DNA of 64,000 bases, taken from NCBI GenBank assembly GCA_965197905.1, contig CBDAOB010000004.1, forward strand, positions 544,001 through 608,000. The letters are read 5' to 3'. A program made the translations under genes and the position numbers. Below the pieces are notes generated by a model. That model saw only the letters and a program-made list of their open reading frames with translations. It made no database searches and had not been told where the DNA came from. The DNA comes from Candidatus Latescibacterota bacterium (GTDB taxonomy: Bacteria; Latescibacterota; UBA2968; UBA8231). How positions within the stretch are numbered: position 1 is the stretch's first letter; each line of letters begins with the position of its first letter. This document shows positions 1-64,000 of this stretch, in pieces.

Positions 1-884
1 CGCATGCCCACTCTGTCACCTGCACCATGTCGTCCCTGGCACAGCTCGCCGACCTGACCGTTGACACGCCATTGATGAACCGGGTGAAGGCGTTCTACGA
101 CAACGGTCTCTTTGAGATGCGCGACGGGATTGGCTGGTCCATCGAGGACACGTCACCGGAGAGCAACAGGCCCGACGAGGGCGAGATGAACAACACCGGC
201 GACATCCTCGAGACGGCGCTGATCCTGGGGCGGTGGGGGTACACCGAGTACTACCACGACGCCGAGCGGATCCTGCGCTGTCATCTGCTGCCGTCGCAGC
301 TGCGCGACGTATCGTGGATCGAGGCGCCGGCGAATCCGGACGGGGTAGACGCCCTGACCGATGTCGCCGGGCGCATCCGGGGCTCCTTCGGCTTCCCGGC
401 CCCTTTCGGGCACGGACCCCTCGAACAGGAGCGCATGCGCTTCAACACCGACGTCGTCGGCGGCGCGGTCGGGTCGCTGTGCGAGGCCCTTCGGGAAGCG
501 ACGCGGTTCGACGCGACCGGCCACCGGGTCAATCTGCTCTTCGATCGCGAGACGCGTCACCTGAAGATCGAATCTCCCTACACCCATCCTACGCTGTCGG
601 TGCGGGTGAAGACGCCCGCACCGCTGTTCGTCCGCCTGCCGCCCTGGGTCGACGTGGCGGCAATGCGCCTCGAGGGCGTGGAGGGAGAGCTCCGCATGGC
701 GAACGGATATCTGTTCGTGGCCGAGCCGCCGCTGAACCGGCCCATCACCATCGCCTTCGAGCTGCCTACCGAGGAGATCGTGCTCGCCCACCGCACGCGG
801 GAGATCAAGGCGCGCTTGCGCGGCGACGAGGTGGCGGCGATGGAGAGCTTTGGCGCCGACCTGACGTTCTTCGAGCCGTTATGA
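1..884 (+). CDS. 5'-truncated hypothetical protein, possibly GH127/146-like (helical barrel plus C-terminal beta-sandwich)
   Basis: Frame open from the window edge; ORF 27..884; C-terminal SPY...LFVRLPPW segment resembles GH127 beta domains. Confidence 0.45.
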   Translation, partial: HAHSVTCTMSSLAQLADLTVDTPLMNRVKAFYDNGLFEMRDGIGWSIEDTSPESNRPDEGEMNNTGDILETALILGRWGYTEYYHDAERILRCHLLPSQLRDVSWIEAPANPDGVDALTDVAGRIRGSFGFPAPFGHGPLEQERMRFNTDVVGGAVGSLCEALREATRFDATGHRVNLLFDRETRHLKIESPYTHPTLSVRVKTPAPLFVRLPPWVDVAAMRLEGVEGELRMANGYLFVAEPPLNRPITIAFELPTEEIVLAHRTREIKARLRGDEVAAMESFGADLTFFEPL

Positions 885-981
885 GCACAACTTTGGCTAC
901 CGCAATCGGCGTCGGCAAAAGGCACTTGCTTTCCCATCAAGAAAAGGATTGCAAGTGCCTATTTTTAATTAATTTAAGTTA

Positions 982-1058
982 TGGCGCACCCAGTAGGACT
1001 CGAACCCACAACCCCCTGATCCGAAGTCAGGTGCTCTATCCAATTGAGCTATGGGTGC
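982..1058 (-). tRNA. tRNA-Arg(UCG)
   Basis: Reverse complement GCACCCATAGCTCAATTGGATAGAGCACCTGAC-TTCGGA-TCAGG...GTTCGAGTCCTACTGGGTGCGCCA; cloverleaf, anticodon TCG, encoded CCA. Confidence 0.95.
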
Positions 1059-1183
1059 ACCCAAGAAAGCATTTTTTGGCGGTCGACCACATCGAAGCTA
1101 CAAACAAATGACGCTTCCGTCACCGTAGGTTCCCGACGGCTCTTCGTCGATCGCCTGAAGTAGCCCGCGTCGTACTCCAATAG

Positions 1184-1213
1184 AAAAGGGCCCGATCGAC
1201 GACCAGGCCCTTT
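1184..1213 (-). terminator. Intrinsic terminator after the sigma factor gene
   Basis: Hairpin AAAGGGCC...GGCCCTTTT on the minus strand downstream of the stop at 1260. Confidence 0.65.
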
Positions 1214-1259
1214 CCCCTCCGTAATACTGACTTCGTTACCCTACTATTAGTACACCTTC

Positions 1260-2126
1260 TTAGTATACCTCGACTTCGTCAATCAACGACCGTAGTGCTC
1301 CGCCGGTCTCAGGATGGCGCAGCTTGAGAAAGGCCCGTTCCTTCAGTTGCCGCACGCGTTCGCGAGTCAACCCCATGACCGAACCGATCTCCTCCAATGT
1401 CATCGGTTCGTTGCCATCCAAGCCGAAGTAGAGCCGAAGAATATAACGCTCACGATCATCCAGGTATTTTAGCGCGGCGGCAACCTCATCGGTTACGTCC
1501 CGCTTGAAGAGGGCTGTATCCGGCCCGTCCTGCTTGGTGTCGGAAAGCACACTGAGCAACGTACGATCATCGCCGTCGTCGAAACTGTCATCCAACGATC
1601 GTGCCGGGCGCCCGCTGAGCATCGCGTCTAGGACTTCGTCGGCCGACAGATCAAGCTCGTCGGCAATCTCCTCGACCTTCGGCTCGCTTTCGCGACCCTG
1701 TCCAAGCCGCTTGGCAGCCTTGGAGATGTCATTCAACAGGCTAAGCTTGTTCAGCGGCAGACGCACGGTGCGACCATGATCTGCTATTCCCTGCAGGATC
1801 GACTGCTTGATCCACCAGACGGCGTAGGAGATGAACTTGTACCCCTTGTCCCCGTCGAAACGCTCGGACGCAATCAGCAAGCCCATGTTCCCCAGGCTGA
1901 TCAGCTCACCCATATCCAAACCGCGGTTCTGATACCCCTTAGCCACATCGATCACAAAACGCAGATTCGCTTCGACGAGTTCCTGCCGAGCATCGTGGTC
2001 ACCGCCTTTGATGAGCCTCGACAGCTCTTGCTCCCGCTCGCGGGACAGCGGCGTGGAGTCGGCAATATCCTCGAAATACATGCGCAGGGTAATGTCCTGC
2101 CGTTCCATGAGTTCCTTGATAGCCAT
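1260..2126 (-). CDS. RNA polymerase sigma-70 factor, RpoD/SigA family, short form lacking region 1.1
   Basis: LVEANLRFVIDVAKGY, KFISYAVWWIKQSI, TLEEIG...LTRERVRQ motifs. Confidence 0.93.
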   Translation of the reverse strand: MAIKELMERQDITLRMYFEDIADSTPLSREREQELSRLIKGGDHDARQELVEANLRFVIDVAKGYQNRGLDMGELISLGNMGLLIASERFDGDKGYKFISYAVWWIKQSILQGIADHGRTVRLPLNKLSLLNDISKAAKRLGQGRESEPKVEEIADELDLSADEVLDAMLSGRPARSLDDSFDDGDDRTLLSVLSDTKQDGPDTALFKRDVTDEVAAALKYLDDRERYILRLYFGLDGNEPMTLEEIGSVMGLTRERVRQLKERAFLKLRHPETGGALRSLIDEVEVY

Positions 2127-2336
2127 GATTACCTCATCCTGCTTGATGCAAATTCTGCACGACCGTCACCATCGTCTTCTGGTCGCATGCAGATTTTGCT
2201 TTTTTGTTCGACCGCAAGGAGTTGTGAGAATTCGCCGTCCCGGCGGGTTTATCAGAAACCCTGCCGAGGCTGGCTTACAACCGATCGATCGAAAGTCTTC
2301 TCGGGAGCAGAGCTTAAACTCTGCATATTGGTGTTA

Positions 2337-2352
2337 TGCAAATTGTGTGCCA
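2337..2352 (-). promoter_or_regulatory. Sigma-54 (-24/-12) promoter facing the sigma-70 gene
   Basis: Minus strand TGGCACACAATTTGCA: GG-N10-GC with TGGCAC and TTGC boxes. Confidence 0.7.
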
Positions 2353-2440
2353 GCATCGACTTAATCCTCTTAACATGTTGTAAATATTGCATTTTTGTCG
2401 ATACATTTGCACCGACGGTAGATACAAAATGTTGTGGAAT

Positions 2441-2475
2441 GTAATCATGCATGCAATTATTGCACGCATGATTAC
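2441..2475. promoter_or_regulatory. 35-bp near-perfect palindrome, candidate enhancer (UAS) for a sigma-54 activator
   Basis: GTAATCATGCATGCAAT-T-ATTGCACGCATGATTAC, arms match 16/17, about 90-120 bp upstream of the -24/-12 box. Confidence 0.5.
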
Positions 2476-2505
2476 GCCTGCGGAGAATCAGGTCGGGATC
2501 CGCCG

Positions 2506-3744
2506 CTAAGGAGGCGCAAAAGGCAGAAAGTAACAGGCCGCATCGGCAAAGGCCAACTCCGTCGCTTCCGGGCAAAGCATATAAACTCCGTACCGAACCT
2601 CTGGTTGAGACGGCAGCAGAAGCGCTTCGAGAAACAGGATACCTCCATCGCCGCCGCGAACAGCCGCCGGACCGACAGCTATGCGAAACGGATGGGGCCG
2701 CGATAGCGATCCATCCGGGTGTTGTTCGTAGAGCGATAGATACGAATCGCGTATCGTTCGCGCTCCGACCAGCACCAGCATGCCCTCGCCGGTTGTTGAG
2801 AAGGGTGTCGCGGAGTAAAGCTGTGGGACGCAAGGACCAATCCGGTGACTAGGTAGACGAACGCGCGGGGTTGTGCGCCAACACCGATAATCAATGCCAC
2901 CAGGAAAGGGACACCCCACGGCAATCCCAAATAGAATCTTGCCTCGAGCCGACGTCCTACCATAATGGCGATCCCCACTGCTGCTCCCACCGCCGGAACG
3001 AGACCGGTCCAGCCGCCGACAAACTGAAGGATTACCCCCGACATGAATTGCGGCGTCACCAGCGGATCCACCCAGGTATCGATTCCCCATCGCGCACTGG
3101 CGTCAAGCAACGGCAGGTAGGCGAGAGCGATCGAGATCAGCGCCGCCCCTCCGGAGAGGATCAGAGAACAACGCAACTTCCCGCTGCCGCCAATTCCCGC
3201 CCACGCCAACAATGAAAGCAGATGAAAAACGCCACTCGGGAGCGTCCACGCTGCCAGAAAGCCGGAGAGCGCGAAGCCAGTCCAATCGCCAAAGCGGTTG
3301 TTCTGCGTGGCTCGACATAAAAAGAGTGTCGACAGAGGTCGTCAGAATGAGCAGAGATACCCGCGAGCTGCCTGCGAGTGGGAGATGTGGATTGGTAACA
3401 CGGCCAGGAGCCACGCCGCCAAGGTTCGCCGGCTCGGCGAAGAGCGCGCGGCCCAGGAGATAGACCACCGGCACCGTTGCCAGACCTGCCAGCAACGCCG
3501 GCAGGCGCACCATCCAGTTCTCTTTTCCCAGCTGGTTCACGACCAGGCGCACCAGCAGGGAGTGGAAAATGTGGTTATTGGGTTCGGCGTAGGCCGTGAT
3601 CAAACGCGCAACGGGTTGGCTCGAGAAAGCCTCTACCGTGTACGCCTCGTCGTGCCCCAGGCTGGCATCGATTCGCGACAGACGCAGCAGCAAAGCCACC
3701 AGGACTGCTCCGAGGACCAGCCAGGTGTGAAGACGGAATGACAT
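2506..3744 (-). pseudogene. Frameshifted GT39/ArnT-like membrane glycosyltransferase
   Basis: N-terminus LLRL...SLGHDEAYT...NNHIFHSLL...RLPALLAG typical of GT-C proteins; protein-like sequence continues in other frames (2679..3212, 2506..3090). Confidence 0.6.
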
Positions 3745-3822
3745 TCGACAAAGAACCTAGCCATCGTCTAAGCTAGCAAGCCGTTTGATATGCTCAGTCT
3801 ACCTCCACCGGCCGGGACCTTG

Positions 3823-5562
3823 TCAGTCGTCCGCTTGGCAGCGAATCAACAGCTCGCACTGGTGTAGCGTCGGCCAGCCCTTGCCGACGCCGGGAGCGTT
3901 CAACTCCCAACCGCGCGGCGATTCCTCACCGTCCATGATGACGAGCACCGTATTCTCACCCCGGCGAATGGGGGGATCGTGCACTACGATCCATTCCTCC
4001 CCTTTCGAGCTCCGGATTCTGTCTGTTCCCTGCAGACTAAGTCGCCGCCCGTTCACCTCGCAGACGATACGATCGATATTCTCCTCGTACTCCGTGAGGC
4101 AAAGTCGCAGCTCGGTCTTTCTGATGCGACCGCTGGCGAGTCCACCCTCAACGTCATCTTCCACCTGGAGCCGCATGGCATGTTCCGGACCGGCGCCGCG
4201 GCCGGCGAGCGCGAATTTGCGAGGGATCTGGTGCGCATGGTCTCCGAGATAACCCGCCGTCGCTAGCTGATAGCAGCGATCCAGCGACCCGAGCGCTTCC
4301 GGATCTGCAAGGTCGCGCATCGTCTGCAGGTCGGCGCTCGTATACCGATCGGAAGCAAACGGCCCGATTCGTCCCTGATAGATAGGGGGATACTCGCGGA
4401 CCTCCATGTCGCTGGTGTCGCCCTCGGCCACCGGTTGGGCCCGGTGATTGGCGTAATCGTGGTTGAAGAGATGCACTCCGGCTCCCCCCTGTAGATAGGC
4501 ATTGTGGGCGATCGCGTGGCGAAGCGACGGATGTCCGTCTTCGTAGCCGTTCTGCGGGGACGCGGGGTAGGTCCCACCCGAACCGACAAAGACCAGAGTG
4601 CCGCTCGATGCGGCGGCGGCCGCTGCCCGCGCCACGTCGTTGTGGGATCTCCATCCACCTGGCGAGGAAATGGCGACAAGCTCGAAGAGCCCGTCGCGAA
4701 TCCAGGTTTCGACGTCGAGGCCGATCTCCAGTGAGGCGTCGAGACTGGACGGTACCCTACACGAAAGCTTGACCTCTCGACCGCGCCGTTTGGCGTGTTT
4801 GGCCCCCACCTGACGCGCTTCGCGGATGAACTCGGTCATGGTCTCTACATGCTTGACAGCCTGATGGGGTTTGAAGAACGGCGGGGTACGACAGAAATCC
4901 AGCTCCATCCCGTCCACATCGTAGCGGGCGAGGGTGTCGTCGAAGAGTCCAAGAAAACGGGTTCGAACCTCTTCGCGGGCCCAGTCCCACTGCCAGCAGA
5001 AGTTGAAATCCTGGGCGTAGCCGTCCGTACCGGCTGGCGGCGAACCGATGAGCCAGTCCAGGTGGCCCACCTTCGCGGCCGAGCGACGAGCGTCGGCCAT
5101 CCGGTGCTCCATATTGCAATGGGCATCGTTCATGCGAAAAGAAGCGAAAATTCCCAAACCCACTTCTCGCGCGCGATCCACAAACAGCTGGAAGACATCG
5201 TGACCGTCATCCACCATCGCTTTCAAGTTCATCTGCAGCAGGTCGGAAGATCCGATTATCGCGTCAGCTGCAGGCGCGGCGTTCAGATCGCCATCGGGCA
5301 GGACCTCGGCGATATCCTTCCCCATGGTCTCGCCCCACAACTCTCCGTGGGCGCTGCCGCGCCAGGAAAGGTCATCGTTCACCCCCACCAGCACGGAGAC
5401 CACATCGACGCAGGTGTCGCCCAACGGGACCATCATCTCCGTAACGTCCGCCGGGTTCCGGCGACAGAGGTACTTGAACACCAGGCAACCGTCGGTATTG
5501 AAGACGATGCGCGGGGGCCACCTGTAGCCAGGTGCGGCGTTGGAACTCGTTTCTGCTGGCAT
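3823..5562 (-). CDS. Hypothetical TIM-barrel glycoside hydrolase-like protein (GHL10-like)
   Basis: 579-aa ORF with FNTDG, FASFRMNDAH and YDVDGMELDF motifs. Confidence 0.7.
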   Translation of the reverse strand: MPAETSSNAAPGYRWPPRIVFNTDGCLVFKYLCRRNPADVTEMMVPLGDTCVDVVSVLVGVNDDLSWRGSAHGELWGETMGKDIAEVLPDGDLNAAPAADAIIGSSDLLQMNLKAMVDDGHDVFQLFVDRAREVGLGIFASFRMNDAHCNMEHRMADARRSAAKVGHLDWLIGSPPAGTDGYAQDFNFCWQWDWAREEVRTRFLGLFDDTLARYDVDGMELDFCRTPPFFKPHQAVKHVETMTEFIREARQVGAKHAKRRGREVKLSCRVPSSLDASLEIGLDVETWIRDGLFELVAISSPGGWRSHNDVARAAAAAASSGTLVFVGSGGTYPASPQNGYEDGHPSLRHAIAHNAYLQGGAGVHLFNHDYANHRAQPVAEGDTSDMEVREYPPIYQGRIGPFASDRYTSADLQTMRDLADPEALGSLDRCYQLATAGYLGDHAHQIPRKFALAGRGAGPEHAMRLQVEDDVEGGLASGRIRKTELRLCLTEYEENIDRIVCEVNGRRLSLQGTDRIRSSKGEEWIVVHDPPIRRGENTVLVIMDGEESPRGWELNAPGVGKGWPTLHQCELLIRCQADD

Positions 5563-5610
5563 TTTTCCTGTTTCCTTTGTGAGGCCGGTGCGAAAGTGCG
5601 AACAGCTCGA

Positions 5611-6216
5611 CTACTCGGCTTCGATCATCGTTTCCGCCAGGGCGAAGACACACGAGCTGTGCGCTTTCCCCAGGCTTTGGGACCACGCCTCATTGGGATA
5701 CGGCGCTCCGGAAACCCTGTTCCCGTCGACCTCTATGCTCGCTTGCTCGGCGAACAGCAAGATCGTGAAGACGATCTGCGGATGAATCGTCGGCGGCCCA
5801 ACCAAAGAATTCAGATTCGACCAGGTGGCAACGATTCGGTTGGCGCCGGCGTCGATGGTCCAAGAGGGTTCTCGTTGTATGTCGCCGCTAAGGGTGAACT
5901 GCGCGTCGCGGGTAGCGAGCTTTCGGAGCCAGGGACTCTTCTTCAGGTATGGATTATCGCGGATCATCTGAGCGTCGATGAACTGCGCATATTCGCGGTT
6001 ATCGGTGCACACGGCGGCAAACCCGGAGGATTCGGTTCCTGCCAGGTCGTCGGGTATGTCTACGTAGGCCACCGTGCCGCGGCCAGCCGGACTGTAATAA
6101 CTGTGATAGAGGCTGACCATGCCGGTGTTCGACTCGCTGTCAGCCGGTCGGATGTAGTTGATCCAATGTTCCCCGGACCAGAGCAGCTTGCCCCGACTCA
6201 GGTTAGCTGTCGTCAA
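5611..6216 (-). CDS. Hypothetical protein
   Basis: 201-aa ORF with GGAG RBS, co-oriented with the downstream gene. Confidence 0.7.
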   Translation of the reverse strand: MTTANLSRGKLLWSGEHWINYIRPADSESNTGMVSLYHSYYSPAGRGTVAYVDIPDDLAGTESSGFAAVCTDNREYAQFIDAQMIRDNPYLKKSPWLRKLATRDAQFTLSGDIQREPSWTIDAGANRIVATWSNLNSLVGPPTIHPQIVFTILLFAEQASIEVDGNRVSGAPYPNEAWSQSLGKAHSSCVFALAETMIEAE

Positions 6217-6368
6217 TGTTGATCTCCCTGTTCAGCTCTTATAGCGAAACCACAAGATAGCAGAATCCTACCATTGGAGCGATTTCGCGACCTCCCGACC
6301 GAACCTTGTCCGTTCTGTAATTGGTATGTATTTATCTCTGGCACGCTGGCGCAAAGAAAAGGAACGAT

Positions 6369-7868
6369 ATGACATCGATCGAGCTGGTCCCACAACCGTT
6401 CCTCGATTGGTACGGTGTCTGGGCGGGTCAGACCGGAATAGACGAAAACAATCAGGCCTGGGGCCAGGACCCGCCGATGGGCGTAAGCCTGAGGGTGCAG
6501 CGGGCGGTGAAGTCCGAGGTTTTCATTCGCGCGGAACATCCTTGGGAGCAGGGAAGCGCTTCTCCGAGTTGTGTCGTTGAGGATGGAGGCCTGCTGAAGC
6601 TCTGGTATCACAGCTGCGGCGCGGTTGAAGGGGACGTCACTTACATGGCGTATGCCGAAAGCACCGACGGTTTCGAATGGCACCGTCCGGACTTGGGGTT
6701 GCGAGAGTACCGAGGGTCCAGGAAAAACAATCTGCTGTTCTCCATGAAGGAGTTCGAGTTGCAATCCGTTTTTGTCGATCCTTCCGCACCCGCGGAGGAG
6801 CGATTCAAAGCGTTGGCCCGCGATGCCATCGTCTACCACAAAGGCCGCGTCATTCCGAAGGTATCGAAAGAGGAGAAATGGGAGATACGGCGGCAGATGG
6901 ATGAGGCGGGCCTGACGCGGGAGCAAAAAGCAGAGGAATTTTATTTCCACGGATTGCTGCGCGGAGCCGTATCACCGGACGGATGCCGCTAGAAATTCCT
7001 CGAAGAACCATTGCTGAACGTGGGTAGGTCGGGCCTCGACAGCCAGAATATCGCCAGCTTCGATCCGGACACGGGGACCTATTTGGGATACCTGCGCGGA
7101 CACATGGATCGCCGCCGCTGCATCCGCCGCACCGAGGGGAACGAATTTGGCAACTGGTCCGCGACGCGACCGGTCTTCATCATGGATCCCCAGGATCCCG
7201 CGGACGACGATGTATACAGCTCCGCGTACTGCCGTTGCCCGGGCAGTGGTCGGCATCTGATCTTCCCGGGCATCTATCACCGGTCGGCGTCCACCACCGA
7301 CGTTCAGATAGCCACCAGTCGTGACGGCCAGCTGTGGAGCCGCCCGGAACGCAAGCCCATCGTGACGCGGGAAATCGAAGGCGATAACTACGGCATGGTC
7401 TTCGCCTTCCCCGATCTGGTACACCTTGCGGCCGACGAGTGGGGCCTTATGATGCACGGCAGCTTCGATCTGCACGATTGGGGCAACCGGTTCGATGCCG
7501 GCAAGAAGCCGGAATGGCGGTGGGCTCAATGGAAGCGCGATCGATTGGTGGCGCTGGAAGCACCGGCGGAAGGCGGGGTGACCCTGGTGGAGCGCGAGTG
7601 CCAGGGTCAGGAGCTTCGAGTTAACTTCCAGACTGAGAAAGAGGGGGGCTGGATCAAGGTGGAGCTGGTGGAGCCACCCGCGACGCCGGCAGCGGCCGTT
7701 AAGGCGATTGAAGGTTTTGGTCTCGATACGGCTGATCTCTTGAGCGGCGACAAGGTTTCTGCCGTGGCTACCTGGAAAGGGAAGAGCGATCTCTCCTCTC
7801 TACGGGGAAGGCATATTTCCATCCGCATCCGCATGGCCCGCGCCAAGCTGTTTTCCACCGCCATGTGA
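6369..7868 (+). pseudogene. Beta-propeller glycosidase-like protein interrupted by one in-frame TAG (6990-6992)
   Basis: ORFs 6321..6992 and 7011..7868 share a frame; Asp-box motifs AESTDGFEW, SPDGCR*, TSRDGQLW; colinear with paralogue 18995..20575. Confidence 0.8.
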
Positions 7869-7875
7869 AACTGGA

Positions 7876-9786
7876 ATGCATCTCACGATCACTGCCTCGC
7901 CGTGGACAGCTGTATTCGTCGGCTGGATCTCTGTAACGGTCAACCTCTCAAACTTGGGAGCATCAGCAGCAATGGAGGAAACCTGGAACAATTCGCTGCA
8001 GCCAGGCGGCGAGGCAGTTGCCCCTGTTACTCTGTCCAGCTACGGCACCAGTGACTACGCCATCGTCGTTCCTGCGGACGCCTCGACGCAGGACACGAAG
8101 GCGGCGTCTCTGCTGCAGGATTGGGTACAGCAGATCGGTGACGTCCAACTGCCCGTCCTGGCTGACACCACCACTGTGCGTTCTCACGAAATCAGCGTTG
8201 GTATAACCAGTCGTCTAGACCATACCGATTTGAGGTTGGAAACGCAGGGCCTTGGTGAAGATGGCTACGAGATCGCGGTCGATCGGAGTAGGATATATCT
8301 CCTTGGCGGCACGCGTCGCGGACCGATCAACGCCGTCCTTGCGCTGCTGGAAGAGGATCTGGGCATTCGTTGGTATACACCATCTGCGCATCGCGCGGAG
8401 AAAAGGTCTGTTATTAAGGTTAGTATCGTACCGCGCCGTTACATACCTGCCTTGAGTCTGCGCGACCCCTTCGTTTTTGATGCTTTCGACGGGAACTGGT
8501 CGCTCATGAATCGCACGAACTCCCATGCCGCTTCCGTCCCGGAAGAGTTGGGCGGTCATCTCAGTTACCCGCGGGGCTGGTATGTGCACACAGCGGACGA
8601 GATGGTTTCGCTGACGCTGTTCGAAGAACACCCGGAGTACTTTGCCGAGATCGACGGCAAGCGCATGCGCGAGCGGGAAGGAAGGCATCCAGCGCAACTA
8701 TGCCTGACCAACACGAATGTTCAGCGCCTTGCCAGCGAAAAGGTCGTCAAAACTCTCGATGAGAATCCGGGCGCCCGCCTGATCAGCGTCTCCCCCAATG
8801 ACGGCGGGGACTACTGCGAGTGTTCGGTGTGCACCGCCTTCAACGATGCGGAGCAGAGTGACGGCGCTACGCTTCTCCACTTCGTCAACCTGGTGGCGGA
8901 GGCGATTGCGGCGAAACATCCCGATGTCCGCGTGGTGCATCTCGCTTATCTTGGAACGGATACGGCCACCAAGACGATTCGTCCGCGGGACAATGTAGTT
9001 GTAATGTTCGCCACCGACTACGATGCGTGGCGCTGGCCGTTTGTGCCTTACGCAATGACCGAAGTGACCCATCGCCGCCTGGCAATGTGGCCGGAGATGG
9101 GAGCGCACGTGCACGTGTGGGATTACGTTACCAATTTCAGCCACTACCTGTTGCCCATGCCGAACATTTCCGTCATCGAGCGGAACATGCGTTTCCTCCT
9201 GGATGAGGGTGTGGAAGGCCTCTTTCTCCAGGGCGCCTACCAGAGTCCGGGCTCCGCCCGAGGCCCCATGCGCGCCTGGGTGTGGGCCAAGAAATTATGG
9301 GACCCAAGTCGCAGTGCAGAAGAACTCGTCCACGACTTCACCTACGGATATTTCGAGGCTGCCGCTCCACCCATGCAGGAGTACAACGAGCTCTTAGAGC
9401 GCACCCACCGACAGCACACGGACCGATTCGTCGCCGAGTACGAATCGGGTCATGAGCGGCTGTATAACATTCGTTACAAACCAGACGTAGTGTTTCTCGA
9501 CACCGAGTTTCTACAGGCTGCCTCTCGCCTCTTCGCAGAAGCCGAGCATCTGGCAAATTCGGACGAAATTCTAGCCCGTGTTCGACTGGCAAAGCTGTCC
9601 ATCCTCTATGCCAAGCTGTCCCGGGCTCCCGGGTACACCGAAGATGACTACGGCGAGTTGATCGCGGAGTTTGAGCGAATTGCTACAGCTGAGAAGGTCA
9701 CACACCTGCGGGAAGGCGCGCCCGATGTAGACGAAAAGTTATCTGGTTGGCGGGAGAACAACGAAGAGTACCAAGCGCAGAATTGA
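7876..9786 (+). CDS. DUF4838-like domain protein (putative glycoside hydrolase)
   Basis: EHPEYFA, QLCLTN, SPNDG..CECSVC, HLAY, VWDY motifs; start may be 7972. Confidence 0.75.
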   Translation: MHLTITASPWTAVFVGWISVTVNLSNLGASAAMEETWNNSLQPGGEAVAPVTLSSYGTSDYAIVVPADASTQDTKAASLLQDWVQQIGDVQLPVLADTTTVRSHEISVGITSRLDHTDLRLETQGLGEDGYEIAVDRSRIYLLGGTRRGPINAVLALLEEDLGIRWYTPSAHRAEKRSVIKVSIVPRRYIPALSLRDPFVFDAFDGNWSLMNRTNSHAASVPEELGGHLSYPRGWYVHTADEMVSLTLFEEHPEYFAEIDGKRMREREGRHPAQLCLTNTNVQRLASEKVVKTLDENPGARLISVSPNDGGDYCECSVCTAFNDAEQSDGATLLHFVNLVAEAIAAKHPDVRVVHLAYLGTDTATKTIRPRDNVVVMFATDYDAWRWPFVPYAMTEVTHRRLAMWPEMGAHVHVWDYVTNFSHYLLPMPNISVIERNMRFLLDEGVEGLFLQGAYQSPGSARGPMRAWVWAKKLWDPSRSAEELVHDFTYGYFEAAAPPMQEYNELLERTHRQHTDRFVAEYESGHERLYNIRYKPDVVFLDTEFLQAASRLFAEAEHLANSDEILARVRLAKLSILYAKLSRAPGYTEDDYGELIAEFERIATAEKVTHLREGAPDVDEKLSGWRENNEEYQAQN

Positions 9787-9865
9787 TTTTGGGGACCGAA
9801 AGACATGTCGGAGACCCTCTGCGCCAGCTGAATACGGAATCGTGGAAGGTGTCGTGGTTGCCCGA

Positions 9866-10939
9866 TCAAAATTTCTCGTTCCAGCGACACCGCTCGCACG
9901 TGGTAGGACCGCACTGATCAAACGCCCCACCCAGCTTGAAGAAATCAGGATGGCGGCCATTGGCGCTGCAGAGCGGCACCTGCAAACCGCCGCCACCGTC
10001 GTGATAGCCTGTGAACGCGGGACAATCCTCGCGTATCAAGTCTGACTCGCCCGGCACGGCCACGGGAGCCGGTGGAAAATCAAAGCTGCTTTCGACGCGC
10101 TGCGGTCCTCGCGACCAGGCGCGCAACATGGCGGCTCCCTTTGCCATAGCATCCTGTGCAAGATCCGCGCACTCGCGGGTCGGAGGACGCAAAGCCAGGC
10201 ACCAGGGATCATCTGCAAAAATGGTCGCCATGAAACTCTCGAAGGTGCGGGCGCGCATCAGCCCCGAACGCCCCTTCCCCACCTTTCCTTCCTTCAGAAT
10301 TCCGGCGGCGATACAGACATCCTGCATAATGCCCGGAAACTCGTACTGAATTCTTTTGGCGCCCACACAATGGTTCAGATGCCGCTCTCGTGGCCAGAAA
10401 TGACCCATGTACGGAATCTGTAGGACTTCCTCGTAATAATGCCAGAGGGTAATCGAATCCACGCCTACCCCCAGTGTTAGAATGCAGCCGTCCATTTCGC
10501 CCAGAGGTTCAAACGGATTGTGCGAACCACAGAAGGTTGGACAATCCTTGTGGCCCACCAGCAGATCGTTTGAGGCCGGACCCAACGCGACCCACGAATG
10601 GGTGGGATGACAGCTCCGCAATGAACCGGAGCGCCGTCTCACCGTTTCGGCGATTACCCCCTGAAAACCCGGCTGCTCGCTTGGACACAGCGGGCCCGTC
10701 TGTGTGCAGTCGCAGTCGCTGTTGGTAAAATTTTCCGGGTCGTCCCAAACGCTGTCTCGAAAAGCCGGCACGAGCAGGGTGCCTTCCGGGCCGACCGTCT
10801 CCAGAAGCGCGTCCACCACAGTTTCTGCGCCACCATCCACGAAGCCCAGTGCGCTCAATGAGCTGTGCATCATCACCGCGTCGCCGGTGCGGATGTCCAA
10901 CGCTTTGAGGTCCCCAGTTATCTGCTCGCGATCAATCAT
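9866..10939 (-). CDS. AAC(3)/Antibiotic_NAT family N-acetyltransferase with Cys-rich extension
   Basis: VMMHSSLSALGFVDGG, GTLLVPAF, RSCHPTHSW, ILTLGV motifs. Confidence 0.8.
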   Translation of the reverse strand: MIDREQITGDLKALDIRTGDAVMMHSSLSALGFVDGGAETVVDALLETVGPEGTLLVPAFRDSVWDDPENFTNSDCDCTQTGPLCPSEQPGFQGVIAETVRRRSGSLRSCHPTHSWVALGPASNDLLVGHKDCPTFCGSHNPFEPLGEMDGCILTLGVGVDSITLWHYYEEVLQIPYMGHFWPRERHLNHCVGAKRIQYEFPGIMQDVCIAAGILKEGKVGKGRSGLMRARTFESFMATIFADDPWCLALRPPTRECADLAQDAMAKGAAMLRAWSRGPQRVESSFDFPPAPVAVPGESDLIREDCPAFTGYHDGGGGLQVPLCSANGRHPDFFKLGGAFDQCGPTTCERCRWNEKF

Positions 10940-11130
10940 TGTTGCGTCCCTCCAGTTTGCGATCTCCACCCTAGGCGGCTGCCGGCTTGACGGGCTGAAG
11001 CCAAATTGTCCAATTGGGGGGTGAGGGTCAACCGCTCGGGGTATCAACTTGAGGTACGTGCGTCTCGAGAATAGTTTCCCCAGCTGCGGCTCGCAATTGT
11101 TTTAGATTCTGCAGTTCGTGGAAGGACGTT

Positions 11131-14025
11131 ATGATGGCCGTTGTATACGGGGCACTCCTCCTGGTGTTGGCTATTGGGCCAGCGTTGTCCGAGGGCCAGG
11201 AACTCTCGCTGAACCAGGAAACGCAGCAGCGGCTGCTGCTGCGTCGCGAACGGCCATCCTACCAGAATTACGCCTTCGACCACTATGCCCACTACCCGGA
11301 TCACACTTGGAGCAGGGGAAGCAGTAATGCCCGGCAGGGCATTGGGCCGGAACGGCCGCAGGCCTTATGGAGCCCCCTGGGCGACTACGTGATGACCGGG
11401 TACGACCTGTTCTTCTGGACCGAGCGTCGGCAAGCGGAACAGCGATTTGGCAGTGAGCTCTTCAAAGACTGGGGCAGCTGGCACCATGAATTCATCAACG
11501 TTATGGTGGCGAAGGATGGTTACCGAGACTGGGGGTACAGCGCCATAGTCGGCGACGGGCTGATCGCGCGTTTCACGCCACTGACCCTGTCGATGACGGA
11601 TTTCAACGGCACTCGCGTGGATGTTTCCCTTCCACAATTGAAGTTAACTGCGTTGGGCTCACGCATAGCGCGGCCGAACCGGGAGCACCCCTTAGCCAGG
11701 GGTGGCCAGGTGGAAGACGATCTGTCCACCATGCTACTAGGTAGCCGCGTTCAGGCCGATATTGGGCCGCTACACTTGGGGGTAAACGGGGTAAATCTGC
11801 ACGCCTACGACAGCACCAAGCTGAACAACAGTATCAAGGGGCAGCTGCGCATCGACCAGCCGCAATACAGCTGGCTCATCGTCCGCGTTACGGATGATGA
11901 GCCTACCGATGGCCGCGCCGGAGCCATGGTGCAGGACGTAGTGCTCATGATCAACGGCCAGCCACGACCCGATCTACAGCCACAAGTGATCCGGCACCGG
12001 GCCGATGTCCCGTCCCAAGTCGGCCGTACCCTCAACACCGGTCGATTTCTTCCGACCGGCTACAACAACGTGATCAAACCGTGCCAGTTCTGCTCGACGG
12101 CGAACAGGTATTACCAGAACGAGCAGATACCGCTCTTCGCCGACTATATCTACCTGGTCGCCCACGGCGAAGGTGAAGACGTCAGTATGACTACCAACCT
12201 GGACGAGTTGCTCAATCTGTTTTCCATGGAGTCGCCAGCTACTGTCCAACTCGCCGACGGAGATGAGCAGCTCATCTACCTGTTCGATATGAGGCAAGAG
12301 CCTCAGGTAGAGTCGGTTGAGGTGGAAGCGGTGTTGGGCAACGATTACCGGGTGGATTGGGCCGGGGTGTACCTGAACCAGAGCAATGCCACCGCCCCCA
12401 AGATTGAGGATCGGTTCCGTGCAACCTTCTATCGCACCGGGTTGCGTGCCCGGGATAGCGTCGAAGATGGATCGAACCTCAAACGTGTGCGCTTCAAGGT
12501 GGGAGAGAACACGGCGATTTTCACCTACAGTGCCGATATGCATCTGGCACTGCCGGGGCTGGTGATCAGTGGCGAATATGCACGCTCGGCGGTGTATGGG
12601 CGCTATCCGGCCAACATTGAGGGCCAGCTTCTGCCGTCGGCGGGACCGCGCTTTGCCAATCGGGGATCCGCCTATTTCGCCAACGCCACCCACTGGTTCG
12701 GTGGCGGTCGGATAGGCATGGAGTATTTCTCCATGAATCCGGACTTCACTACCGAGATGGAGGCCTATCTGTTTCAGGATTCCGGCTATAGGGTCTCCAC
12801 CGGCGGCGGCACCTACAGCCCGTATGGCGGATTGAGCAACGATACGGTCATCTGGCGGTTGGTGCAGGACAACGAGGACGGAGACCGCTGGCCCGACTAT
12901 TCCCTTGGGGTTGTTCTCGGCAGTCCACGGACGCCGACCGAGGACGGCGATGGAATATTTCCGGGCCAGGATGACAACAACGATGGCATTCCGGATACCA
13001 ATCGCAACGACAACGACATCCCGGATTACGAGGAGGATTTTCTGCTCTACGAGGTGGAGCCCAACGAATACTTCTACGGCCAGGACCGCAACAATAACGA
13101 CGAGCCCGATCAGCGCGAGGATGATTGGGACGTGGACTATCCGTACGATCCCGACCAGCGCGGCTACCATCTCTTCGGGCAGCTGGACCTGAGCAATTCG
13201 TGGTCTGCCGGAGTGGGACGCTACGCCATCGAGGGGTTGGCCAGTGGCGGCCGCAATCGCTCGAGTTACTTCTTGCTCGGCTATCGTCGCCAGGGGGTGG
13301 CGCGGTTGCAACGGCTCTTTTTCGAAAATCACTTGCGCCGGGTGCAGGACGACATTCCGGACGCGTTTCGCTTTACTGGCGGCAGCGGCGTTCTGGCCAG
13401 GCGGTCCGGTCGGGATCCCCTGTTCTACCAGGACAGCTATGTCAACGAGACCTATCTGGAAGGACAGCTGCGACCCTGGCCAAGGCTGAATCTGGTGCAG
13501 AAGCTGCGTCTGCGGCTCAACTGGCAACAGGGAGGACGGCTACCCAATAGCCGGTTCCAGCGCGCCCGCCGGCTGGACTTCTGGACCGTAGTCTCTCGGG
13601 TGGACTATACGTTGCATTGGGGTAACCTCCGGGTGACTCCACAGTTCAAGTATCTCTACTCGCGGCTGCAGGATCAGCGAGCAAGCCGGACGCTGGTGTT
13701 CGAGTACCGCATTGTTCCCATCATTAAGGTAGCGTATCCGTTAATGAGCCGGACTTCGTTGCAGGCGGGGGTGCAGGGTTGGGGACCTCTACCCTACCGG
13801 GTGAAGAACCGAACGCAAAAACAGGAGAGTTTCGAGCAGCGTACCGCCGTTTTCTCGGTGACAAACCGTTCCCGGTATTTGGGCTACGATCTACACACGA
13901 TCATCGGTTTTCAACGCCGTAATAGGCAGTTCGACGATCCCTTCCAGCGCTTCAGGGAATTCAATACCTGGGAGTTCTTTATGCGTGGGCTAGTGGGTTT
14001 CACCGAGTACGGCCGCGTGATCTAG
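11131..14025 (+). CDS. Large secreted or outer-membrane hypothetical protein with an Asp-rich Ca-binding-like segment
   Basis: 964-aa ORF, signal peptide, DNEDGDRWPD/DDNNDGIPD/DRNNNDEPD repeats, beta-strand-rich C-terminus. Confidence 0.75.
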   Translation: MMAVVYGALLLVLAIGPALSEGQELSLNQETQQRLLLRRERPSYQNYAFDHYAHYPDHTWSRGSSNARQGIGPERPQALWSPLGDYVMTGYDLFFWTERRQAEQRFGSELFKDWGSWHHEFINVMVAKDGYRDWGYSAIVGDGLIARFTPLTLSMTDFNGTRVDVSLPQLKLTALGSRIARPNREHPLARGGQVEDDLSTMLLGSRVQADIGPLHLGVNGVNLHAYDSTKLNNSIKGQLRIDQPQYSWLIVRVTDDEPTDGRAGAMVQDVVLMINGQPRPDLQPQVIRHRADVPSQVGRTLNTGRFLPTGYNNVIKPCQFCSTANRYYQNEQIPLFADYIYLVAHGEGEDVSMTTNLDELLNLFSMESPATVQLADGDEQLIYLFDMRQEPQVESVEVEAVLGNDYRVDWAGVYLNQSNATAPKIEDRFRATFYRTGLRARDSVEDGSNLKRVRFKVGENTAIFTYSADMHLALPGLVISGEYARSAVYGRYPANIEGQLLPSAGPRFANRGSAYFANATHWFGGGRIGMEYFSMNPDFTTEMEAYLFQDSGYRVSTGGGTYSPYGGLSNDTVIWRLVQDNEDGDRWPDYSLGVVLGSPRTPTEDGDGIFPGQDDNNDGIPDTNRNDNDIPDYEEDFLLYEVEPNEYFYGQDRNNNDEPDQREDDWDVDYPYDPDQRGYHLFGQLDLSNSWSAGVGRYAIEGLASGGRNRSSYFLLGYRRQGVARLQRLFFENHLRRVQDDIPDAFRFTGGSGVLARRSGRDPLFYQDSYVNETYLEGQLRPWPRLNLVQKLRLRLNWQQGGRLPNSRFQRARRLDFWTVVSRVDYTLHWGNLRVTPQFKYLYSRLQDQRASRTLVFEYRIVPIIKVAYPLMSRTSLQAGVQGWGPLPYRVKNRTQKQESFEQRTAVFSVTNRSRYLGYDLHTIIGFQRRNRQFDDPFQRFREFNTWEFFMRGLVGFTEYGRVI

Positions 14026-14368
14026 AGCCCTATGAGCCACCCGTTTCGCTCGGGAAGAAACCTTCCGGAGTCATGCTTTCACTCCTCTCCAGATGTTTGC
14101 GGGCGACAGATTCTCCAGATACTTCAGTGAGTGACTGGCTTGGAATATCAGCGGGGGCTTTCGAGAAGGAGGTTTTCGGTGGTGGTTGCGAAGCGCTGCG
14201 AGCCTTCTGCACGAGTTGAGTCTCTGTGGACTGATCAGTCGATGGGTGTCACGCCTTTCTTGAGAATGACAGGTTCAGTAAATCGCTTCGGCGACTTGAT
14301 TGCCCACCTCGGTGAGCCGTCCTAATCTTCGTACCATGACCGACATGCGAGCATTAGCAGCGTTCTTC

Positions 14369-15088
14369 ATGAAGCAACTTTGCCGAATACTCGTTCTCTG
14401 CTCGCTCGGATGTGCAGGAGTGTTAACACTGCCACCCGTGGAGGAGGTCCATGAATACGATGTCGATGGCTATCCCATGGTCATCGATAGGAACAATGCA
14501 AAACTGTTTCAAACTCACGACAGCCGAAGCCGTCTTCTTAGGTACCTGCCGAAAGGAGCTATAGTAAGGGCGCTTGCCGAAGCGGGGTCTAAGGGGAAGG
14601 TCGCGTACTACAAGGTGCGTACCCGTAGTGGAACGATAGGTTGGTTTAAGCGATGGGATTTGGATTCAATAACTGAGGATGAAGCCGAGTTGATCATATT
14701 ACGCGACCAGCAGGCTTTTGAGCAGTCGCTTCAGGATTCCATATTCAATGCGGCCCGTTCACATATCAAGGCGCTAGGCATTCATTGGCTATCTCATGTC
14801 CAGGCAATTCAGCTCACTAATGAAATTGTCCCAGATGCCTCCGGTAGCAGCATAGACTTTGGTGTTCAGGCGCTCATGGTTGGGAGCATTCTTGGGGAAG
14901 ACAAACATCAAATCGACCTGACGGTGAATGTCCTCATTCACCTAAATCGTGATCACTTGTCGCGATCAATTGTGGAGGTCAACCGGGTTGTCTTGACTAG
15001 AGACCAGAAAGTTGATGGGTTAACGTTATCCCAGAAGCTCGGCTTGTTGAAGATTGTCGCTCCTATGCTGGGCATCCTAGTGCCTTAA
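14369..15088 (+). CDS. Hypothetical lipoprotein with an SH3b-like segment
   Basis: Lipobox SLGC; YYKVRTRSGTIGW motif. Confidence 0.6.
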   Translation: MKQLCRILVLCSLGCAGVLTLPPVEEVHEYDVDGYPMVIDRNNAKLFQTHDSRSRLLRYLPKGAIVRALAEAGSKGKVAYYKVRTRSGTIGWFKRWDLDSITEDEAELIILRDQQAFEQSLQDSIFNAARSHIKALGIHWLSHVQAIQLTNEIVPDASGSSIDFGVQALMVGSILGEDKHQIDLTVNVLIHLNRDHLSRSIVEVNRVVLTRDQKVDGLTLSQKLGLLKIVAPMLGILVP

Positions 15089-15649
15089 TTCGCGCAGTGA
15101 ACGATCGCTCCGTTCTGCAGCAGTAGATCAGTAATCCTCCTCCTGAGCAAGTAGTCCTCCAGCAGCACCCCGACCCCAAAGCTCCTGAGTTCCATGAGAA
15201 TGCCTCCTATTGGACAGGAGGGAAAACAAAGTCAGTGCCAAATGGAGTTTCTCTGTCGACAGGCTCACTGCCAACGCAAGCGTGTAATACGGGTATCAGA
15301 GTTGTGGCGTCGAGGTGATGTTCGTACCCTGAGATTTGCAATTATCAAGACACCCTATGATTACACTATGAAAAGTCTCATCCTCAGCATCTCTGCCTGG
15401 TGTATCGCATCTGCTCTCTACATGCTCGTCCGCTTCGTGGGCGCTGAATCCTTACTAATTGAGCTTCCACGAAAGCGGGCATCGCTTCTATGTGGATTTT
15501 TGCGAGTCTCTTTCTCGGCGTAGCGTACGCAGCCAGCTTGGCGTTGTCTGAAAAACCCAGCGTAAGACGAAGGTCGTAACCAGGTGAAGGGGGAGCGACC
15601 GAACGCTGACTCGTACTCTGGCAAAACCCCTTGCTGCCGAACCTCGCGG

Positions 15650-16147
15650 CTACAAGTGCCCGTGCAGTATGAGCGCCCATGCGAGGCAGCCGAACGCGAC
15701 CGTCGAGGCCGCGACCCGCAAGAGGTTCGACCTGACCCACTTCGCTTCGTTGAACCGCTCACGCTCAGCGGCGAGATCGATCTCGCCCGGATTCCCAGCC
15801 GCCTTGATTCCGTTGTTGAGCGGTACGTTGACAGCGATGGTTAGGGCAACAATCGCTAACTGCAGCACAAGCGCCCCACCGATCCAAGGCAGCGCCGATC
15901 GCTGGTCCGCACCCAGGTAGAGCGCCCCCGCCAGAGCGCTGAAGATCAGCGGACTCAAGAAAAAGACTGACAGAAAGGGCACCCGGACGACCGCCGTGTC
16001 GATCTGCTGGAAAGCGAAGACGAAAGTGCGATCGTCGGTGCTGCGCAGCCCGGGCATGATGCCGAAGGCGTAGAGTTGGTAGACCCCCGCTCCTATTCCC
16101 ATGGTCATCGTGGCCGCCAGCAGCGCGGCCGTCTGGAGTAGCTCCAT
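15650..16147 (-). CDS. DUF1772/anthrone oxygenase family membrane protein
   Basis: Four hydrophobic helices; MPGL, TIAVNVPLNN, W...NLLR motifs. Confidence 0.85.
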   Translation of the reverse strand: MELLQTAALLAATMTMGIGAGVYQLYAFGIMPGLRSTDDRTFVFAFQQIDTAVVRVPFLSVFFLSPLIFSALAGALYLGADQRSALPWIGGALVLQLAIVALTIAVNVPLNNGIKAAGNPGEIDLAAERERFNEAKWVRSNLLRVAASTVAFGCLAWALILHGHL

Positions 16148-16168
16148 TTCGGGTCCTCCCGTCCCGTG

Positions 16169-17233
16169 CTAGTGCATGATGTAATACAGGATCATCGTCT
16201 CGCAATGGCTGTCTGCCCAGACGTCCACGACAGAGAGCCTGTCTTTCCATCTGTCGATGATCGCATCGGAACATTCTCCTCTTACCGACTCGATTGCAGA
16301 GCGGTAAGCGAGATTGTCGTTCGAATACTCAATAGCCTCGAAAACCGTGCCGAATCGCTCCAATAGCGTCGGCTTGGCATTCAGGATAGTATCCCTCACA
16401 TCAAGCACATACTCTCTCGCCTCGACAACATCATTGCGATTACCCAGGATGGAGACGTGTCCGGAGAGAATGATGTCAAAGTCATACAGCAAGATCTCGT
16501 CAAAAAAGTTGATGTACTCCCCGATATCTGCCGTTACTCCGAAATCCATGAACGGCGCTTCACCTGGCGTTATCGTATCGACGGCCATGATGAATCTCTG
16601 CTTCGGCACATATATGATCACATCCGTATCTTCTGAATGAAATGCGGCGGACTTCAACTCGACCTTCTCACCGCCGAGTGAAAATTCAAATTGACCCTGG
16701 AAAGTCTTCGTAGGCGGTAGGATATTGGGGTTCCCTCCCTCCTCTATGCTCTCCGCAACTTCTAGCGGAGCGACGACTTGCAGACCTTGGACGTCACTGA
16801 ATGCACTGGCACCGCCGACGTGATCTGCGTGACCGTGACTGTAGACCAGGTACTTGATCGCCTCACTGGGGACGCGCTGCTTGATCGCTTCGGGTAATTT
16901 CCAGGCAAAACTTGGGGGAGCATCAAAGACGATCACGCCTGCGCCCGTCTTCAAGAAAGCCGATTGGTAAATACCGTCCGTAACATAGAAGAGGTCTGGC
17001 TTGACTTCTTCGACATACATTCGAGTCACGGGGTCGAGTTGCGGCATCCTCGCTCTCGTCTTTTCCAATACAGGAGCAAAGGACCGGTACGAATTAACAC
17101 CCTTCGGATTGAGGCTTACGACGTTGGCCGTGATCCTCTCCACTGAATCCGCTTGTGCGTTCAATGCCAGGGGCCCAACAATTGAGACGGCTGCGCCAGC
17201 GACAAGTACGAATAATGAGGAATGTTTCGACAT
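16169..17233 (-). CDS. Secreted metallo-beta-lactamase-fold hydrolase
   Basis: Signal peptide; YSHGHADH, AFHS, MAVD, LSGH ligand motifs. Confidence 0.85.
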   Translation of the reverse strand: MSKHSSLFVLVAGAAVSIVGPLALNAQADSVERITANVVSLNPKGVNSYRSFAPVLEKTRARMPQLDPVTRMYVEEVKPDLFYVTDGIYQSAFLKTGAGVIVFDAPPSFAWKLPEAIKQRVPSEAIKYLVYSHGHADHVGGASAFSDVQGLQVVAPLEVAESIEEGGNPNILPPTKTFQGQFEFSLGGEKVELKSAAFHSEDTDVIIYVPKQRFIMAVDTITPGEAPFMDFGVTADIGEYINFFDEILLYDFDIILSGHVSILGNRNDVVEAREYVLDVRDTILNAKPTLLERFGTVFEAIEYSNDNLAYRSAIESVRGECSDAIIDRWKDRLSVVDVWADSHCETMILYYIMH

Positions 17234-17302
17234 GATATTTGCCCTCCTATAGGTGTTTCAACTGACGAATATTATCGAACAGAGCACCAGCTCGCAACCG
17301 GA

Positions 17303-18394
17303 TCATTGTGCCGAAGGCCGGAGCCCTACGATCCATTGCTCAAGCGTGCGCAGCCCGGCGGCATCGAGGATCTCCGTGGCGATCGGAGGCATACCTCGCC
17401 TGAAGCGCCTGCTTCCATCCGCGCACCGAAAGAGCTGACTGGCCGAGGGCGATCCCGGGACCACGTAAGAACCTATGGAGGTTCTGTAGGTGGTAGTCAC
17501 GCCTGGGGTCGAGAGCGATGCGACTTGAAGCCAGAGATCAAGGTCCTCAGGGGGCTTGAAAAAACGTGCGTCGGTGGGACGCGCGCTATTGTGGCAACTC
17601 CCGCAGTTCGAGTGGAGATAGCCGAGCGCCTGCGACTCGGTCGGGTTTCCGGGTACGCGAACAGGCGACGTGGGTAGGTCGGAGAGCAAACCCTCGTCAG
17701 TCAGGCGACGAAGGGTGAGGTCGTCCGTCGAGACGGGCGCGTGACTGAGCTGAATCGCCGAAAACCCGAGGATGCGATGGGATCGACCACCGTGGCAGGC
17801 CGTGCAGGCTCTGGCCGACGGAACGTCGTGGGCGGTCCCCAGCACGTTTTCGACTCCGTCCGATCGGGCGACGGCCTCGGTCTGCTCCGCGTTCCACACG
17901 TACGCGACCCCCACCCAACCATCCGGATCGGAAGCCACGCGCGTGAGAAGCCGGGTCTCGAGACGCCGGTTGCCATGCGAGAACTCCTTCCACAATTGGG
18001 TGCCGATCGGAAACATCCATGAGTCCATGTCGGATGTATCGATCCGGCCGTCCGGCGGAAGTCGAATCCACCGCCGTTTATCGGCGCCGTCGCTCCACAG
18101 CTCGTACGCCGGCTCGAACGATCTGAGGTCGCCCGCGACTGTGTTCAGCGACTCGTCGGAATAGAGGCCAGCCCGCGATATTCGGTCAGGAAGATGCTTA
18201 ACACGCGGAGAGAGCGGGGGAAGCTTGTAGGCAGAGCACCCCAACACCGCCAGTGCTGCGAGCAGCGCCGAGGAGCACATGAGTGCCTTCACGTTCAGGC
18301 GATGTGTCACGGCCGAGTTAGCTCCACAGTCAAATGGCGAGGCGATGAACTGTACGACAATGTCCGCAGAAAAATGTGCGACTATCGCCCCCAC
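17303..18394 (-). CDS. Diheme c-type cytochrome lipoprotein (SO2930-like)
   Basis: CTACH and CGSCH heme motifs; LWSDGADKRRW, FPIGT, RLETRLL, MPP motifs; start uncertain. Confidence 0.75.
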   Translation of the reverse strand: MGAIVAHFSADIVVQFIASPFDCGANSAVTHRLNVKALMCSSALLAALAVLGCSAYKLPPLSPRVKHLPDRISRAGLYSDESLNTVAGDLRSFEPAYELWSDGADKRRWIRLPPDGRIDTSDMDSWMFPIGTQLWKEFSHGNRRLETRLLTRVASDPDGWVGVAYVWNAEQTEAVARSDGVENVLGTAHDVPSARACTACHGGRSHRILGFSAIQLSHAPVSTDDLTLRRLTDEGLLSDLPTSPVRVPGNPTESQALGYLHSNCGSCHNSARPTDARFFKPPEDLDLWLQVASLSTPGVTTTYRTSIGSYVVPGSPSASQLFRCADGSRRFRRGMPPIATEILDAAGLRTLEQWIVGLRPSAQ

Positions 18395-18699
18395 GGTTAG
18401 CAGATCCAGCTTTCCCCCCCTCTTTCTCGCTTCGACCGAACCGACACCACTATTTCAATGTTTCGTCCATAGAATAGCTCCCTATTTCGGCTGTACCCAG
18501 GATAATCAGCGTGGCACATCTCAACCGTTCTTAAAGGGTATCTGCATGTACGAGCGTAAGTGCTTGTGAATATTGCTGATTTTACTCTGAAATAGCGTAT
18601 CTTAAAAGTATACAGATCGCCGAGCTCAGGGAGTACGCTAAGGTGCACACGAGATGTGAGGTCGAGCGGGCAAAGCGGTCAAAAGCCCATACCAAAACG

Positions 18700-18928
18700 A
18701 TGTCGGCCTTGCGCTGTCGAACGTCGCCCATCATGCGATCGAGTTCTGGTCGCTGCCTCGCGGCACCTGAGCAATGGTCAACGTATTCGCCTGCCCCGTG
18801 GATGCCGATACTTAGGTTGCCGGCATTGTTATGACCTGACCTATATCAGCTGCCAGGATAGCCACAAGTTCGACCGGTTGTATGCGTCGATTGGAGCAAG
18901 ACTGGGCCTGGATGGATCTACGCTTTAA
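18700..18928 (+). pseudogene. Relic of a small Zn-finger-like hypothetical gene
   Basis: GCRHCYDLTYISCQDSHK motif with no intact N-terminus; boundaries approximate. Confidence 0.4.
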
Positions 18929-18994
18929 TCTGGCAGGTCGAAAGCGATTAGCTGGAAACCTGAATCTCACGATACGCAACACCTGGAGATCGAA

Positions 18995-20575
18995 ATGGCT
19001 GACCAACGGCAGGAAATTCTCGAACGCGGCAGTTACTTTCCGGGCGATTGGGTGCGCCCGCGATTCAATCCCGGCACCTGGATGGCGATGGTGGACGTGA
19101 CGGAGATTTTTCCGGGCCACCGCGCCGGCACTCGTGATGGTCGTTATGTCCTCTTCGACGGGCCGATCGGTGTCAACCTGCGGGTGGAGGAGGCGCAGAA
19201 ATCGGCACCGTTTCTGGCTCCTGAAACAGAATGGGAAGAGGAAGGCCATTTGAGCCCCTCCTATATCTGGAACGAAGATGGGCGGCTTCACATGCTGTAC
19301 GAGGGCACAGGAAACGACACCTCCTGCTATGCCGTCAGCGAGGACGGTTACCATTGGGACCGCCCGGCGCTGGGTCTAACCGAGTTCAATGGGTCAACGG
19401 AAAACAACATCCTCAACATCCATGTACCCGCCAGCATCTTCGAAGATCCCTCGGCGCCACCCGCCGAGCGCTACAAGGCGATGGGCGGCAGAGGCGTCTG
19501 GGTCGACCGAGAAACCGGCGAGGAAGTAGACGCCGCCGCTGCAGACCCATGCTGGCGTGCCGAACAGTATGAAGGTCGAGCCTATACCGGTCGCAAGGTG
19601 GTGTTGAAGGGGGTAATGGAGGGCTACACCTCGCCCGACCGCCTGTGCTGGACCAAGATCGCCGAACCGCTCGCCAACTATTCGGTCAACGGCAGTCTTT
19701 CCCCTGGCTACGACGAAGACAACAAGACCTACTTCGCGTTTATGCAGCCCCAGGGAGTCGCTCCCTCAGAGCCGGGTCTGGGCGCCGGTGTCCCCGAGAC
19801 CGAGGTGGTGCGGCGCGCGATCGGGCTGGCGCGGACGAAGGATTTCCGCCACTGGCCGGCGCCCAAGCTCTTGATCCATCCGGACGCACAAGACCCGTTG
19901 GACATATCGTTCTACGGGCCGTCCTACTCGGTCTATCCGGGACGGCGGGATCTGCACGTCATGATCCTCACGGTTTTCCATCAGGTCACCAGCCACACGG
20001 ATCTGCAAATCGCCTTCAGTCGCGACGGTCAGGTGTGGACGCGGCCCGAACGCCGGGCCGTCGCCAAGGTTGGCCCGAGGGGAAGCGGCGAAGATTGCGG
20101 GCTTTACGCATGGCGGCATGGTCTGGTGGAGCTTCCCGATGGTTGTTGGGCCGTACATTACCAGGGGTTTTCAATCCTGCACACTTCCGGTCCCGCTTTT
20201 TTCCCGAAGGCCAAGCCGATCCAGAACCATTGGGCCTGCTGGCGCCCGCATCGGCTCTGCGGCGTCGAGGCCGAGAGCAAAGGACGATTCACCGTTCCCA
20301 CGGTGTTTCGCCGGGAAGACGAGCTGCACCTGAACTACCGGTGTGCTCCCGGTGGCTGGATCAGCGTCGAGCTGCTGCAGCTCGTTCCCTCAAAGAACTG
20401 TCCCGACGTGGAGCCCCTCGAGGGGTTCACCTTCGCGACCTGCGACCGGCTGACGGGAGACGAGGAAGACCAGGTCGTTACCTGGAGAGGAAGCAGCGAT
20501 ATATCCAGCGTGGGTGAGATGGCGGCGATTCGCATCAAGATGTTTCAGGCGAAGCTGTTCGCCTATAGGATGTAG
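18995..20575 (+). CDS. Beta-propeller glycosidase-like hypothetical protein
   Basis: 526 aa; Asp-box motifs AVSEDGYHW, TSPDRLCW, FSRDGQVW. Confidence 0.8.
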   Translation: MADQRQEILERGSYFPGDWVRPRFNPGTWMAMVDVTEIFPGHRAGTRDGRYVLFDGPIGVNLRVEEAQKSAPFLAPETEWEEEGHLSPSYIWNEDGRLHMLYEGTGNDTSCYAVSEDGYHWDRPALGLTEFNGSTENNILNIHVPASIFEDPSAPPAERYKAMGGRGVWVDRETGEEVDAAAADPCWRAEQYEGRAYTGRKVVLKGVMEGYTSPDRLCWTKIAEPLANYSVNGSLSPGYDEDNKTYFAFMQPQGVAPSEPGLGAGVPETEVVRRAIGLARTKDFRHWPAPKLLIHPDAQDPLDISFYGPSYSVYPGRRDLHVMILTVFHQVTSHTDLQIAFSRDGQVWTRPERRAVAKVGPRGSGEDCGLYAWRHGLVELPDGCWAVHYQGFSILHTSGPAFFPKAKPIQNHWACWRPHRLCGVEAESKGRFTVPTVFRREDELHLNYRCAPGGWISVELLQLVPSKNCPDVEPLEGFTFATCDRLTGDEEDQVVTWRGSSDISSVGEMAAIRIKMFQAKLFAYRM

Positions 20576-20800
20576 AACCGCTCCCGACCGGGAGCAACGG
20601 CTGGGCAGCGGCGAAGGCAAGGGCCGTGGCTGGGGCTGGACCTGGTTCGGGGACTTGGGCAATGGCGGGAACGGAGGCAATGGAGGGGGCGGGGGAGAGT
20701 AGCCGAGCCTAACGCTCTACTCCTTCACATGTAGGCTTTCGATACAAGGGAGCAGTAGCATTCCCGGCGACGCCGTCCGTCAGTGAAAGGACCGATTTGT

Positions 20801-21754
20801 ATGTCCATTCTAAGAGCCAGGATGTTGGTGTTGGGTCTCGGGCTGGCGGCGACGGGGTGCACGAAGTCGGGCACCTCACCCGACCCGGTCGAGGCACAGC
20901 AAGCGGGTCCCAACGTGTTGGTGTTTGGTGATTGGGGCTTTAGTGCCACCCCCAGTACGGATGTGGGGCAGGACCAACTTCGGGTGGCCCAGGCGATGAT
21001 TGCCGAGTGTGCCAGCATCGGTTGCGATGTTGCCCTGACAGTGGGCGACAACTTCTACCCTCGCGGGGTCACCAGCACCTCCGATGCGCAGTGGGAGGCC
21101 AGATTCGAAGACGTCTACTTCCCCCAGGGAGCCCCCACTCTCGGGGCTGTGGTGCGCCCCATTCTGGGAGACAAGGACAAGAACGGCAATATCCAAGCTC
21201 AGTACGACTATTCCAGTGTCAGCGCGAACTGGGACATGCCCAACCGCTATTACACGTTTTCCGAAGGCGAAGTGGATTTCTTCGCCGTGGACAACCTGGA
21301 TCTCGATGATGAGCAACTGGCGTGGCTGGCCCAGGTCTTGAGCGAGTCCAGGGCCCTGTGGAAAGTCGTGTACGGCCACAACCCCATTTACAGCAACGTC
21401 GTGTTCCGCGACGGCCGCTCAGGGTACGTGAACCGAGAATCTGTGCAGGCATTGCTGCCTTTGTTGTGCAAGCATGCAGATCTCTATCTGGCCGGTAGCT
21501 CCCACCACGGTGAAGTACTCCTCACCGAATGCGGCCTGCACCTGGTGGTCCAGGGAGGTGGCGGTGCGGGGTTGCTCGACATAAACACCGAGGGCGAACG
21601 CAACCTGTTTGGAGCAAAGACGTTCGGGTTTACGGTGTTGGCGTTCGGCGAGGATGAGATGAAAATCCGGATGCACAACGATGCCAACGAGATGCTTTAC
21701 ACAATGTCGCTGCCTGCAAGGAAGAGCCTTGGCGAGATAGCGAATGCCCACTAA
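20801..21754 (+). CDS. Purple acid phosphatase-like metallophosphoesterase lipoprotein with altered motifs
   Basis: GDWG and GDNFY intact; GNHD position reads GDKD; GHxH position reads GSSH; lipobox ATGC. Confidence 0.85.
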   Translation: MSILRARMLVLGLGLAATGCTKSGTSPDPVEAQQAGPNVLVFGDWGFSATPSTDVGQDQLRVAQAMIAECASIGCDVALTVGDNFYPRGVTSTSDAQWEARFEDVYFPQGAPTLGAVVRPILGDKDKNGNIQAQYDYSSVSANWDMPNRYYTFSEGEVDFFAVDNLDLDDEQLAWLAQVLSESRALWKVVYGHNPIYSNVVFRDGRSGYVNRESVQALLPLLCKHADLYLAGSSHHGEVLLTECGLHLVVQGGGGAGLLDINTEGERNLFGAKTFGFTVLAFGEDEMKIRMHNDANEMLYTMSLPARKSLGEIANAH

Positions 21755-21837
21755 GCGCGAAGCCTACAACAACCTGCCGCCTGAAAGCCAGCGATGCTTC
21801 CGCTTAGTCTGCATCGAGTGGGCCAAGAGATTCGCCG

Positions 21838-22014
21838 ATGTTTCTTGACTCACCAGAGGCCGAAGATGAGTTCATCGATTTTGTGCTGGATGCCATCGAA
21901 AACGGCGACATGATCCTGCAAATCGGCGGGAAGGGTGAGGACGCTGGTTGGAGCCTGGTGACGACGGAGAAGGGGAAGCGGATGGTACAGCGGGTCAATG
22001 CGGAGATGAACTGA
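21838..22014 (+). CDS. Small acidic hypothetical protein (58 aa) or gene remnant
   Basis: MFLDSPEAEDEFIDFVLDAIENGDMILQIGG...NAEMN*; absent from the ORF track; protein-like composition. Confidence 0.4.
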   Translation: MFLDSPEAEDEFIDFVLDAIENGDMILQIGGKGEDAGWSLVTTEKGKRMVQRVNAEMN

Positions 22015-22349
22015 CGAGGATTCCATGCCAAATATGTCTGCCGGCCTGACGAAGTCTGTTGCTTCTCGATAGGAGAGCAGCCAGAACGATGCCGCTTTTC
22101 TCCTGCCTCTGCATACGCTGTATTGCCTCCAACCCGCCCGCCCGGCAGCTCAGCCGAATGCGTTGTCTCGAACCGTCCGCTACCGACCCAGTATATTGAT
22201 CCCAAGCAACCTCACCCCAACTAAATCAAGTACTTAAGAGTCGATATCTGCACGCCGGGCCACGTAGTATATTGATCTCAGGCACTTTGTTGGCCGCCAG
22301 CACTCCCCGTGGTAGCGGATCAGGTGCAGCCGTGGTGGCGGCAACAGGA

Positions 22350-22653
22350 TCGGCTCGTCTTCCGATCGCAAAAGCATGCTGACCAGCACCTCCGCCAGTT
22401 CGGGACGGACCGTCGAGCTGCCCCGATCTTCAAACGCCGCGACAATCGGCTCGACAGCATCTTCCCCGGCGAGGATCAGCTCGTGTTTGGCGAGCGCGCG
22501 CTCATCCGGTCCGCCACTGAGCTTGTCGATGCTGTTGTCTACCGGTGAGCCGCATGCGGCGAGGTAGAGGGCTGCCGCTGCAAGACAAATTCTCCTTCGT
22601 GCGATTGTGGTCGTCGCACAGCTCCGTGGACGAGAAAACAGATGTTCGGTCAT
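22350..22653 (-). pseudogene. Truncated fourth copy of the HEAT/CBM9-like lipoprotein
   Basis: MTEHLFSRP...LVSMLLRSEDE closely matches the N-terminus of 22709..24091; homology stops near 22350. Confidence 0.8.
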
Positions 22654-22708
22654 GACAGCCCGACTCTCTGTGTCTCGTTGAAGCGACTGGGGTAAATTAC
22701 CGCCGATC

Positions 22709-24091
22709 TCATTGGAATAGCAAATATCCGGTTGCAACGAGATTGTCGTAGCCACGAAACGGTTGACTCCACTCGATCGTGCGAAACATGCGGACGAAAT
22801 CTATGCCCGAAGTTTCACCCGGAACGGGCCTGGAGTCTCGCTTCGCGTCCCAGCGAAATTCAAACTCTACGGACCAGAAGTCTTCGCCGATATGGGTGGC
22901 TGCACTCCCCGCTGCATCCCAAGCGTGGTCGCGCGGCAGGTTTCTGCCATAGTCGTCGCGAGCATCCATCACAAGTCCTGCAACGTTCACCATAGCTCGG
23001 GAGATCGTCTTGCCGTCAAGGTTGCGATCGAAACGAAAGCCGACCATGTCCTGGTCGCTGTAGCTAGAACCGTCCTGGAACGGCAAGACCACCAGGCTTT
23101 CGGGGTGGGCGTCGAAACAGTGGGCTCCCCAATAAAGCGCCTCATCGGAATAGCCTAACCTAACGCGAGTTTGGACCAAAGGTGAAAGTGACGTGCGCGA
23201 TGGCCCGTGAGTGTAGAAGGAATCGATTCTGGCGGCACCTCGCCAGACCTCATCGTCCAATCGTCCATCAATCTTCGGTGCGCTGGCGAACCGAGGCACG
23301 TCAAATAGCAAGTGGTTCTCGCGCAACAATTGCACACCCCGTTCTCGATCACTGTACTCCAGATAGAACCGGCCCAGATAGTAGTTGGCCTGTTTGCTCG
23401 CAGGGGCGTATCGCAGCGCCACGTTATAGATGGAATCTGCCCCCGCAAGCTCGGCTTTGAGGACCGCCTCCCGAGCCTCCTGTGCCCAGCGGGCGACGTA
23501 TTCCTCCACGAGGTAGAGCGCCGCTTCCCTAACTGGTTTCTCCTCTGACTTCGCATGTTCGCCGGCGAGCCGGCGCAACGTTTTGGTCTGCTCGTCATTC
23601 AACCTGCCGAGGAGGTTGCTCATGGCGAGCAGGATTGGGGTTTGGACTAGCGGCGAAGGGTCGGAAAGGGCCTGCAGGAAAACGTCGTAGTACTCGGACC
23701 GCAGTCGAAGCCCGAGCTTGTCGGCGATCCGTCCGCGCACTCGTGGGTCGGGATCTTCGAGCAGATGGTTCTGGAGCACGGTCCAGATCCGTTCGTTTTC
23801 CGATCGCAAAAGCATGCTGACCAGCACCTCCGCCAACTCGGGACGGACCTCCGAGCTTCCGGGATCTTCAATTGCCGCGACGATCGGCTCGACGGCGTCT
23901 TTCCCAGCGAGGATCAGCTCGTGTTTGGCGAACGCGCGCTCGTCGGGACCCCCGCTGAGCTTGTCGATGCTATCGTCTACCGGTGAGCCGCATGCGGCGA
24001 GGAAGACAGCGACCGCTACAAGACGGATTCCCTTCTGTGCGATTGTGGTCGCCGCACAGTTCCCGGGACGAGAAAACAGATGTTCGGTCAT
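22709..24091 (-). CDS. HEAT-repeat plus CBM9/DOMON-like lipoprotein (copy 3)
   Basis: Lipobox LAAC, DPDPRVR/DPSPLVQ HEAT repeats, APKIDGRLDDEVW, FWSVEF. Confidence 0.8.
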   Translation of the reverse strand: MTEHLFSRPGNCAATTIAQKGIRLVAVAVFLAACGSPVDDSIDKLSGGPDERAFAKHELILAGKDAVEPIVAAIEDPGSSEVRPELAEVLVSMLLRSENERIWTVLQNHLLEDPDPRVRGRIADKLGLRLRSEYYDVFLQALSDPSPLVQTPILLAMSNLLGRLNDEQTKTLRRLAGEHAKSEEKPVREAALYLVEEYVARWAQEAREAVLKAELAGADSIYNVALRYAPASKQANYYLGRFYLEYSDRERGVQLLRENHLLFDVPRFASAPKIDGRLDDEVWRGAARIDSFYTHGPSRTSLSPLVQTRVRLGYSDEALYWGAHCFDAHPESLVVLPFQDGSSYSDQDMVGFRFDRNLDGKTISRAMVNVAGLVMDARDDYGRNLPRDHAWDAAGSAATHIGEDFWSVEFEFRWDAKRDSRPVPGETSGIDFVRMFRTIEWSQPFRGYDNLVATGYLLFQ

Positions 24092-24144
24092 GACAGCCCG
24101 ACTTTCTGTATCGTTGAAGCGACTGGCGTAAATTACCGCCGATC

Positions 24145-25545
24145 TCATTGAAAGAGAATGTACCCTGTTGCGTCCCGGCCATCGTAGCCGCGAAATGCTT
24201 CGCTATACTCCGCTGCCCGGAACAAGCGGGTAAGATCTATATTAGCCATTTCTCCTGCGTGCGGTCGTGGGTGGTATTCCGGGTCCCACCGGAGCTCGAA
24301 TTCGACCGACCAAAAGTCGTTTCCTACATAGGCCGCGGCGCTACCGTCTGCGTTCCAGGAGTAATCTCGCTGGTCGCTCTCACCGTAGCCGCTCCAGCCG
24401 TCTCTCACTGCACCGGCGCTGTTTACGGATACGAAGGAGACCGTCTTCCCATCCATGTTGCGGTCAAAACGGAAGGTGACTCGGTCGTGGCGCTCGGAAC
24501 CCACCTCGTCATCGAACGGAATGACCATCAAGCTTTCGGGGTGGGAGTCGAAGCAGTGCATACCCCAGTAGAACGCCTCGTCCGTGTAACCTATGACTGC
24601 GTAGGTTTGCTCGCGGGGTTGCAAGGTTGTTCGGGATCGGGGGAAGTGGGAGTAGAACGAATCTATCCTGACAGCTGCTCTCCAAACCTCATCGTCCAAC
24701 TTTCCGTCGATCTGTGGCGCGGTTGCGAACCGAGGCACGTCCAACAGCAGCTCTTTGTCGCGCAACAACTGCATACCTCTGTCTCGATCACCGTACTCCA
24801 GATAGAACCTACCCAGATAATAGCTGGCCTGTCTGCTCGCAGGGGCGTACTCTAGCGCCACGTTATAGATGGAATCTGCCCCAGCAAGCTCGACCTCGAG
24901 AACGGCCTGCTCCGCCTCCCGTGCCCAGCCGCCGACGAACTCCTCCACGAGGTAGAGCGCCGCCTCTTTAACTGCCTTCTCTTCTGACCTCGCATGCTGG
25001 CTGGCGAGACGGCGCAGCATCTCGGTCTGTTGCTCATTCAACTTGCCGAGGAGGTTGCCCATGGCGAGGAGGATGGGCGTCTGCACCGCGGGGGATGGAT
25101 CGGACAGGGCTTGCAGGAAAACGTCGAAGTACTGAGACCGCAGTCGAAGCCCGAGTTTGTCAGCGATGCGGCCCCGCACCCGTGGATCGGGATCTTTGAG
25201 CAGATGGTTCTGGAGCGCGGCCCAGATCCGCTCGTCTTCCGATCGCAGGAGCATGCTGACCAGCACCTCCGCCAATTCGGGACGAACCTTCGACCTGCCC
25301 GGTTCTTCAAACGCCGCGACAATCGGCTCGACAGCGTCTTTTCCGGCGAGGATCAGCTCGTGTCTGGCTTGCGCGCGTTCAACCGGACCGCCACTGAGAC
25401 TGTCGATGCTGTCCTCTAAAGAGGAACCGCAGGCAGCGAGGCAAAGAGCTGTGGCCCAGATCACCTTGCGGGTGGGCGCGCTATTGCAACATATCCACTG
25501 CGGTTTATGATGTTGTCCTCTGCCAGGCACGAAGCGTTCGCACAT
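24145..25545 (-). CDS. HEAT-repeat plus CBM9/DOMON-like lipoprotein (copy 2)
   Basis: Same architecture; APQIDGKLDDEVW. Confidence 0.8.
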   Translation of the reverse strand: MCERFVPGRGQHHKPQWICCNSAPTRKVIWATALCLAACGSSLEDSIDSLSGGPVERAQARHELILAGKDAVEPIVAAFEEPGRSKVRPELAEVLVSMLLRSEDERIWAALQNHLLKDPDPRVRGRIADKLGLRLRSQYFDVFLQALSDPSPAVQTPILLAMGNLLGKLNEQQTEMLRRLASQHARSEEKAVKEAALYLVEEFVGGWAREAEQAVLEVELAGADSIYNVALEYAPASRQASYYLGRFYLEYGDRDRGMQLLRDKELLLDVPRFATAPQIDGKLDDEVWRAAVRIDSFYSHFPRSRTTLQPREQTYAVIGYTDEAFYWGMHCFDSHPESLMVIPFDDEVGSERHDRVTFRFDRNMDGKTVSFVSVNSAGAVRDGWSGYGESDQRDYSWNADGSAAAYVGNDFWSVEFELRWDPEYHPRPHAGEMANIDLTRLFRAAEYSEAFRGYDGRDATGYILFQ

Positions 25546-25586
25546 ATGCTTTCAGCGTCGTCGACGAGGTCGGTTTACAGTCAATC

Positions 25587-27011
25587 TCATTGATAGACCA
25601 CGTAGCCAGTCGCCTTGGTAAAGTCATATCCGGGAAAGGTCTGGCTGTACTCGACAGCACGGTACACGCGCATAATGTCTATGCCCGAGATATCACCCGG
25701 TACCGGAGGAGGGTGGTATTTCGGGTCCCAGCGAAGCTCGAATTCGACAGACCAGAAATCGTCGCCGACGTAGGCCGCCGCGCTCCCCTCCGCGTCCCAA
25801 GCGTAGTCGCGCTGCTGACTCTTGTTGAAGTCGTTCCATCCGTCTCTTACGACTCCCGCGCCATTCACAGTCACGAGGGATATTGTCTTCCTGTCCAGGT
25901 TGCGATCGAACCAGAACATGATCCTGTCGTGACGCTCGCCACCGGTCAGGTCATCGTACGGTAGGACCATCAGGCTTTCGGGGTGGGCGTCGAAGAGATG
26001 TACACCCCAGTACATCGCCTCATCGGTATAGCCGATGAATGCGTTAGTCTGAACTCGGGGTTGTAGCGTTGTTCGCAATCCCCCGGCATGGGTGTAGAAG
26101 GAATCTATCCTGGCGGCATTCTCCCAAACCGGATCGTCCAACCTTCCGTCGATCTGCGGAGCATTGGAAAATCGGGGTGCATCGACGAGGAGACGCTTCT
26201 CTCGCAACAGCTGCAGCCCGCGTGCCCGGTCACCGAACTCGAGATAGAAGGTGCCCATGTAGTAGTTTGCCTGTTTGCTCGCGGGAGCGTAGGCGAGTGC
26301 TACGTTGTAGATGGAATCTGCCGCCGCGAGATCGGCCTTCAGGGCCGCCGCCCTGGCTTTCTGCGCCCAGCGGCCGACAAATTCCTCCACGAGGTACAAC
26401 GCGGCGTCCCGAACCGGTTGTTCCGGTGCTCCGGCGCGCTGGCGGGCGAGCTGGCGCAAGAGTTCGGTCTGTTCGTCGCTCAACCGGCCGAGCACGTTGG
26501 CCAATGCGAGCAATGCGGGAGCTTGCACCAGAGGTGATGGATCGGAAACCGCCTGAAGAAAAAGGTCGAAAAATTCGGATCGCGAGTAGAGTCCGAGCTC
26601 TTCGGCAATGCGTCCTCGTACGGCCGAGTCAGGATCGTCGAGCAGATGTTTCTCTAGCACACCCGCGATTCGCTCGTCGCTCGACCGCACCATTATGCCC
26701 ACCAGGATGTCGGCTACCTCGGCACGGTCCAGCCTGTCGTCTAGCGATTCCAGCGCTGAGATAAGTGGACCAACGGCTTCATCGGAAGCCAAAACGAGCT
26801 CGTGTCTCGCAGCCTCACGCTCATCGGGGCCGGCCCCGAGATCCTCGATGCGGTTTTCTATCGATGTTTCGCAGGAGAGGACAAAACCAAGCGCCGCAGT
26901 TGCAACGATACCGTTCCGTGCGGCTATTACGCGGAAATGGTATTGAGGAATAGCCAGCAATCTCATTGATAGACCAGGTATCCAGCGCATAGCGGTTGTC
27001 ATATCCGGCAA
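25587..27011 (-). CDS. HEAT-repeat plus CBM9/DOMON-like lipoprotein (copy 1)
   Basis: Same architecture; lipobox VLSC, APQIDGRLDDPVW. Confidence 0.8.
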   Translation of the reverse strand: MPDMTTAMRWIPGLSMRLLAIPQYHFRVIAARNGIVATAALGFVLSCETSIENRIEDLGAGPDEREAARHELVLASDEAVGPLISALESLDDRLDRAEVADILVGIMVRSSDERIAGVLEKHLLDDPDSAVRGRIAEELGLYSRSEFFDLFLQAVSDPSPLVQAPALLALANVLGRLSDEQTELLRQLARQRAGAPEQPVRDAALYLVEEFVGRWAQKARAAALKADLAAADSIYNVALAYAPASKQANYYMGTFYLEFGDRARGLQLLREKRLLVDAPRFSNAPQIDGRLDDPVWENAARIDSFYTHAGGLRTTLQPRVQTNAFIGYTDEAMYWGVHLFDAHPESLMVLPYDDLTGGERHDRIMFWFDRNLDRKTISLVTVNGAGVVRDGWNDFNKSQQRDYAWDAEGSAAAYVGDDFWSVEFELRWDPKYHPPPVPGDISGIDIMRVYRAVEYSQTFPGYDFTKATGYVVYQ

Positions 27012-27517
27012 AGGCCTGGCTTCTTCAGAGGACAGAGCCCGTTAGATTCAAGGAATTGCGCTAATCAAGAATAGGGTAAACAAATGGCATTACGGTTAAT
27101 AGCGGCAAGGAGGCGGGTTGCGGTGGGGCGATTTATTGGGTCGTTTGACGGGCGTGGCGGCGCGCGACCTGGGCGTGCGGGGTGGATTTCGGTTCCTGAA
27201 CGGGCTGTAGACGCTAGGTCACCGCGGGACAGGTACACTTCACCCGCGGACCCGTGAGCGCGTCAGGCGTACGGACACTTCCGCTTGCGCCCGCCCAAGC
27301 TTCGCCATCGCTCGTTCAACGCCTTGCGCACACCTTGCCGCAATGCGGCGCCTAGTAAGCGACGCCGCCGATCGCCTGGGGGGGAATTACTACAGCCACT
27401 CAATCTTAACCGCCCCATTGCTCCCTGGGCATGTGAAGTTTGGTGAATTATTGGTGAATTTTGCAAATAATAAGGGCTCGCAAGATTCGCATTTATCTCG
27501 CAAGCCCTTGTTATTTA

Positions 27518-27594
27518 TGGTGCACCCAGTAGGAGTCGAACCCACAACCTCCTGATCCGTAGTCAGGTGCTCTATCCAATTGAGCTATAGGTGC
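27518..27594 (-). tRNA. tRNA-Arg(ACG)
   Basis: Reverse complement GCACCTATAGCTCAATTGGATAGAGCACCTGAC-TACGGA-TCAGG...GTTCGACTCCTACTGGGTGCACCA. Confidence 0.95.
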
Positions 27595-27640
27595 TATCTC
27601 TCACAAGCAGCCAGAATAATAGAGTTCACCCGGCAATCAG

Positions 27641-28819
27641 TCAAGCAAGGCCGGCCTCCAATGCTTCGAGGTATTTGTACCCTGAACCAGTGTTGAAGAG
27701 CACGACTCGCTCATGCCCGTTAACCCATCCACTATCCCTTAGCTTTAGCAGTGCCGCGAGGGTCGCGCCCCCTTCCGGGGCAGGGAATACTCCCGTCATT
27801 TTCGCGATTCGGTGTGACTCGCGAATCAGTTCTTCATCGCTTACAGCAATCGCGCAACCGCCTGTTTCGCGCAATGCGCGGAGCATCAGGAAATCACCGA
27901 CGGCACCAGGAACCCGTAGGCCGGAAGCCACGGTGTGGGCGTTGTCCCACATCTCGGCGCTGTCCGCCCCCTGTTCAAAGGCACGAACGATCGGTGCACA
28001 CCCCTCCGCCTGCACCGATACGAATCGCGGACGCCCGCTTCCGATCCAACCCATGACTTCCATTTCGTCAAAAGCCTTCCACATGCCCACCAATCCGGTG
28101 CCACCTCCGGTGGGGTAAAGAATCACGTCCGGGAGCTTCCAGTCGAACTGTTCGGCAAGTTCGTAACCCATGGTCTTCTTGCCTTCGATCCGGTATGGCT
28201 CCTTGAGCGTGGATACGTCGAACCAACCCTGTTTCTCTTTGCGCTCGGCCACGACTTTACCGCAGTCGCTGATCAAGCCGTCGACCAATTCCACCTGTGC
28301 GCCGCAGGATCTGCATTCGATGATGAACGCCTGGGGGGTGTCTCTGGGCATGAAGACGTGAGCCTCCAACCCTGCCGCGGCGGCGTATGCAGACATGGCG
28401 CCACCGGCGTTTCCGGCCGACGGCACAGCCAGTTTTGTAGCACCTCGAGCCCGGGCAGCGGACACGGCAGCGGATTGACCCCTCGCTTTGAACGATCCGG
28501 TGGGATTGCTCCCCTCATCCTTGATATACAGGCTTTCGAAGCCTGCCCAGTCACCCAGCCGATCGACCGGCAGCAGGGGGGTGAAACCCTCGCCCAGGGA
28601 AACGATCTCGGATTCTTCGGCAACTGGCAAAACCTCCCGGTAGCGCCACATGTCGGGTCGACGACCCTTCAATGACTCCTTCGTCAAAACCCTGGCTGCA
28701 GCCGCCAGATCATAACGTGCCAGAAAAGGCGCGCCCACCTTCGAGAGATTGTGCAAACCCTTTGCATCGTACTCTTCTCCTGTCCGGCTGCACTCCAGGT
28801 GGCTCAGGTAATCCTGCAT
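27641..28819 (-). CDS. thrC: Threonine synthase
   Basis: SLGEGFTPL, KDEGSNPTGSFKARG (PLP lysine), PSAGNAG, FNTGSG. Confidence 0.85.
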   Translation of the reverse strand: MQDYLSHLECSRTGEEYDAKGLHNLSKVGAPFLARYDLAAAARVLTKESLKGRRPDMWRYREVLPVAEESEIVSLGEGFTPLLPVDRLGDWAGFESLYIKDEGSNPTGSFKARGQSAAVSAARARGATKLAVPSAGNAGGAMSAYAAAAGLEAHVFMPRDTPQAFIIECRSCGAQVELVDGLISDCGKVVAERKEKQGWFDVSTLKEPYRIEGKKTMGYELAEQFDWKLPDVILYPTGGGTGLVGMWKAFDEMEVMGWIGSGRPRFVSVQAEGCAPIVRAFEQGADSAEMWDNAHTVASGLRVPGAVGDFLMLRALRETGGCAIAVSDEELIRESHRIAKMTGVFPAPEGGATLAALLKLRDSGWVNGHERVVLFNTGSGYKYLEALEAGLA

Positions 28820-29400
28820 TACGCGTACAATCCTTCCTGATAGATGTACTCTTCTACCCGTTCGGGTACCAGGCACTTTATCGGCTTGCCCTCTGCGACC
28901 CGCCGGCGAATCTCCGTCGAGGAAATCTCGAATAGGGGGGTATGCACTCGCTGTATTATAGCGAGTCCCGGCAGGTTGTCCGCCAGACTATCGCCGGTAC
29001 GAGATCCCACTACAACCGTGCACAATTTCACGATCTCTTCCGGAGCATGCCATGTGGGGAACTGATCGAGGTTATCCGCGCCGATCAATAGATAGAGTTC
29101 GTCTCCGGGTCGCATGGCGCTCAGTTCCCGAAGAGTGTCTACGGTGAAGGATTTGCCCGGACGATCGAGCTCGATTCGGCTCGGGGACAACCCGCCACAA
29201 TCCTCGAGCGCCAGTTGCGCCATAAGCCAGCGTTGCGCCGCTGAAGCCCGCTTGCGATGCTCCAACTTGTGCGGAGGGTCAGCTGCGGGGATGAATAAGA
29301 CTTCGTCGAGTTGGAGGCTTTCGCGCACAAACTGTGCCAGCAGCACGTGGCCACTGTGAACTGGATCGAAGGTGCCGCCCAATATACCCAGGCGCGGCAC
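28819..29400 (-). CDS. nadD: Nicotinate-nucleotide adenylyltransferase
   Basis: GGTFDPVHSGH, PPHK, IGAD, ISSTEIR. Confidence 0.95.
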   Translation of the reverse strand: MPRLGILGGTFDPVHSGHVLLAQFVRESLQLDEVLFIPAADPPHKLEHRKRASAAQRWLMAQLALEDCGGLSPSRIELDRPGKSFTVDTLRELSAMRPGDELYLLIGADNLDQFPTWHAPEEIVKLCTVVVGSRTGDSLADNLPGLAIIQRVHTPLFEISSTEIRRRVAEGKPIKCLVPERVEEYIYQEGLYA

Positions 29401-29403
29401 TGT

Positions 29404-30177
29404 TCAACTTCCCTGTGAGGGTTTCAGAATCGCCAGTTGGTCGATCTTCTTCCGAATGTGGTCTTCGAGTTTTTCGTCGACTGCTCCCGAGGAAAGCGCC
29501 TCATCCCAATAGGATCGCGCCAACTTGTGATCGTCCCGTTCGAAGGCGATGTCGCCAAGCCGCGCGAGCGCGCTATAGTACCAGATCGGGGTGTCGGAAT
29601 AATTTCGCAGCACCTGTTTGAAAGTCAGTTCCGCTGATTCGACAAAACCCTGTTTGTAGTACAGTTCGGCGTTGAGATACTCCTTTTTGGCGAGCCGGCC
29701 GCGGCAATCGCGAACTCTCTTCCTGGCTTCCTCAACGAACGGACTTGAGGGGTTGTCTTCAATGAACTGTCGAAAGTAGGTAAGAGCTTCGTAGGTTTCC
29801 TTTTGATCAAGCTCGGGACGGCGCAGCTGCTTGAAATAACACTCGCCTAGATTGAATTGGGCACGTTCGACCCAAGCGCTGGACGGGTAGACGTCGAGTA
29901 CCCGCTGGTACTCAAACGCAGCGGTGACGTAGTCCTTAGTACAGAAGTACGCTTCAGCCAAGTGAAATTGAGCTTCCGCCACGATAGGTGCACCCGGGAA
30001 ATTGCTGACGACGCGCTGGAGGTGCTCTATCGCCTCGGTGCAACGGCCTCGCTCTAGGTCTTTCATACCCTGGCCGAAGTAGTAGTCGGACTTCTTTAGC
30101 TCCGTGACTCCGGAACCACCGCAGCTATTCAGAGTGACAGCTGCCAGAATCGCAACGATGACATTGAATGGGAACAC
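29404..30177 (-). CDS. bamD: Outer membrane protein assembly factor BamD
   Basis: Lipobox LNSC, TPR repeats, LAKKEYLNAELY. Confidence 0.85.
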   Translation of the reverse strand: MFPFNVIVAILAAVTLNSCGGSGVTELKKSDYYFGQGMKDLERGRCTEAIEHLQRVVSNFPGAPIVAEAQFHLAEAYFCTKDYVTAAFEYQRVLDVYPSSAWVERAQFNLGECYFKQLRRPELDQKETYEALTYFRQFIEDNPSSPFVEEARKRVRDCRGRLAKKEYLNAELYYKQGFVESAELTFKQVLRNYSDTPIWYYSALARLGDIAFERDDHKLARSYWDEALSSGAVDEKLEDHIRKKIDQLAILKPSQGS

Positions 30178-30184
30178 GATCGGA

Positions 30185-30775
30185 TCAGCGATTGGAGAAG
30201 AACAGATACACGAGAACCCCGAGAACGGAGGAAACGATTACAGGTTGGACAAACCTGTCCCAACTTTGTTCCGCCACGTCGAACTTGGCAAAGCTGTATT
30301 CGTCGTTTTGGACGACCTGAAGGGCGTTTGGCGGCAAATCGTCCCGCAGGGTTACCGACGTCTCGTCCCGCCACAGCAAGGAATCGGTAGAGCCGGTGGT
30401 CAAACGCATCGCCACTTCCACCCGCGCGGTGCGAGACACGTTACCCCCTCGCAGATTACCCTTGGCATAGAGTACGAGCTCTGCGACTCGGTACGACAGT
30501 TTTTCGTAACATCCGTCTGGACTGACGTTGCGGTATACTTCGAAACCCTTGCCGATCAAGCGATCGGCGAGAATATGGCTCACCAACCAGTTGGCCTCGT
30601 GTTGCTCTAGCTCATCGATAAGAATCTTGCGGTTTGCTGAACACGTATTGGCAGGTTGGCGATCGAGCCCGACCACTGATTGGGTGATAGCCTTGCCCAG
30701 GGCCTCGGCAATCACGGTCATGTTGGTTGGGATGTCGGAAGCGTCCGCCCGAATGCCGGTACAAAGCACGGTCAA
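30185..30775 (-). CDS. Hypothetical protein with a C-terminal membrane segment
   Basis: 3' part of ORF 30185..31057; start uncertain; ends VLVYLFFSNR. Confidence 0.6.
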   Translation of the reverse strand: MTVLCTGIRADASDIPTNMTVIAEALGKAITQSVVGLDRQPANTCSANRKILIDELEQHEANWLVSHILADRLIGKGFEVYRNVSPDGCYEKLSYRVAELVLYAKGNLRGGNVSRTARVEVAMRLTTGSTDSLLWRDETSVTLRDDLPPNALQVVQNDEYSFAKFDVAEQSWDRFVQPVIVSSVLGVLVYLFFSNR

Positions 30776-30818
30776 ACATGCGACGGTTACCGAGGCGCTC
30801 CAGTTGCCGGCGCTCCTA

Positions 30819-31559
30819 TCAGAGTCCGCGAAGATAGCTGATTTCCTTCTTTGCCGTACCGACGTATTCGCTCTTAGGGTATTCGTCGACCAGCTGCTGA
30901 AAGGCTCTGAGCGCACTGGTCTTATCACCGAGTGCCAGGTAACAGCGAGCGATCTTGAGCTGGGCATCGTCGGCCTTTTCGGTCTTCCTGTAGGCGAACA
31001 CCTTGGTGAATTCCGTGAGGCCCTGGCCGAATTTTCCCATTCCGTAATAACATTCACCTTTCCAATATTGGGCGTTGTCGGCCCATGAACCGTATGGCGT
31101 CATGGACAGGACCCGATCGAAATGGTTGAGCGCTTTGGAATAATGGCGGTTTCGATAGGTATCGAGACCCATTCGATACTTGGCGAGAACGTCGTCGCGA
31201 ACCGTGCGTTTCCTCGGCGGTGCCGGATCCGAAGCGGGCTGCTGCAATGTGTCCAGATCGGTGCCCAGAGCACTGAGTTCTGCCTTCACGGTCGCGAGAT
31301 CGGCGCGCAATTGATCACGATCCTGTTCCACCTGACGCAGCCGTTCCGAAAGAGCGCTTTCGCGATCGAACGAAGCATCTAGGGCACGCCGAACCGCCTC
31401 ACGATCGCTCTGCGCTTCCTCCTCCCATTGGTCCATGCGCTCATTCAGTTCCCCTCCGGCGCAGGCCGTGAGCGTTCCTACGAGCAGCAGACAAGGCCAT
31501 ACCATGATCTGACTCAGGCCGGGCATTGAACTTCCTGGTTGCAGGGGGGAGATGGACAA
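30819..31559 (-). CDS. cpoB: Tol-Pal associated TPR protein CpoB/YbgF
   Basis: Coiled coil plus ADNAQYWKGECYY, KADDAQLK, YPKS. Confidence 0.8.
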   Translation of the reverse strand: MSISPLQPGSSMPGLSQIMVWPCLLLVGTLTACAGGELNERMDQWEEEAQSDREAVRRALDASFDRESALSERLRQVEQDRDQLRADLATVKAELSALGTDLDTLQQPASDPAPPRKRTVRDDVLAKYRMGLDTYRNRHYSKALNHFDRVLSMTPYGSWADNAQYWKGECYYGMGKFGQGLTEFTKVFAYRKTEKADDAQLKIARCYLALGDKTSALRAFQQLVDEYPKSEYVGTAKKEISYLRGL

Positions 31560-31583
31560 TATAAGGACTAGCTTTGGCCGTTG

Positions 31584-34385
31584 CTACTTGGTCTGTGCAC
31601 GAAAAACCAGATCTTCCGGTGGGTTCAGGGCGTACTCTTCGCAGCGGTCGGCGTAGAGTGCGGACGGACCGTCGGTTGGATCGACTTCGAGAGCCTCTTT
31701 GAATCGGGTGCCGGCCAAGGCAAAATCGAAGTCCTCGTACGCCTTCATCGCACTGCCGTAGATCTCCAAAACTTCCAGCTTTTGCGGGCTCAGCTCACCT
31801 TTTCGATCGAGGATCTCGTATGCCACAACGGGTTCTTCTTTTCCCATTACCTGTATCAAGTCGAGTTTGCGCGCCTCGACCAAGTCGCTGACCTGCTCGT
31901 AGATCACATCGTTCACCATGATCGCGGTCCCGTACATCTTCTGTCCGCTCTCGAAGCGAGCTGCCAGATTCACCGTATCACCCATCATCGTGTAGTCAAC
32001 GCGCCCCCTGGAGCCCATGTTACCGACGATCATCGGTCCCGAGGTGAGCCCCATACGGACGTGGGCAAAAAGGCGTCCCTGTTTCTCCCATCGCTCGCGT
32101 AGTTGGTGTAGTGCGACCGGGAGTGTCTCGCTCTCTTCCCAACGCTGCCTGAGCTCCACGAGCTTGCGCTGTTGGTCTATACACGATAGACAGGCGCGCA
32201 CGGCGTGGTCCTCATAGACGACCGGGGCTCCGAAGAAAGCCACGATGGCATCCCCTTCGAACTTATCTATCGTGCCGCCGTAGTACTCGACGATGTCGCA
32301 CATCTCGCTGAGGTACTCGTTGATGAAGGCCACGAGTTCCCCGGGAGTGAGGCATTCGGAGATGGTAGAGAAACTGGCAATATCGGAGAAGAAGGCCGTC
32401 ATCACCCTCTCCTCTCCTCCAAGCTGACCAACCATACCAGGGTTGTTCATGATCTGATCGACCACGGCCGGCGACAGGTAGTGTCCGAAAGCCCCTTGCA
32501 CGAACTCCTTTTCTTGTTCCTTGATGACATACCCGTAGATCGTTAGGGCAAGATATCCGACCACGAGCATCATCATGGGACCGATCATTTCGAGCCACAT
32601 GCCGCCATGGGTGAACGCGGCGAAAGTCGCGATCGCGTAAATGAGGACGACCGCGAGAATCAAGAAGGCACCGATTAGCACCTTGAGGCGAGGCACGATG
32701 ACAGACAGCAGGATTCCAAGGCCCACGATCAGCGCGGCATTGAGCCACGGGGAAACCCGGCGGATGAACTTCTCTTGCAGAATCGTGTTGAACACGTTCG
32801 GGTAGATCCCGACCATCGGATAGGATCCTTCAAACGGAGTTACACTCAAGTCTGTTGTTCCCGGTGCCGTCAAACCGTAAAACAGAATCTTCTGGTCGAC
32901 TTCCGACGGCGTGATCATTCTATCCTGGAAGACCTTGTAGGGGTAGAAGTACAGCGGGCGCTCGTCGGGGGAAATGAGGCCATCCGACAACAATGACCGA
33001 ACGAAATATTCGCTCTGGCGCAGGTCGTTTCGATCGTGGCCGGGCAGCAATGTCTCGAGCCGTTCTGGATTCAAACTTGGATCTTGGCGGAGAAAATCAA
33101 CCATCGAATTGTTTCGCTGTATCTGTTGAAACAACCGTAGCTGGTCGGCGTTGGGATCGGCAACCCCTTTTGAGCGCCAGAAATCCTCGGCGCCGAGCTC
33201 CTTGTCGCGCGTGACCGCACGTTCAATGCCGGATGCCTGAAACCATGTCACCAGGGCGGTCCTGTTGGCTGCGCGATCGCCGAAACCTTCCTTCGCCAAC
33301 TCCCCGGGGATGGCACGCGGATTCCGAGCTTTGCCGGGATCGGATGCTACGATCGCTTTGACGCGGTTGAGGAGCTGTTGCTGTTGGTGCCGTTGAGCTG
33401 CCCGCCGAAGGGCAATATGAGGATAGTGCACAAAACACTCAGCCCAACCGCCGGCCCAGTTGACGTTCATATTGCCGAATTCGTCGATGGGAATTTCGAT
33501 GTCCCGAACGGTCTCGGCGTTCACCTGCGCACCCGGCAGCAGGATATGGCTTCCGGGCCACACCTCCGCCGTTTCTATCGGAACCCGCATAAAATCGCAT
33601 GCCATCAACAACGCGATCGATGGGAAAACGACATCCTTGTACTGATAGACGAGTGGGTACCTGCGACGGGCACCGTCAACATCGTGAACCGTTTGGGCGT
33701 AGGCGAAACCACGGGTCACATCGCGCAATAGCTTCAGCGGCGGCTCAAAGTCGAATCCGCGCCATATAGTACTTTCCTCGGGATTCACCATCAGTTTTGG
33801 CGACCGTTTGCGGATGATAGCCAGGGCTTCTTCCTGGTCCGGAGTCAAGGTCTCCATCTTTGCAAGCACGGCTTCCTTGTGTAGATCGTCGTGCGGCACG
33901 ACGACCGTTTGGGCCAGGTACACGTTGTCCGCTTTCTCTATTGTGCGTTCGAACAGTGCATCGTAGTCAGCGCGGTCCAACAGGCTGCCAACCGATGCGC
34001 TGTCGATCCGCGAGAGCTCGGAAATCTGATCCGAAGAGATCAGCTTTGTGCTTGGCTCGATGAAATAGACATCAAACCCTACCAGCTTCGCGCCGTAGTC
34101 GCTGAGGATGCTCACCACTTCCGTATATTTGTCGCGCGTCCAGTCTTGATACCTGCCTTCCACCTCGACGCTTTTGAGGTCGATGTCGATGGTGCCCAGC
34201 CTGGGATCTGTGGGCAGCAGGCCGAAGATGTTGTTGCGGATATTGAAGCGCCAATCGTAGGTGACCAGCTCGGCCCGTTCGTACACTTTGCTCTGCGAAA
34301 ACAGCAGCACCAGCAGGGCCACGATTGGACCGAGAAGAAGCTGCAGTTTACTCTGGTCGCCGCCCTTCTTTTCTTCTTCCGCCAT
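31584..34385 (-). CDS. CHASE2-domain class III adenylate cyclase
   Basis: N-terminal TM, CHASE2 (DVDGARRRYPL), three TMs, FFSDIASF, DKFEGDA, DYTMMGDTVNLAARFES with Lys/Thr ATP-specifying residues. Confidence 0.92.
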   Translation of the reverse strand: MAEEEKKGGDQSKLQLLLGPIVALLVLLFSQSKVYERAELVTYDWRFNIRNNIFGLLPTDPRLGTIDIDLKSVEVEGRYQDWTRDKYTEVVSILSDYGAKLVGFDVYFIEPSTKLISSDQISELSRIDSASVGSLLDRADYDALFERTIEKADNVYLAQTVVVPHDDLHKEAVLAKMETLTPDQEEALAIIRKRSPKLMVNPEESTIWRGFDFEPPLKLLRDVTRGFAYAQTVHDVDGARRRYPLVYQYKDVVFPSIALLMACDFMRVPIETAEVWPGSHILLPGAQVNAETVRDIEIPIDEFGNMNVNWAGGWAECFVHYPHIALRRAAQRHQQQQLLNRVKAIVASDPGKARNPRAIPGELAKEGFGDRAANRTALVTWFQASGIERAVTRDKELGAEDFWRSKGVADPNADQLRLFQQIQRNNSMVDFLRQDPSLNPERLETLLPGHDRNDLRQSEYFVRSLLSDGLISPDERPLYFYPYKVFQDRMITPSEVDQKILFYGLTAPGTTDLSVTPFEGSYPMVGIYPNVFNTILQEKFIRRVSPWLNAALIVGLGILLSVIVPRLKVLIGAFLILAVVLIYAIATFAAFTHGGMWLEMIGPMMMLVVGYLALTIYGYVIKEQEKEFVQGAFGHYLSPAVVDQIMNNPGMVGQLGGEERVMTAFFSDIASFSTISECLTPGELVAFINEYLSEMCDIVEYYGGTIDKFEGDAIVAFFGAPVVYEDHAVRACLSCIDQQRKLVELRQRWEESETLPVALHQLRERWEKQGRLFAHVRMGLTSGPMIVGNMGSRGRVDYTMMGDTVNLAARFESGQKMYGTAIMVNDVIYEQVSDLVEARKLDLIQVMGKEEPVVAYEILDRKGELSPQKLEVLEIYGSAMKAYEDFDFALAGTRFKEALEVDPTDGPSALYADRCEEYALNPPEDLVFRAQTK

Positions 34386-34429
34386 CGTCGCTGGAATCTC
34401 CTAGGTGTTGCCAACAAGTGCCCAAATAT

Positions 34430-34470
34430 AAAAAAACCGGAAGGCAGGGGAATTTGATCCCGCCCTCCGG
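34430..34470 (-). terminator. Intrinsic terminator
   Basis: Minus strand CCGGAGGGCGGGA...CCCCTGCCTTCCGG followed by T7. Confidence 0.7.
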
Positions 34471-34490
34471 CTATATTCGACGCTAAACCT

Positions 34491-34654
34491 AGTAGCCTGT
34501 CGCGGAAATAGCTTATGGAATTCGGGCGCCGAGGCGCCCGGCCCGCAAGGCGCCTGCACGCGCCGTACTGGTCGAGTACGGCGAGTGCAGGCAACGCCAG
34601 GGGTCGGGATGGATCGGCGCCCGAAAACGCAATGTATTTATGCGACAGGACACT
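34491..34654. repeat. MITE-like fold-back element (~165 bp)
   Basis: Nested inverted repeats CCTGTCGC/GCGACAGG, TTCGGGCGCCGA/TCGGCGCCCGAA, GCCTGCAC/GTGCAGGC, CGCCGTACT/AGTACGGCG. Confidence 0.7.
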
Positions 34655-34661
34655 GTATCGC

Positions 34662-35180
34662 TCAGGGACCCAGTTGGGTCAATTTCTCCTGGGCTTTCGC
34701 CCCCCACGATGTCGACGAATGCTGGGTCGCCAGCCGGGTGTAGTAGCCCCGAGCTTCTCCGATTTGGCCCAATTTCTCGTAACATTGTCCGACGAAGTAG
34801 GTCTGTTTCGGAACGGTGTCCGCCTTCGGATTACGCGCGATGCTCTCCTTCAAGGTGTCGATCGCTTTTTTCAGCTTGTCCTGACTGGGATAGCGTTTGC
34901 CACCTTTGTAATAAAGCTTGTCGAGGATGTTGTCCGTGGCCTCAGCACCGCGCACACCTGCCACGGTGACCGTCTCTTGCAGCTTGAACTCTTCCTCTTT
35001 AACCATGTCATCGACTTGGGTCCAAACCGTGTTGAGCCATTCGTCATCGACATCCTCGCCGCTCGCCGGCGGTGCCGTCTCGGAAGACGCTTCGTCGGTT
35101 TCAGCTGCCCACGCCGATTGGAAACCACCGGCGATCAACGCCAGAAGCGCCAGTAAGAAAAACCAATTGAGCCGTTTCAT
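34662..35180 (-). CDS. Small secreted TPR protein
   Basis: Signal peptide, TVAGVRGAE motif, C-terminal TPR. Confidence 0.8.
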   Translation of the reverse strand: MKRLNWFFLLALLALIAGGFQSAWAAETDEASSETAPPASGEDVDDEWLNTVWTQVDDMVKEEEFKLQETVTVAGVRGAEATDNILDKLYYKGGKRYPSQDKLKKAIDTLKESIARNPKADTVPKQTYFVGQCYEKLGQIGEARGYYTRLATQHSSTSWGAKAQEKLTQLGP

Positions 35181-35360
35181 TTTTCTTTCCTCCTACTTGG
35201 AAAGGTCAGGTCCAATGTTCGCCTTTACCATCAATATCGTTCTTTTTGGCCCGAGAAAACATGATCTGGATCACGAAGGTCGAACTAAATTTTATACCCT
35301 GGCCAAACCGGTCCGGAACACAGTCGTTGAGATGGGCAACAAAACAGTCCTAAATTACTG

Positions 35361-38300
35361 TTATTCAACAAATTGCAGGTATCCTTCGTAGCGATCGTCC
35401 ATCTCTACCGCCTGCTGATATATCACCGCTGCTTCGTTGCGTCGGCCCTGCAGAAAACGCACGATAGCCATATTCAGACGCACACCGGCATGCTCCGGCA
35501 TCAGCTCCTCGGCTTGCTCCAACATCTTATACGCCGCGTCGAAGTCGCCGCGCTTGGCCAGGGCTACACCCTTGGAGTTGTAGGCGTGCCCCATCTCGGG
35601 AGAGCTACGGATTATTCGGTCGAAACGTTCGATGGCGCGGTCTATCTCGCCCTGATTCAGGTAGGAGGTAGCGACGCGGAAATTCTCCTCAACGGATTCT
35701 ACGCTGGCCAGGAAATCGAGCAGCCCTTCGTAGGAATCGTCTTGGTCGATCACCTGCTGGTACAACACATCTGCCTTCTGGTGCTCGCCCTTGAGATAGT
35801 GGACGAGAGCCACGTTCAAACGGAATCCCAGCTGCTCCGGCACCAGAGCGGCTGCCGCTTCGAACATCGACAGGGCTTCGTCGAACTGCCCCTTCCTGGT
35901 AAGCACCACTCCCTTGGCGTTGATCGCGTCGGCGTATTTGGGATCGGCCTGCAGCGCCGCGTCGAACTGCTGCAGCGCCTGGTCCAGCCGCAGTTGCCTA
36001 AGGTAACTGGCCCCGATCTCGTAGGACTCCTGGGCTTCACCCACTGAAGCCAGGAAATCGAACAGCTCCATGTAGGAATCGTCCGTCGCAACTACTTCTT
36101 CGAACAGCCGGTCCGCCTTTTCGCGCTCGCCTTTCAGGTAGTAGGTCAGCGCGATGTTCATGCGCACCCCGTTGTTCTCGGCGATCTGCAGCGATTCGCG
36201 ATAGAAGGTCAACGCGCCGTCGAAATCTTCCTGTCGCGTCAAGACTACACCTGTGGCATTGAGAGCGTCGGCGTGGTCGGGATCCATGCTGAGAACGCGA
36301 GCAAACATCGCGGACGCCTTCTCGAGATGATTCACCCTCAGGTAGGCGGCCCCGGCATCGTAAGCTCCCTCCGGTGTTTCGAGGGAAACGGCGCTGGAAA
36401 GGGCGATCTGATCGACCCGGTCGTCGAAGAACTGCAGATCCTTTTCCAATAGGCTGTCCAATGCGGCAACATCCGGAAGACTAATCTGCGTTGGAGAGAG
36501 GGCAGCCGGTTTGTAAACTTGCAGCCAGTTCTGCACGTAGACTTCGTCGACCAATTGTCGGGGTTTAAGACGTTTGTATTCCGCAACACCGTTGCGCCAG
36601 GCATCGGCGAAGGTGAAGCCGAACATGGTCGTCTCCACCGGAATCCAGACCCGGCCTTCCCACGCCACGTATTCGGATGAACTCACGAAGTGGTCCGGTG
36701 CCCGATCGGGCGGTATGCCGGTATCGAACATCAGATAGATGTGCCCCTTCCCCGGATCATTTGCTTCCAGGAACGCCGTGTCGATGCTGAGATTCTCCAG
36801 CATGGAGGCGTAGAGCACAGTCAGGTCATCGCAGTCGCCAATCTTGGTGTCGACCCCTTCCGGCATTTCCAGCAACTCGCTGGGATATTGCACGGTGTCG
36901 AAGATGGTTTTGTCGTCCGAAATGCTGGTGAATGGGGTTTTCTGATCGGCTTGGTAGCGGATCTTGTAGACGCCCATCGCATCGAACAGGACAGCCGCTT
37001 TGCCCATGTTGGAGCGATTGAACTTCGTTGTGAGCACGTCGTTGTAACGCTGCACCAATCCACGTGCCATCCCGGCCACTGCAAGGTCAGCGGGGGTCAC
37101 GAAAGCAGCCGCCATGCCGGGTATGTTCCAGCTCAATTTGCCGCGTCCGGCCACGTAAACCCGCTCCAACTGTTTCTCCACAGCCTGTTCGCGCCGGTTT
37201 CGAGAATAGGTCACCCGGACGATGGGGGTCACGAAATTGTCGAAGTAGGCTTCCGGTCGGTTGAACAGATCGGGATCGAACGTCACGTTGAAGGCGTACT
37301 TTTCGGTGCTCTGGGGAGGCAGCAGTACCTCCTCCTGATGCGGTACGCTCATGACCTTGGGCAGCATCAGACTCACGGTGACCGCGATCGGCTCTGGAGC
37401 CGAGTTGCCCAACACCACGTCGGCGAACTCGATCTCCTCGTAGTGCCGATACAAGGATCGAAAGATCGGCGACGGCCTGATCGTCGCATCCTTGATGGTC
37501 ACGACCTTGGGGTTGTAGGAAAGGATCAGTGAGCTGTAATGAGTTGCACCCAACTCCGGATGTGTCTCGTAGGCGTACTCCACCTGCGCGAAACGATGTT
37601 TCACGCCAATCCCGAACGCAGCGGTTGTACCGTCGGCGAAACTCTCCGGTGTGTCGCGCTCGCTTTTCAAGCCGGCCCGTAAGGCCAGGAGGCCGCGAAA
37701 CCAGTATTCGGCACCCACCCGATAGTGATCGTCGATCTCCGCCGCCAGGGTCAACCCTTCGATCGGTTTGTACGCGGCTCCAAGCCGGTAGTGCGCTGGA
37801 AATATCTCTTCACTGGTGCCGCCGTTGTGTTCGAGGGAAGTGCCACCGAGATCCTGGGCCGCAAATCCCAGGCGCACGCCGTACGGAAGCGGAGCCAGAA
37901 AACTCAGGTCCCAGCCCCAACCGGACGCGTTCAGGACTTCCTGCTCGTCCAGATCGATCCCCTGCGAAATGTATTTTCCCCGGACGCCGACGGCCAGATT
38001 GCCGATGTACGGTTTCAACCGTTGGATGCTGTTCCGATAGCCGTAGGCGAAGCCGATCTTGTTCTGGCTCGACTTCAAACCCAGGCCGGATTCCACGTCG
38101 TCGAAGCCCTCCCTGAACCAGTCGATCCCCAGGGCGTGGTTGTCCTTGACCGGTAGCAGATATCCCAGGTAGGAATCCGATAGCAGGCTGAAGCGATCCG
38201 CGTAACCGAAAGCCGCCTCCTGACGCTGCAGCGACGCCAAACCCGCGGGATTCCAGGTCACGGCAGTGGCATCGTTGGCAACGGCGACGAAGGCTCCTCC

Positions 38301-38414
38301 CATGGAGATCGCACGCACCCCAACTTCCACCTGTTTTGCCGTTTCGGCATGGGCAACAGTACCCGTAACCGCCAGCAATCCCAGAATCAGCAATCTCGGA
38401 GGAACCCGTATCAT
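35361..38414 (-). CDS. PorV/FadL-like beta-barrel plus transglutaminase-like domain plus TPR repeats
   Basis: GVRAISMGGAFVAVANDATAVTWNPAGL; GDCDD...GHIY...PVETT; multiple TPRs. Confidence 0.85.
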   Translation of the reverse strand: MIRVPPRLLILGLLAVTGTVAHAETAKQVEVGVRAISMGGAFVAVANDATAVTWNPAGLASLQRQEAAFGYADRFSLLSDSYLGYLLPVKDNHALGIDWFREGFDDVESGLGLKSSQNKIGFAYGYRNSIQRLKPYIGNLAVGVRGKYISQGIDLDEQEVLNASGWGWDLSFLAPLPYGVRLGFAAQDLGGTSLEHNGGTSEEIFPAHYRLGAAYKPIEGLTLAAEIDDHYRVGAEYWFRGLLALRAGLKSERDTPESFADGTTAAFGIGVKHRFAQVEYAYETHPELGATHYSSLILSYNPKVVTIKDATIRPSPIFRSLYRHYEEIEFADVVLGNSAPEPIAVTVSLMLPKVMSVPHQEEVLLPPQSTEKYAFNVTFDPDLFNRPEAYFDNFVTPIVRVTYSRNRREQAVEKQLERVYVAGRGKLSWNIPGMAAAFVTPADLAVAGMARGLVQRYNDVLTTKFNRSNMGKAAVLFDAMGVYKIRYQADQKTPFTSISDDKTIFDTVQYPSELLEMPEGVDTKIGDCDDLTVLYASMLENLSIDTAFLEANDPGKGHIYLMFDTGIPPDRAPDHFVSSSEYVAWEGRVWIPVETTMFGFTFADAWRNGVAEYKRLKPRQLVDEVYVQNWLQVYKPAALSPTQISLPDVAALDSLLEKDLQFFDDRVDQIALSSAVSLETPEGAYDAGAAYLRVNHLEKASAMFARVLSMDPDHADALNATGVVLTRQEDFDGALTFYRESLQIAENNGVRMNIALTYYLKGEREKADRLFEEVVATDDSYMELFDFLASVGEAQESYEIGASYLRQLRLDQALQQFDAALQADPKYADAINAKGVVLTRKGQFDEALSMFEAAAALVPEQLGFRLNVALVHYLKGEHQKADVLYQQVIDQDDSYEGLLDFLASVESVEENFRVATSYLNQGEIDRAIERFDRIIRSSPEMGHAYNSKGVALAKRGDFDAAYKMLEQAEELMPEHAGVRLNMAIVRFLQGRRNEAAVIYQQAVEMDDRYEGYLQFVE

Positions 38415-38417
38415 TAT

Positions 38418-39878
38418 CTATTGTTCCAGCACGGTTAGGGAATCGCCGGCGCTCAAATTCGTTTGTGTGACCGGAAGCTGGCTTCCGGGAAATAACACCG
38501 CGACGGTGTACGGACCGGCCGGCGCACCGAAGATGAGCTCAGTGTTGCTTTGACCGGCGCTGACCTGTCGGTAGGCTCGCAGCTCGCCCGTCGCCGAATC
38601 CAGCAGGCGGACCCGGGCACCGATCCCGTCCACATTACTACCCCCCGCTGCGGGTCCCAGCCCGCGCACGCGGATGCGGAGGAACTGATCCGCGGCGGTA
38701 TCGTTCTGGAACAGTCGGTTTCCCGGATCGAATGTGCCGCCGAAACCGCTGCTGGCGTATACGTCGGGAGAGCCGTTGCTGTCGTAATCCGCCCACCCGG
38801 CGGCCATGTGAAACGATATACCCGTGGGCAAGCCGGCCTCGGCTGTAGCATTGCGGAAGGTGCCATCGCCATTGCTGGCGAAGAGCACATCGGGCTGCGG
38901 CTGTTTGTCTCCTCCATTGGCCAGAAAGAGATCCTGGTTGCCATCCCCATCGTAATCCGCCCACGCCACTGAGGCGGTTATCCACCCCGATCCGCTGTCG
39001 CGAACGTTTGCATCACCGGCAACATCGACGAATTGATCGTTGCCGTCGTTCCGAAACAGCGCGTTGCCGCCTACGTTGCCCAGGTAGAGATCCATATCCC
39101 CATCATTGTCGTAGTCTGCCCATGCCCCGCTCTGACCTATCTCCCGACTGCCGATGCTCGCGGCGCAAGCCACGGCAGCAAAACTTCCGTCGGTGGTCAG
39201 ATCGTTGCGAAACAACCCGTTTTCCTGTTCACGATTGGTTACGTAGACGTCGAGATCCCCGTCATCGTCATAGTCGACCCAATCGACATGTTGGGAATCC
39301 CTCTTGTCGGCAATCCCAATTCCAGTGACCGATGCAAATGTGCCATCTCCGACATTGCGATAGAGCTCGTTGTCGAAGTAATATTTGCCGAGGTAGATAT
39401 CCAGGTTGCCGTCCAGGTCGTAATCGCCCCAGTCGACGGAATTGACGGATCCGCGAGTTTCCCTATTTATCGATCCTCTGGCGCGACCTATCTCTTGAAA
39501 CCCGCTCTCACCGTTCTCGTAGAGAAAATCCTGGTCGAAGAAATCGGCCACGTAGAGATCTAGATCGCCGTCGTTGTCGAAGTCTGCCCATGCAGCGGCG
39601 GTACTGTTGTTCTTGTTGTCAACACCCAATTCGACAGCGACGTCGGTAAACGTGCCATCGCCGTCATTCCGATACAGGGCGTTTGCGGGAACCGAAACAG
39701 CGGTGGCCCAGTTGGTGACGTAGAGATCGGGGTCTCCATCGCCATCGTAGTCTCCCCACGCCAGCCCGGTGCTGTAAAGGCCCTGGTTTCCGGTACCCGC
39801 AATCTCCGTCGCTTCTTGGAAGGTTTGGGCAACCGCCGTGCCAGCTAGAAACAGTGTTGTGAAAACGATTCTTTTCAT
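38418..39878 (-). CDS. Secreted CRTAC1-like FG-GAP/VCBS repeat protein with ASPIC/UnbV-like C-terminus
   Basis: Seven WxDYDxDGDxDLYV-type repeats; NVDGIGARV. Confidence 0.88.
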   Translation of the reverse strand: MKRIVFTTLFLAGTAVAQTFQEATEIAGTGNQGLYSTGLAWGDYDGDGDPDLYVTNWATAVSVPANALYRNDGDGTFTDVAVELGVDNKNNSTAAAWADFDNDGDLDLYVADFFDQDFLYENGESGFQEIGRARGSINRETRGSVNSVDWGDYDLDGNLDIYLGKYYFDNELYRNVGDGTFASVTGIGIADKRDSQHVDWVDYDDDGDLDVYVTNREQENGLFRNDLTTDGSFAAVACAASIGSREIGQSGAWADYDNDGDMDLYLGNVGGNALFRNDGNDQFVDVAGDANVRDSGSGWITASVAWADYDGDGNQDLFLANGGDKQPQPDVLFASNGDGTFRNATAEAGLPTGISFHMAAGWADYDSNGSPDVYASSGFGGTFDPGNRLFQNDTAADQFLRIRVRGLGPAAGGSNVDGIGARVRLLDSATGELRAYRQVSAGQSNTELIFGAPAGPYTVAVLFPGSQLPVTQTNLSAGDSLTVLEQ

Positions 39879-41107
39879 GGTCTACTTAATCACAGCGACG
39901 ACCTTCTCCTGCTTCGTATCGCCGGCATTGACGACGACGATGTAGAGCCCGCTGGAAACAGTGTTGCGGTCTTCGTCCCTTCCGTCCCACTCGAATGACG
40001 CTCTGCCTGGCGCCAGCGCACGGTCGCGGACGATCACCCGCTCCAAGCGACCTGAGGCGTTGTAGACGCGAACGGTCACATTCGCCGGACCGGTGAGATC
40101 GAACGAAATGTCGGTCTCCCTCTTGAACCTCGTGCCGCCTGGCGCGAAGGCTCGAGGCTGACAGTCCAATTGCCGAATAGCGAGCTTGCCTACCTGGGTA
40201 CGCAGATCCTGGAAGATCGCGAAAGTACCCAACGCGTCGATCGCCGTGGTCACTTCCCGGCTGCTGGCATCTGCGACTCCACCTACCCGACCCCATGCGC
40301 CGCCGGACAACGCGAACACGGCGAGCTTCGAGGGATCCCCTACTGCTGCTGATTCATCGCCGGAATAAGCAACGGTCAGTGTCACCGGTTTGCGCAGGGT
40401 CGCACCCGGCGCCGAGATTGCGAAGGCTCGGCTGATTCGGGTCAGCTCGGAGTCCTGCACATTGCGTTTCGCCGGAGGATCGGCCGCAGGACGAATCAGG
40501 ACCTCGCTGGTCCCTCCTTCCAGCGCGTTGGGAGGGAAGTATAGCTCGACGCTGCCTTCCGGATTCGTGATGGTGCCACCCAGCGCAGCATTGGCAAGTC
40601 GTGCCGCCGTGCGGAAACGAAAGTTGAACCCGCTCTCCGCCAGCTGCCCAAGCACCTCTCTTGACATCTCGATTTGGTACTCCGTGAACGCCTGCAGTCC
40701 CCCTTCTGGCGAAAAGGAGATCGTGGTCCCGCTGTCATCGGCTCCGAATCCTGTAATCGGCACGACCTCTTCAGCTGCCTCGAGATCTCCGAGGGCGCGG
40801 GCAAGCAGCAGAAAGTCGGTCTGCAGTTGCCGCGCCACACTCCCCGAGAAAACCACCTGGATAGTCGGCGTCGCGGATGAGACTCCTTCCTCATCCGCTT
40901 CGGGTCGAGTCGCCACCACTTCGGGAATCTGCGTGCGGAAGTCCCACTGACGATCTGGCCTAGCGGCCCCCAAGGGACCGTACAACCTGGAGGTGACGAG
41001 CGCCTGGTAGGCGTTGCCGGACAGGAAATCGATTTCCGGGAACAACACCGTAAACGTGGTTGCGTCGTAGCCGAAAGCGAGCTTGGGTCAAATGGTGTGT
41101 AAACGAC

Positions 41108-44100
41108 TCAGGCGGCAATCTTCTTCCTTTGCGCGATGTGTGATCCATTTTCGTAGCGCACATTGGCGTACACGTCAGCCATAAGATGCGGTGCACGGAG
41201 TCGGCGAAATCGTTTCTCGGCCACCATCAGTACCCGCCATATGAGGGCGGTGGCATTGGCCACCTTCTTGTAGCGCTTGGCCGCATTGGTTCGCAGCCGT
41301 ACCGAAGCGAAGGGACTTTCAACGACGTTGGTAGTGCGCAGGTGTTGCCAGTGGGCCTCGGGAAAGTCGTAGAATGCCACCATACGGTCCCAATCGCGCT
41401 CGAGGATATCTACGGCGTCTGGGCATTCGCGGTGGAATCGTTTGGCGAATTGATCGCGGCGTTTGGTCGCGTCTTGACGGGTCGGCGCGTAGGGGATCTG
41501 TGTCAGCAGTTGCCGCGCTTCGGCCTGCACGCGTTTAGGCAGCTTATCCAACACGTTCAGGAGGCGGTGATTCCAGCACCGCTGTTCCGCCGTCTCCGGC
41601 CAGACCTGCGCCAGGGCGGCCCAAATACCCAGGTGCCCATCCGCCACCAACAACTTCGCCGCGCTCAGTCCGCGGTCACGCAAATCGCGCAGCACGCTCG
41701 TCCACGACTCCTTCGATTCGCGATAGCCTGGGACAATCGTCAAGACTTCCTTGCGCCCATCGCTCATGGCGCCGATGACCACCAGGAGAGCGGCCTTTTC
41801 TTTCTCGAGCCCGGCTTTGACGTAGTAGGGTCGGACCGGAGCGCCCTGCGCCACACGCGTGATGTGGGTTTCTCCGGCCCGCCCTCCGAACCGGACGTGC
41901 GCGTTACCACGCATCCGGCTCTCCACAAGGTGCCGTGTGACCGCAGAGTCTCATCCGGTTGTCGCAGGCCAGGGAGAAGGGATCCGCGCCGATCGATAGC
42001 GGTAACGAGTCACTGCTACTTCGCCGACGTTGTAAAGAGCAATCCCGTCCTCGGTGGGCCACCATCCTGGCAGGTAGCGGCGTTTCAGCTTCCTCCAATT
42101 AAAGCGCGGGTGCTTGCGGCGCAGCCAATGCACTACGCGGCGCCAAGTGAAGCCCCGCACGTAGTTGAAAGTGGCCTTCGACACCCCGTACTGAAAGTAG
42201 TTGGCCCACCCCCGCAACACCGGATTGAGTTGGCGCAGAAGGCTCTTCAACGGCCTCTGCCGACCCGTTCTCGTGACTGCGCGCACCGTGCTCTTCAACC
42301 GGGCCAGAGATTCCTTTCTTGGCCACGTATAGATGCGTGCGCCAACCGGGCCCGGTTTCCGTCGCTTCTGAATGCGAAAACCCAGGAAATCGAAGCCACG
42401 GCTGATGTGCGTGATGGCGGTCTTCGTCTCCGACAGGTGCAGACCCATGGGGGTGAGAGTCACCCCCGCTTGGTCGCGCAGGTCATACGCTGCAGCTTCG
42501 GTGCCCGCCACCAGCAGCACGAAATCGTCAGCGTAACGGACAAGCCGACAAGTCGGTAGCCCCTTTCGCCGATGCGCTTGTCGCGCACTGGAGGTAGCGC
42601 CCACCTTTCTCCAGACCTCAGTGAAATAATCGTCGAGGACGGATAAGGCGATATTTGCCACCAGCGGTGAGAGAATACCGCCTTGCGGAGTGCCCGAAGT
42701 GCTTTCTTGCAACACCGATTGTTCCGTGAGGACACCGGCCTTGCAGAACGCTTTTACAAGCCTCAGAACATGCTTATCACCGATACGTCGACGCACGCGG
42801 TCCAAGAGGGCTGCGTGATCAATCTCATCGAAACAAGCACGGATATCGCCCTCCACCACCCACTCATAAGAGCGGGAGCAGAATTGATGAATCTCGGCGA
42901 TGGCGTCCTGAGCCCGCCGATTCGGGCGGAAGCCGTAGGAGCACGGCTTGAAGTCCGCTTCGAAGATCGGTTCGAGCACCAGCTTGAGTGCGGCTTGGAC
43001 CACTCGGTCCCGAGCGGTTGGGATGCCGAGCCGGCGCTTCTTCGTTGTGCCAGGTTTCGGAATCAACCGCTCGCGTACGGGCAGAGGCCGGAAACTGCGG
43101 GTCTTCAGATCAACCCGCACCTCGGCGAGAAAGGCCTCCTCGCCGCGTTCCGTCTCCACAGAGTAGGCCGTTTGTCCGTCCACTCCGGCCGAACGAGCAC
43201 CCTTGTTGCTGCGCACCCGACGCCAGGCTACACTCAAAAACGCCGGGTCACACACCAGGTTGAACAGGTCGTCGAAGCACTTGCTTCGATCCTCTACAGC
43301 CCAACGGTGCAGTTTGGTCTGGATTTCCAGTACTCGATTACGGGCTTGTTCTGCCTCGGGCCACGAAGCGCTGGCATTCACCGGCGTCCTCCTGTTTTTC
43401 CAGTACCCCACTGCGCAACTTGCTGCCTCCCTTCGCCATGTAAGCGGCTTTCCCGCTCGCGGACTACTACAGAGGCTCCGTCCCTTGCCAAGCCCCACAG
43501 CGGACAGCGCGCTGCCCCGATAACGGTCGGACTCGGCTCGGTTCCCACGTTCACCATGAACCGTTTGACGGGGGAGGTGCCCAGCTTTTCCCCTGCAACT
43601 TCGCCTTGGGTACGCCGCAGGCATTCTCCAAGGCCTCTGCTTCGGTGGGTATCACACCTCCCCAGAGTCGCAGTCGGTCATATATCCGACCACGTGCGTT
43701 GCGTACCAACCCTTATCCACCAGGTTTGGGTTGGCGGGCCGCTAAAGGGGGTTCCATCACTGGTTCACTTCGGGTTACACCATTCCGTCTTGCTTGCCAG
43801 ACGTGGAGTGTCTGGAGGTGCCACTCCACTCTGTCGTTGTCGAGGCTGCTTCCACCTTCCCCTGCGCTCCCAGGGTCAGGCTGCCTCCAGCTTCAACGGG
43901 CTGCTGCGACAGCCCGTTGGTGGGTCCTTGCATCCCACCCGGTTCTCTGGCGCCTCGTGGCGCACGATCCCGTCGGCCCAGGCGTACACCAGCTCGCACT
44001 CATCCAGCCGTCGGCTGCGCCAGGCGTGGTATTCGACGATCCACTTATCCCGCAAACGCGCGATTGAGGACGGCGACAGCGGCGCTCCCGCTCCCAGCAG

Positions 44101-44487
44101 GCCGCGCAGCGCCAGCTCGAAGTCACCTTGAGACAGACCGTGCAGATACAGTTCCGGCAACAGCTGACCCACCTCCTTCGTACGCCGCGCAAACAGCGGC
44201 AGAATGGCGCTCTCGAAGCGCTCTTCCAGACCTCGCACGCGTGGACGTTTTACCTCGATCGTGCCCGAGGTACAGGACAGTCGCCGCCGCTTCCCGTAGC
44301 CATTTCGATAGCCGCCGGGTGCGTCCAACGGGGCCTGACGCTGGTAGCGCGACCGCCCCAGCACCTGCGTCACTTCTTCATCCAAAACCGACTGCATCAA
44401 AGACTGAATCTGCGACCGCGTCCACGCTTCCAACGTTTCGAACGTGGGCATGGACATTTCCGCGGTGCTCAGCTTAGGTTGTGGCAT
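41108..44487 (-). CDS. IS256 transposase, two exons (44487-43966 and 41824-41108), 412 aa when spliced
   Basis: YRNGY, WADGI|YVK, VADG, QRCWNH, RTTNVVES motifs; in frame after intron removal. Confidence 0.9.
41825..43965 (-). mobile_element. Group II intron with RT/maturase ORF
   Basis: 5' GTGCG; domain V GAGCCGGATGCGTGGTAACGCGCACGTCCGGTTC; 3' end GACCCTAC. Confidence 0.93.
41951..43381 (-). CDS. ltrA: Group II intron reverse transcriptase/maturase, no endonuclease domain
   Basis: AGVDG, RLGIPT, SYGFRP, GTPQGG, RYADD, LRGWANYF; GTG start after an AGGAGG RBS. Confidence 0.93.
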   Translation of the reverse strand: MNASASWPEAEQARNRVLEIQTKLHRWAVEDRSKCFDDLFNLVCDPAFLSVAWRRVRSNKGARSAGVDGQTAYSVETERGEEAFLAEVRVDLKTRSFRPLPVRERLIPKPGTTKKRRLGIPTARDRVVQAALKLVLEPIFEADFKPCSYGFRPNRRAQDAIAEIHQFCSRSYEWVVEGDIRACFDEIDHAALLDRVRRRIGDKHVLRLVKAFCKAGVLTEQSVLQESTSGTPQGGILSPLVANIALSVLDDYFTEVWRKVGATSSARQAHRRKGLPTCRLVRYADDFVLLVAGTEAAAYDLRDQAGVTLTPMGLHLSETKTAITHISRGFDFLGFRIQKRRKPGPVGARIYTWPRKESLARLKSTVRAVTRTGRQRPLKSLLRQLNPVLRGWANYFQYGVSKATFNYVRGFTWRRVVHWLRRKHPRFNWRKLKRRYLPGWWPTEDGIALYNVGEVAVTRYRYRSARIPSPWPATTG

Positions 44488-45095
44488 GGCGATTCTCCTC
44501 TTCCTGCCGGGACAGCCCCGGCGCGTGTAATGTCTAATTACAAAGGAAGGGTAGGATCGCCTTCTGTGTATTTCCACACCTTTTGATTATAGCTCCCGAA
44601 AGCGGAGGCCTCCAAAGGCAGCGAATCCCCACTCTGACTGAGTCGCAGATTCTGGGGTGTAATCAGATCCTGGCTGATCGGGCCCGTAAACACCACCTGC
44701 ACCCGCTGTCGACCAGACGTTATGGTTGCTTCATCTCCCGGAACGGTGCGGGTGATATCCGGAATGCGTGTGCTGAACTCCCAGGCGAAATCCCCCACGT
44801 CCTGCTGCAGAGGTCCGCCGGCGACGGACGCGATCTGCAAGCGGTAGTTCGTCCCTGCCCGCAGCCCTCCTACGGGGGCGAGCGTCACGGTGTTGGTGTT
44901 GGAATTGTAAGCGGGTCCACCCCCCACGAGGTCGACGGCAATACCCTGCTGCAACATTGAGACGTTGCCCGTCAGAAGTAGGGCAGTTTCATCCAGGGGG
45001 CTGTCGAATACCGCGGTGACCGACATTGAAAGATCTGCGATCGAGGTGTCGCCAGACGCAGGAGCAACACTCGCCAGGGCTGGCACGTCTGTCTG

Positions 45096-46656
45096 GAACT
45101 GCCAGGACACCGGGATGTCGGGACCAAGAGGCCCACTGACTCCAGGGGCGATCTGAATGTTATAGCGACTACCTACCTGCCAACCGCTCGCCGGTGCGAG
45201 TCCGTAGCGCCCCGCTCCCCGGTCTACCGGATCGCCGGACCGCAGCGGCAAATTCACGCCTTCACGCGCGATTATGAAGTTTTCGGCGACCACCTGATCC
45301 GCATCGATCGGCACCGTGAACTGGACCGTAGCTTCGACCTGGCTGACCGCGACGTCGACGGCGTTCGAGTCAGGCTCCACATCGACCACTCGCGGTATGG
45401 CGGTATCGAAACGCCAGGAGATGGACTGACCGAGACCCAGGGGCCCACTCACTCCGGGAGCGATACGTACGCGGTAGGCGCTGCCCGCGTTCCAGCCAGC
45501 TTCGGGCGCAAAAGCGTAGCGAGCGTCCCCCCGATCTACCGGATCTCCGGACCGCAACGGCAGATTCACCCCGTCGCGTGCGATGGTGAAGTTTTCGGCG
45601 ACCACCTGATCCGCATCGATCGGCACCGTGAACTGGACCGTAGCTTCAATCTGGCTGACCGGGACGTCGACAGCGTTCGAATCGGGTTCCACATCGACCA
45701 CTCGCGGTATGGCGGTATCGAAACGCCAGGAGATGGGCTGACCGAGACCCAGGGGCCCACTCACCCCGGGAGCGATGCGCACGCGGTAGGCACTACCCGC
45801 GTTCCAGCCAGCTTCGGGCGCAAAAGCGTAGCGACCGTCCCCCCGGTCTACCGGATCTCCGGACCGTAGCGGCAGGTTCACCCCGTCGCGTGCGATGGTG
45901 AAGTTTTCGGCGACCACCTGATCCGCATCGATCGGCACCGTGAACTGGACCGTAGCTTCAATCTGGCTGACCGGGACGTCGACAGCGTTTGAATCGGGTT
46001 CCACATCGACCACTCGCGGTATGGCGGTATCGAAACGCCAGGAGATGGGCTGACCGAGACCCAGGGGCCCACTCACCCCGGGAGCGATGCGCACGCGGTA
46101 GGCGCTGCCTGCGTTCCAGCCAGCTTCAGGCGCAAAAGCGTAGCGAGCGTCCCCCCGATCTACAGGATCACCGGGCCGCAACGGCAGGTTCACCCCGTCG
46201 CGCGAGATAGTGAAGTTTTCGGCGACCACCTGATCCGCATCGATCGGCACCGTGAACTGGACCGTAGCTTCGACCTGGCTGACCGAGACATCGACGGCGT
46301 TCGAGTCGGGCTCCACATCGACCACTCGAGGTATCGCGGTCTCGAAACGCCAGGAGATGGGCTGGTCTTGTCCCAGGGGCCCACTCACCCCGGGAGCTAT
46401 GCGCACGCGGTAGGCGCTACCCGCGTTCCATCCAGCTTCGGGCGCGAGCCCGTAACGACCGTCCCCCCGGTCTACCGGATCACCGGGACGCAGGGTTAGG
46501 AGCTCGGCGCCGCGCAAGAGTTGGAAGTTGTCCGCTGTCAGCTTGTCTGCATCGATCGGAACGCTGAACAGGACGGATGCCTCGTCCAGATCAACGGTGA
46601 TTCCCTGGGCATCCGCCTCGGGAGTGAGCGAAACCACTCGCGGAACGGCCGTGCTG
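45096..46656 (-). repeat. Tandem 312-bp (104-aa) Ig-domain repeats, about five units
   Basis: GAAACGCCAGGAG recurs at 45408, 45720, 46032 and 46344; central units nearly identical. Confidence 0.92.
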
Positions 46657-49541
46657 AAGCGCAGCGCGTACGGACCATCTCTTTGCGGTCCTCCGATGGC
46701 GCGGGGCAGGCGCACTGTATAGCTGCTTCCAGCGCGCAATCCCCCCTGCGCCTCGATCCGAACCGTCTGGGTTTCGGGGTTGTATTCTAGGGTTTGGATA
46801 GCACGTTGCTCGCCACCTTCCAGAACGGCCACAGCGTCCGCGGTCAACGCGCTGCCGTCGACCGGATTGTCGAACTGAAGAACCAAGGCCGTCGTCGAGG
46901 CCAGCACGGTCGTGTCCCCTTCGGCCGGCACCGATCCGGACAGATTTGGAACGGGTGTCTGGAAGCTCCAGCTGTAGTCGCCCTCCCCCAGTCTCAGGGT
47001 CCCGCCGAGAAGACTCGCCAGCACAACCTGGTAACGCGTTCCGGGTTTCAGACCGTCGACTAGGGCGAAACTGAGGGTATTGTTCTCCGCGCTGAAGACC
47101 GGCGTCTCCAATAATGGCTGCGCTTCGTCCTCGGCCAGGACCTGAACGGCATTCGGATCGGCCGCCAGAAGCCCGGTCAGGATGGGTGTATCGAACGTGG
47201 CCGTCAGCCGGCCGTCCTCCAGGGAGGTTCCAATCTCGTTGTCGGGCGGCACCGTAGACAACAACGCTGGAACGCGGGTGCTGAAGCGTACAATGCTGGC
47301 ATTGTCTGGACGATTCCCCACCAGATCAGCGATGGCCGCCGAAACCTCGACCTCATAGGTCGAACCCGGGAGCAATCCCCCTTCCGGCAGCAGAGTTACC
47401 CTGCGCGCATCCGCATCGTAGGAAGGATCTGTCAGTTGTGCTAGGGGGGAAACCCCCAGGCGGATGACAAAATTGTCGGCCGTGACCCCAAGGGGATCGA
47501 TCGGTTCCGAAAAGGTGAGAGTGACCTGGCTTGTGGTTGCTGGGATCTCGCTGGCTCCATCCGAGGGCTCGCTCGCTATTAATCGCGGCGTCTCCGTGTC
47601 TACCAGGAAAACATCGGTCGAGTCGAACCGGGCCAATGCGTTGAGTCGTCGATCTCGCGCGCCGCTCACCGAAAGTGTCGCGTTTCCTGAAGGATGCGCG
47701 CTGGTGATCGTAAGCTCGCCCGTCCAGGTGTCTGCAGTGAACTGCAACTGCTGGAAAGCGATCACGCTATCTCCGATTGAAGCCGTCACCGCGGGCGGAC
47801 TCGTGGGGTCGAGGCCCGAATGTTCATCTAGAATCTGCAGCGCCAGGGTGAGGGTCTGTCCAATGCCTACCTGGTTCTTACTCAGGTTTACCCCAGCAAT
47901 AGTTGGCGCGATGGTATCGACGATAAAGCTGGCCGGATCGCTCCAGTCGGACCGGGCCCAACCGTCATCCACCGCCTGCACGGACCAGTAGTAGGTTCCG
48001 CTGGGCAACCCGTTCAAGTCCTGGAAGAGATTGTTTCCGGCGGATCCCGGACCGACCGCCTGGTTGCCCGAGAGAACATTGTCGGCGCCGCGGGAGGTTC
48101 CCACACGGACATTGTAGGTGAGGCTCTGTGGCGTCGAGTCGTTGTCGTCCAGTCCCAGCTCCCAGGTCAGACGGACGGTGCTTGCAGAATCGACGGCACC
48201 CACGACTATGGGTACCCGGGGATTGGTGTTGCGATTGAACTGCGATTCCAGGTTGTCGTTGATCGTCGTGCTGGGCGAGAACCCCGCGTCGCGACCGGCG
48301 GAAAAGAGATCCAGATCTCCGTCGCCATCGTGGTCGACCGGTGCGAGCGAGCTGAAATCGACCCCTGTGAGGACAAGGATGTTCTCGATCTCAAATCCTG
48401 AGTCGGTATTTTCGTAGATCTGCAGGAAGGGGGCCTCGCCATTGTTGCCCGCCAACACGAGATCCAGGTCCTGATCGTTGTCGTAATCTCCCCAGACAAT
48501 GTCGCCTCCCCGCATTCCGGTAAGTTGAACACCGTCCAGGAGTGTAAAATCTCCATTGCCGTCGTTGGTGTAGATCTCCGTGGTGACACCGGTCTCGGCA
48601 ATGCCGCCGACAGCGAGGTCCATGTCGCCGTCCCCATCCACATCTCCCCACGCCAGGTCGCTGGACTCCAACGCTGTCAGGGTTTGTTCGACGTTGATCA
48701 ATGACCCGGACTCGTTGCGCGCGAGAATGAAGCGACGGGCGCCGCTGACAGCACTGCCATTTGCGGCCACGTCGAGGTCACCGTCTCCATCCATATCCGC
48801 GAAGGCTACTTCGCCGTTGTTGAGGCCCTCCAAACCAAAGTCGCCGTCTTCGAAATCTCCGAGACCGTCGTTGATCAGTACGCGGGTGTAGGATTGTATC
48901 ACCCCGTCGATGACATCGTCACTCTGCCCCAACACGGCGAGATCCAGATCGCCATCATTGTCCACATCCCCCCAATCCGCCGAGCTTGATGACAGATTTT
49001 GTAGCTCGGAGCCGAGGCTGAGGTTCCATTGGCCGCCGTCCGAATCCGCCAGGTAGAGCGCGCCGCCCCGATTCTCAAAGCTATCCTCGCCTAACACGAC
49101 CAGATCGAGGTCACCATCGTTGTCCGCGTCCCCCCATGCGGCGTCGCCGTTTTGCAGCGGTTGTATATTGGCGTCGTTTGTGATGGAGAGGCCTGAAGTA
49201 GCATTCTCATAGACCAGTGACTGGGCTTCGCCGCTTCGATTTTGACCGGTGATGGCTAAATCCACATCGCCGTCGTTGTCGTAGTCTCCCCAGTCCATTG
49301 CACTCGATTGCAGGGACCGGAGGATTTGATTGGAAGAGACGAACTGCTGGACGTTTAGAATATCCTCCTGCGACCATTCCGAGCGTGCGAGCCCGCCGTC
49401 TATCGTCTGAACGGACCAGAAGTAGGTGTCCCCTGCGCCAGGGGGCGCTGTAGAACCTTGGTGGTCTTGAATCCGGCATTTCCGATTTCCAGCGGAATTT
49501 CGCCCGATACGATGTCGTTGCCGCCGGAAACGGTCCCGATG

Positions 49542-50290
49542 GTAGGGTCGAGAACTGGCGCGCCAGCCTTAGGGTTCGGTGGGTTCCCCATGGCTTTCGC
49601 CATAGCCCTCAGTCCGACTCCCATCGCTACGTTTCCAGTTCCCGCCGCCTCAAACCGGACGTGCGGATCTCCCGCATCCGGCTTCCCGACGAACGTCACA
49701 TCCAGGCACACGCCACAAGGACTTCACCTGGTAGTCAAGCTGCTTCCGATGCATACTAGTCTTACTGCTGGAGGCAATAGGCTCACGCCACTCTCCAACC
49801 CTCTGCACTTCCGCAGCATGTCCGAAGTCAGGCCCCTTCCCTCCACCGGAGTTACCCGGCTTCCTCGGTACTACGCGCCTGTCCGCCACCTCATCCAGCC
49901 CAGTCTGGCCCTCGCGGGTTACCGGTTGGAGGCACTCGCTGCTTCCACCGGATGAGGCTTCCCGTGTTGCGCCACATCTCCTCTTACACACATGCTGTCG
50001 CCACTACCCCGGCGGAACAGCTGGGTGCGCTTGTCGCTCGACTTCCCCAGCTGCAGCGGCCTTCCCTGGTTTACGGGCAGGTCGGCTTCCGCATTACACT
50101 TTTCGAGGCCTGCTCAGCGTTTACTCACGTTACGGCCTGTGTGCTCGCCAAGTCGCCCAAGGCGACCCTCTACACCGGAGGCTTCAGCGGCTTCGTCGCC
50201 TCCACCACTGCTCCGATTGCTACCGGCTGGAGCGACCCTTGCCGGGTGGGATTCGCACCCACTGAAGATGTGCGCCTTAGCACGGCGCAC
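49542..50290 (-). ncRNA. ORF-less group II intron (749 nt)
   Basis: 5' GTGCG; domain V AAGCCGGATGCGGGAGATCCGCACGTCCGGTTT; 3' GACCCTAC; removal restores the host frame. Confidence 0.9.
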
Positions 50291-51788
50291 CGCAAATTGT
50301 ATGTTAGTGTTGAACTCTCGGCGTCATTTCCGGGACCCCAGCTGAACAGCACGCTCTCGCTGGTAACCCTGGCGGAATTTAGCCGTTGCGGTGGCGACGG
50401 CGCCCCGTTGGTGACCGTAGTACCCACGTTCGAGTAGAGCGTGCTGAAGCGCTGACCGTCAGCGTCAACGCCGGCCAGGAGCAAATCTGCCTTGCCGTCC
50501 GCATCGTAATCAGACCAGGCGGTCGCGCCTCCGGCTAGACCCGAAAGATTGGTTTCATCCGACGCACCGGTTACCTGGCCTTCATCGTTGCGAAACACGA
50601 ACGCCTGATACACGGACAGGATTGAGAGGCCCGACGCCGCCAGATCCAGATCACCGTCATTGTCGTAATCGATCCACGCGAGACGCCCAGCAACGCGCCG
50701 AGTGGTTGGCAGCGAAAACGACTCGTCGAGGTTGAATACGCCCGTGGGCCGGTTTCGATAGATCTGGAAAACGGCGTTCCAAGAATTGTCCCGACCCGAT
50801 ATAGCAAGATCGGAGTTTCCGTCGCCGTCATAGTCTCCCCATGCAACCGAGCCACCTTTGACGGGGGTCGAAACGTTTACAGTCGCATCGAGCGTTAGAG
50901 ACCCCACCGGTTCATTCTTGTAAAATTCGGTGACGGAACCAAGGCCACCCGAGGTTGTGACGTTGTTGCCCGATAAAATCAAGTCCAGATCACCATCGTT
51001 GTCGTAATCCCCCCAATCGGCATCGCCATTGTGGACGCTGACCAGATTCTCAGAGTTCACCTGGTCTTGTTCGAGAAGGCCACTGGTATTGGTATAAAGG
51101 CGGGTCAGGGACGTTCCGTTTTCTTCCATCCCCAGCACCAGCAAATCGAGATCGCCATCGTTGTCCGCATCTCCCCACTCAATGGTCGCGTAACGAACTC
51201 CGCGGAGGGTAGGGCTCCCAGTCTCGTCTATCTGTGTTCGATCGACACTCAAGATTCGCTCGCCGGGACCAGACGCTCCGTCTTCGTTCACATAAAGGCG
51301 CAGACTCTCCTCGTTTTGGACGTCCCAGCCCGCGACAGCCAGATCCCGGTCGCCGTCGTTGTCGTAGTCTCCCCACGCCACGTCACCATGATATACACCG
51401 ACCAGCTGAACCTGTGCCAAATCTTGAAAGAGGAGTGACTCGTCGTTGCGGTAGATTCTGGCGATGCGTGCGCATGCACCATTTTCGTCCACGATCTCGC
51501 CGACGATGGCCAGATCCGGATCGCCGTCGTTGTCGTAGTCCGACCATGAAGCCTGCCCGGCCCAAACGCCCGGAAGCGATTGCGGGGTGGACTCGAGGCT
51601 TTGAGAACCGATCGGGACTGCGTAAGCGAGCAACCCGATCAGTAGCGAGCGCAGCAAGATGGACATGGAGTTACTGTTGTGTGTAAAGTTTCGCGCCGAA
51701 TTGGCGAAAAGCAGGGAAGCTTTTCCGTTGCCGTCCCAAGTATAGCTAGGGCGGAATGATAAGCCAAGAATCATTTCCAGGGGCTGAA

Positions 51789-52334
51789 TCATAGCGCTTC
51801 CACGTCGTCCATATCGAGCTCGGCAGACACCGCGGTATTGAGAATCGTCACATTGAGCACGATGCGAAACGATTCCTTGCGTTTGGAGACCTTGCCGGTG
51901 ACGCCGCTCAGCGGCCCCCTGACAACTCGCACATGCCTGCCCCTCTTGAGCAAGGGGTATAGGACCAGATCGGTACCGCTGGAGGTTGCCCGATGTATGT
52001 TCGCCAACTCAGCTAGCAGTCGCCCCTGATCGATGACCTCAATGGTTCGCACCAGGTACCCGCTGCGCAACACGGCGAGCCGTTCCTCCCGGCTGCAGCA
52101 ACCGAACAAATATCCCGGAAGCAACGGGACATCGAAGCTGTATTTCCGCTTGCCGGATTGTCCGCTGCTCTTGCGGAGCGGTAGGTAATGTCTGACGTCC
52201 GCATCGAAGCAAGTGCTGGCCACTTTTTTTTCGCACCTTGGACGGGAGTGGAAGACATACCACTCTCGCTCGCCGTCAGCTGGGGTGAAAAGCCGGGCAA
52301 CAGCATCCTCTGGGGAAAGAGCGGCGTCCGTCAG
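51789..52334 (-). CDS. NusG paralogue (UpxY/RfaH-like antiterminator)
   Basis: WYVFHSRPRCEKKV, PLLPGYLF, KOW motif VRVVRGPLSGVTG; start probably CTG at 52334. Confidence 0.85.
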   Translation of the reverse strand: MTDAALSPEDAVARLFTPADGEREWYVFHSRPRCEKKVASTCFDADVRHYLPLRKSSGQSGKRKYSFDVPLLPGYLFGCCSREERLAVLRSGYLVRTIEVIDQGRLLAELANIHRATSSGTDLVLYPLLKRGRHVRVVRGPLSGVTGKVSKRKESFRIVLNVTILNTAVSAELDMDDVEAL

Positions 52335-52819
52335 GGATCCAGCTCCTTGGCTTTGGCGATCAACCCGGTGGTAGATCTGTCATGCCAGAACGACAGGGAC
52401 CGCACCACACCACCGTTCTGCTCAACAACCTCGCGCCCGACGATTTGATCAAGCGGATAGTCTCCGCCTTTTACCAGGATATCAGGGAGAATCACGGCTA
52501 TCGTAGACTCGACGCTGATCTCGTCGAAGATGCAGATGTAGTCCACCGAGCTCAGCTCCGCGAGAAGATGGGCTCGATCCTGCTGGGGAACCAGAGGTCG
52601 GCCAGCGCCCTTCAACGCCCTAACGCTGTCATCGCTGTTGAGACCGACAACCAGCAAATCCCCCAAGCCGCTCGCTTCGCGGAGAAATTCGACATGGCCT
52701 CGATGCAACAGATCGAAGCAACCGTTGGTGAAGACCACGACCTTGCCCTGCTGACGCCAGCTCTTCCGGAGTTGCTCGAGCGCTCGAAGTGAAACAATCT
52801 TGTCGCTCGATGTTATCAT
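52331..52819 (-). CDS. rfaE2: D-glycero-beta-D-manno-heptose 1-phosphate adenylyltransferase
   Basis: FTNGCFDLLHRGH, GLNSDDSV, LVKGGDY, STT. Confidence 0.9.
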   Translation of the reverse strand: MITSSDKIVSLRALEQLRKSWRQQGKVVVFTNGCFDLLHRGHVEFLREASGLGDLLVVGLNSDDSVRALKGAGRPLVPQQDRAHLLAELSSVDYICIFDEISVESTIAVILPDILVKGGDYPLDQIVGREVVEQNGGVVRSLSFWHDRSTTGLIAKAKELDP

Positions 52820-52820
52820 G

Positions 52821-54554
52821 TCAGGGTTCCGAAGCCGCGCGCGTAAGGCGGGCTTTGCGGACGTACTCAAGGAGGAAAACCAGAAACGTGGATACGATCA
52901 ATGCGACTGCTCCGCTGATCGCGGCTTTCTGTTTTGGGGACTCCTGCGGAACGACGCGTGCCTCGATGGCCCGGCTGAGGATCTGGATGTCGCCGGCCGC
53001 CTTTTCGCGAGCGATTCTGGTTTCTTCAAGGAGCTTGGAGAATCGATCGAATGTGCCCTGGTAGGTTTGCTGGCTTCTGTTGAGCCGGTCGCGCCGACTG
53101 AGCAAAGAAGAAAGTTGCCCCTCGACCTCCTTCAGGCTGCTTCGTACCTGCGTGAGCGCCCGATTTTTTCCGGAGATTCTGGCTTGCAAATTCTGCAGCA
53201 GGGGACGCAGGGAGGCAACTTTGCGTCTGCTGTTTGATTGACCGCTTGCACTAACCTCGTATGCATTGCGCAAGCTTCTTATTTGGCGGACTAGGTCCTT
53301 GCGTTCCCGGTTGAATTGCTCGACGAACCCTTCTCTTACCCGACGCAGCGGATAGTAGAGTTTCCGTAGACGAATCAAATTTGACTCTGCCTGGCGCAAA
53401 TCGTTTGCCACCGACGACTTATGCCGACTGGCGGTTGTTTGTTGGTCGGCTTTCAGGCTGTCAAGTTTTTGAGCAATCTCGACGTAGGCGGGGTTTGGCG
53501 TAGAGTTGTCGTTGCCCAATCGCAAGGTGGGCGATCGCGTTTGTAGGGTCCGCTCCACCTCTTGGATCTCTCTTTGAAGGTACAGGTTTCCGCTTTCCGA
53601 CTGCAATAGGTCGGATCGATACAACCGTACGAGACTGTCCAAATCTGAAATTTGTTGCTCCAATTTTTCGTATCCATGCGTCTGATTGAATTCCACTAAT
53701 TTCAAGCCATGTCTCTCATCGAGCTCCTGCAAAGACTGCTCATGCGAATCCAGTTTCAACATGTTGGCGATTACGGAACGCGCCGCAGCTGAGGAAGGCC
53801 AGTCTGAGGAATCTGTCAACACAGAAATGTTGGAGAAAGATAGTGATTTTCCGTTGAACTCAATGGAGGCGAGCCGCTCTTCGGCATTGTGGAGTTCCGC
53901 GCGGTGTGCTTGTTCCTCGACCTGAAAAATGATTAAGGAATCTTGGAGAGCGTTGCGCGCACGCCCTAACATTGAGCGTTGCTCTTCAAGCTCAACTACC
54001 TGGTTGGTAGCTTCGAAGAACTGAAGCGAGTCCTCCGCCGATTCTAGTAACCTGCGACTCCTGTCATATTGGCTGGACACGTAATCGAAAAAGCTCTCAA
54101 CCTCGTCCGAGCTGAGACCCTGGTTCCGGACGAGGAAAATCTCCGCCCACGCGTTGACCAATTCGATCGCCAACGCGGCATCGGTGGATTTTACCTTCAA
54201 CCTGATCCCTGTCTGGTCAACGTTCTCAACTTGAAGGACCCCGTCTAGAGACGAAATTCGACCTCCAAGACCGAGCGAATCTATGAGCGCTTGTTTCAGG
54301 TCGTCCGCCAGCGCGAGCGAATGGTAAAATTGGCTGGAAAGGGATGGCACAGCGACTTCGGTTCCAACTGCCGTACTTGCCATCGGTTTCACCATCAACA
54401 TCACCGCAGCCTCATACCGCGTGGGCGGTGGATCGGCTCGAAAGAACCATCCGCCTGCGAGACCGGCCAGTGTCGCGGCCGCGATCAGCCATTTTCGCTT
54501 CAGCACAACCTCGATATAGTCGATCAGTTCGATCTCTCGCTCGATATCTTTCAT
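52821..54554 (-). CDS. Wzz/GumC-type polysaccharide chain-length regulator
   Basis: EIELIDYI...KRKWLI N-terminal TM, long coiled coil, C-terminal TM. Confidence 0.8.
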   Translation of the reverse strand: MKDIEREIELIDYIEVVLKRKWLIAAATLAGLAGGWFFRADPPPTRYEAAVMLMVKPMASTAVGTEVAVPSLSSQFYHSLALADDLKQALIDSLGLGGRISSLDGVLQVENVDQTGIRLKVKSTDAALAIELVNAWAEIFLVRNQGLSSDEVESFFDYVSSQYDRSRRLLESAEDSLQFFEATNQVVELEEQRSMLGRARNALQDSLIIFQVEEQAHRAELHNAEERLASIEFNGKSLSFSNISVLTDSSDWPSSAAARSVIANMLKLDSHEQSLQELDERHGLKLVEFNQTHGYEKLEQQISDLDSLVRLYRSDLLQSESGNLYLQREIQEVERTLQTRSPTLRLGNDNSTPNPAYVEIAQKLDSLKADQQTTASRHKSSVANDLRQAESNLIRLRKLYYPLRRVREGFVEQFNRERKDLVRQIRSLRNAYEVSASGQSNSRRKVASLRPLLQNLQARISGKNRALTQVRSSLKEVEGQLSSLLSRRDRLNRSQQTYQGTFDRFSKLLEETRIAREKAAGDIQILSRAIEARVVPQESPKQKAAISGAVALIVSTFLVFLLEYVRKARLTRAASEP

Positions 54555-54600
54555 CCTGAATCCCGATCAACCTCGTAAGCTACTGGAGATTTCATACAGT

Positions 54601-54642
54601 TGTGGCCTTCCATAACCCACTGGGTTCAATCGGAAGGCCACA
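54601..54642. other. Hairpin downstream of tRNA-His
   Basis: TGTGGCCTTCC...GGAAGGCCACA 11-bp inverted repeat with no clear U-tract. Confidence 0.5.
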
Positions 54643-54651
54643 AAGAAGAAT

Positions 54652-54728
54652 TGGGGTGAGTGACGGGAATTGAACCCGCGGCCTCCTGGGCCACAACCAG
54701 GTGCTCTAACCAACTGAGCTACACCCAC
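54652..54728 (-). tRNA. tRNA-His(GUG)
   Basis: GTGGGTGTAGCTCAGTTGGTTAGAGCACCTGG-TTGTGGC-CCAGG...CTCACCCCA. Confidence 0.95.
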
Positions 54729-54788
54729 CACACTATGGTTTGCCGGCAAGTAAGCGTTTTGAATATCCGCTGAAGACGTGTGGCATCA

Positions 54789-54865
54789 TGGCGTGCCCAG
54801 CAGGATTCGAACCTGCGACCGGCTGCTTAGAAGGCAGCTGCTCTATCCAGCTGAGCTATGGGCAC
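54789..54865 (-). tRNA. tRNA-Arg(UCU)
   Basis: GTGCCCATAGCTCAGCTGGATAGAGCAGCTGC-CTTCTAA-GCAGC...GGGCACGCCA. Confidence 0.95.
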
Positions 54866-55005
54866 TTCTGCGATTCGACTAACCAAATAATTAACGATGA
54901 GGGGTATATTTGGGCAAGCCACCTGCCTAGGCGGCAAACGGGAATCGATGCCCAGCGGAGTGGTCTATGATGGTCGTGGTCTGTCGCTCTGACCCGGGGC
55001 GGATC

Positions 55006-55518
55006 CTAGTCGGATCGGGTTATGTGAACCACCACCAACAGGGTGCGCAACAGTTCGATGTCGGATGGTTGTCGAATCCGTATACGGAATTCCCCACTAA
55101 CTTCATCCATGCCCCCTGGTCCGAGGCGGATCGGTTGACCAAATGGATTAAAGACATCGATGGTAAAGTCGTCCCTATCCAGGAACCTGAGCTCGTATCG
55201 AATCTCCAAGCTGGCATTCGTGACGTTTGTGAAGCGAATGGTGAAGGATCCAGCCACCTCCTGACCGCCGCCGAATTCTACCGGAAAAAAGCTGGGAAAC
55301 CAGGAAACGCTGTCGACCTGGACGGCTGTGTTTAGTCCGTCTTCGGATACAAACTCCACTCTTGATCGAAGCGATCCTGAAGTAGGTCCGTTGCTTCTTT
55401 CCGGCAAACCGCAGGCGACGAAGCTGACGCAGAAAACCCCGACACCGAGCAGGGTTAACATCGCGCAGATGGAAATCTTCATCGCTTCGGTAATTCGCAA
55501 CGGTCGGTGCGTCTTCAT
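55006..55518 (-). CDS. Hypothetical lipoprotein
   Basis: Lipobox FVAC, beta-rich; start overlaps the upstream gene's stop (ATGA). Confidence 0.65.
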   Translation of the reverse strand: MKTHRPLRITEAMKISICAMLTLLGVGVFCVSFVACGLPERSNGPTSGSLRSRVEFVSEDGLNTAVQVDSVSWFPSFFPVEFGGGQEVAGSFTIRFTNVTNASLEIRYELRFLDRDDFTIDVFNPFGQPIRLGPGGMDEVSGEFRIRIRQPSDIELLRTLLVVVHITRSD

Positions 55519-56516
55519 ATCGGTCCGGCATCCGTTTTCTCAGTTTCAAAAGATCGGGTTTTCTGCAGCATACAGATGAAGAAGCCTTGCATGATCGCAT
55601 CGGGCAGGATGCGCACGGATCGGCCTAGTTCAGGGCGAAATACCAGGCCTTCCCACTGGGTAAATCCCGGCTGCCAGTTGGAGATCGGCAAAGCTAACGG
55701 CCGTGTGTCCAACGCACCGTCGAATCGATCAAGCACCCTGCTTACCACGGCTTCGTTTTCCTCGGGCGAAAACGAGCATGTGGCATACAGCAGCAACCCG
55801 CCCGGCTTGAGGCATTGCGCTGCAGACTGCAGCAGACGTATCTGTTTGCGGCTCATCTCGGCGATCTTGCGTTTGCTCCAATAGCGGTAACTTGCCGGAT
55901 CCGATGCACGGATACGGGATTCTCCCGTACATGGAGCATCCACAAGAACCCGATCGAACTGCTCCAGGCACTGCCGCCACAATCTCGTTCCATCTTTGTG
56001 GTAGACGCGCGCATTGGAGACACCGCAGAGTTCAATATTCCGTCTAAGGCGAAAAAAACGCGAGCGCACCGAATCTACGGCCGAAATCTTGCCATTATTC
56101 TCCATCAGGCCGGACAAATGTACAGTCTTACCTCCGGGAGCGGCGCAGAGATCTAATACCCAATCGGTCTGCTGCGGATTCAACAGGTCAGATGGAATCA
56201 TGCTGGAAACGTTTTGAACGTAGAGGCGACCCTCCGCCTGCGCCGATGACTCGGTCAGCAGGCGACGCTCCTCGGAAGGAACCAGGAAAGCGTCGTTGCG
56301 CCATTCCAGTGGGATCGGGTGCAATCCATCATTCCTGAGTTGTCGCCAGAGCTCAGCCGGTGTTGTCTTCAAGGTGTTCGTCCGAAACGCCGTTGGAGCC
56401 TCGTCCTGCATGTTGCCGAGATGGCGTTCGAGGCACTCCGATGGCAGAATCGATTGCAGCCTTTCGACGAATCCTGCGGGCAGGACTTCATCCGATGCGT
56501 GAGACCCGTCAGTCAT
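55515..56516 (-). CDS. RsmB/NOP2 family rRNA m5C methyltransferase (RsmF-like)
   Basis: VLDLCAAPGGKT, LVDAPC, YATCSF, ENE. Confidence 0.92.
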   Translation of the reverse strand: MTDGSHASDEVLPAGFVERLQSILPSECLERHLGNMQDEAPTAFRTNTLKTTPAELWRQLRNDGLHPIPLEWRNDAFLVPSEERRLLTESSAQAEGRLYVQNVSSMIPSDLLNPQQTDWVLDLCAAPGGKTVHLSGLMENNGKISAVDSVRSRFFRLRRNIELCGVSNARVYHKDGTRLWRQCLEQFDRVLVDAPCTGESRIRASDPASYRYWSKRKIAEMSRKQIRLLQSAAQCLKPGGLLLYATCSFSPEENEAVVSRVLDRFDGALDTRPLALPISNWQPGFTQWEGLVFRPELGRSVRILPDAIMQGFFICMLQKTRSFETEKTDAGPI

Positions 56517-56526
56517 GCAACCTCGA

Positions 56527-57003
56527 CTACGCTTCCGGCACGTGTTTGTCAGCCAACCTTAGCTTGCGACAGATCGTCAACAGCACAGCTTGTTCCGACG
56601 GAGACAACCTATCCGCCTCCGCTACCATGGCCTGAAGGTGAGTAGGCAAAACCGCTTCGATCAAACGGCGACCCTCGTCTGTCAATTGCACGGTGACGAC
56701 TCGTTTGTCCGTCGTCAGCCGTTGGCGCACCACCAGCCCCCGCTTTTCAAGATTGCCCACAACCATGGTGACGTTGCCACCCGTCCTGGACAACTCAGTG
56801 CCAAGAGCGCGTTGGGACAACGGTCCTTCACGCAGCAAGGCCGTCAGCGTGTCCAGCTGGGTAGCCGTAAGCCGATCCCCGATCCGCCGGCGAGCCAGTC
56901 TGCGCCCCACGGCCTGAGCAGCTTGGTGTAATTCAAGGATTACCTCGGCGGCACTGACCCTTGGCGATGCAGGTTCGTCTTCAGATTCCGCTGGTCTGTT
57001 CAT
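56527..57003 (-). CDS. MarR family transcriptional regulator
   Basis: LEKRGLV, DKRVVTVQLTDEG. Confidence 0.9.
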   Translation of the reverse strand: MNRPAESEDEPASPRVSAAEVILELHQAAQAVGRRLARRRIGDRLTATQLDTLTALLREGPLSQRALGTELSRTGGNVTMVVGNLEKRGLVVRQRLTTDKRVVTVQLTDEGRRLIEAVLPTHLQAMVAEADRLSPSEQAVLLTICRKLRLADKHVPEA

Positions 57004-57004
57004 A

Positions 57005-57037
57005 TACTTCAATATTAAACCTTTTAACATTGAAGTA
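57005..57037. promoter_or_regulatory. Palindromic operator abutting the marR start
   Basis: TACTTCAATATTAAA-CCT-TTTAACATTGAAGTA, arms match 14/15. Confidence 0.65.
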
Positions 57038-57201
57038 AAGTCTGCGCTGTGTCCGACCAGTAGCTCAGGCCGGAAAATATCGCCAAATTATTGCATGCCG
57101 CCCCATGTGATCGAAATCACTAGTGAGGGCGCTGGAGATCGTATCTTTTGGTTTGTATTATCGGAGGAGTGCACGCGTCTACGCGACATCGCGATAACGA
57201 C

Positions 57202-58977
57202 ATGGTAAAAGAAACCGAGAACCTGGCTGCGACGATAGCCGACATGCGGCAGGAACTGGCGACCCTGAATTCCAGGAAACTCGCCGAAGAGCGAGCTCTG
57301 GATGAAGTCGAGAAGTCCCTGCTCGCCATTGTCAATGTCGTTCCGGATCTGATATATCGGATTTCCCAGGATGGCACCATCGTATTTATCAACGAAGCGA
57401 TCCGCTCCTATGGCTACGATCCCGAGATCCTCATTGGGACCAGCATCTTCGAGCTGATTCACCCCGACGACGTGGGGAAGGCGCGACACCGAATCAATGA
57501 GCGCCGCACGGGGGGTCGGGGCACCAAGGCCCTTGAGCTACGAATCGTCACCGGCGACAGGAGTTCTGTTCCGTTCGAGTTCAAATCCAGTTCCGCCATC
57601 GAACCCACTCTTATGGTAAACGCGGAGGGTATATACGGATCCTCCGTACCACAGACGGAAAACTTCCTTTTTACTCAAGGCATAGGTCGGGACGTTACTG
57701 AACGCAAGCAGGCAGAGCTCGAGCTTCGAAGGGCTCACGATGAACTTGAAAAGAGGGTTCAGGAACGCACTGAGGAGCTTCGCCAGACGAATCAGCAGCT
57801 ACAGGACGAGATTCTCGAGCGCGAGCGCATGGAAGAGCAGCTTCTCCACGCTCAAAAAATGGAAGCGGTCGGCCAGCTGACCGCCGGCATTGCTCACAAC
57901 TTCAACAACATGCTTCAGGGGGTCGTGGGAAATTTGGAGTTGGCCACGGAGATCGCACAGGGGGATATGCAGATCTACATCCGCGATGCCAACCGGTCTG
58001 CGGGTCGGGCTGTGAAAATGATACAGCAGCTCATGTTGTTCTCAAGAAAGGATCCCACATATTTCTACGCGCCCGTATCGCTCAGAGCTCTGGTGAACAA
58101 CACGGTCGAAATATGCCAGCGTTCGATTGATCGCAAGATCGTCCTTGAGATTAGCGTCCAGGAAGATCTGTCGGTGCTGGGCGACTTGAACCAACTGGAG
58201 CAGGTGTTGCTCAACCTGTGTATCAACGCCCGCGATTCGTTGGAGGAAGCCGAGCAGTCGGCGCCACGTATTTGCGTTGAAGCGTCCGTGCCCACGAGTG
58301 ACCGTCGAGTCGCGGACCGGGGCGGTAGATCAGCGGAGAATTATGTTTGTCTGCGCATCTCGGACAATGGGACGGGCATGGATGAACGGACCCGCGGCCG
58401 CGTCTTCGAACCCTTTTTCACCACCAAGGATGTGGACAAAGGCACCGGATTGGGGCTCGCGACGACCTTCGAGATCGTCAAGCGGCATGACGGTTGGGTC
58501 GAGTGCGTCAGCGAGCTCGGGGCAGGAACGAGCTTCTCGGTGTTTCTGCCCCGAGAAGAGAGCACTTATGAAGAACAATCCTATGAACCGTGCCAGACGT
58601 CTCCTGGGGGCGACGAAACCATTCTCGTCATTGACGACGAAGAGTCGGTGCGCTCAGTAACGAGACGCCTGCTCGCAAGGCAAGGATACACCGTTTTTGA
58701 AGCTGCGAATGGGGAGAGCGGGTTGGAGATTCTTCATGACAAGGAGGAGGAAATCGATCTGGTACTTCTCGATCTTTCCATGCCGGGGATGTCCGGCAGC
58801 GAGGTTCTGGAAAAGCTGGCAGCCGAGCAGTCTCGAACCAGAGTGGTGATATTGACTGGCTACCCAGTTCGAAGCCACGAGTTCACGAACGTGTCGGAAG
58901 TGATTACGAAACCGTTTACCCAGAACGCATTGCTGGCGGGAATCCGAAATGCCCTGAAAACGCCGATCGGGCATTGA
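57202..58977 (+). CDS. PAS-domain hybrid histidine kinase/receiver
   Basis: IHPDD PAS, GIAHNFNN H-box, NARD, DNGTG, GTGLGL, receiver DDE...LDLSMP. Confidence 0.92.
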   Translation: MVKETENLAATIADMRQELATLNSRKLAEERALDEVEKSLLAIVNVVPDLIYRISQDGTIVFINEAIRSYGYDPEILIGTSIFELIHPDDVGKARHRINERRTGGRGTKALELRIVTGDRSSVPFEFKSSSAIEPTLMVNAEGIYGSSVPQTENFLFTQGIGRDVTERKQAELELRRAHDELEKRVQERTEELRQTNQQLQDEILERERMEEQLLHAQKMEAVGQLTAGIAHNFNNMLQGVVGNLELATEIAQGDMQIYIRDANRSAGRAVKMIQQLMLFSRKDPTYFYAPVSLRALVNNTVEICQRSIDRKIVLEISVQEDLSVLGDLNQLEQVLLNLCINARDSLEEAEQSAPRICVEASVPTSDRRVADRGGRSAENYVCLRISDNGTGMDERTRGRVFEPFFTTKDVDKGTGLGLATTFEIVKRHDGWVECVSELGAGTSFSVFLPREESTYEEQSYEPCQTSPGGDETILVIDDEESVRSVTRRLLARQGYTVFEAANGESGLEILHDKEEEIDLVLLDLSMPGMSGSEVLEKLAAEQSRTRVVILTGYPVRSHEFTNVSEVITKPFTQNALLAGIRNALKTPIGH

Positions 58978-59004
58978 GTTCAGCACCAGCCAACGCCGCA
59001 CGAA

Positions 59005-60498
59005 TTATTGAACTGGAAGCCGCAACCCTCTCGGCACCAGAAATCTTTCGCCCAATTCGAAGAGCCCCTGAACTAGCAGCGCCAAAATGGCCGCGGGAAT
59101 AGCCCCCTGAAGTATCAACCCAACGTCATCCAGCCGGATTCCGGTAAGTATGGGTTGCCCCAACCCTCCGGCACCTATTAGCGCTCCCAGGGTTGCGAAA
59201 CCGACGTTGATCACCGCCGAAGTCTTGATACCGGCAAGAATAGCACGTGAGGCCAGCGGAAATTCCACCAGCCGCAGGCGTGTGCCCTCGGGCAGTCCCA
59301 GGGCTTCGGCCGATTCGCGAATATGTTGGGGTATGTCGGTCAATCCTGTCGCGGTGTTGCGGACAATCGGCAACAGGCTGTAGAGAAACAATGCCGCTAA
59401 AGCGGGCGGACCTCCGATCCCCAGAAGCGGAATCATGAGGACGAGGAGCGCCAGCGCCGGAATCGTCTGAATGATGCCGACGACTGCCAGGATCGCCTGT
59501 CCGATTCGCGGTTTTTTCGCGGCCAAGACCCCCAGCGGCACCGCAATCGCGATCGCCGCGATCAAAGAAAGCGCGACCAGAATGAGGTGCTCCCGGGTAC
59601 GGGTCAATAAACGCTGAGGCGCCGAAACCGCCACCGCCTGTACGGCCTCGGCGATATGCGTAGTGAGAAATTCGGCAGCCACCAGGTTCTCGGGGGTCTT
59701 GTCGAGCTTGGCTTTGGCATTCATTTCGACCATTCGCACATCGCTGATGGCGCCTTCGAGCCTGAGTATCGACTCCACGACCCGTGGCGCGCGAGCCAGA
59801 AGATCCTTGCGGTAAAGCAGGACGCCATGATACTCTGGAAAATGGCTGAGATCGTCCCGGAGGACACGTAGATTGTAGTACCTAATCTCAGCATCGGTGG
59901 AATAGAGGTCGGTGACATCGATGGTACCGGCGGCGAGACCGCGATATGCAAGGTCGTGGTTCAGGCCACGAACCTCGCGATGGGCGAATAGGTACCGGTC
60001 TTTCAGGCTTGGCCAGCCGTCACCGCGATCCATGAACTCATTGCTGAAGCCGAATCTCAGGTCGGTCAATCGACGCAGGTCCGAGATGGAATGGGCGCCC
60101 AACCCCGCGGCCACGTCTTCAAGCATCCCCAGCGCATAGGTGTTGTTGAACCCAAGTGGCCGACTCATGGCAATTCCGTGTTCGGCGAGCGCTGAGGCTG
60201 TATCACGGCTCTCGGTCCCTTTTAGTATCTCCTGCACGATTGTCCCCGTATACTCCGGGTAGATGTCGATGTCCCCCCTCAGGAGCGCGTTCCACAGTAC
60301 ACGCGTACCACCTAACTCCCTCTTATAGTCGGTTTCCGCACCGGCTATTTTCCCCAGGTGAACGACCATTTCACCTAGAATCACGGATTCCGTGAACGCT
60401 TTGGATCCGACAGTAATGTGAACTTCCCGGCTCGGTTCGGATGCATGAGCCAAGCCGAACAGAAGGAATATCAGCGGCCAAAGGCGGGCAGCAATCAT
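59005..60498 (-). CDS. Osmoprotectant ABC transporter, fused substrate-binding protein and permease
   Basis: VGSKAFTE, YPEYTGT, NNTYAL, TIPALAL, IGAGGLG. Confidence 0.9.
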   Translation of the reverse strand: MIAARLWPLIFLLFGLAHASEPSREVHITVGSKAFTESVILGEMVVHLGKIAGAETDYKRELGGTRVLWNALLRGDIDIYPEYTGTIVQEILKGTESRDTASALAEHGIAMSRPLGFNNTYALGMLEDVAAGLGAHSISDLRRLTDLRFGFSNEFMDRGDGWPSLKDRYLFAHREVRGLNHDLAYRGLAAGTIDVTDLYSTDAEIRYYNLRVLRDDLSHFPEYHGVLLYRKDLLARAPRVVESILRLEGAISDVRMVEMNAKAKLDKTPENLVAAEFLTTHIAEAVQAVAVSAPQRLLTRTREHLILVALSLIAAIAIAVPLGVLAAKKPRIGQAILAVVGIIQTIPALALLVLMIPLLGIGGPPALAALFLYSLLPIVRNTATGLTDIPQHIRESAEALGLPEGTRLRLVEFPLASRAILAGIKTSAVINVGFATLGALIGAGGLGQPILTGIRLDDVGLILQGAIPAAILALLVQGLFELGERFLVPRGLRLPVQ

Positions 60499-61256
60499 AG
60501 AAGGTCCCCAGAGAAACCGCGCTGGGCATTGATGAATTTCGTTACGAACGGGTCTTTTGGTGCATCGACCAGCTCGTCCATCGCCCCCTGTTGGACGATC
60601 TTTCCCTCCTTCAACAACACGATGACATCGCCGAAAAACCCAGCTTCGTGAATGTCGTGGGTTACCAACACCACTGTCTTTCTCAATTCGAGAAAAATCT
60701 TCCTCAGATCCTCCTGAAGGTCCGACCGAACCATTGGGTCCAGGGCGGCGAGGGGTTCGTCCATCAGCAGAATCTCGGGATCGAGGAAGAGGGCACGCAT
60801 CAGGCTCACGCGCTGGCATTGTCCCCCCGACAACTGCGAAGGGTAGCGATCCAATCCGTCCACGGGAAATCGCGTGAGTTCTGCAAGATCGATGATTCGG
60901 CTTTCAAGCTGCTTTTTGCTCCACCCGAGGTAACTGGCCACCAGGGTCGCGTTTTCTCGCGCCGATAGATGGGGAAACAGACCGCCGTCTTGAATGACGT
61001 ATCCCATTCTCCGGCGGAGTTCCATCGTGTCCTGGGCGGTAAAGCTCGCATCGTTGAAAAGCACCTTGCCGGAGTCGGATTGGATCAGATTGATCATCAG
61101 GCGAAGCAGCGTCGATTTGCCGCATCCGCTCGGACCGATTAGTACCGTTGTTTTCGCCACGGCGAGATTCAGATCCGTCGGATGGAGAGCTATGGATCCA
61201 TCGAATGCTTTGGAGACGTTTTCTAGTTTTAGCATGATGTTCAGGGTGCCGCTCAT
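60495..61256 (-). CDS. Osmoprotectant ABC transporter ATP-binding protein
   Basis: GPSGCGKST, LSGGQ, LMDEP, VTHD. Confidence 0.93.
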   Translation of the reverse strand: MSGTLNIMLKLENVSKAFDGSIALHPTDLNLAVAKTTVLIGPSGCGKSTLLRLMINLIQSDSGKVLFNDASFTAQDTMELRRRMGYVIQDGGLFPHLSARENATLVASYLGWSKKQLESRIIDLAELTRFPVDGLDRYPSQLSGGQCQRVSLMRALFLDPEILLMDEPLAALDPMVRSDLQEDLRKIFLELRKTVVLVTHDIHEAGFFGDVIVLLKEGKIVQQGAMDELVDAPKDPFVTKFINAQRGFSGDLL

Positions 61257-61278
61257 TGCCGTTGGACTTCCAATCTAA

Positions 61279-62828
61279 CCTTGATTCGGCATTAACTCGG
61301 TGAAATTTTGGCTGTTCAGTGCGCGCCATTCGGCGGTGAATTTGAGAATCTCCCATAGCAAAAAGGCCTTTCGTTCCGGTTATTTGGAAGTGGCGATACT
61401 CCCTTTTCACCAAAAACGAAAGGCCACGTACTGTGAGACGAAAGAAAGCGGATTTGAGGACGCGCGTCAACCACAATTTGGCCGTCGAATTCACCGCCGA
61501 AGGCCTCACTTCGTATGCCGGTTTGGAGCTGTTGATCCGGTATTGGCGCGGCATCGGATGGAACCGTCAATTGCGTCGGCACCTGTCTGCCGTCGTTCCG
61601 GGCAGTGATTTCGGCATGGTAGGTCTGTGTCGGGTGCTCCTCGGTCTGCTGCTGGTGGGTGGCCGTCGACTGCGACATCTGGGCTTCTTGCAAGGAGATC
61701 CTTTGCTGCAGCGGTTTTGCGGTCTGAAAGACCTGCCCACCGACGGCAGTGTCAGCCGCTGGCTCAAACGCTTCACGGTGGCCGCCGAAGAGGCGTTGAA
61801 AACGCTCAACGCCGATGTCGTCGCCGGGGTGATCGGTCTGTTGAAGGCCCGCACACTGAGCATCGACATCGATGGCACGGTGCTGTGCACCGGCCACAAG
61901 GTCGGCGGTGCCTGCCGTGGGTACAACCCGCATCATCGCAAGGTCCCCAGTTACTATCCCATCACCGCTTACCTGGCCGACAGCGGTCATTTTCTCCGGC
62001 TCCACAACCGTCCGGGCAACGTCAACGATGGCGCTTCCTCCATCCCGTTTCTACAGGCGGTGTTCGAGCAAATCGAACAGACCTTGGGGCGCTCATACCG
62101 GCTGCGATTTCGCATGGACGGCGCCTTTTTCAGGGAGGATGTGATTGCGACCTGGATGCTCATCGTGCCCAGTATGCTATCAAGGTGCCGTTCTGGCGCT
62201 GCCTGGACCTGCAAACCCAGATCCGCCAACGTCGTCGTTGGCAGCGCGTCGAAGACGGCGTCGACGGCTTCTTTTCTTCGGTCAAGGTCGGCAAGTGGAA
62301 ACGCACCCTTAACGTGGTCATCTTTCGCAAGCGGGTGATGCATCCCACGCGCAAGAATTACCAGTTGGACCTGTTCGAGCCGGATAACGGCACCTGGGAA
62401 TACTCCGCGCTGGCCACCAATCTACCTTTCGATGCAAAATCGCTCTGGCGCTTCATGGGTGGTCGCGGCCTACACGAAAAAGCCATCGGCGAACTCAAGA
62501 CGGGGCTGGCCTTCGACGCCATTCCCACGGATGACTACCGGGCCAACAGCGTCTGGCAACAATTTGTCGTGCTGGCGCACAATCTCCTAGCCAATTTCCA
62601 GATCGAATCCGGGCTCATAAAGCGCCACCGAACCAGGAAGAATACCGCCCGCTGGGCCCTGAAATCCGTGCGCACGCTACGTTTCGAGCTGTTCAACCGC
62701 GCCGGACACTTGATGCACCCGGAAGGACGAGCCACTTTGCGTCTGCAACGCAACAAGAAGGCCGAAAAACAGTTCCGAAAAATCAGCGCAGCTCTACGAA
62801 AAGTCGCCTGATTTTTGCCGAATCAAGG
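61279..62828 (+). mobile_element. IS1380-family insertion sequence
   Basis: Perfect 13-bp TIR CCTTGATTCGGCA/TGCCGAATCAAGG; 4-bp TSD CTAA at 61275-61278 and 62829-62832. Confidence 0.9.
61433..62811 (+). pseudogene. IS1380 DDE transposase with a frameshift near 62150
   Basis: LTSYAGL, IDIDGT, SYYP, RPGN, RMDGAFF in one frame; RGLHEKAIGELK and LAHNL in another. Confidence 0.85.
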
Positions 62829-62972
62829 CTAACCCTTGATTCCTCTCTAGGCTAAGTCGCCGAGAGTGCCGTGCCGGGTCCCCCATATTCAGGTTTTGCG
62901 TTCTGGAAAGCGAATGGTGAGTATATTTGTAGCAACGCCGAACCGCGCCCACCCCATAAAAAAGAGGAACCT

Positions 62973-64000
62973 TTGTTCAAAAAGAAAAAGACCCTCACAG
63001 GTCTGGCCAAAACCTGCGGCTGAGCAGCGAAAGTCAGTCCGGTCGGACTGGAGAGGCTGCTTTCAGCAATACCGCAAGCGAGCGATCCAAACATTCTGGT
63101 GGGGTTCCAGACTTCGGATGATGCCGGCGTCTATCGTCTCGACGATGATACGGCACTTGTGCTGACCGCCGACATCATTACGCCACCGGTGGACGACCCC
63201 CACATGTTCGGGCAGATCGGAGCGGCAAACTCTCTGAGCGATGTCTACGCCATGGGGGGACGTCCGTTGACCTGTTTGAGTCTTGTAGGATTTCCATCCG
63301 AGGTGTTGGATCCGGAGATCCTGGCGGGGATAACCGCCGGTGCCGTGGACAAAATCACGGAGTCCGGCGCGGTCCTGGTAGGAGGACATACGACAGAGGA
63401 CGCCGAGCCGAAGTTTGGACTGTCGGTTACCGGGCGGGTTCACCCCGATCGGGTTTGGCGAAATTCGGGTGCACGAGACGGCGACCTTCTGATCCTGACC
63501 AAACCGATCGGCAGCGGAGTCCTCTTCAATGCGAATCTCAAAGGCTGGGTCTCGAAGCAAGCTATGGAGGGGTGTCTGGGGATCGCCACTACGCTCAACA
63601 AAGCTGCGGCAGAATCGATGGCGGATCTCGATGTGCACGCCGCGACAGACGTCAGCGGTTTCGGTTTGGCGGGTCACGCGTTGGAAATGGCTCGCGCTTC
63701 CGGGGTGCTGTTGGAAATCACTGCCTCAGAGGTGCCGATCATGGATGAAGCCTTACACATGTATCAGAAAGGCGTATCCACTGGGGTAAATTCCGCGAAT
63801 CGGGAGCTCATCCAGGATGTTACTCGTTTCGAGCACCGTCTCCCGGCCAGGCATGAGGAGGTCTTCGTCGATCCCCAGACGAGTGGCGGTTTGCTATTCG
63901 CCATAGCGCCGGGCGATGGATCCGCCGTCTTGCAAAGACTTCGTGATGTGGGGGTTGAGGCGGCTACCGTGGGCCGCGTTTCACCCTACTCAGAACCGCA
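62973..64000 (+). CDS. selD: Selenide, water dikinase (selenophosphate synthetase), selenoprotein form, runs off the window
   Basis: TTG start after GAGGA; KTCG-TGA-AAK; DDAGVY, ANSLSDVYAMGG, TDVSGFGLAGH, DPQTSGGLL all in one frame. Confidence 0.93.
63035..63050 (+). promoter_or_regulatory. Bacterial SECIS hairpin
   Basis: CAGTCC-GGTC-GGACTG beginning 11 nt after the in-frame TGA at 63021-63023. Confidence 0.8.

Follow-up and report, generated by a model that had tools for sequence, protein, structure and literature searches.

Four conserved genes in a Candidatus Latescibacterota bacterium probably form an outside-in relay that runs from the cell surface to cAMP. As predicted from sequence, this core encodes a giant FlgD-tailed protein, a PorV-family barrel-Ig-transglutaminase-like-TPR fusion, a small TPR protein and a CHASE2 adenylate cyclase. 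The basis for our reading is co-location in four phyla, the domains themselves, intact enzyme and cyclase residues, a shared motif and one joint loss. Coordinates are positions in the window, the whole 64,000-nt stretch of contig CBDAOB010000004.1 (GCA_965197905.1) that we analysed, where an initial annotation had placed all genes correctly on the minus strand:

31584..34385, minus: CHASE2–three TM helices–class III adenylate cyclase; CHASE2 with a ~170-aa insert
34424..34470, minus: intrinsic terminator-like hairpin and U-run, upstream of the cyclase
34520..34627, no strand: palindromic REP-like repeat, 108 nt (z -6.2 for 34520-34661)
34662..35180, minus: small secreted TPR protein, 172 aa; W53, A74-G-V-R77-G loop
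35361..38414, minus: fusion, 1017 aa; PorV-family barrel (~25-300), Ig-like segment, transglutaminase-like core, TPR array
38418..39878, minus: secreted FG-GAP repeat protein, 486 aa; PF13517 x7
39882..41070, minus: giant gene exon 3; Big_5, ZU5, FlgD-type C-terminal sorting domain
41079..44595, minus: IS256-family element inside the giant gene; NF033543, inverted ends, 8-bp target duplication
41825..43965, minus: group II intron with RT/maturase, within the IS256 transposase; TIGR04416, RF00029
44596..49541, minus: giant gene exon 2; FG-GAP repeats, fn3, Big_5 Ig array with five 312-nt repeats
49542..50290, minus: ORF-less group II intron, 749 nt; Rfam RF02003
50291..51666, minus: giant gene exon 1; signal peptide-like start, FG-GAP repeats
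51789..52334, minus: NusG/UpxY-like paralogue; likely CTG start, overlaps the upstream stop

The giant, FG-GAP and fusion genes are tightly packed, with gaps of 3 and 3 nt as previously described, followed by 180 nt between the fusion and the small protein and 276 nt between the small protein and the cyclase. Domain searches recovered what had been proposed for CHASE2 with its class III cyclase, the PorV_fam barrel, the TPR arrays and the giant's FG-GAP and FlgD_ig domains. The label "CRTAC1-like" for the protein between giant and fusion is right about its FG-GAP repeats, but ASPIC/UnbV has no match there at E ≤ 0.01.

The initial annotation had read these genes as a module, and the neighbourhood check agrees: the core is co-located in Latescibacterota, KSB1, Zixibacteria and Marinisomatota. 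Among 168 genomes of the phylum, all three core parts occur together in 57 and none in 102, a count that leaves out weak TPR-only or partial matches in seven genomes. A scan of all genomes yielded 80 loci. The cyclase lies within the locus in 66, and 12 of the 14 misses stop at a contig edge; in Marinisomatota it has been relocated ahead of the giant, so that linkage is kept despite a change in gene order. Wherever at least 3 kb of flank is available (61/61 loci), a FlgD-tailed gene lies upstream. Some loci count against the relay. One genome (G030) keeps the cyclase with fusion and small protein truncated, and in two (G049 and G050) cyclase and enzyme domains are unlinked and the small protein was not found.

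The fusion's barrel scores 97.1 bits against a cut-off of 90 for the PorV/PorQ family (NF033709), which places it in that family, but only 38.8 against 250 for the PorV equivalog (NF033710), which leaves it well outside PorV proper; the best stand-alone PorV is encoded elsewhere in the genome, adjoining a separate PorU-like C25 gene. Like PorV of type IX secretion (T9SS), the fusion adjoins cargo with a FlgD/type A-like tail, and SprA is present in its own genome and in 5/5 genomes of other phyla; unlike PorV, it is fused to an enzyme and TPRs. The enzyme's residues C528/H558/D564 are in place, the Cys has acidic neighbours, and the C-H-D triad is intact in 79/80 loci. Best profile matches are transglutaminase-like (DUF553 in 19/24 domains, Transglut_core in 12/24), and an ESM Atlas search of the enzyme region found a transglutaminase-like cluster (best 0.89), which we treat as a lead only. 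Searched against PDB sequences, the enzyme profile gave no match at E ≤ 1. Reg_prop/Y_Y_Y propellers, the sensor domains of hybrid two-component systems, are found fused to paralogous enzyme-TPR cassettes, and so are nSTAND2 NTPases.

In the small protein, conservation across 57 sequences is concentrated in the motif: R77 is present in 57, G75 in 56 and V76 and G78 in 55 each. Residues 70-80 are predicted to be a low-confidence exposed loop between helices. A Foldseek search with the model gave no match at E ≤ 0.001, only generic TPRs, and ESM Atlas matches were to uncharacterised clusters. Families f13 and f14 have VAARR where others have VAGVRG; given that their loci are intact, the Gly after the Arg is dispensable. 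Reading the protein's TVAG as a LapG-type TAAG site was considered and weakened, because SGVRG variants exist and near-invariance is confined to GVRG.

No CHASE2 gene other than that of the cyclase was found in the genome. The cyclase's catalytic residues (D668, K708, D712, T799, N806, R810) are retained, which suggests that it produces cAMP, unlike the nucleotide-binding receptor LapD. The proposed coupling of the module to a cAMP-making sensor is likely. Two genes in the genome score over the HTH_Crp_2 cut-off, both unlinked to the module. The terminator previously suggested near 34430-34470 is recovered as a hairpin with a U-run at ~34424-34470 (-33.4 kcal/mol, z -3.3); it is missing from the list of a simple promoter/terminator scan, which stayed at chance level. 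Comparable structures occur in 12/12 Latescibacterota spacers read; the KSB1 spacer (a 6-nt gap) and that of Zixibacteria have none.

How might such a relay work? We infer the secretion route, the barrel topology, every contact and the direction of the signal. The giant would leave the cell through the type IX system and stay attached to its own PorV-like barrel; the fusion's cysteine-enzyme arm, likely periplasmic, would target the A-G-V-R-G loop of the small TPR protein; and this loop, or what the enzyme makes of it, would in turn switch the CHASE2 cyclase. Possibly the enzyme cleaves at R77 or next to it, which we propose tentatively; alternatively, the loop might simply bind. An outside-in direction has a precedent, since CHASE2 cyclases respond via the outer-membrane barrel NsrA (PMC13001267).

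The lone His-to-Arg locus among the 80 is one of only two long-flank loci without a cyclase. In genus g16 (G017, G117) the cyclase is absent, the catalytic His has become Arg and the motif now reads AGVPP, while the giant is intact at 2,110 aa; this joint loss is a single event. Relaxed selection in g16 was considered and found to be merely modest, with the enzyme core at 70% against 73-88% in other genera. In the window's own genus (g1) the giant is broken in 3/3 genomes and the core is intact in all, so that the giant is perhaps not a required input. Imagine, then, two separable units on one barrel: a display unit of giant and barrel, and an envelope-state sensor, made up of enzyme, small protein and cyclase, that takes its input from something other than the giant. 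Losses in both directions, a dead core with an intact giant in g16 and the reverse in g1, fit this picture, as does the terminator that sets the cyclase apart in Latescibacterota. We nonetheless consider it unlikely in view of the FlgD-tailed gene found upstream at all 61 loci with enough flank. Moreover, the g1 lesions differ from one another and look recent, and an IS-free giant allele exists.

The giant had been described as a ~2,500-aa protein; its three exons total ~2,502 codons, so the size was correct, but the continuous reading frame does not hold, being interrupted by an intron, a frameshift and the IS256 element, breaks that the initial annotation lacked. Splicing of the ORF-less group II intron, which has 11 further full-length near-identical copies in the genome, would preserve the frame. 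The assembled exon 2 carries a frameshift at a G4 run (49430-49433; +2 nt relative to G002). The empty-site joint 41070-44596 of the IS-free allele was found in sequencing runs X1 and X2, and the joint of an intron-less IS256 in X1, X5 and X7. As the giant is broken in the assembly, the surface arm would be off, with the core intact. Its proposed role as T9SS cargo stands as a likeness, resting on a hydrophobic N-terminus, the SprA gene and a FlgD-type tail (PF13860 at 37.3 bits, over cut-off; TIGR04183 at 22.9 against a cut-off of 23).

Could the enzyme be a transglutaminase or transpeptidase instead, anchoring or cross-linking cargo or the small protein while the cyclase monitors assembly? 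The profile matches are of that kind, and FlgD-tailed cargo also lies directly upstream of paralogous fusions (L051, L052, L064). We regard this as distinctly unlikely: the genome has its separate PorU-like/PorV pair, catalysis was lost together with the cyclase and not with the cargo, and the same cassette occurs fused to propeller sensors and nSTAND2 NTPases.

The initial annotation had favoured an analogy with Pseudomonas LapA/LapG/LapD. Here signalling would run inside-out, cAMP or the cyclase's periplasmic domain gating the enzyme so that the giant is cut off the surface. There is a resemblance to Lap, and to Desulfovibrio DvhA/DvhG/DvhD, in the giant, Ig-rich surface protein, in a transglutaminase-fold enzyme with a C-H-D triad (periplasmic placement and fold being predicted for the module) and Cys-adjacent acidic residues, and in a nucleotide-signalling membrane protein at the same locus; DvhG moreover indicates that a tethered protease with a different receptor can do such work (PMC13090378). 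However, the analogy is not supported, and release of this kind is very unlikely. Peptidase_C93 (BTLCP/LapG) matches 0/24 enzyme domains at E ≤ 1 in a comparison at profile level. [T/A/P]AAG is scattered or absent among the 24 giants, nine of which have neither scanned motif. The cargo has a C-terminal sorting signal where Lap has type I secretion and an N-terminal periplasmic retention module, and the cyclase is of the active type, not a degenerate nucleotide-binding receptor. The g16 giant stays intact where the catalytic His is lost. Chance neighbourhood within an envelope gene cluster is hardly credible and largely refuted: in the window's family the block does sit among wzz, rfaE, cpoB-like and bamD genes, but flanking genes vary among families and phyla while the core stays constant, and the co-occurrence counts point the same way.

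Returning to the outside-in relay, its best-matching precedent is Sinorhizobium meliloti, where the NsrA outer-membrane barrel acts upstream of the CHASE2 cyclases CyaD1/CyaD2/CyaK and Clr (PMC13001267). In our best reading the module would resemble NsrA/CyaK signalling most closely, by way of the small protein's exposed loop: it too combines a predicted outer-membrane barrel with a CHASE2 class III cyclase. It differs in that its barrel is N-terminal and of the PorV family, a cysteine-enzyme domain is added, a separate small protein takes the place of a FecR domain, and T9SS-type cargo is linked to it. FecR (PF04773) has no match in the module proteins, so that the likeness is at motif level only, and a profile comparison of the small protein with FecR was weak (probability 16%, E 0.0016). 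Compared with FecR cell-surface signalling, the small protein lacks a FecR domain, its RG is mostly followed by Ala, and a sigma factor is absent. We found no description of the module in the literature searched, where coverage of subscription journals was thin.

Does the motif recur at other CHASE2 receptors? With a motif defined after the fact, unrelated FecR or SH3-M48 neighbours carry a like one at 8/20 other CHASE2 loci, the eight representing two families, and 12/20 have none; plasmid cyclases have one in an adjoining gene in 9/10 cases, against a background of 34/886 ORFs. Rhizobial 1,228-aa FecR-TPR proteins adjoining CHASE2 cyclases, likely NsrA-type, carry AAIRGT, and secreted FecR domains carry A[VIA]RGT at a position that we take as equivalent. 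In two Alphaproteobacterial FecR partners the sequence is RGA, and no protease was seen near them. Self-cleavage of FecR/FoxR at Gly-Thr has been published, and the same report states that FoxR signalling does not need it (PMC9249621). It is conceivable, if rather doubtful, that CHASE2 receptors generally recognise a short strand of the pattern small-residue-[VI]-[RK]-G, exposed proteolytically by a dedicated periplasmic partner, the present module being a T9SS-cargo-gated protease relay to cAMP. The exposing agent would here be the barrel-tethered cysteine enzyme and at other loci M48, CHAT or caspase-like proteases, while secreted FecR and NsrA-type proteins would expose the strand via Gly-Thr self-cleavage. 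The factors recognised by CHASE2 domains are called unknown in PMC5192318. By naming a loop as candidate ligand, an enzyme as candidate and two tests of single residues, the module offers a lead on what CHASE2 detects; if the relay is real, it would show a PorV-type barrel serving to receive signals, in phyla that have very few cultured members.

The two remaining genes are accessory. In Marinisomatota loci and in families f13 and f14, no FG-GAP protein gene lies between giant and fusion. The NusG paralogue, which the initial annotation had counted in, is present in just 6/11 same-family loci with the upstream side read and is therefore not core. A link between it and the terminator was rejected, as the structure occurs with and without the paralogue. 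The paralogue scores 60.6 bits against the UpxY model (NF033644), below the cut-off of 100 and still its best NusG-family match. The REP-like repeat has 15 BLAST matches in the genome and is absent from G002. The end previously given for the paralogue (52334) coincides with its likely CTG start, and CTG and AAGGAG are found likewise in G002.

The six genes grouped together in the initial annotation are indeed co-oriented, all on the minus strand, and the 3-bp spacing reported for three of them is confirmed, with gaps along the locus of 3, 3, 180 and 276 nt. The module that they form is conserved and real. Across 168 genomes of the phylum (weak hits in G041, G044-G047, G051 and G056 left out), the enzyme core is found in 66, the N-terminal part of the CHASE2 cyclase in 61 and the small TPR protein in 60; all three occur in 57 and none in 102, counts that are non-independent given that the genomes are related. 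An all-genome scan, from which we took the best 80 of 555 related stretches, extends the picture to records from KSB1, Zixibacteria and Marinisomatota. As had been anticipated, homologues are co-located there too: among the best 80 of 555, the core is linked, with the cyclase inside the locus, in 66 (12 of the misses sit at contig edges, 2 are real), and where these stretches offer enough flank the small protein is next in 61/63 and an FlgD-tailed gene lies upstream in 61/61.

Composition at the margins is more fluid. Marinisomatota loci run cyclase, giant, fusion, small protein, and the FG-GAP gene (38418..39878) is absent from them and from families f13 and f14. That the NusG paralogue (51789..52334) is part of the system holds only partially: it is present in the window, and of the 11 loci of the same family that were read, 6 carry it. 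Its apparent CTG start overlaps the stop of an rfaE-like gene (CTGA), with AAGGAG upstream, both here and in G002, a genome of the same genus. The terminator suspected before the cyclase finds support in a hairpin and U-run there in 12/12 Latescibacterota spacers; in KSB1 the gap before the cyclase is only 6 nt. A 108-nt palindromic repeat (34520-34627), with 15 matches in the genome, is an insertion relative to G002. Families f2 and f4 (L071-L081) carry a convergent S41 tail-specific protease gene after the cyclase, and three loci (L085, L086, L087) hold lone small-protein paralogues with no module gene close by.

In this strain the giant gene is disrupted. Its proposed size of ~2,500 aa stands (exons total ~2,502 codons), but in this assembly it is not a single unbroken gene:

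41079-44595, IS256 insertion with an 8-bp duplication, containing an RT-encoding group II intron
49430-49433, frameshift, +2 nt relative to G002
49542-50290, ORF-less group II intron of 749 nt that splits the gene

Contigs from sequencing runs X1 and X2 fuse 41070 to 44596 exactly (flank differences 0 and 6), so the IS256 insertion is a strain-level event; either run might itself derive from the sample behind this assembly. The composite of IS256 and intron has spread as a unit, with at least 5 further copies; IS copies without the intron also exist. In run X5, which represents a close relative, the IS is missing from 40675-44601 together with another 399 nt in frame, roughly an Ig domain's worth. 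The ORF-less intron has 12 full-length near-identical copies in the genome, this one included, and copies in the window and on C2 and C3 mostly follow TTTACG/TTTGCG-like ends, with one tandem insertion on C3. Each of the three genomes that make up the genus (G000; G001, L234, whose contig begins within the fusion; G002, L031) retains an intact fusion, small protein and cyclase, whereas the giant-gene lesion differs in each, with a 226-nt deletion in G002 and a frameshifting deletion in G001; these differing lesions may reflect repeated selection against the surface protein. Across loci, giant length ranges from ~1,350 to ~2,500 aa.

What, then, might the module do? The fusion (35361..38414) comprises a barrel scoring above the PorV-family cut-off, probably an Ig-like segment, an enzyme core with C528, H558 and D564, and TPRs; given the topology of PorV, the enzyme arm would be periplasmic. 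The small protein (34662..35180) has a hydrophobic leader, a helix bearing W53, a low-confidence loop (70-80) and a TPR body (model pLDDT 82); R77, in its A74-G-V-R77-G motif, is conserved in 57/57 aligned homologues. The cyclase (31584..34385) has one helix N-terminal of CHASE2 and three C-terminal, and retains the residues matching, in alignment, those of active class III cyclases. The genome further encodes SprA, at least 7 PorV-family genes over the cut-off, a C25 gene adjoining the best PorV, ~60 FlgD-tail matches and 2 Crp-type proteins. Part of PMC11611037 deals with the PorV shuttle and PorU.

Similar motifs occur beside other CHASE2 receptors. Keeping in mind that the motif was chosen post hoc and that few independent families underlie the counts, [AG][VI]RG is found in a neighbour gene of 9/10 plasmid cyclases (seven FecR-type, one CHAT protein, one CHAT-linked), against 34/886 ORFs of the own genome. 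These 10, from 240 cyclase-matching plasmid records, are all alphaproteobacterial, with CHASE2 confirmed by Pfam in 5/5 scanned. Another 20 CHASE2 loci from within the phylum include 3 in which FecR bears A[VI]RGT and 5 in which related SH3-M48 proteases bear A[AS]IKG; at 2 there are CHAT or caspase-like genes that lack the motif, and the other 10 show neither motif nor such partners. The SH3-M48 protease immediately precedes the CHASE2 gene (L184, L187, L189-L191), its conserved A[AS]IKG lying in a linker; the CHAT or caspase-like proteases (L197, L199) come with DUF4384. As a control, Arg precedes GT in 0/7 anti-sigma-type but 18/21 secreted-type FecR proteins (28 of 30 loci parsed). When the small protein and FecR are aligned locally by profile, the match is centred on the motif plus the upstream Trp, but it is weak (probability 16%, E 0.0016). 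Portions of the literature concern FecR self-cleavage (PMC9249621), signal perception that does not need the FecR protein SMc02177 (PMC5498481), LysM-FecR adjoining a CHASE2 kinase (PMC5192318), MtxA (Ig + TPR) adjoining a CHASE2 cyclase (PMC4439547) and NsrA, a barrel, with CHASE2 cyclases (PMC13001267). Our searches found no paper describing the module, nor does it appear in the text examined of PMC8195603, and it is apparently undescribed. We consider it a variant, so far apparently undescribed, of barrel-to-CHASE2 signalling.

On balance, the module probably works outside-in, from surface to cyclase, in a scheme whose every contact we infer. The giant would be exported and then retained on its own barrel; a change at giant or barrel would be relayed via the enzyme arm onto the loop of the small protein; the loop, or its product, would set cyclase activity, and cAMP would then reach a Crp-type protein. 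That the step on the small protein is a cut at R77 is a tentative proposal. The suggested analogy to LapA/LapG/LapD, in which the enzyme would release the giant, is not supported: the triad, a defining feature (LapG/DvhG motif and triad are treated in part of PMC13090378), is present, but 0/24 fusion core domains match the LapG family profile (DUF553 matches 19/24, Transglut_core 12/24) and the remaining defining features tested all failed, which is why we regard such release as very improbable.

Natural losses bear on signalling from surface to cyclase. G017 and G117 have lost the cyclase in place, carry Arg instead of H558 and read AGVPP at the motif, while their giant is intact. This joint loss, a single event, ties catalysis to signalling rather than display; G118, of the same genus, is without every module part searched. 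Three observations argue in the opposite direction: G030 retains the cyclase next to a truncated fusion and truncated small protein, module parts are present but unlinked in G049 and G050, and f13 and f14 have VAARR at the motif position. Paralogous enzyme-TPR cassettes, C-terminal to Reg_prop/Y_Y_Y propellers or nSTAND2 domains, have intact triads and mostly no cyclase near. The Ig-enzyme-TPR cassettes on Reg_prop/Y_Y_Y propellers or nSTAND2 NTPases (L055, L056, L059, L060, L062; L057, L058) are often near Peptidase_M6-FlgD proteins.

Elsewhere in the window, three HEAT-repeat genes of 466-479 aa lie in tandem (22709-27011), and a pair of almost identical tRNA genes (985-1058 and 27521-27594), separated by 26 kb, differ in their anticodon loops (UCG and ACG).

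Follow-up and report, generated by a model that had tools for sequence, protein, structure and literature searches.

Group II introns without an ORF are rare in bacteria, and a related RT is nearly always present in the genome that carries them, according to the accessible part of PMC4424553. In Thermosynechococcus elongatus the proliferation of such introns is described as driven in trans (PMC2882425, partial text). Integron attC sites are described as targets of group IIC introns, which insert into the attC bottom strand and whose resulting antisense orientation is thought to limit spread (PMC3001079, partial text). Sonbol and Siam report, in the portion of their paper that could be consulted, three IIB copies (CL1 and E) beside attC sites, in cassette direction and with no conserved target, and they cite one IIC intron in an attC top strand (PMC7923331). 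Our literature search, for which most subscription papers lay outside reach, found no class F or ORF-less intron homing into attC by EBS pairing.

Here we describe a 749-nt ORF-less intron within a stretch of 64,000 nt (the window; contig CBDAOB010000004.1, positions 544,001 to 608,000) from a Candidatus Latescibacterota genome (GCA_965197905.1). The original prediction, made from the letters of the window, regarded such an intron as unusual, which holds for bacteria generally (PMC4424553, partial text), but trans-mobilised expansions are known (PMC2882425, partial text) and ORF-less introns of 725-790 nt are frequent in this phylum. We propose that this mini-intron, present as 13 near-identical copies mostly in attC top strands, probably spreads by retrohoming with an RT likely supplied in trans by an RT-encoding sibling, and that the copy in the window is likely off-target. 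Targeting of attC, which is the main biology, is not visible from the window alone.

Intron boundaries and fold

The element extends from 50290 to 49542 on the minus strand and its ends read GTGCG...CCCTAC. Its parts are listed below in window coordinates, with intron numbering as nt.

49542-50290, minus strand: ORF-less class F (IIB-type) group II intron, 749 nt (Rfam and consensus fold)
49969-50275, minus strand: domain I, intron nt 16-322 (compensatory changes in the 36-relative consensus fold)
49885-49961, minus strand: domain II, nt 330-406 (consensus fold)
49829-49881, minus strand: domain III, nt 410-462 (consensus fold), carrying bases diagnostic of the ORF-less lineage
49685-49828, minus strand: domain IV remnant, a DIVa-type hairpin over a decayed RT start (sequence comparison)
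49652-49684, minus strand: domain V, nt 607-639, with AGC triad at 49683-49681, GAGA loop and AC bulge (consensus fold)
49545-49648, minus strand: domain VI, nt 643-746, in which the bulged A (49548) lies 7 nt from the 3′ end (consensus fold)
50096-50099, minus strand: EBS2 core GUGU, nt 192-195, pairing with the exon at about -14 to -11, the ACA beside the attC R'' box
50070-50075, minus strand: EBS1 CGUAAA, nt 216-221, complementary to TTTRCG, the attC L'' box
50004, minus strand: EBS3, G287, pairing with the +1 C
50291-50306, minus strand: target look-alike in the host gene, TAAC...TTTGCG, with IBS2 at about 50301-50304, IBS1 at 50291-50296 and IBS3 the C at 49541

Both ends are exact in 12 full genome copies, in agreement with the 749-nt element, GTGCG 5′ end and AC 3′ end first proposed, and removal of the intron joins the split Arg codon CG^C (the caret marks the junction) to give TLTYNLRIGT in the host frame, as had been stated. 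The suggested check against Rfam group II domain models returned group-II-D1D4-4 (RF02003) at 106.8 bits over 50125-50264, above the cut-off of 49, and the domain V/VI model at 39.2 bits (E 6.6e-5), just below its cut-off of 40. A plain MFE fold of the 749 nt was no better than shuffles (z -1.33), and an alignment-based consensus fold was used in its place, built from 36 non-redundant relatives for the 5′ part and 32 for the 3′ part. Compensatory changes support most helices of this fold, and domains I-III, V and VI of the mini-intron fit the covariation model: deviations occur at 2 of 240 conserved 5′ columns, these two forming one compensatory pair, and at 5 of 66 conserved 3′ columns. Domain V, described beforehand as intact, carries the AGC triad and AC bulge and keeps 13/13 consensus pairs. 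These features, with the further group II hallmarks of a GUGYG 5′ end, an AY 3′ end and a domain VI that carries a bulged A, identify the element as an ORF-less group II intron of class F (IIB-type), its class label being that of the relatives of its sibling's RT (below). No RT reading frame lies within the 749 nt; the domain IV remnant noticed at the outset is present, but its VSLLPP and MHRKQL segments lie in different frames and do not form the one stretch that had been read.

Copies in the genome and the RT-encoding sibling

The source genome (6.69 Mb in 5 contigs, here C1, C2 and so on; 91% complete) was searched for further copies and for an RT-encoding parent, and yielded 13 near-identical copies and one RT-encoding sibling. 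Twelve copies are full (nine identical, two with one substitution, one at 99.7%) and one is cut at 700 nt. The sibling (C3:1187174-1189158, 1985 nt) encodes a 441-aa RT with an intact YADD motif, in which the domains found are RVT_1 and GIIM, with no nuclease domain; the remaining 13 RT matches in the genome are 30-32% identical to it. A mini copy occupies the 5′ junction of the sibling, forming a tandem at C3:1186425-1189158 that is preceded by a HicA-type toxin gene and the left arm of an attC.

Close relatives of the sibling RT are labelled Ca. Latescibacterota, and four close plasmid relatives (55-62% identical) are all listed as F(g2-g5) in the supplementary table of Miura 2022 (PMC8919778, partial text). 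The class F label was transferred from these plasmid matches, 4/4 of which were checked by coordinates, with no tree, and it applies to the sibling RT, the mini-intron having none. Assignment of the sibling RT to class E was considered and set aside, as its relatives are labelled F in that same source.

The combination found here, namely no RT ORF, a related RT intron in the genome and copies at EBS-matched sites, is that of a TeI3-type non-autonomous intron. The early suggestion of a non-autonomous, trans-mobilised element has gained good support from the 13 near-identical copies, the YADD-intact sibling RT and the kept DIVa hairpin, and on these sequence features the mini-intron is likely to be mobilised in trans.

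Exon recognition

At the window copy, EBS1 CGUAAA pairs with TTTGCG through 5 Watson-Crick pairs and 1 G-U pair, exactly the 6/6 pairing of 50075-50070 with UUUGCG that had been put forward. Across the genome, EBS1 forms at least 5 of 6 pairs at 13/13 copies (6/6 at 9 copies), EBS2 forms 3-4 pairs near -14 to -11 at 13/13 sites, and the +1 base is C after 12/12 intact 3′ ends, the base after the RT intron being taken for the tandem copy. By comparison, at least 5 EBS1 pairs plus a +1 C occur at 0.3% of random positions. Within the wider family, EBS3 and the first 3′ exon base form a Watson-Crick pair in 22 of 31 relatives and a wobble in 6 more, and EBS1 and EBS2 vary in step with their targets, by inspection. 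All three pairings of IIB-type exon recognition (EBS1-IBS1, EBS2-IBS2 and EBS3-IBS3) are present. The copies share the target consensus TAACA-n4/5-GTTTRCG^C, which by its sequence is the left arm of a predicted integron attC site.

Integron attC sites as targets

A profile built from the source genome's own sites matched 69 attC sites at E<=1e-3, most of which belong to arrays on C1, C2 and C3. These predicted sites show R''-L''...L'-R' inverted arms and cassette spacing, in a genome that encodes a full-length integron integrase (367 bits, cut-off 265; C3:204281-205219). The large arrays, of about 69 sites in two sequence subfamilies, lie at C2:3-36 kb, C3:289-363 kb and C1:172-195 kb. The full intI is distant from them, lying about 84 kb from the C3 array, while a half intI at C2:37267-37707 adjoins one array; no attI was located in the source genome.

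Eight mini copies occupy attC sites or what remains of them, in each case in the top strand and just past the L'' box. Six of these are inside attC sites at E<=1e-3 and share one alignment column, the top strand and the direction of the cassette genes; two follow attC left-arm remnants that match weakly (E 1.3 and 2.8). One of these two weak-match copies has the same upstream 50 nt as another copy and hence probably reflects duplication of a cassette, not an independent insertion. The remaining 5 of 13 copies lie outside attC, namely the window copy, those in flgE-like, nuoH-like and ankyrin-repeat genes, and one in an intergenic gap.

Occupancy follows the EBS1 match. Among 65 attC sites (the 69 less three with too little aligned sequence and one that holds another intron), 6 of the 17 with at least 5 EBS1 pairs and a +1 C are filled, against 0 of 48 others (Fisher p=1.5e-4), and 11 of the 17 matching sites are empty. 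Furthermore, attC sites were filled more often than other sites of equal EBS match under a loosest rule (7/12 vs 5/2839), an intermediate rule (7/10 vs 2/109) and a strictest rule (4/6 vs 2/19, p=0.015), a comparison in which the TA criterion was picked after the sites had been seen and one attC was counted because it was occupied.

This excess is what would be expected if recognition of the attC hairpin, or of a single strand exposed by the hairpin, were added to base-pairing, as in IIC-attC introns, a reading to which the intermediate and strictest comparisons lend weight, as does the presence in the other attC subfamily of another ORF-less intron, unrelated to the first. We nevertheless consider a hairpin contribution rather doubtful: five of the 13 copies occupy non-attC sites, attC sites that fold but mismatch EBS1 are never filled (0/48), selection against genic insertions combined with strand bias could yield the same excess, and the post hoc TA criterion and the attC counted for its occupancy weaken the comparison itself. 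The intron departs from the group IIC-attC type in its AGC (not CGC) triad, its EBS2 and the class F labels of its RT relatives, and from the IIC-attC insertion mode in entering the top strand after L'' in cassette direction and not the bottom strand at TTGT/T. Base-pairing of EBS1 and EBS2 with the attC left arm is the reading that we carry forward.

Strand was examined for 14 entries, the 13 mini copies plus the second ORF-less intron. Every one is on the G-rich strand at four sizes of analysis window, in a count where the underlying GC skew is slight (0.0003-0.048) and the copies are grouped in about 8 regions.

Two further introns occur near these arrays. The second ORF-less group II intron is 827 nt long (C3:348603-349429, minus strand), is unrelated to the mini-intron and lies in the top strand of a subfamily-B attC, with which an EBS1-like loop GCACGG pairs 6/6. 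It has a long domain VI type in common with the mini-intron and is single-copy, though about ten array sites hold its target; no cognate RT is evident for it among the genome's RT matches. The other is a full-length RT-encoding group II intron in an attC-rich region (C1:175770-177800), not inserted in attC, whose RT is 30% identical to the class F RT.

The host surface-protein gene

The window copy interrupts a surface-protein gene of FG-GAP/Big_5/FlgD_ig type at the look-alike TAACATACAATTTGCG^C, and is likely an off-target insertion in this attC-like sequence. The gene survives in the following parts.

50291-51792, minus strand: 5′ part of the FG-GAP/Ig-like surface-protein gene
49400-49541, minus strand: 3′ exon to a premature stop, two extra bases near 49430 shifting the frame
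44538-49298, minus strand: middle part with FG-GAP, fn3 and Big_5 repeats, in a different frame from the spliced 5′ part
41071-44603, minus strand: IS256-family element splitting the gene, with 8-bp target duplications at 44596-44603 and 41071-41078
39882-41070, minus strand: 3′ end with Big_5, ZU5 and FlgD_ig, cut off by the IS256 element

After intron removal the host frame ends at 547 aa (expected >2000; open frames of orthologues in other genera are mostly about 1400-2500 aa) owing to two additional bases some 110 nt beyond the junction, both G when compared with the orthologue in a related genome, G002. An assembly slip was considered as the source of this frameshift and rejected, as a contig from run X1, which may be the source run, covers 48304-49498 without differences. 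In run X2 the two additional bases are missing, and the contig from that run extends 23 nt into the intron (below our 31-letter bar). In run X5, from a related strain, 49539 is joined to 50291, an empty site with its own -2 and +1 changes nearby.

The intron site is empty in G002, in a further genome, G001, and in 7 more distant orthologue loci, and the IS256 element is absent from the G002 orthologue. In intron-free relatives the gene looks independently broken, the G002 orthologue by a deletion of about 226 bp and run X5 by a net gain of one base, a pattern which suggests, from the sequences compared, that this gene is decaying across the genus. An unrelated group II intron that encodes an RT (43965-41825) interrupts the IS256 element in turn, and about 12 copies of this RT occur in the genome. 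Elsewhere in the window lie four tRNA genes (985-1058, 27521-27594 and others at 54655-54865), those at 985 and 27521 being near-identical with differing anticodon loops.

Among the other copies outside attC, that in the flgE-like gene (C5:2488115-2488863) has a separate frame break downstream, that in the nuoH-like gene (C1:64879-65627; named from its translation) has one upstream, and the ankyrin-repeat gene (C3:919022-919770; likewise named from its translation) is open for 670 aa after removal; the last copy lies in a gap between genes.

That the intron is a domesticated switch, whose RT-dependent splicing in trans gates the surface protein, appears very unlikely. The window copy does lie in sense orientation with good EBS/IBS pairing, 4 of the 5 non-attC copies are in sense within coding genes, the ankyrin gene opens for those 670 aa once its intron is removed, and run X2, with 23 nt of intron and no extra bases, leaves room for a strain with both the intron and an intact local frame; the dnaN introns of Trichodesmium provide a precedent (PMC12584367, partial text). 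However, the spliced host frame ends at 547 aa and the gene is split by the IS256 element, run X5, G002, G001 and the 7 more distant loci all have an empty site, other frame breaks affect 3 of 4 intron-bearing genes, and the identity of the copies indicates that insertion was recent. RNA run X9, one of four RNA runs, covers the intron without differences and contains no exon-exon joint; its exon cover is almost nil, a shortage that does not count against splicing. The original prediction that the intron gates the host gene is accordingly not supported: the frameshift and the IS256 element break the gene whether it is spliced or not, a related strain has an empty site, and the G002 orthologue is broken as well. 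We read the host gene as a tolerated casualty, not a regulated partner, and the intron in it as an ordinary, recent selfish insertion into a decaying gene.

Relatives in other genomes and mosaic structure

A search of the phylum found matches in 21 of 168 genomes, with close sisters (>90%) in G002 and another genome, G020, alone, so that the attC sub-lineage looks narrow within the genomes searched. The RT-encoding sisters in G002 and G020 (RT 82-83% identical) occupy the same attC position: of 4 full copies, 2 are in complete attC sites, 1 in a partial attC and 1 in a look-alike. Among 80 genome loci with close RT relatives, several of which lack one or both intron ends, attC-type flanks occur at three 82-83% sisters alone; these may duplicate sites counted elsewhere and were not added to the counts. 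Two further loci flagged by the attC pattern (L112 and L147) were rejected, as they do not look like attC. More distant class F introns aim at other, unrelated targets.

A metagenome scan with the 3′-end motif, 80 of whose 120 stretches were analysed, mostly recovered another RT class, 26-49% identical where an RT was found; a crude attC flag appeared on 3 of the 80, none of which resembles this lineage in attC, and the scan says nothing on the breadth of the attC lineage. At these metagenome loci (L177-L256; same 3′-end motif, distant RT), the 3′ half of domain V and the domain VI of another intron very often come next. Judged by this arrangement, such introns would very often insert into domain V of other group II introns, a habit that could explain the unusual domain VI of the attC lineage.

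Other Latescibacterota genomes commonly contain ORF-less class F-like introns, 630-940 nt long, whose EBS sets vary along with the targets they match and whose domain IV remnants are of at least two kinds. Against this background, the segments of the mini-intron differ in their nearest relatives. Its nt 1-225 are identical to the genome's RT sibling, including 8/8 diagnostic sites, an identity that at the tandem may be a polishing artefact. By contrast, nt 226-400 are nearer the G002/G020 sisters (87% vs 83% to its own sibling), from which domains V-VI differ by 7% (93% identity), and domain IV (nt 468-600) is 77-80% identical to ORF-less introns of two other genomes, G052 and G111, against 29-64% to its own sibling; of 323 loci compared, those that match domain IV best are ORF-less introns. 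Since domain IV is nearest to ORF-less introns elsewhere while nt 1-225 are identical to its own sibling, the element is, on these comparisons, a mosaic in which an ORF-less part that predates the source genome was joined to a local targeting module. Recognition of the mini-intron by the sibling RT is an assumption on our part, in view of their 15-17% divergence over nt 226-467 and the foreign domain IV.

We extend this mosaic origin tentatively, as a possibility that falls somewhat short of even chances, to a long-lived ORF-less backbone found across families of the phylum and retargeted by domain I swaps with resident RT introns. Here it would have taken an attC-left-arm module and become the dominant attC parasite (13 copies vs 1 RT copy), 749 nt within an attC hairpin would lock cassettes in place, and the second, unrelated ORF-less intron would independently read the other attC subfamily.

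Discussion

Retrohoming in trans into attC top strands would proceed as follows. The intron RNA would be transcribed along with the cassette or host gene and spliced with the maturase of the sibling, the DIVa hairpin having been kept. The target would be found by EBS base-pairing to the attC left arm, and reverse splicing would then take place into a single-stranded lagging-strand template, an entry route suggested by the lack of an endonuclease domain in the RT and by the G-rich strand on which every copy is found. Group II introns without an endonuclease are described as priming at the replication fork (PMC4424553, partial text). The attC bottom strand is reported on the leading template in 25 of 30 sedentary integrons (PMC5371416, partial text), which would leave the top strand on the exposed lagging template. 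Cassette arrays would thus present many exposed sense-direction targets, from which the intron could spread again. Passive spread of a now immobile intron, by cassette duplication or DNA recombination, appears very unlikely, for although one truncated copy has its upstream 50 nt in common with another copy, the flanks of the 12 other copies are all different and each nonetheless pairs with EBS1 and carries a +1 C, and five copies lie outside any array.

In the papers that we found, several of them accessible in part, attC targeting is a IIC speciality that works through a bottom-strand DNA hairpin, whereas this genome points to a sequence-programmed top-strand route from another class. What makes the system of interest is this apparent homing of a class F lineage into attC top strands, coupled with a pairing rule open to test, and the element's mosaic origin. 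An intron in the top strand would ride cassette transcripts, and the rule that occupancy tracks the EBS1 match to the L'' box is directly testable. For integron dynamics, the predicted effects are blocked excision and homologous repeats within an array. The mosaic suggests that old lineages which swap targeting domains can exist among non-autonomous group II introns, in the manner of MITE-like elements outliving their helpers.

Set against described systems, the mini-intron resembles, in its presumed dependence on another intron's RT, the ORF-less TeI3 of T. elongatus, which is mobilised by TeI4 driver RTs. According to the accessible text of that study (PMC2882425), TeI3/TeI4 are CL/IIB1 introns with an endonuclease, TeI3 targets RT starts, IS elements and intergenic sites, and TeI3 arose by one deletion from a resident intron; the mini-intron is class F without an endonuclease, targets integron attC sites and has a domain IV foreign to the local RT copy. 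Another described ORF-less intron, C.te.I1 of Clostridium tetani, is likewise tied to surface-layer genes, but, in the available portions of its descriptions (PMC4424553, PMC3919590), it has no related RT in its genome and is alternatively spliced in vivo, whereas the mini-intron is multi-copy, has an RT sibling and sits in a broken host gene.

As regards the target, IIC-attC introns such as S.ma.I2 likewise insert repeatedly into attC and use some other targets, yet introns of that type combine a IIC RNA with a class C RT and enter the bottom strand at TTGT/T in R'', antisense to the cassettes (PMC3001079, PMC7923331; partial texts), while the mini-intron has the AGC triad, EBS2 and class F RT relatives and enters the top strand after L'', in sense with the cassettes. 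The halophile introns UHB.I2 (CL1) and H.ha.F1/F2 (class E) are also IIB-type and lie in cassette arrays in cassette direction, but are, as far as the consulted part of PMC7923331 describes them, three isolated and partly fragmentary copies after attC sites with other RT classes; here 8 copies of one element share one position inside attC and a tested pairing rule. Finally, the class F (g2-g5) introns of Miura 2022 (PMC8919778, partial text) have the same ribozyme fold, EBS geometry and TA-preceded IBS2 near -14 as the mini-intron. The other class F members examined have unrelated targets, and it is the attC-reading EBS set and the longer domain VI that mark the small sub-lineage to which the mini-intron belongs.
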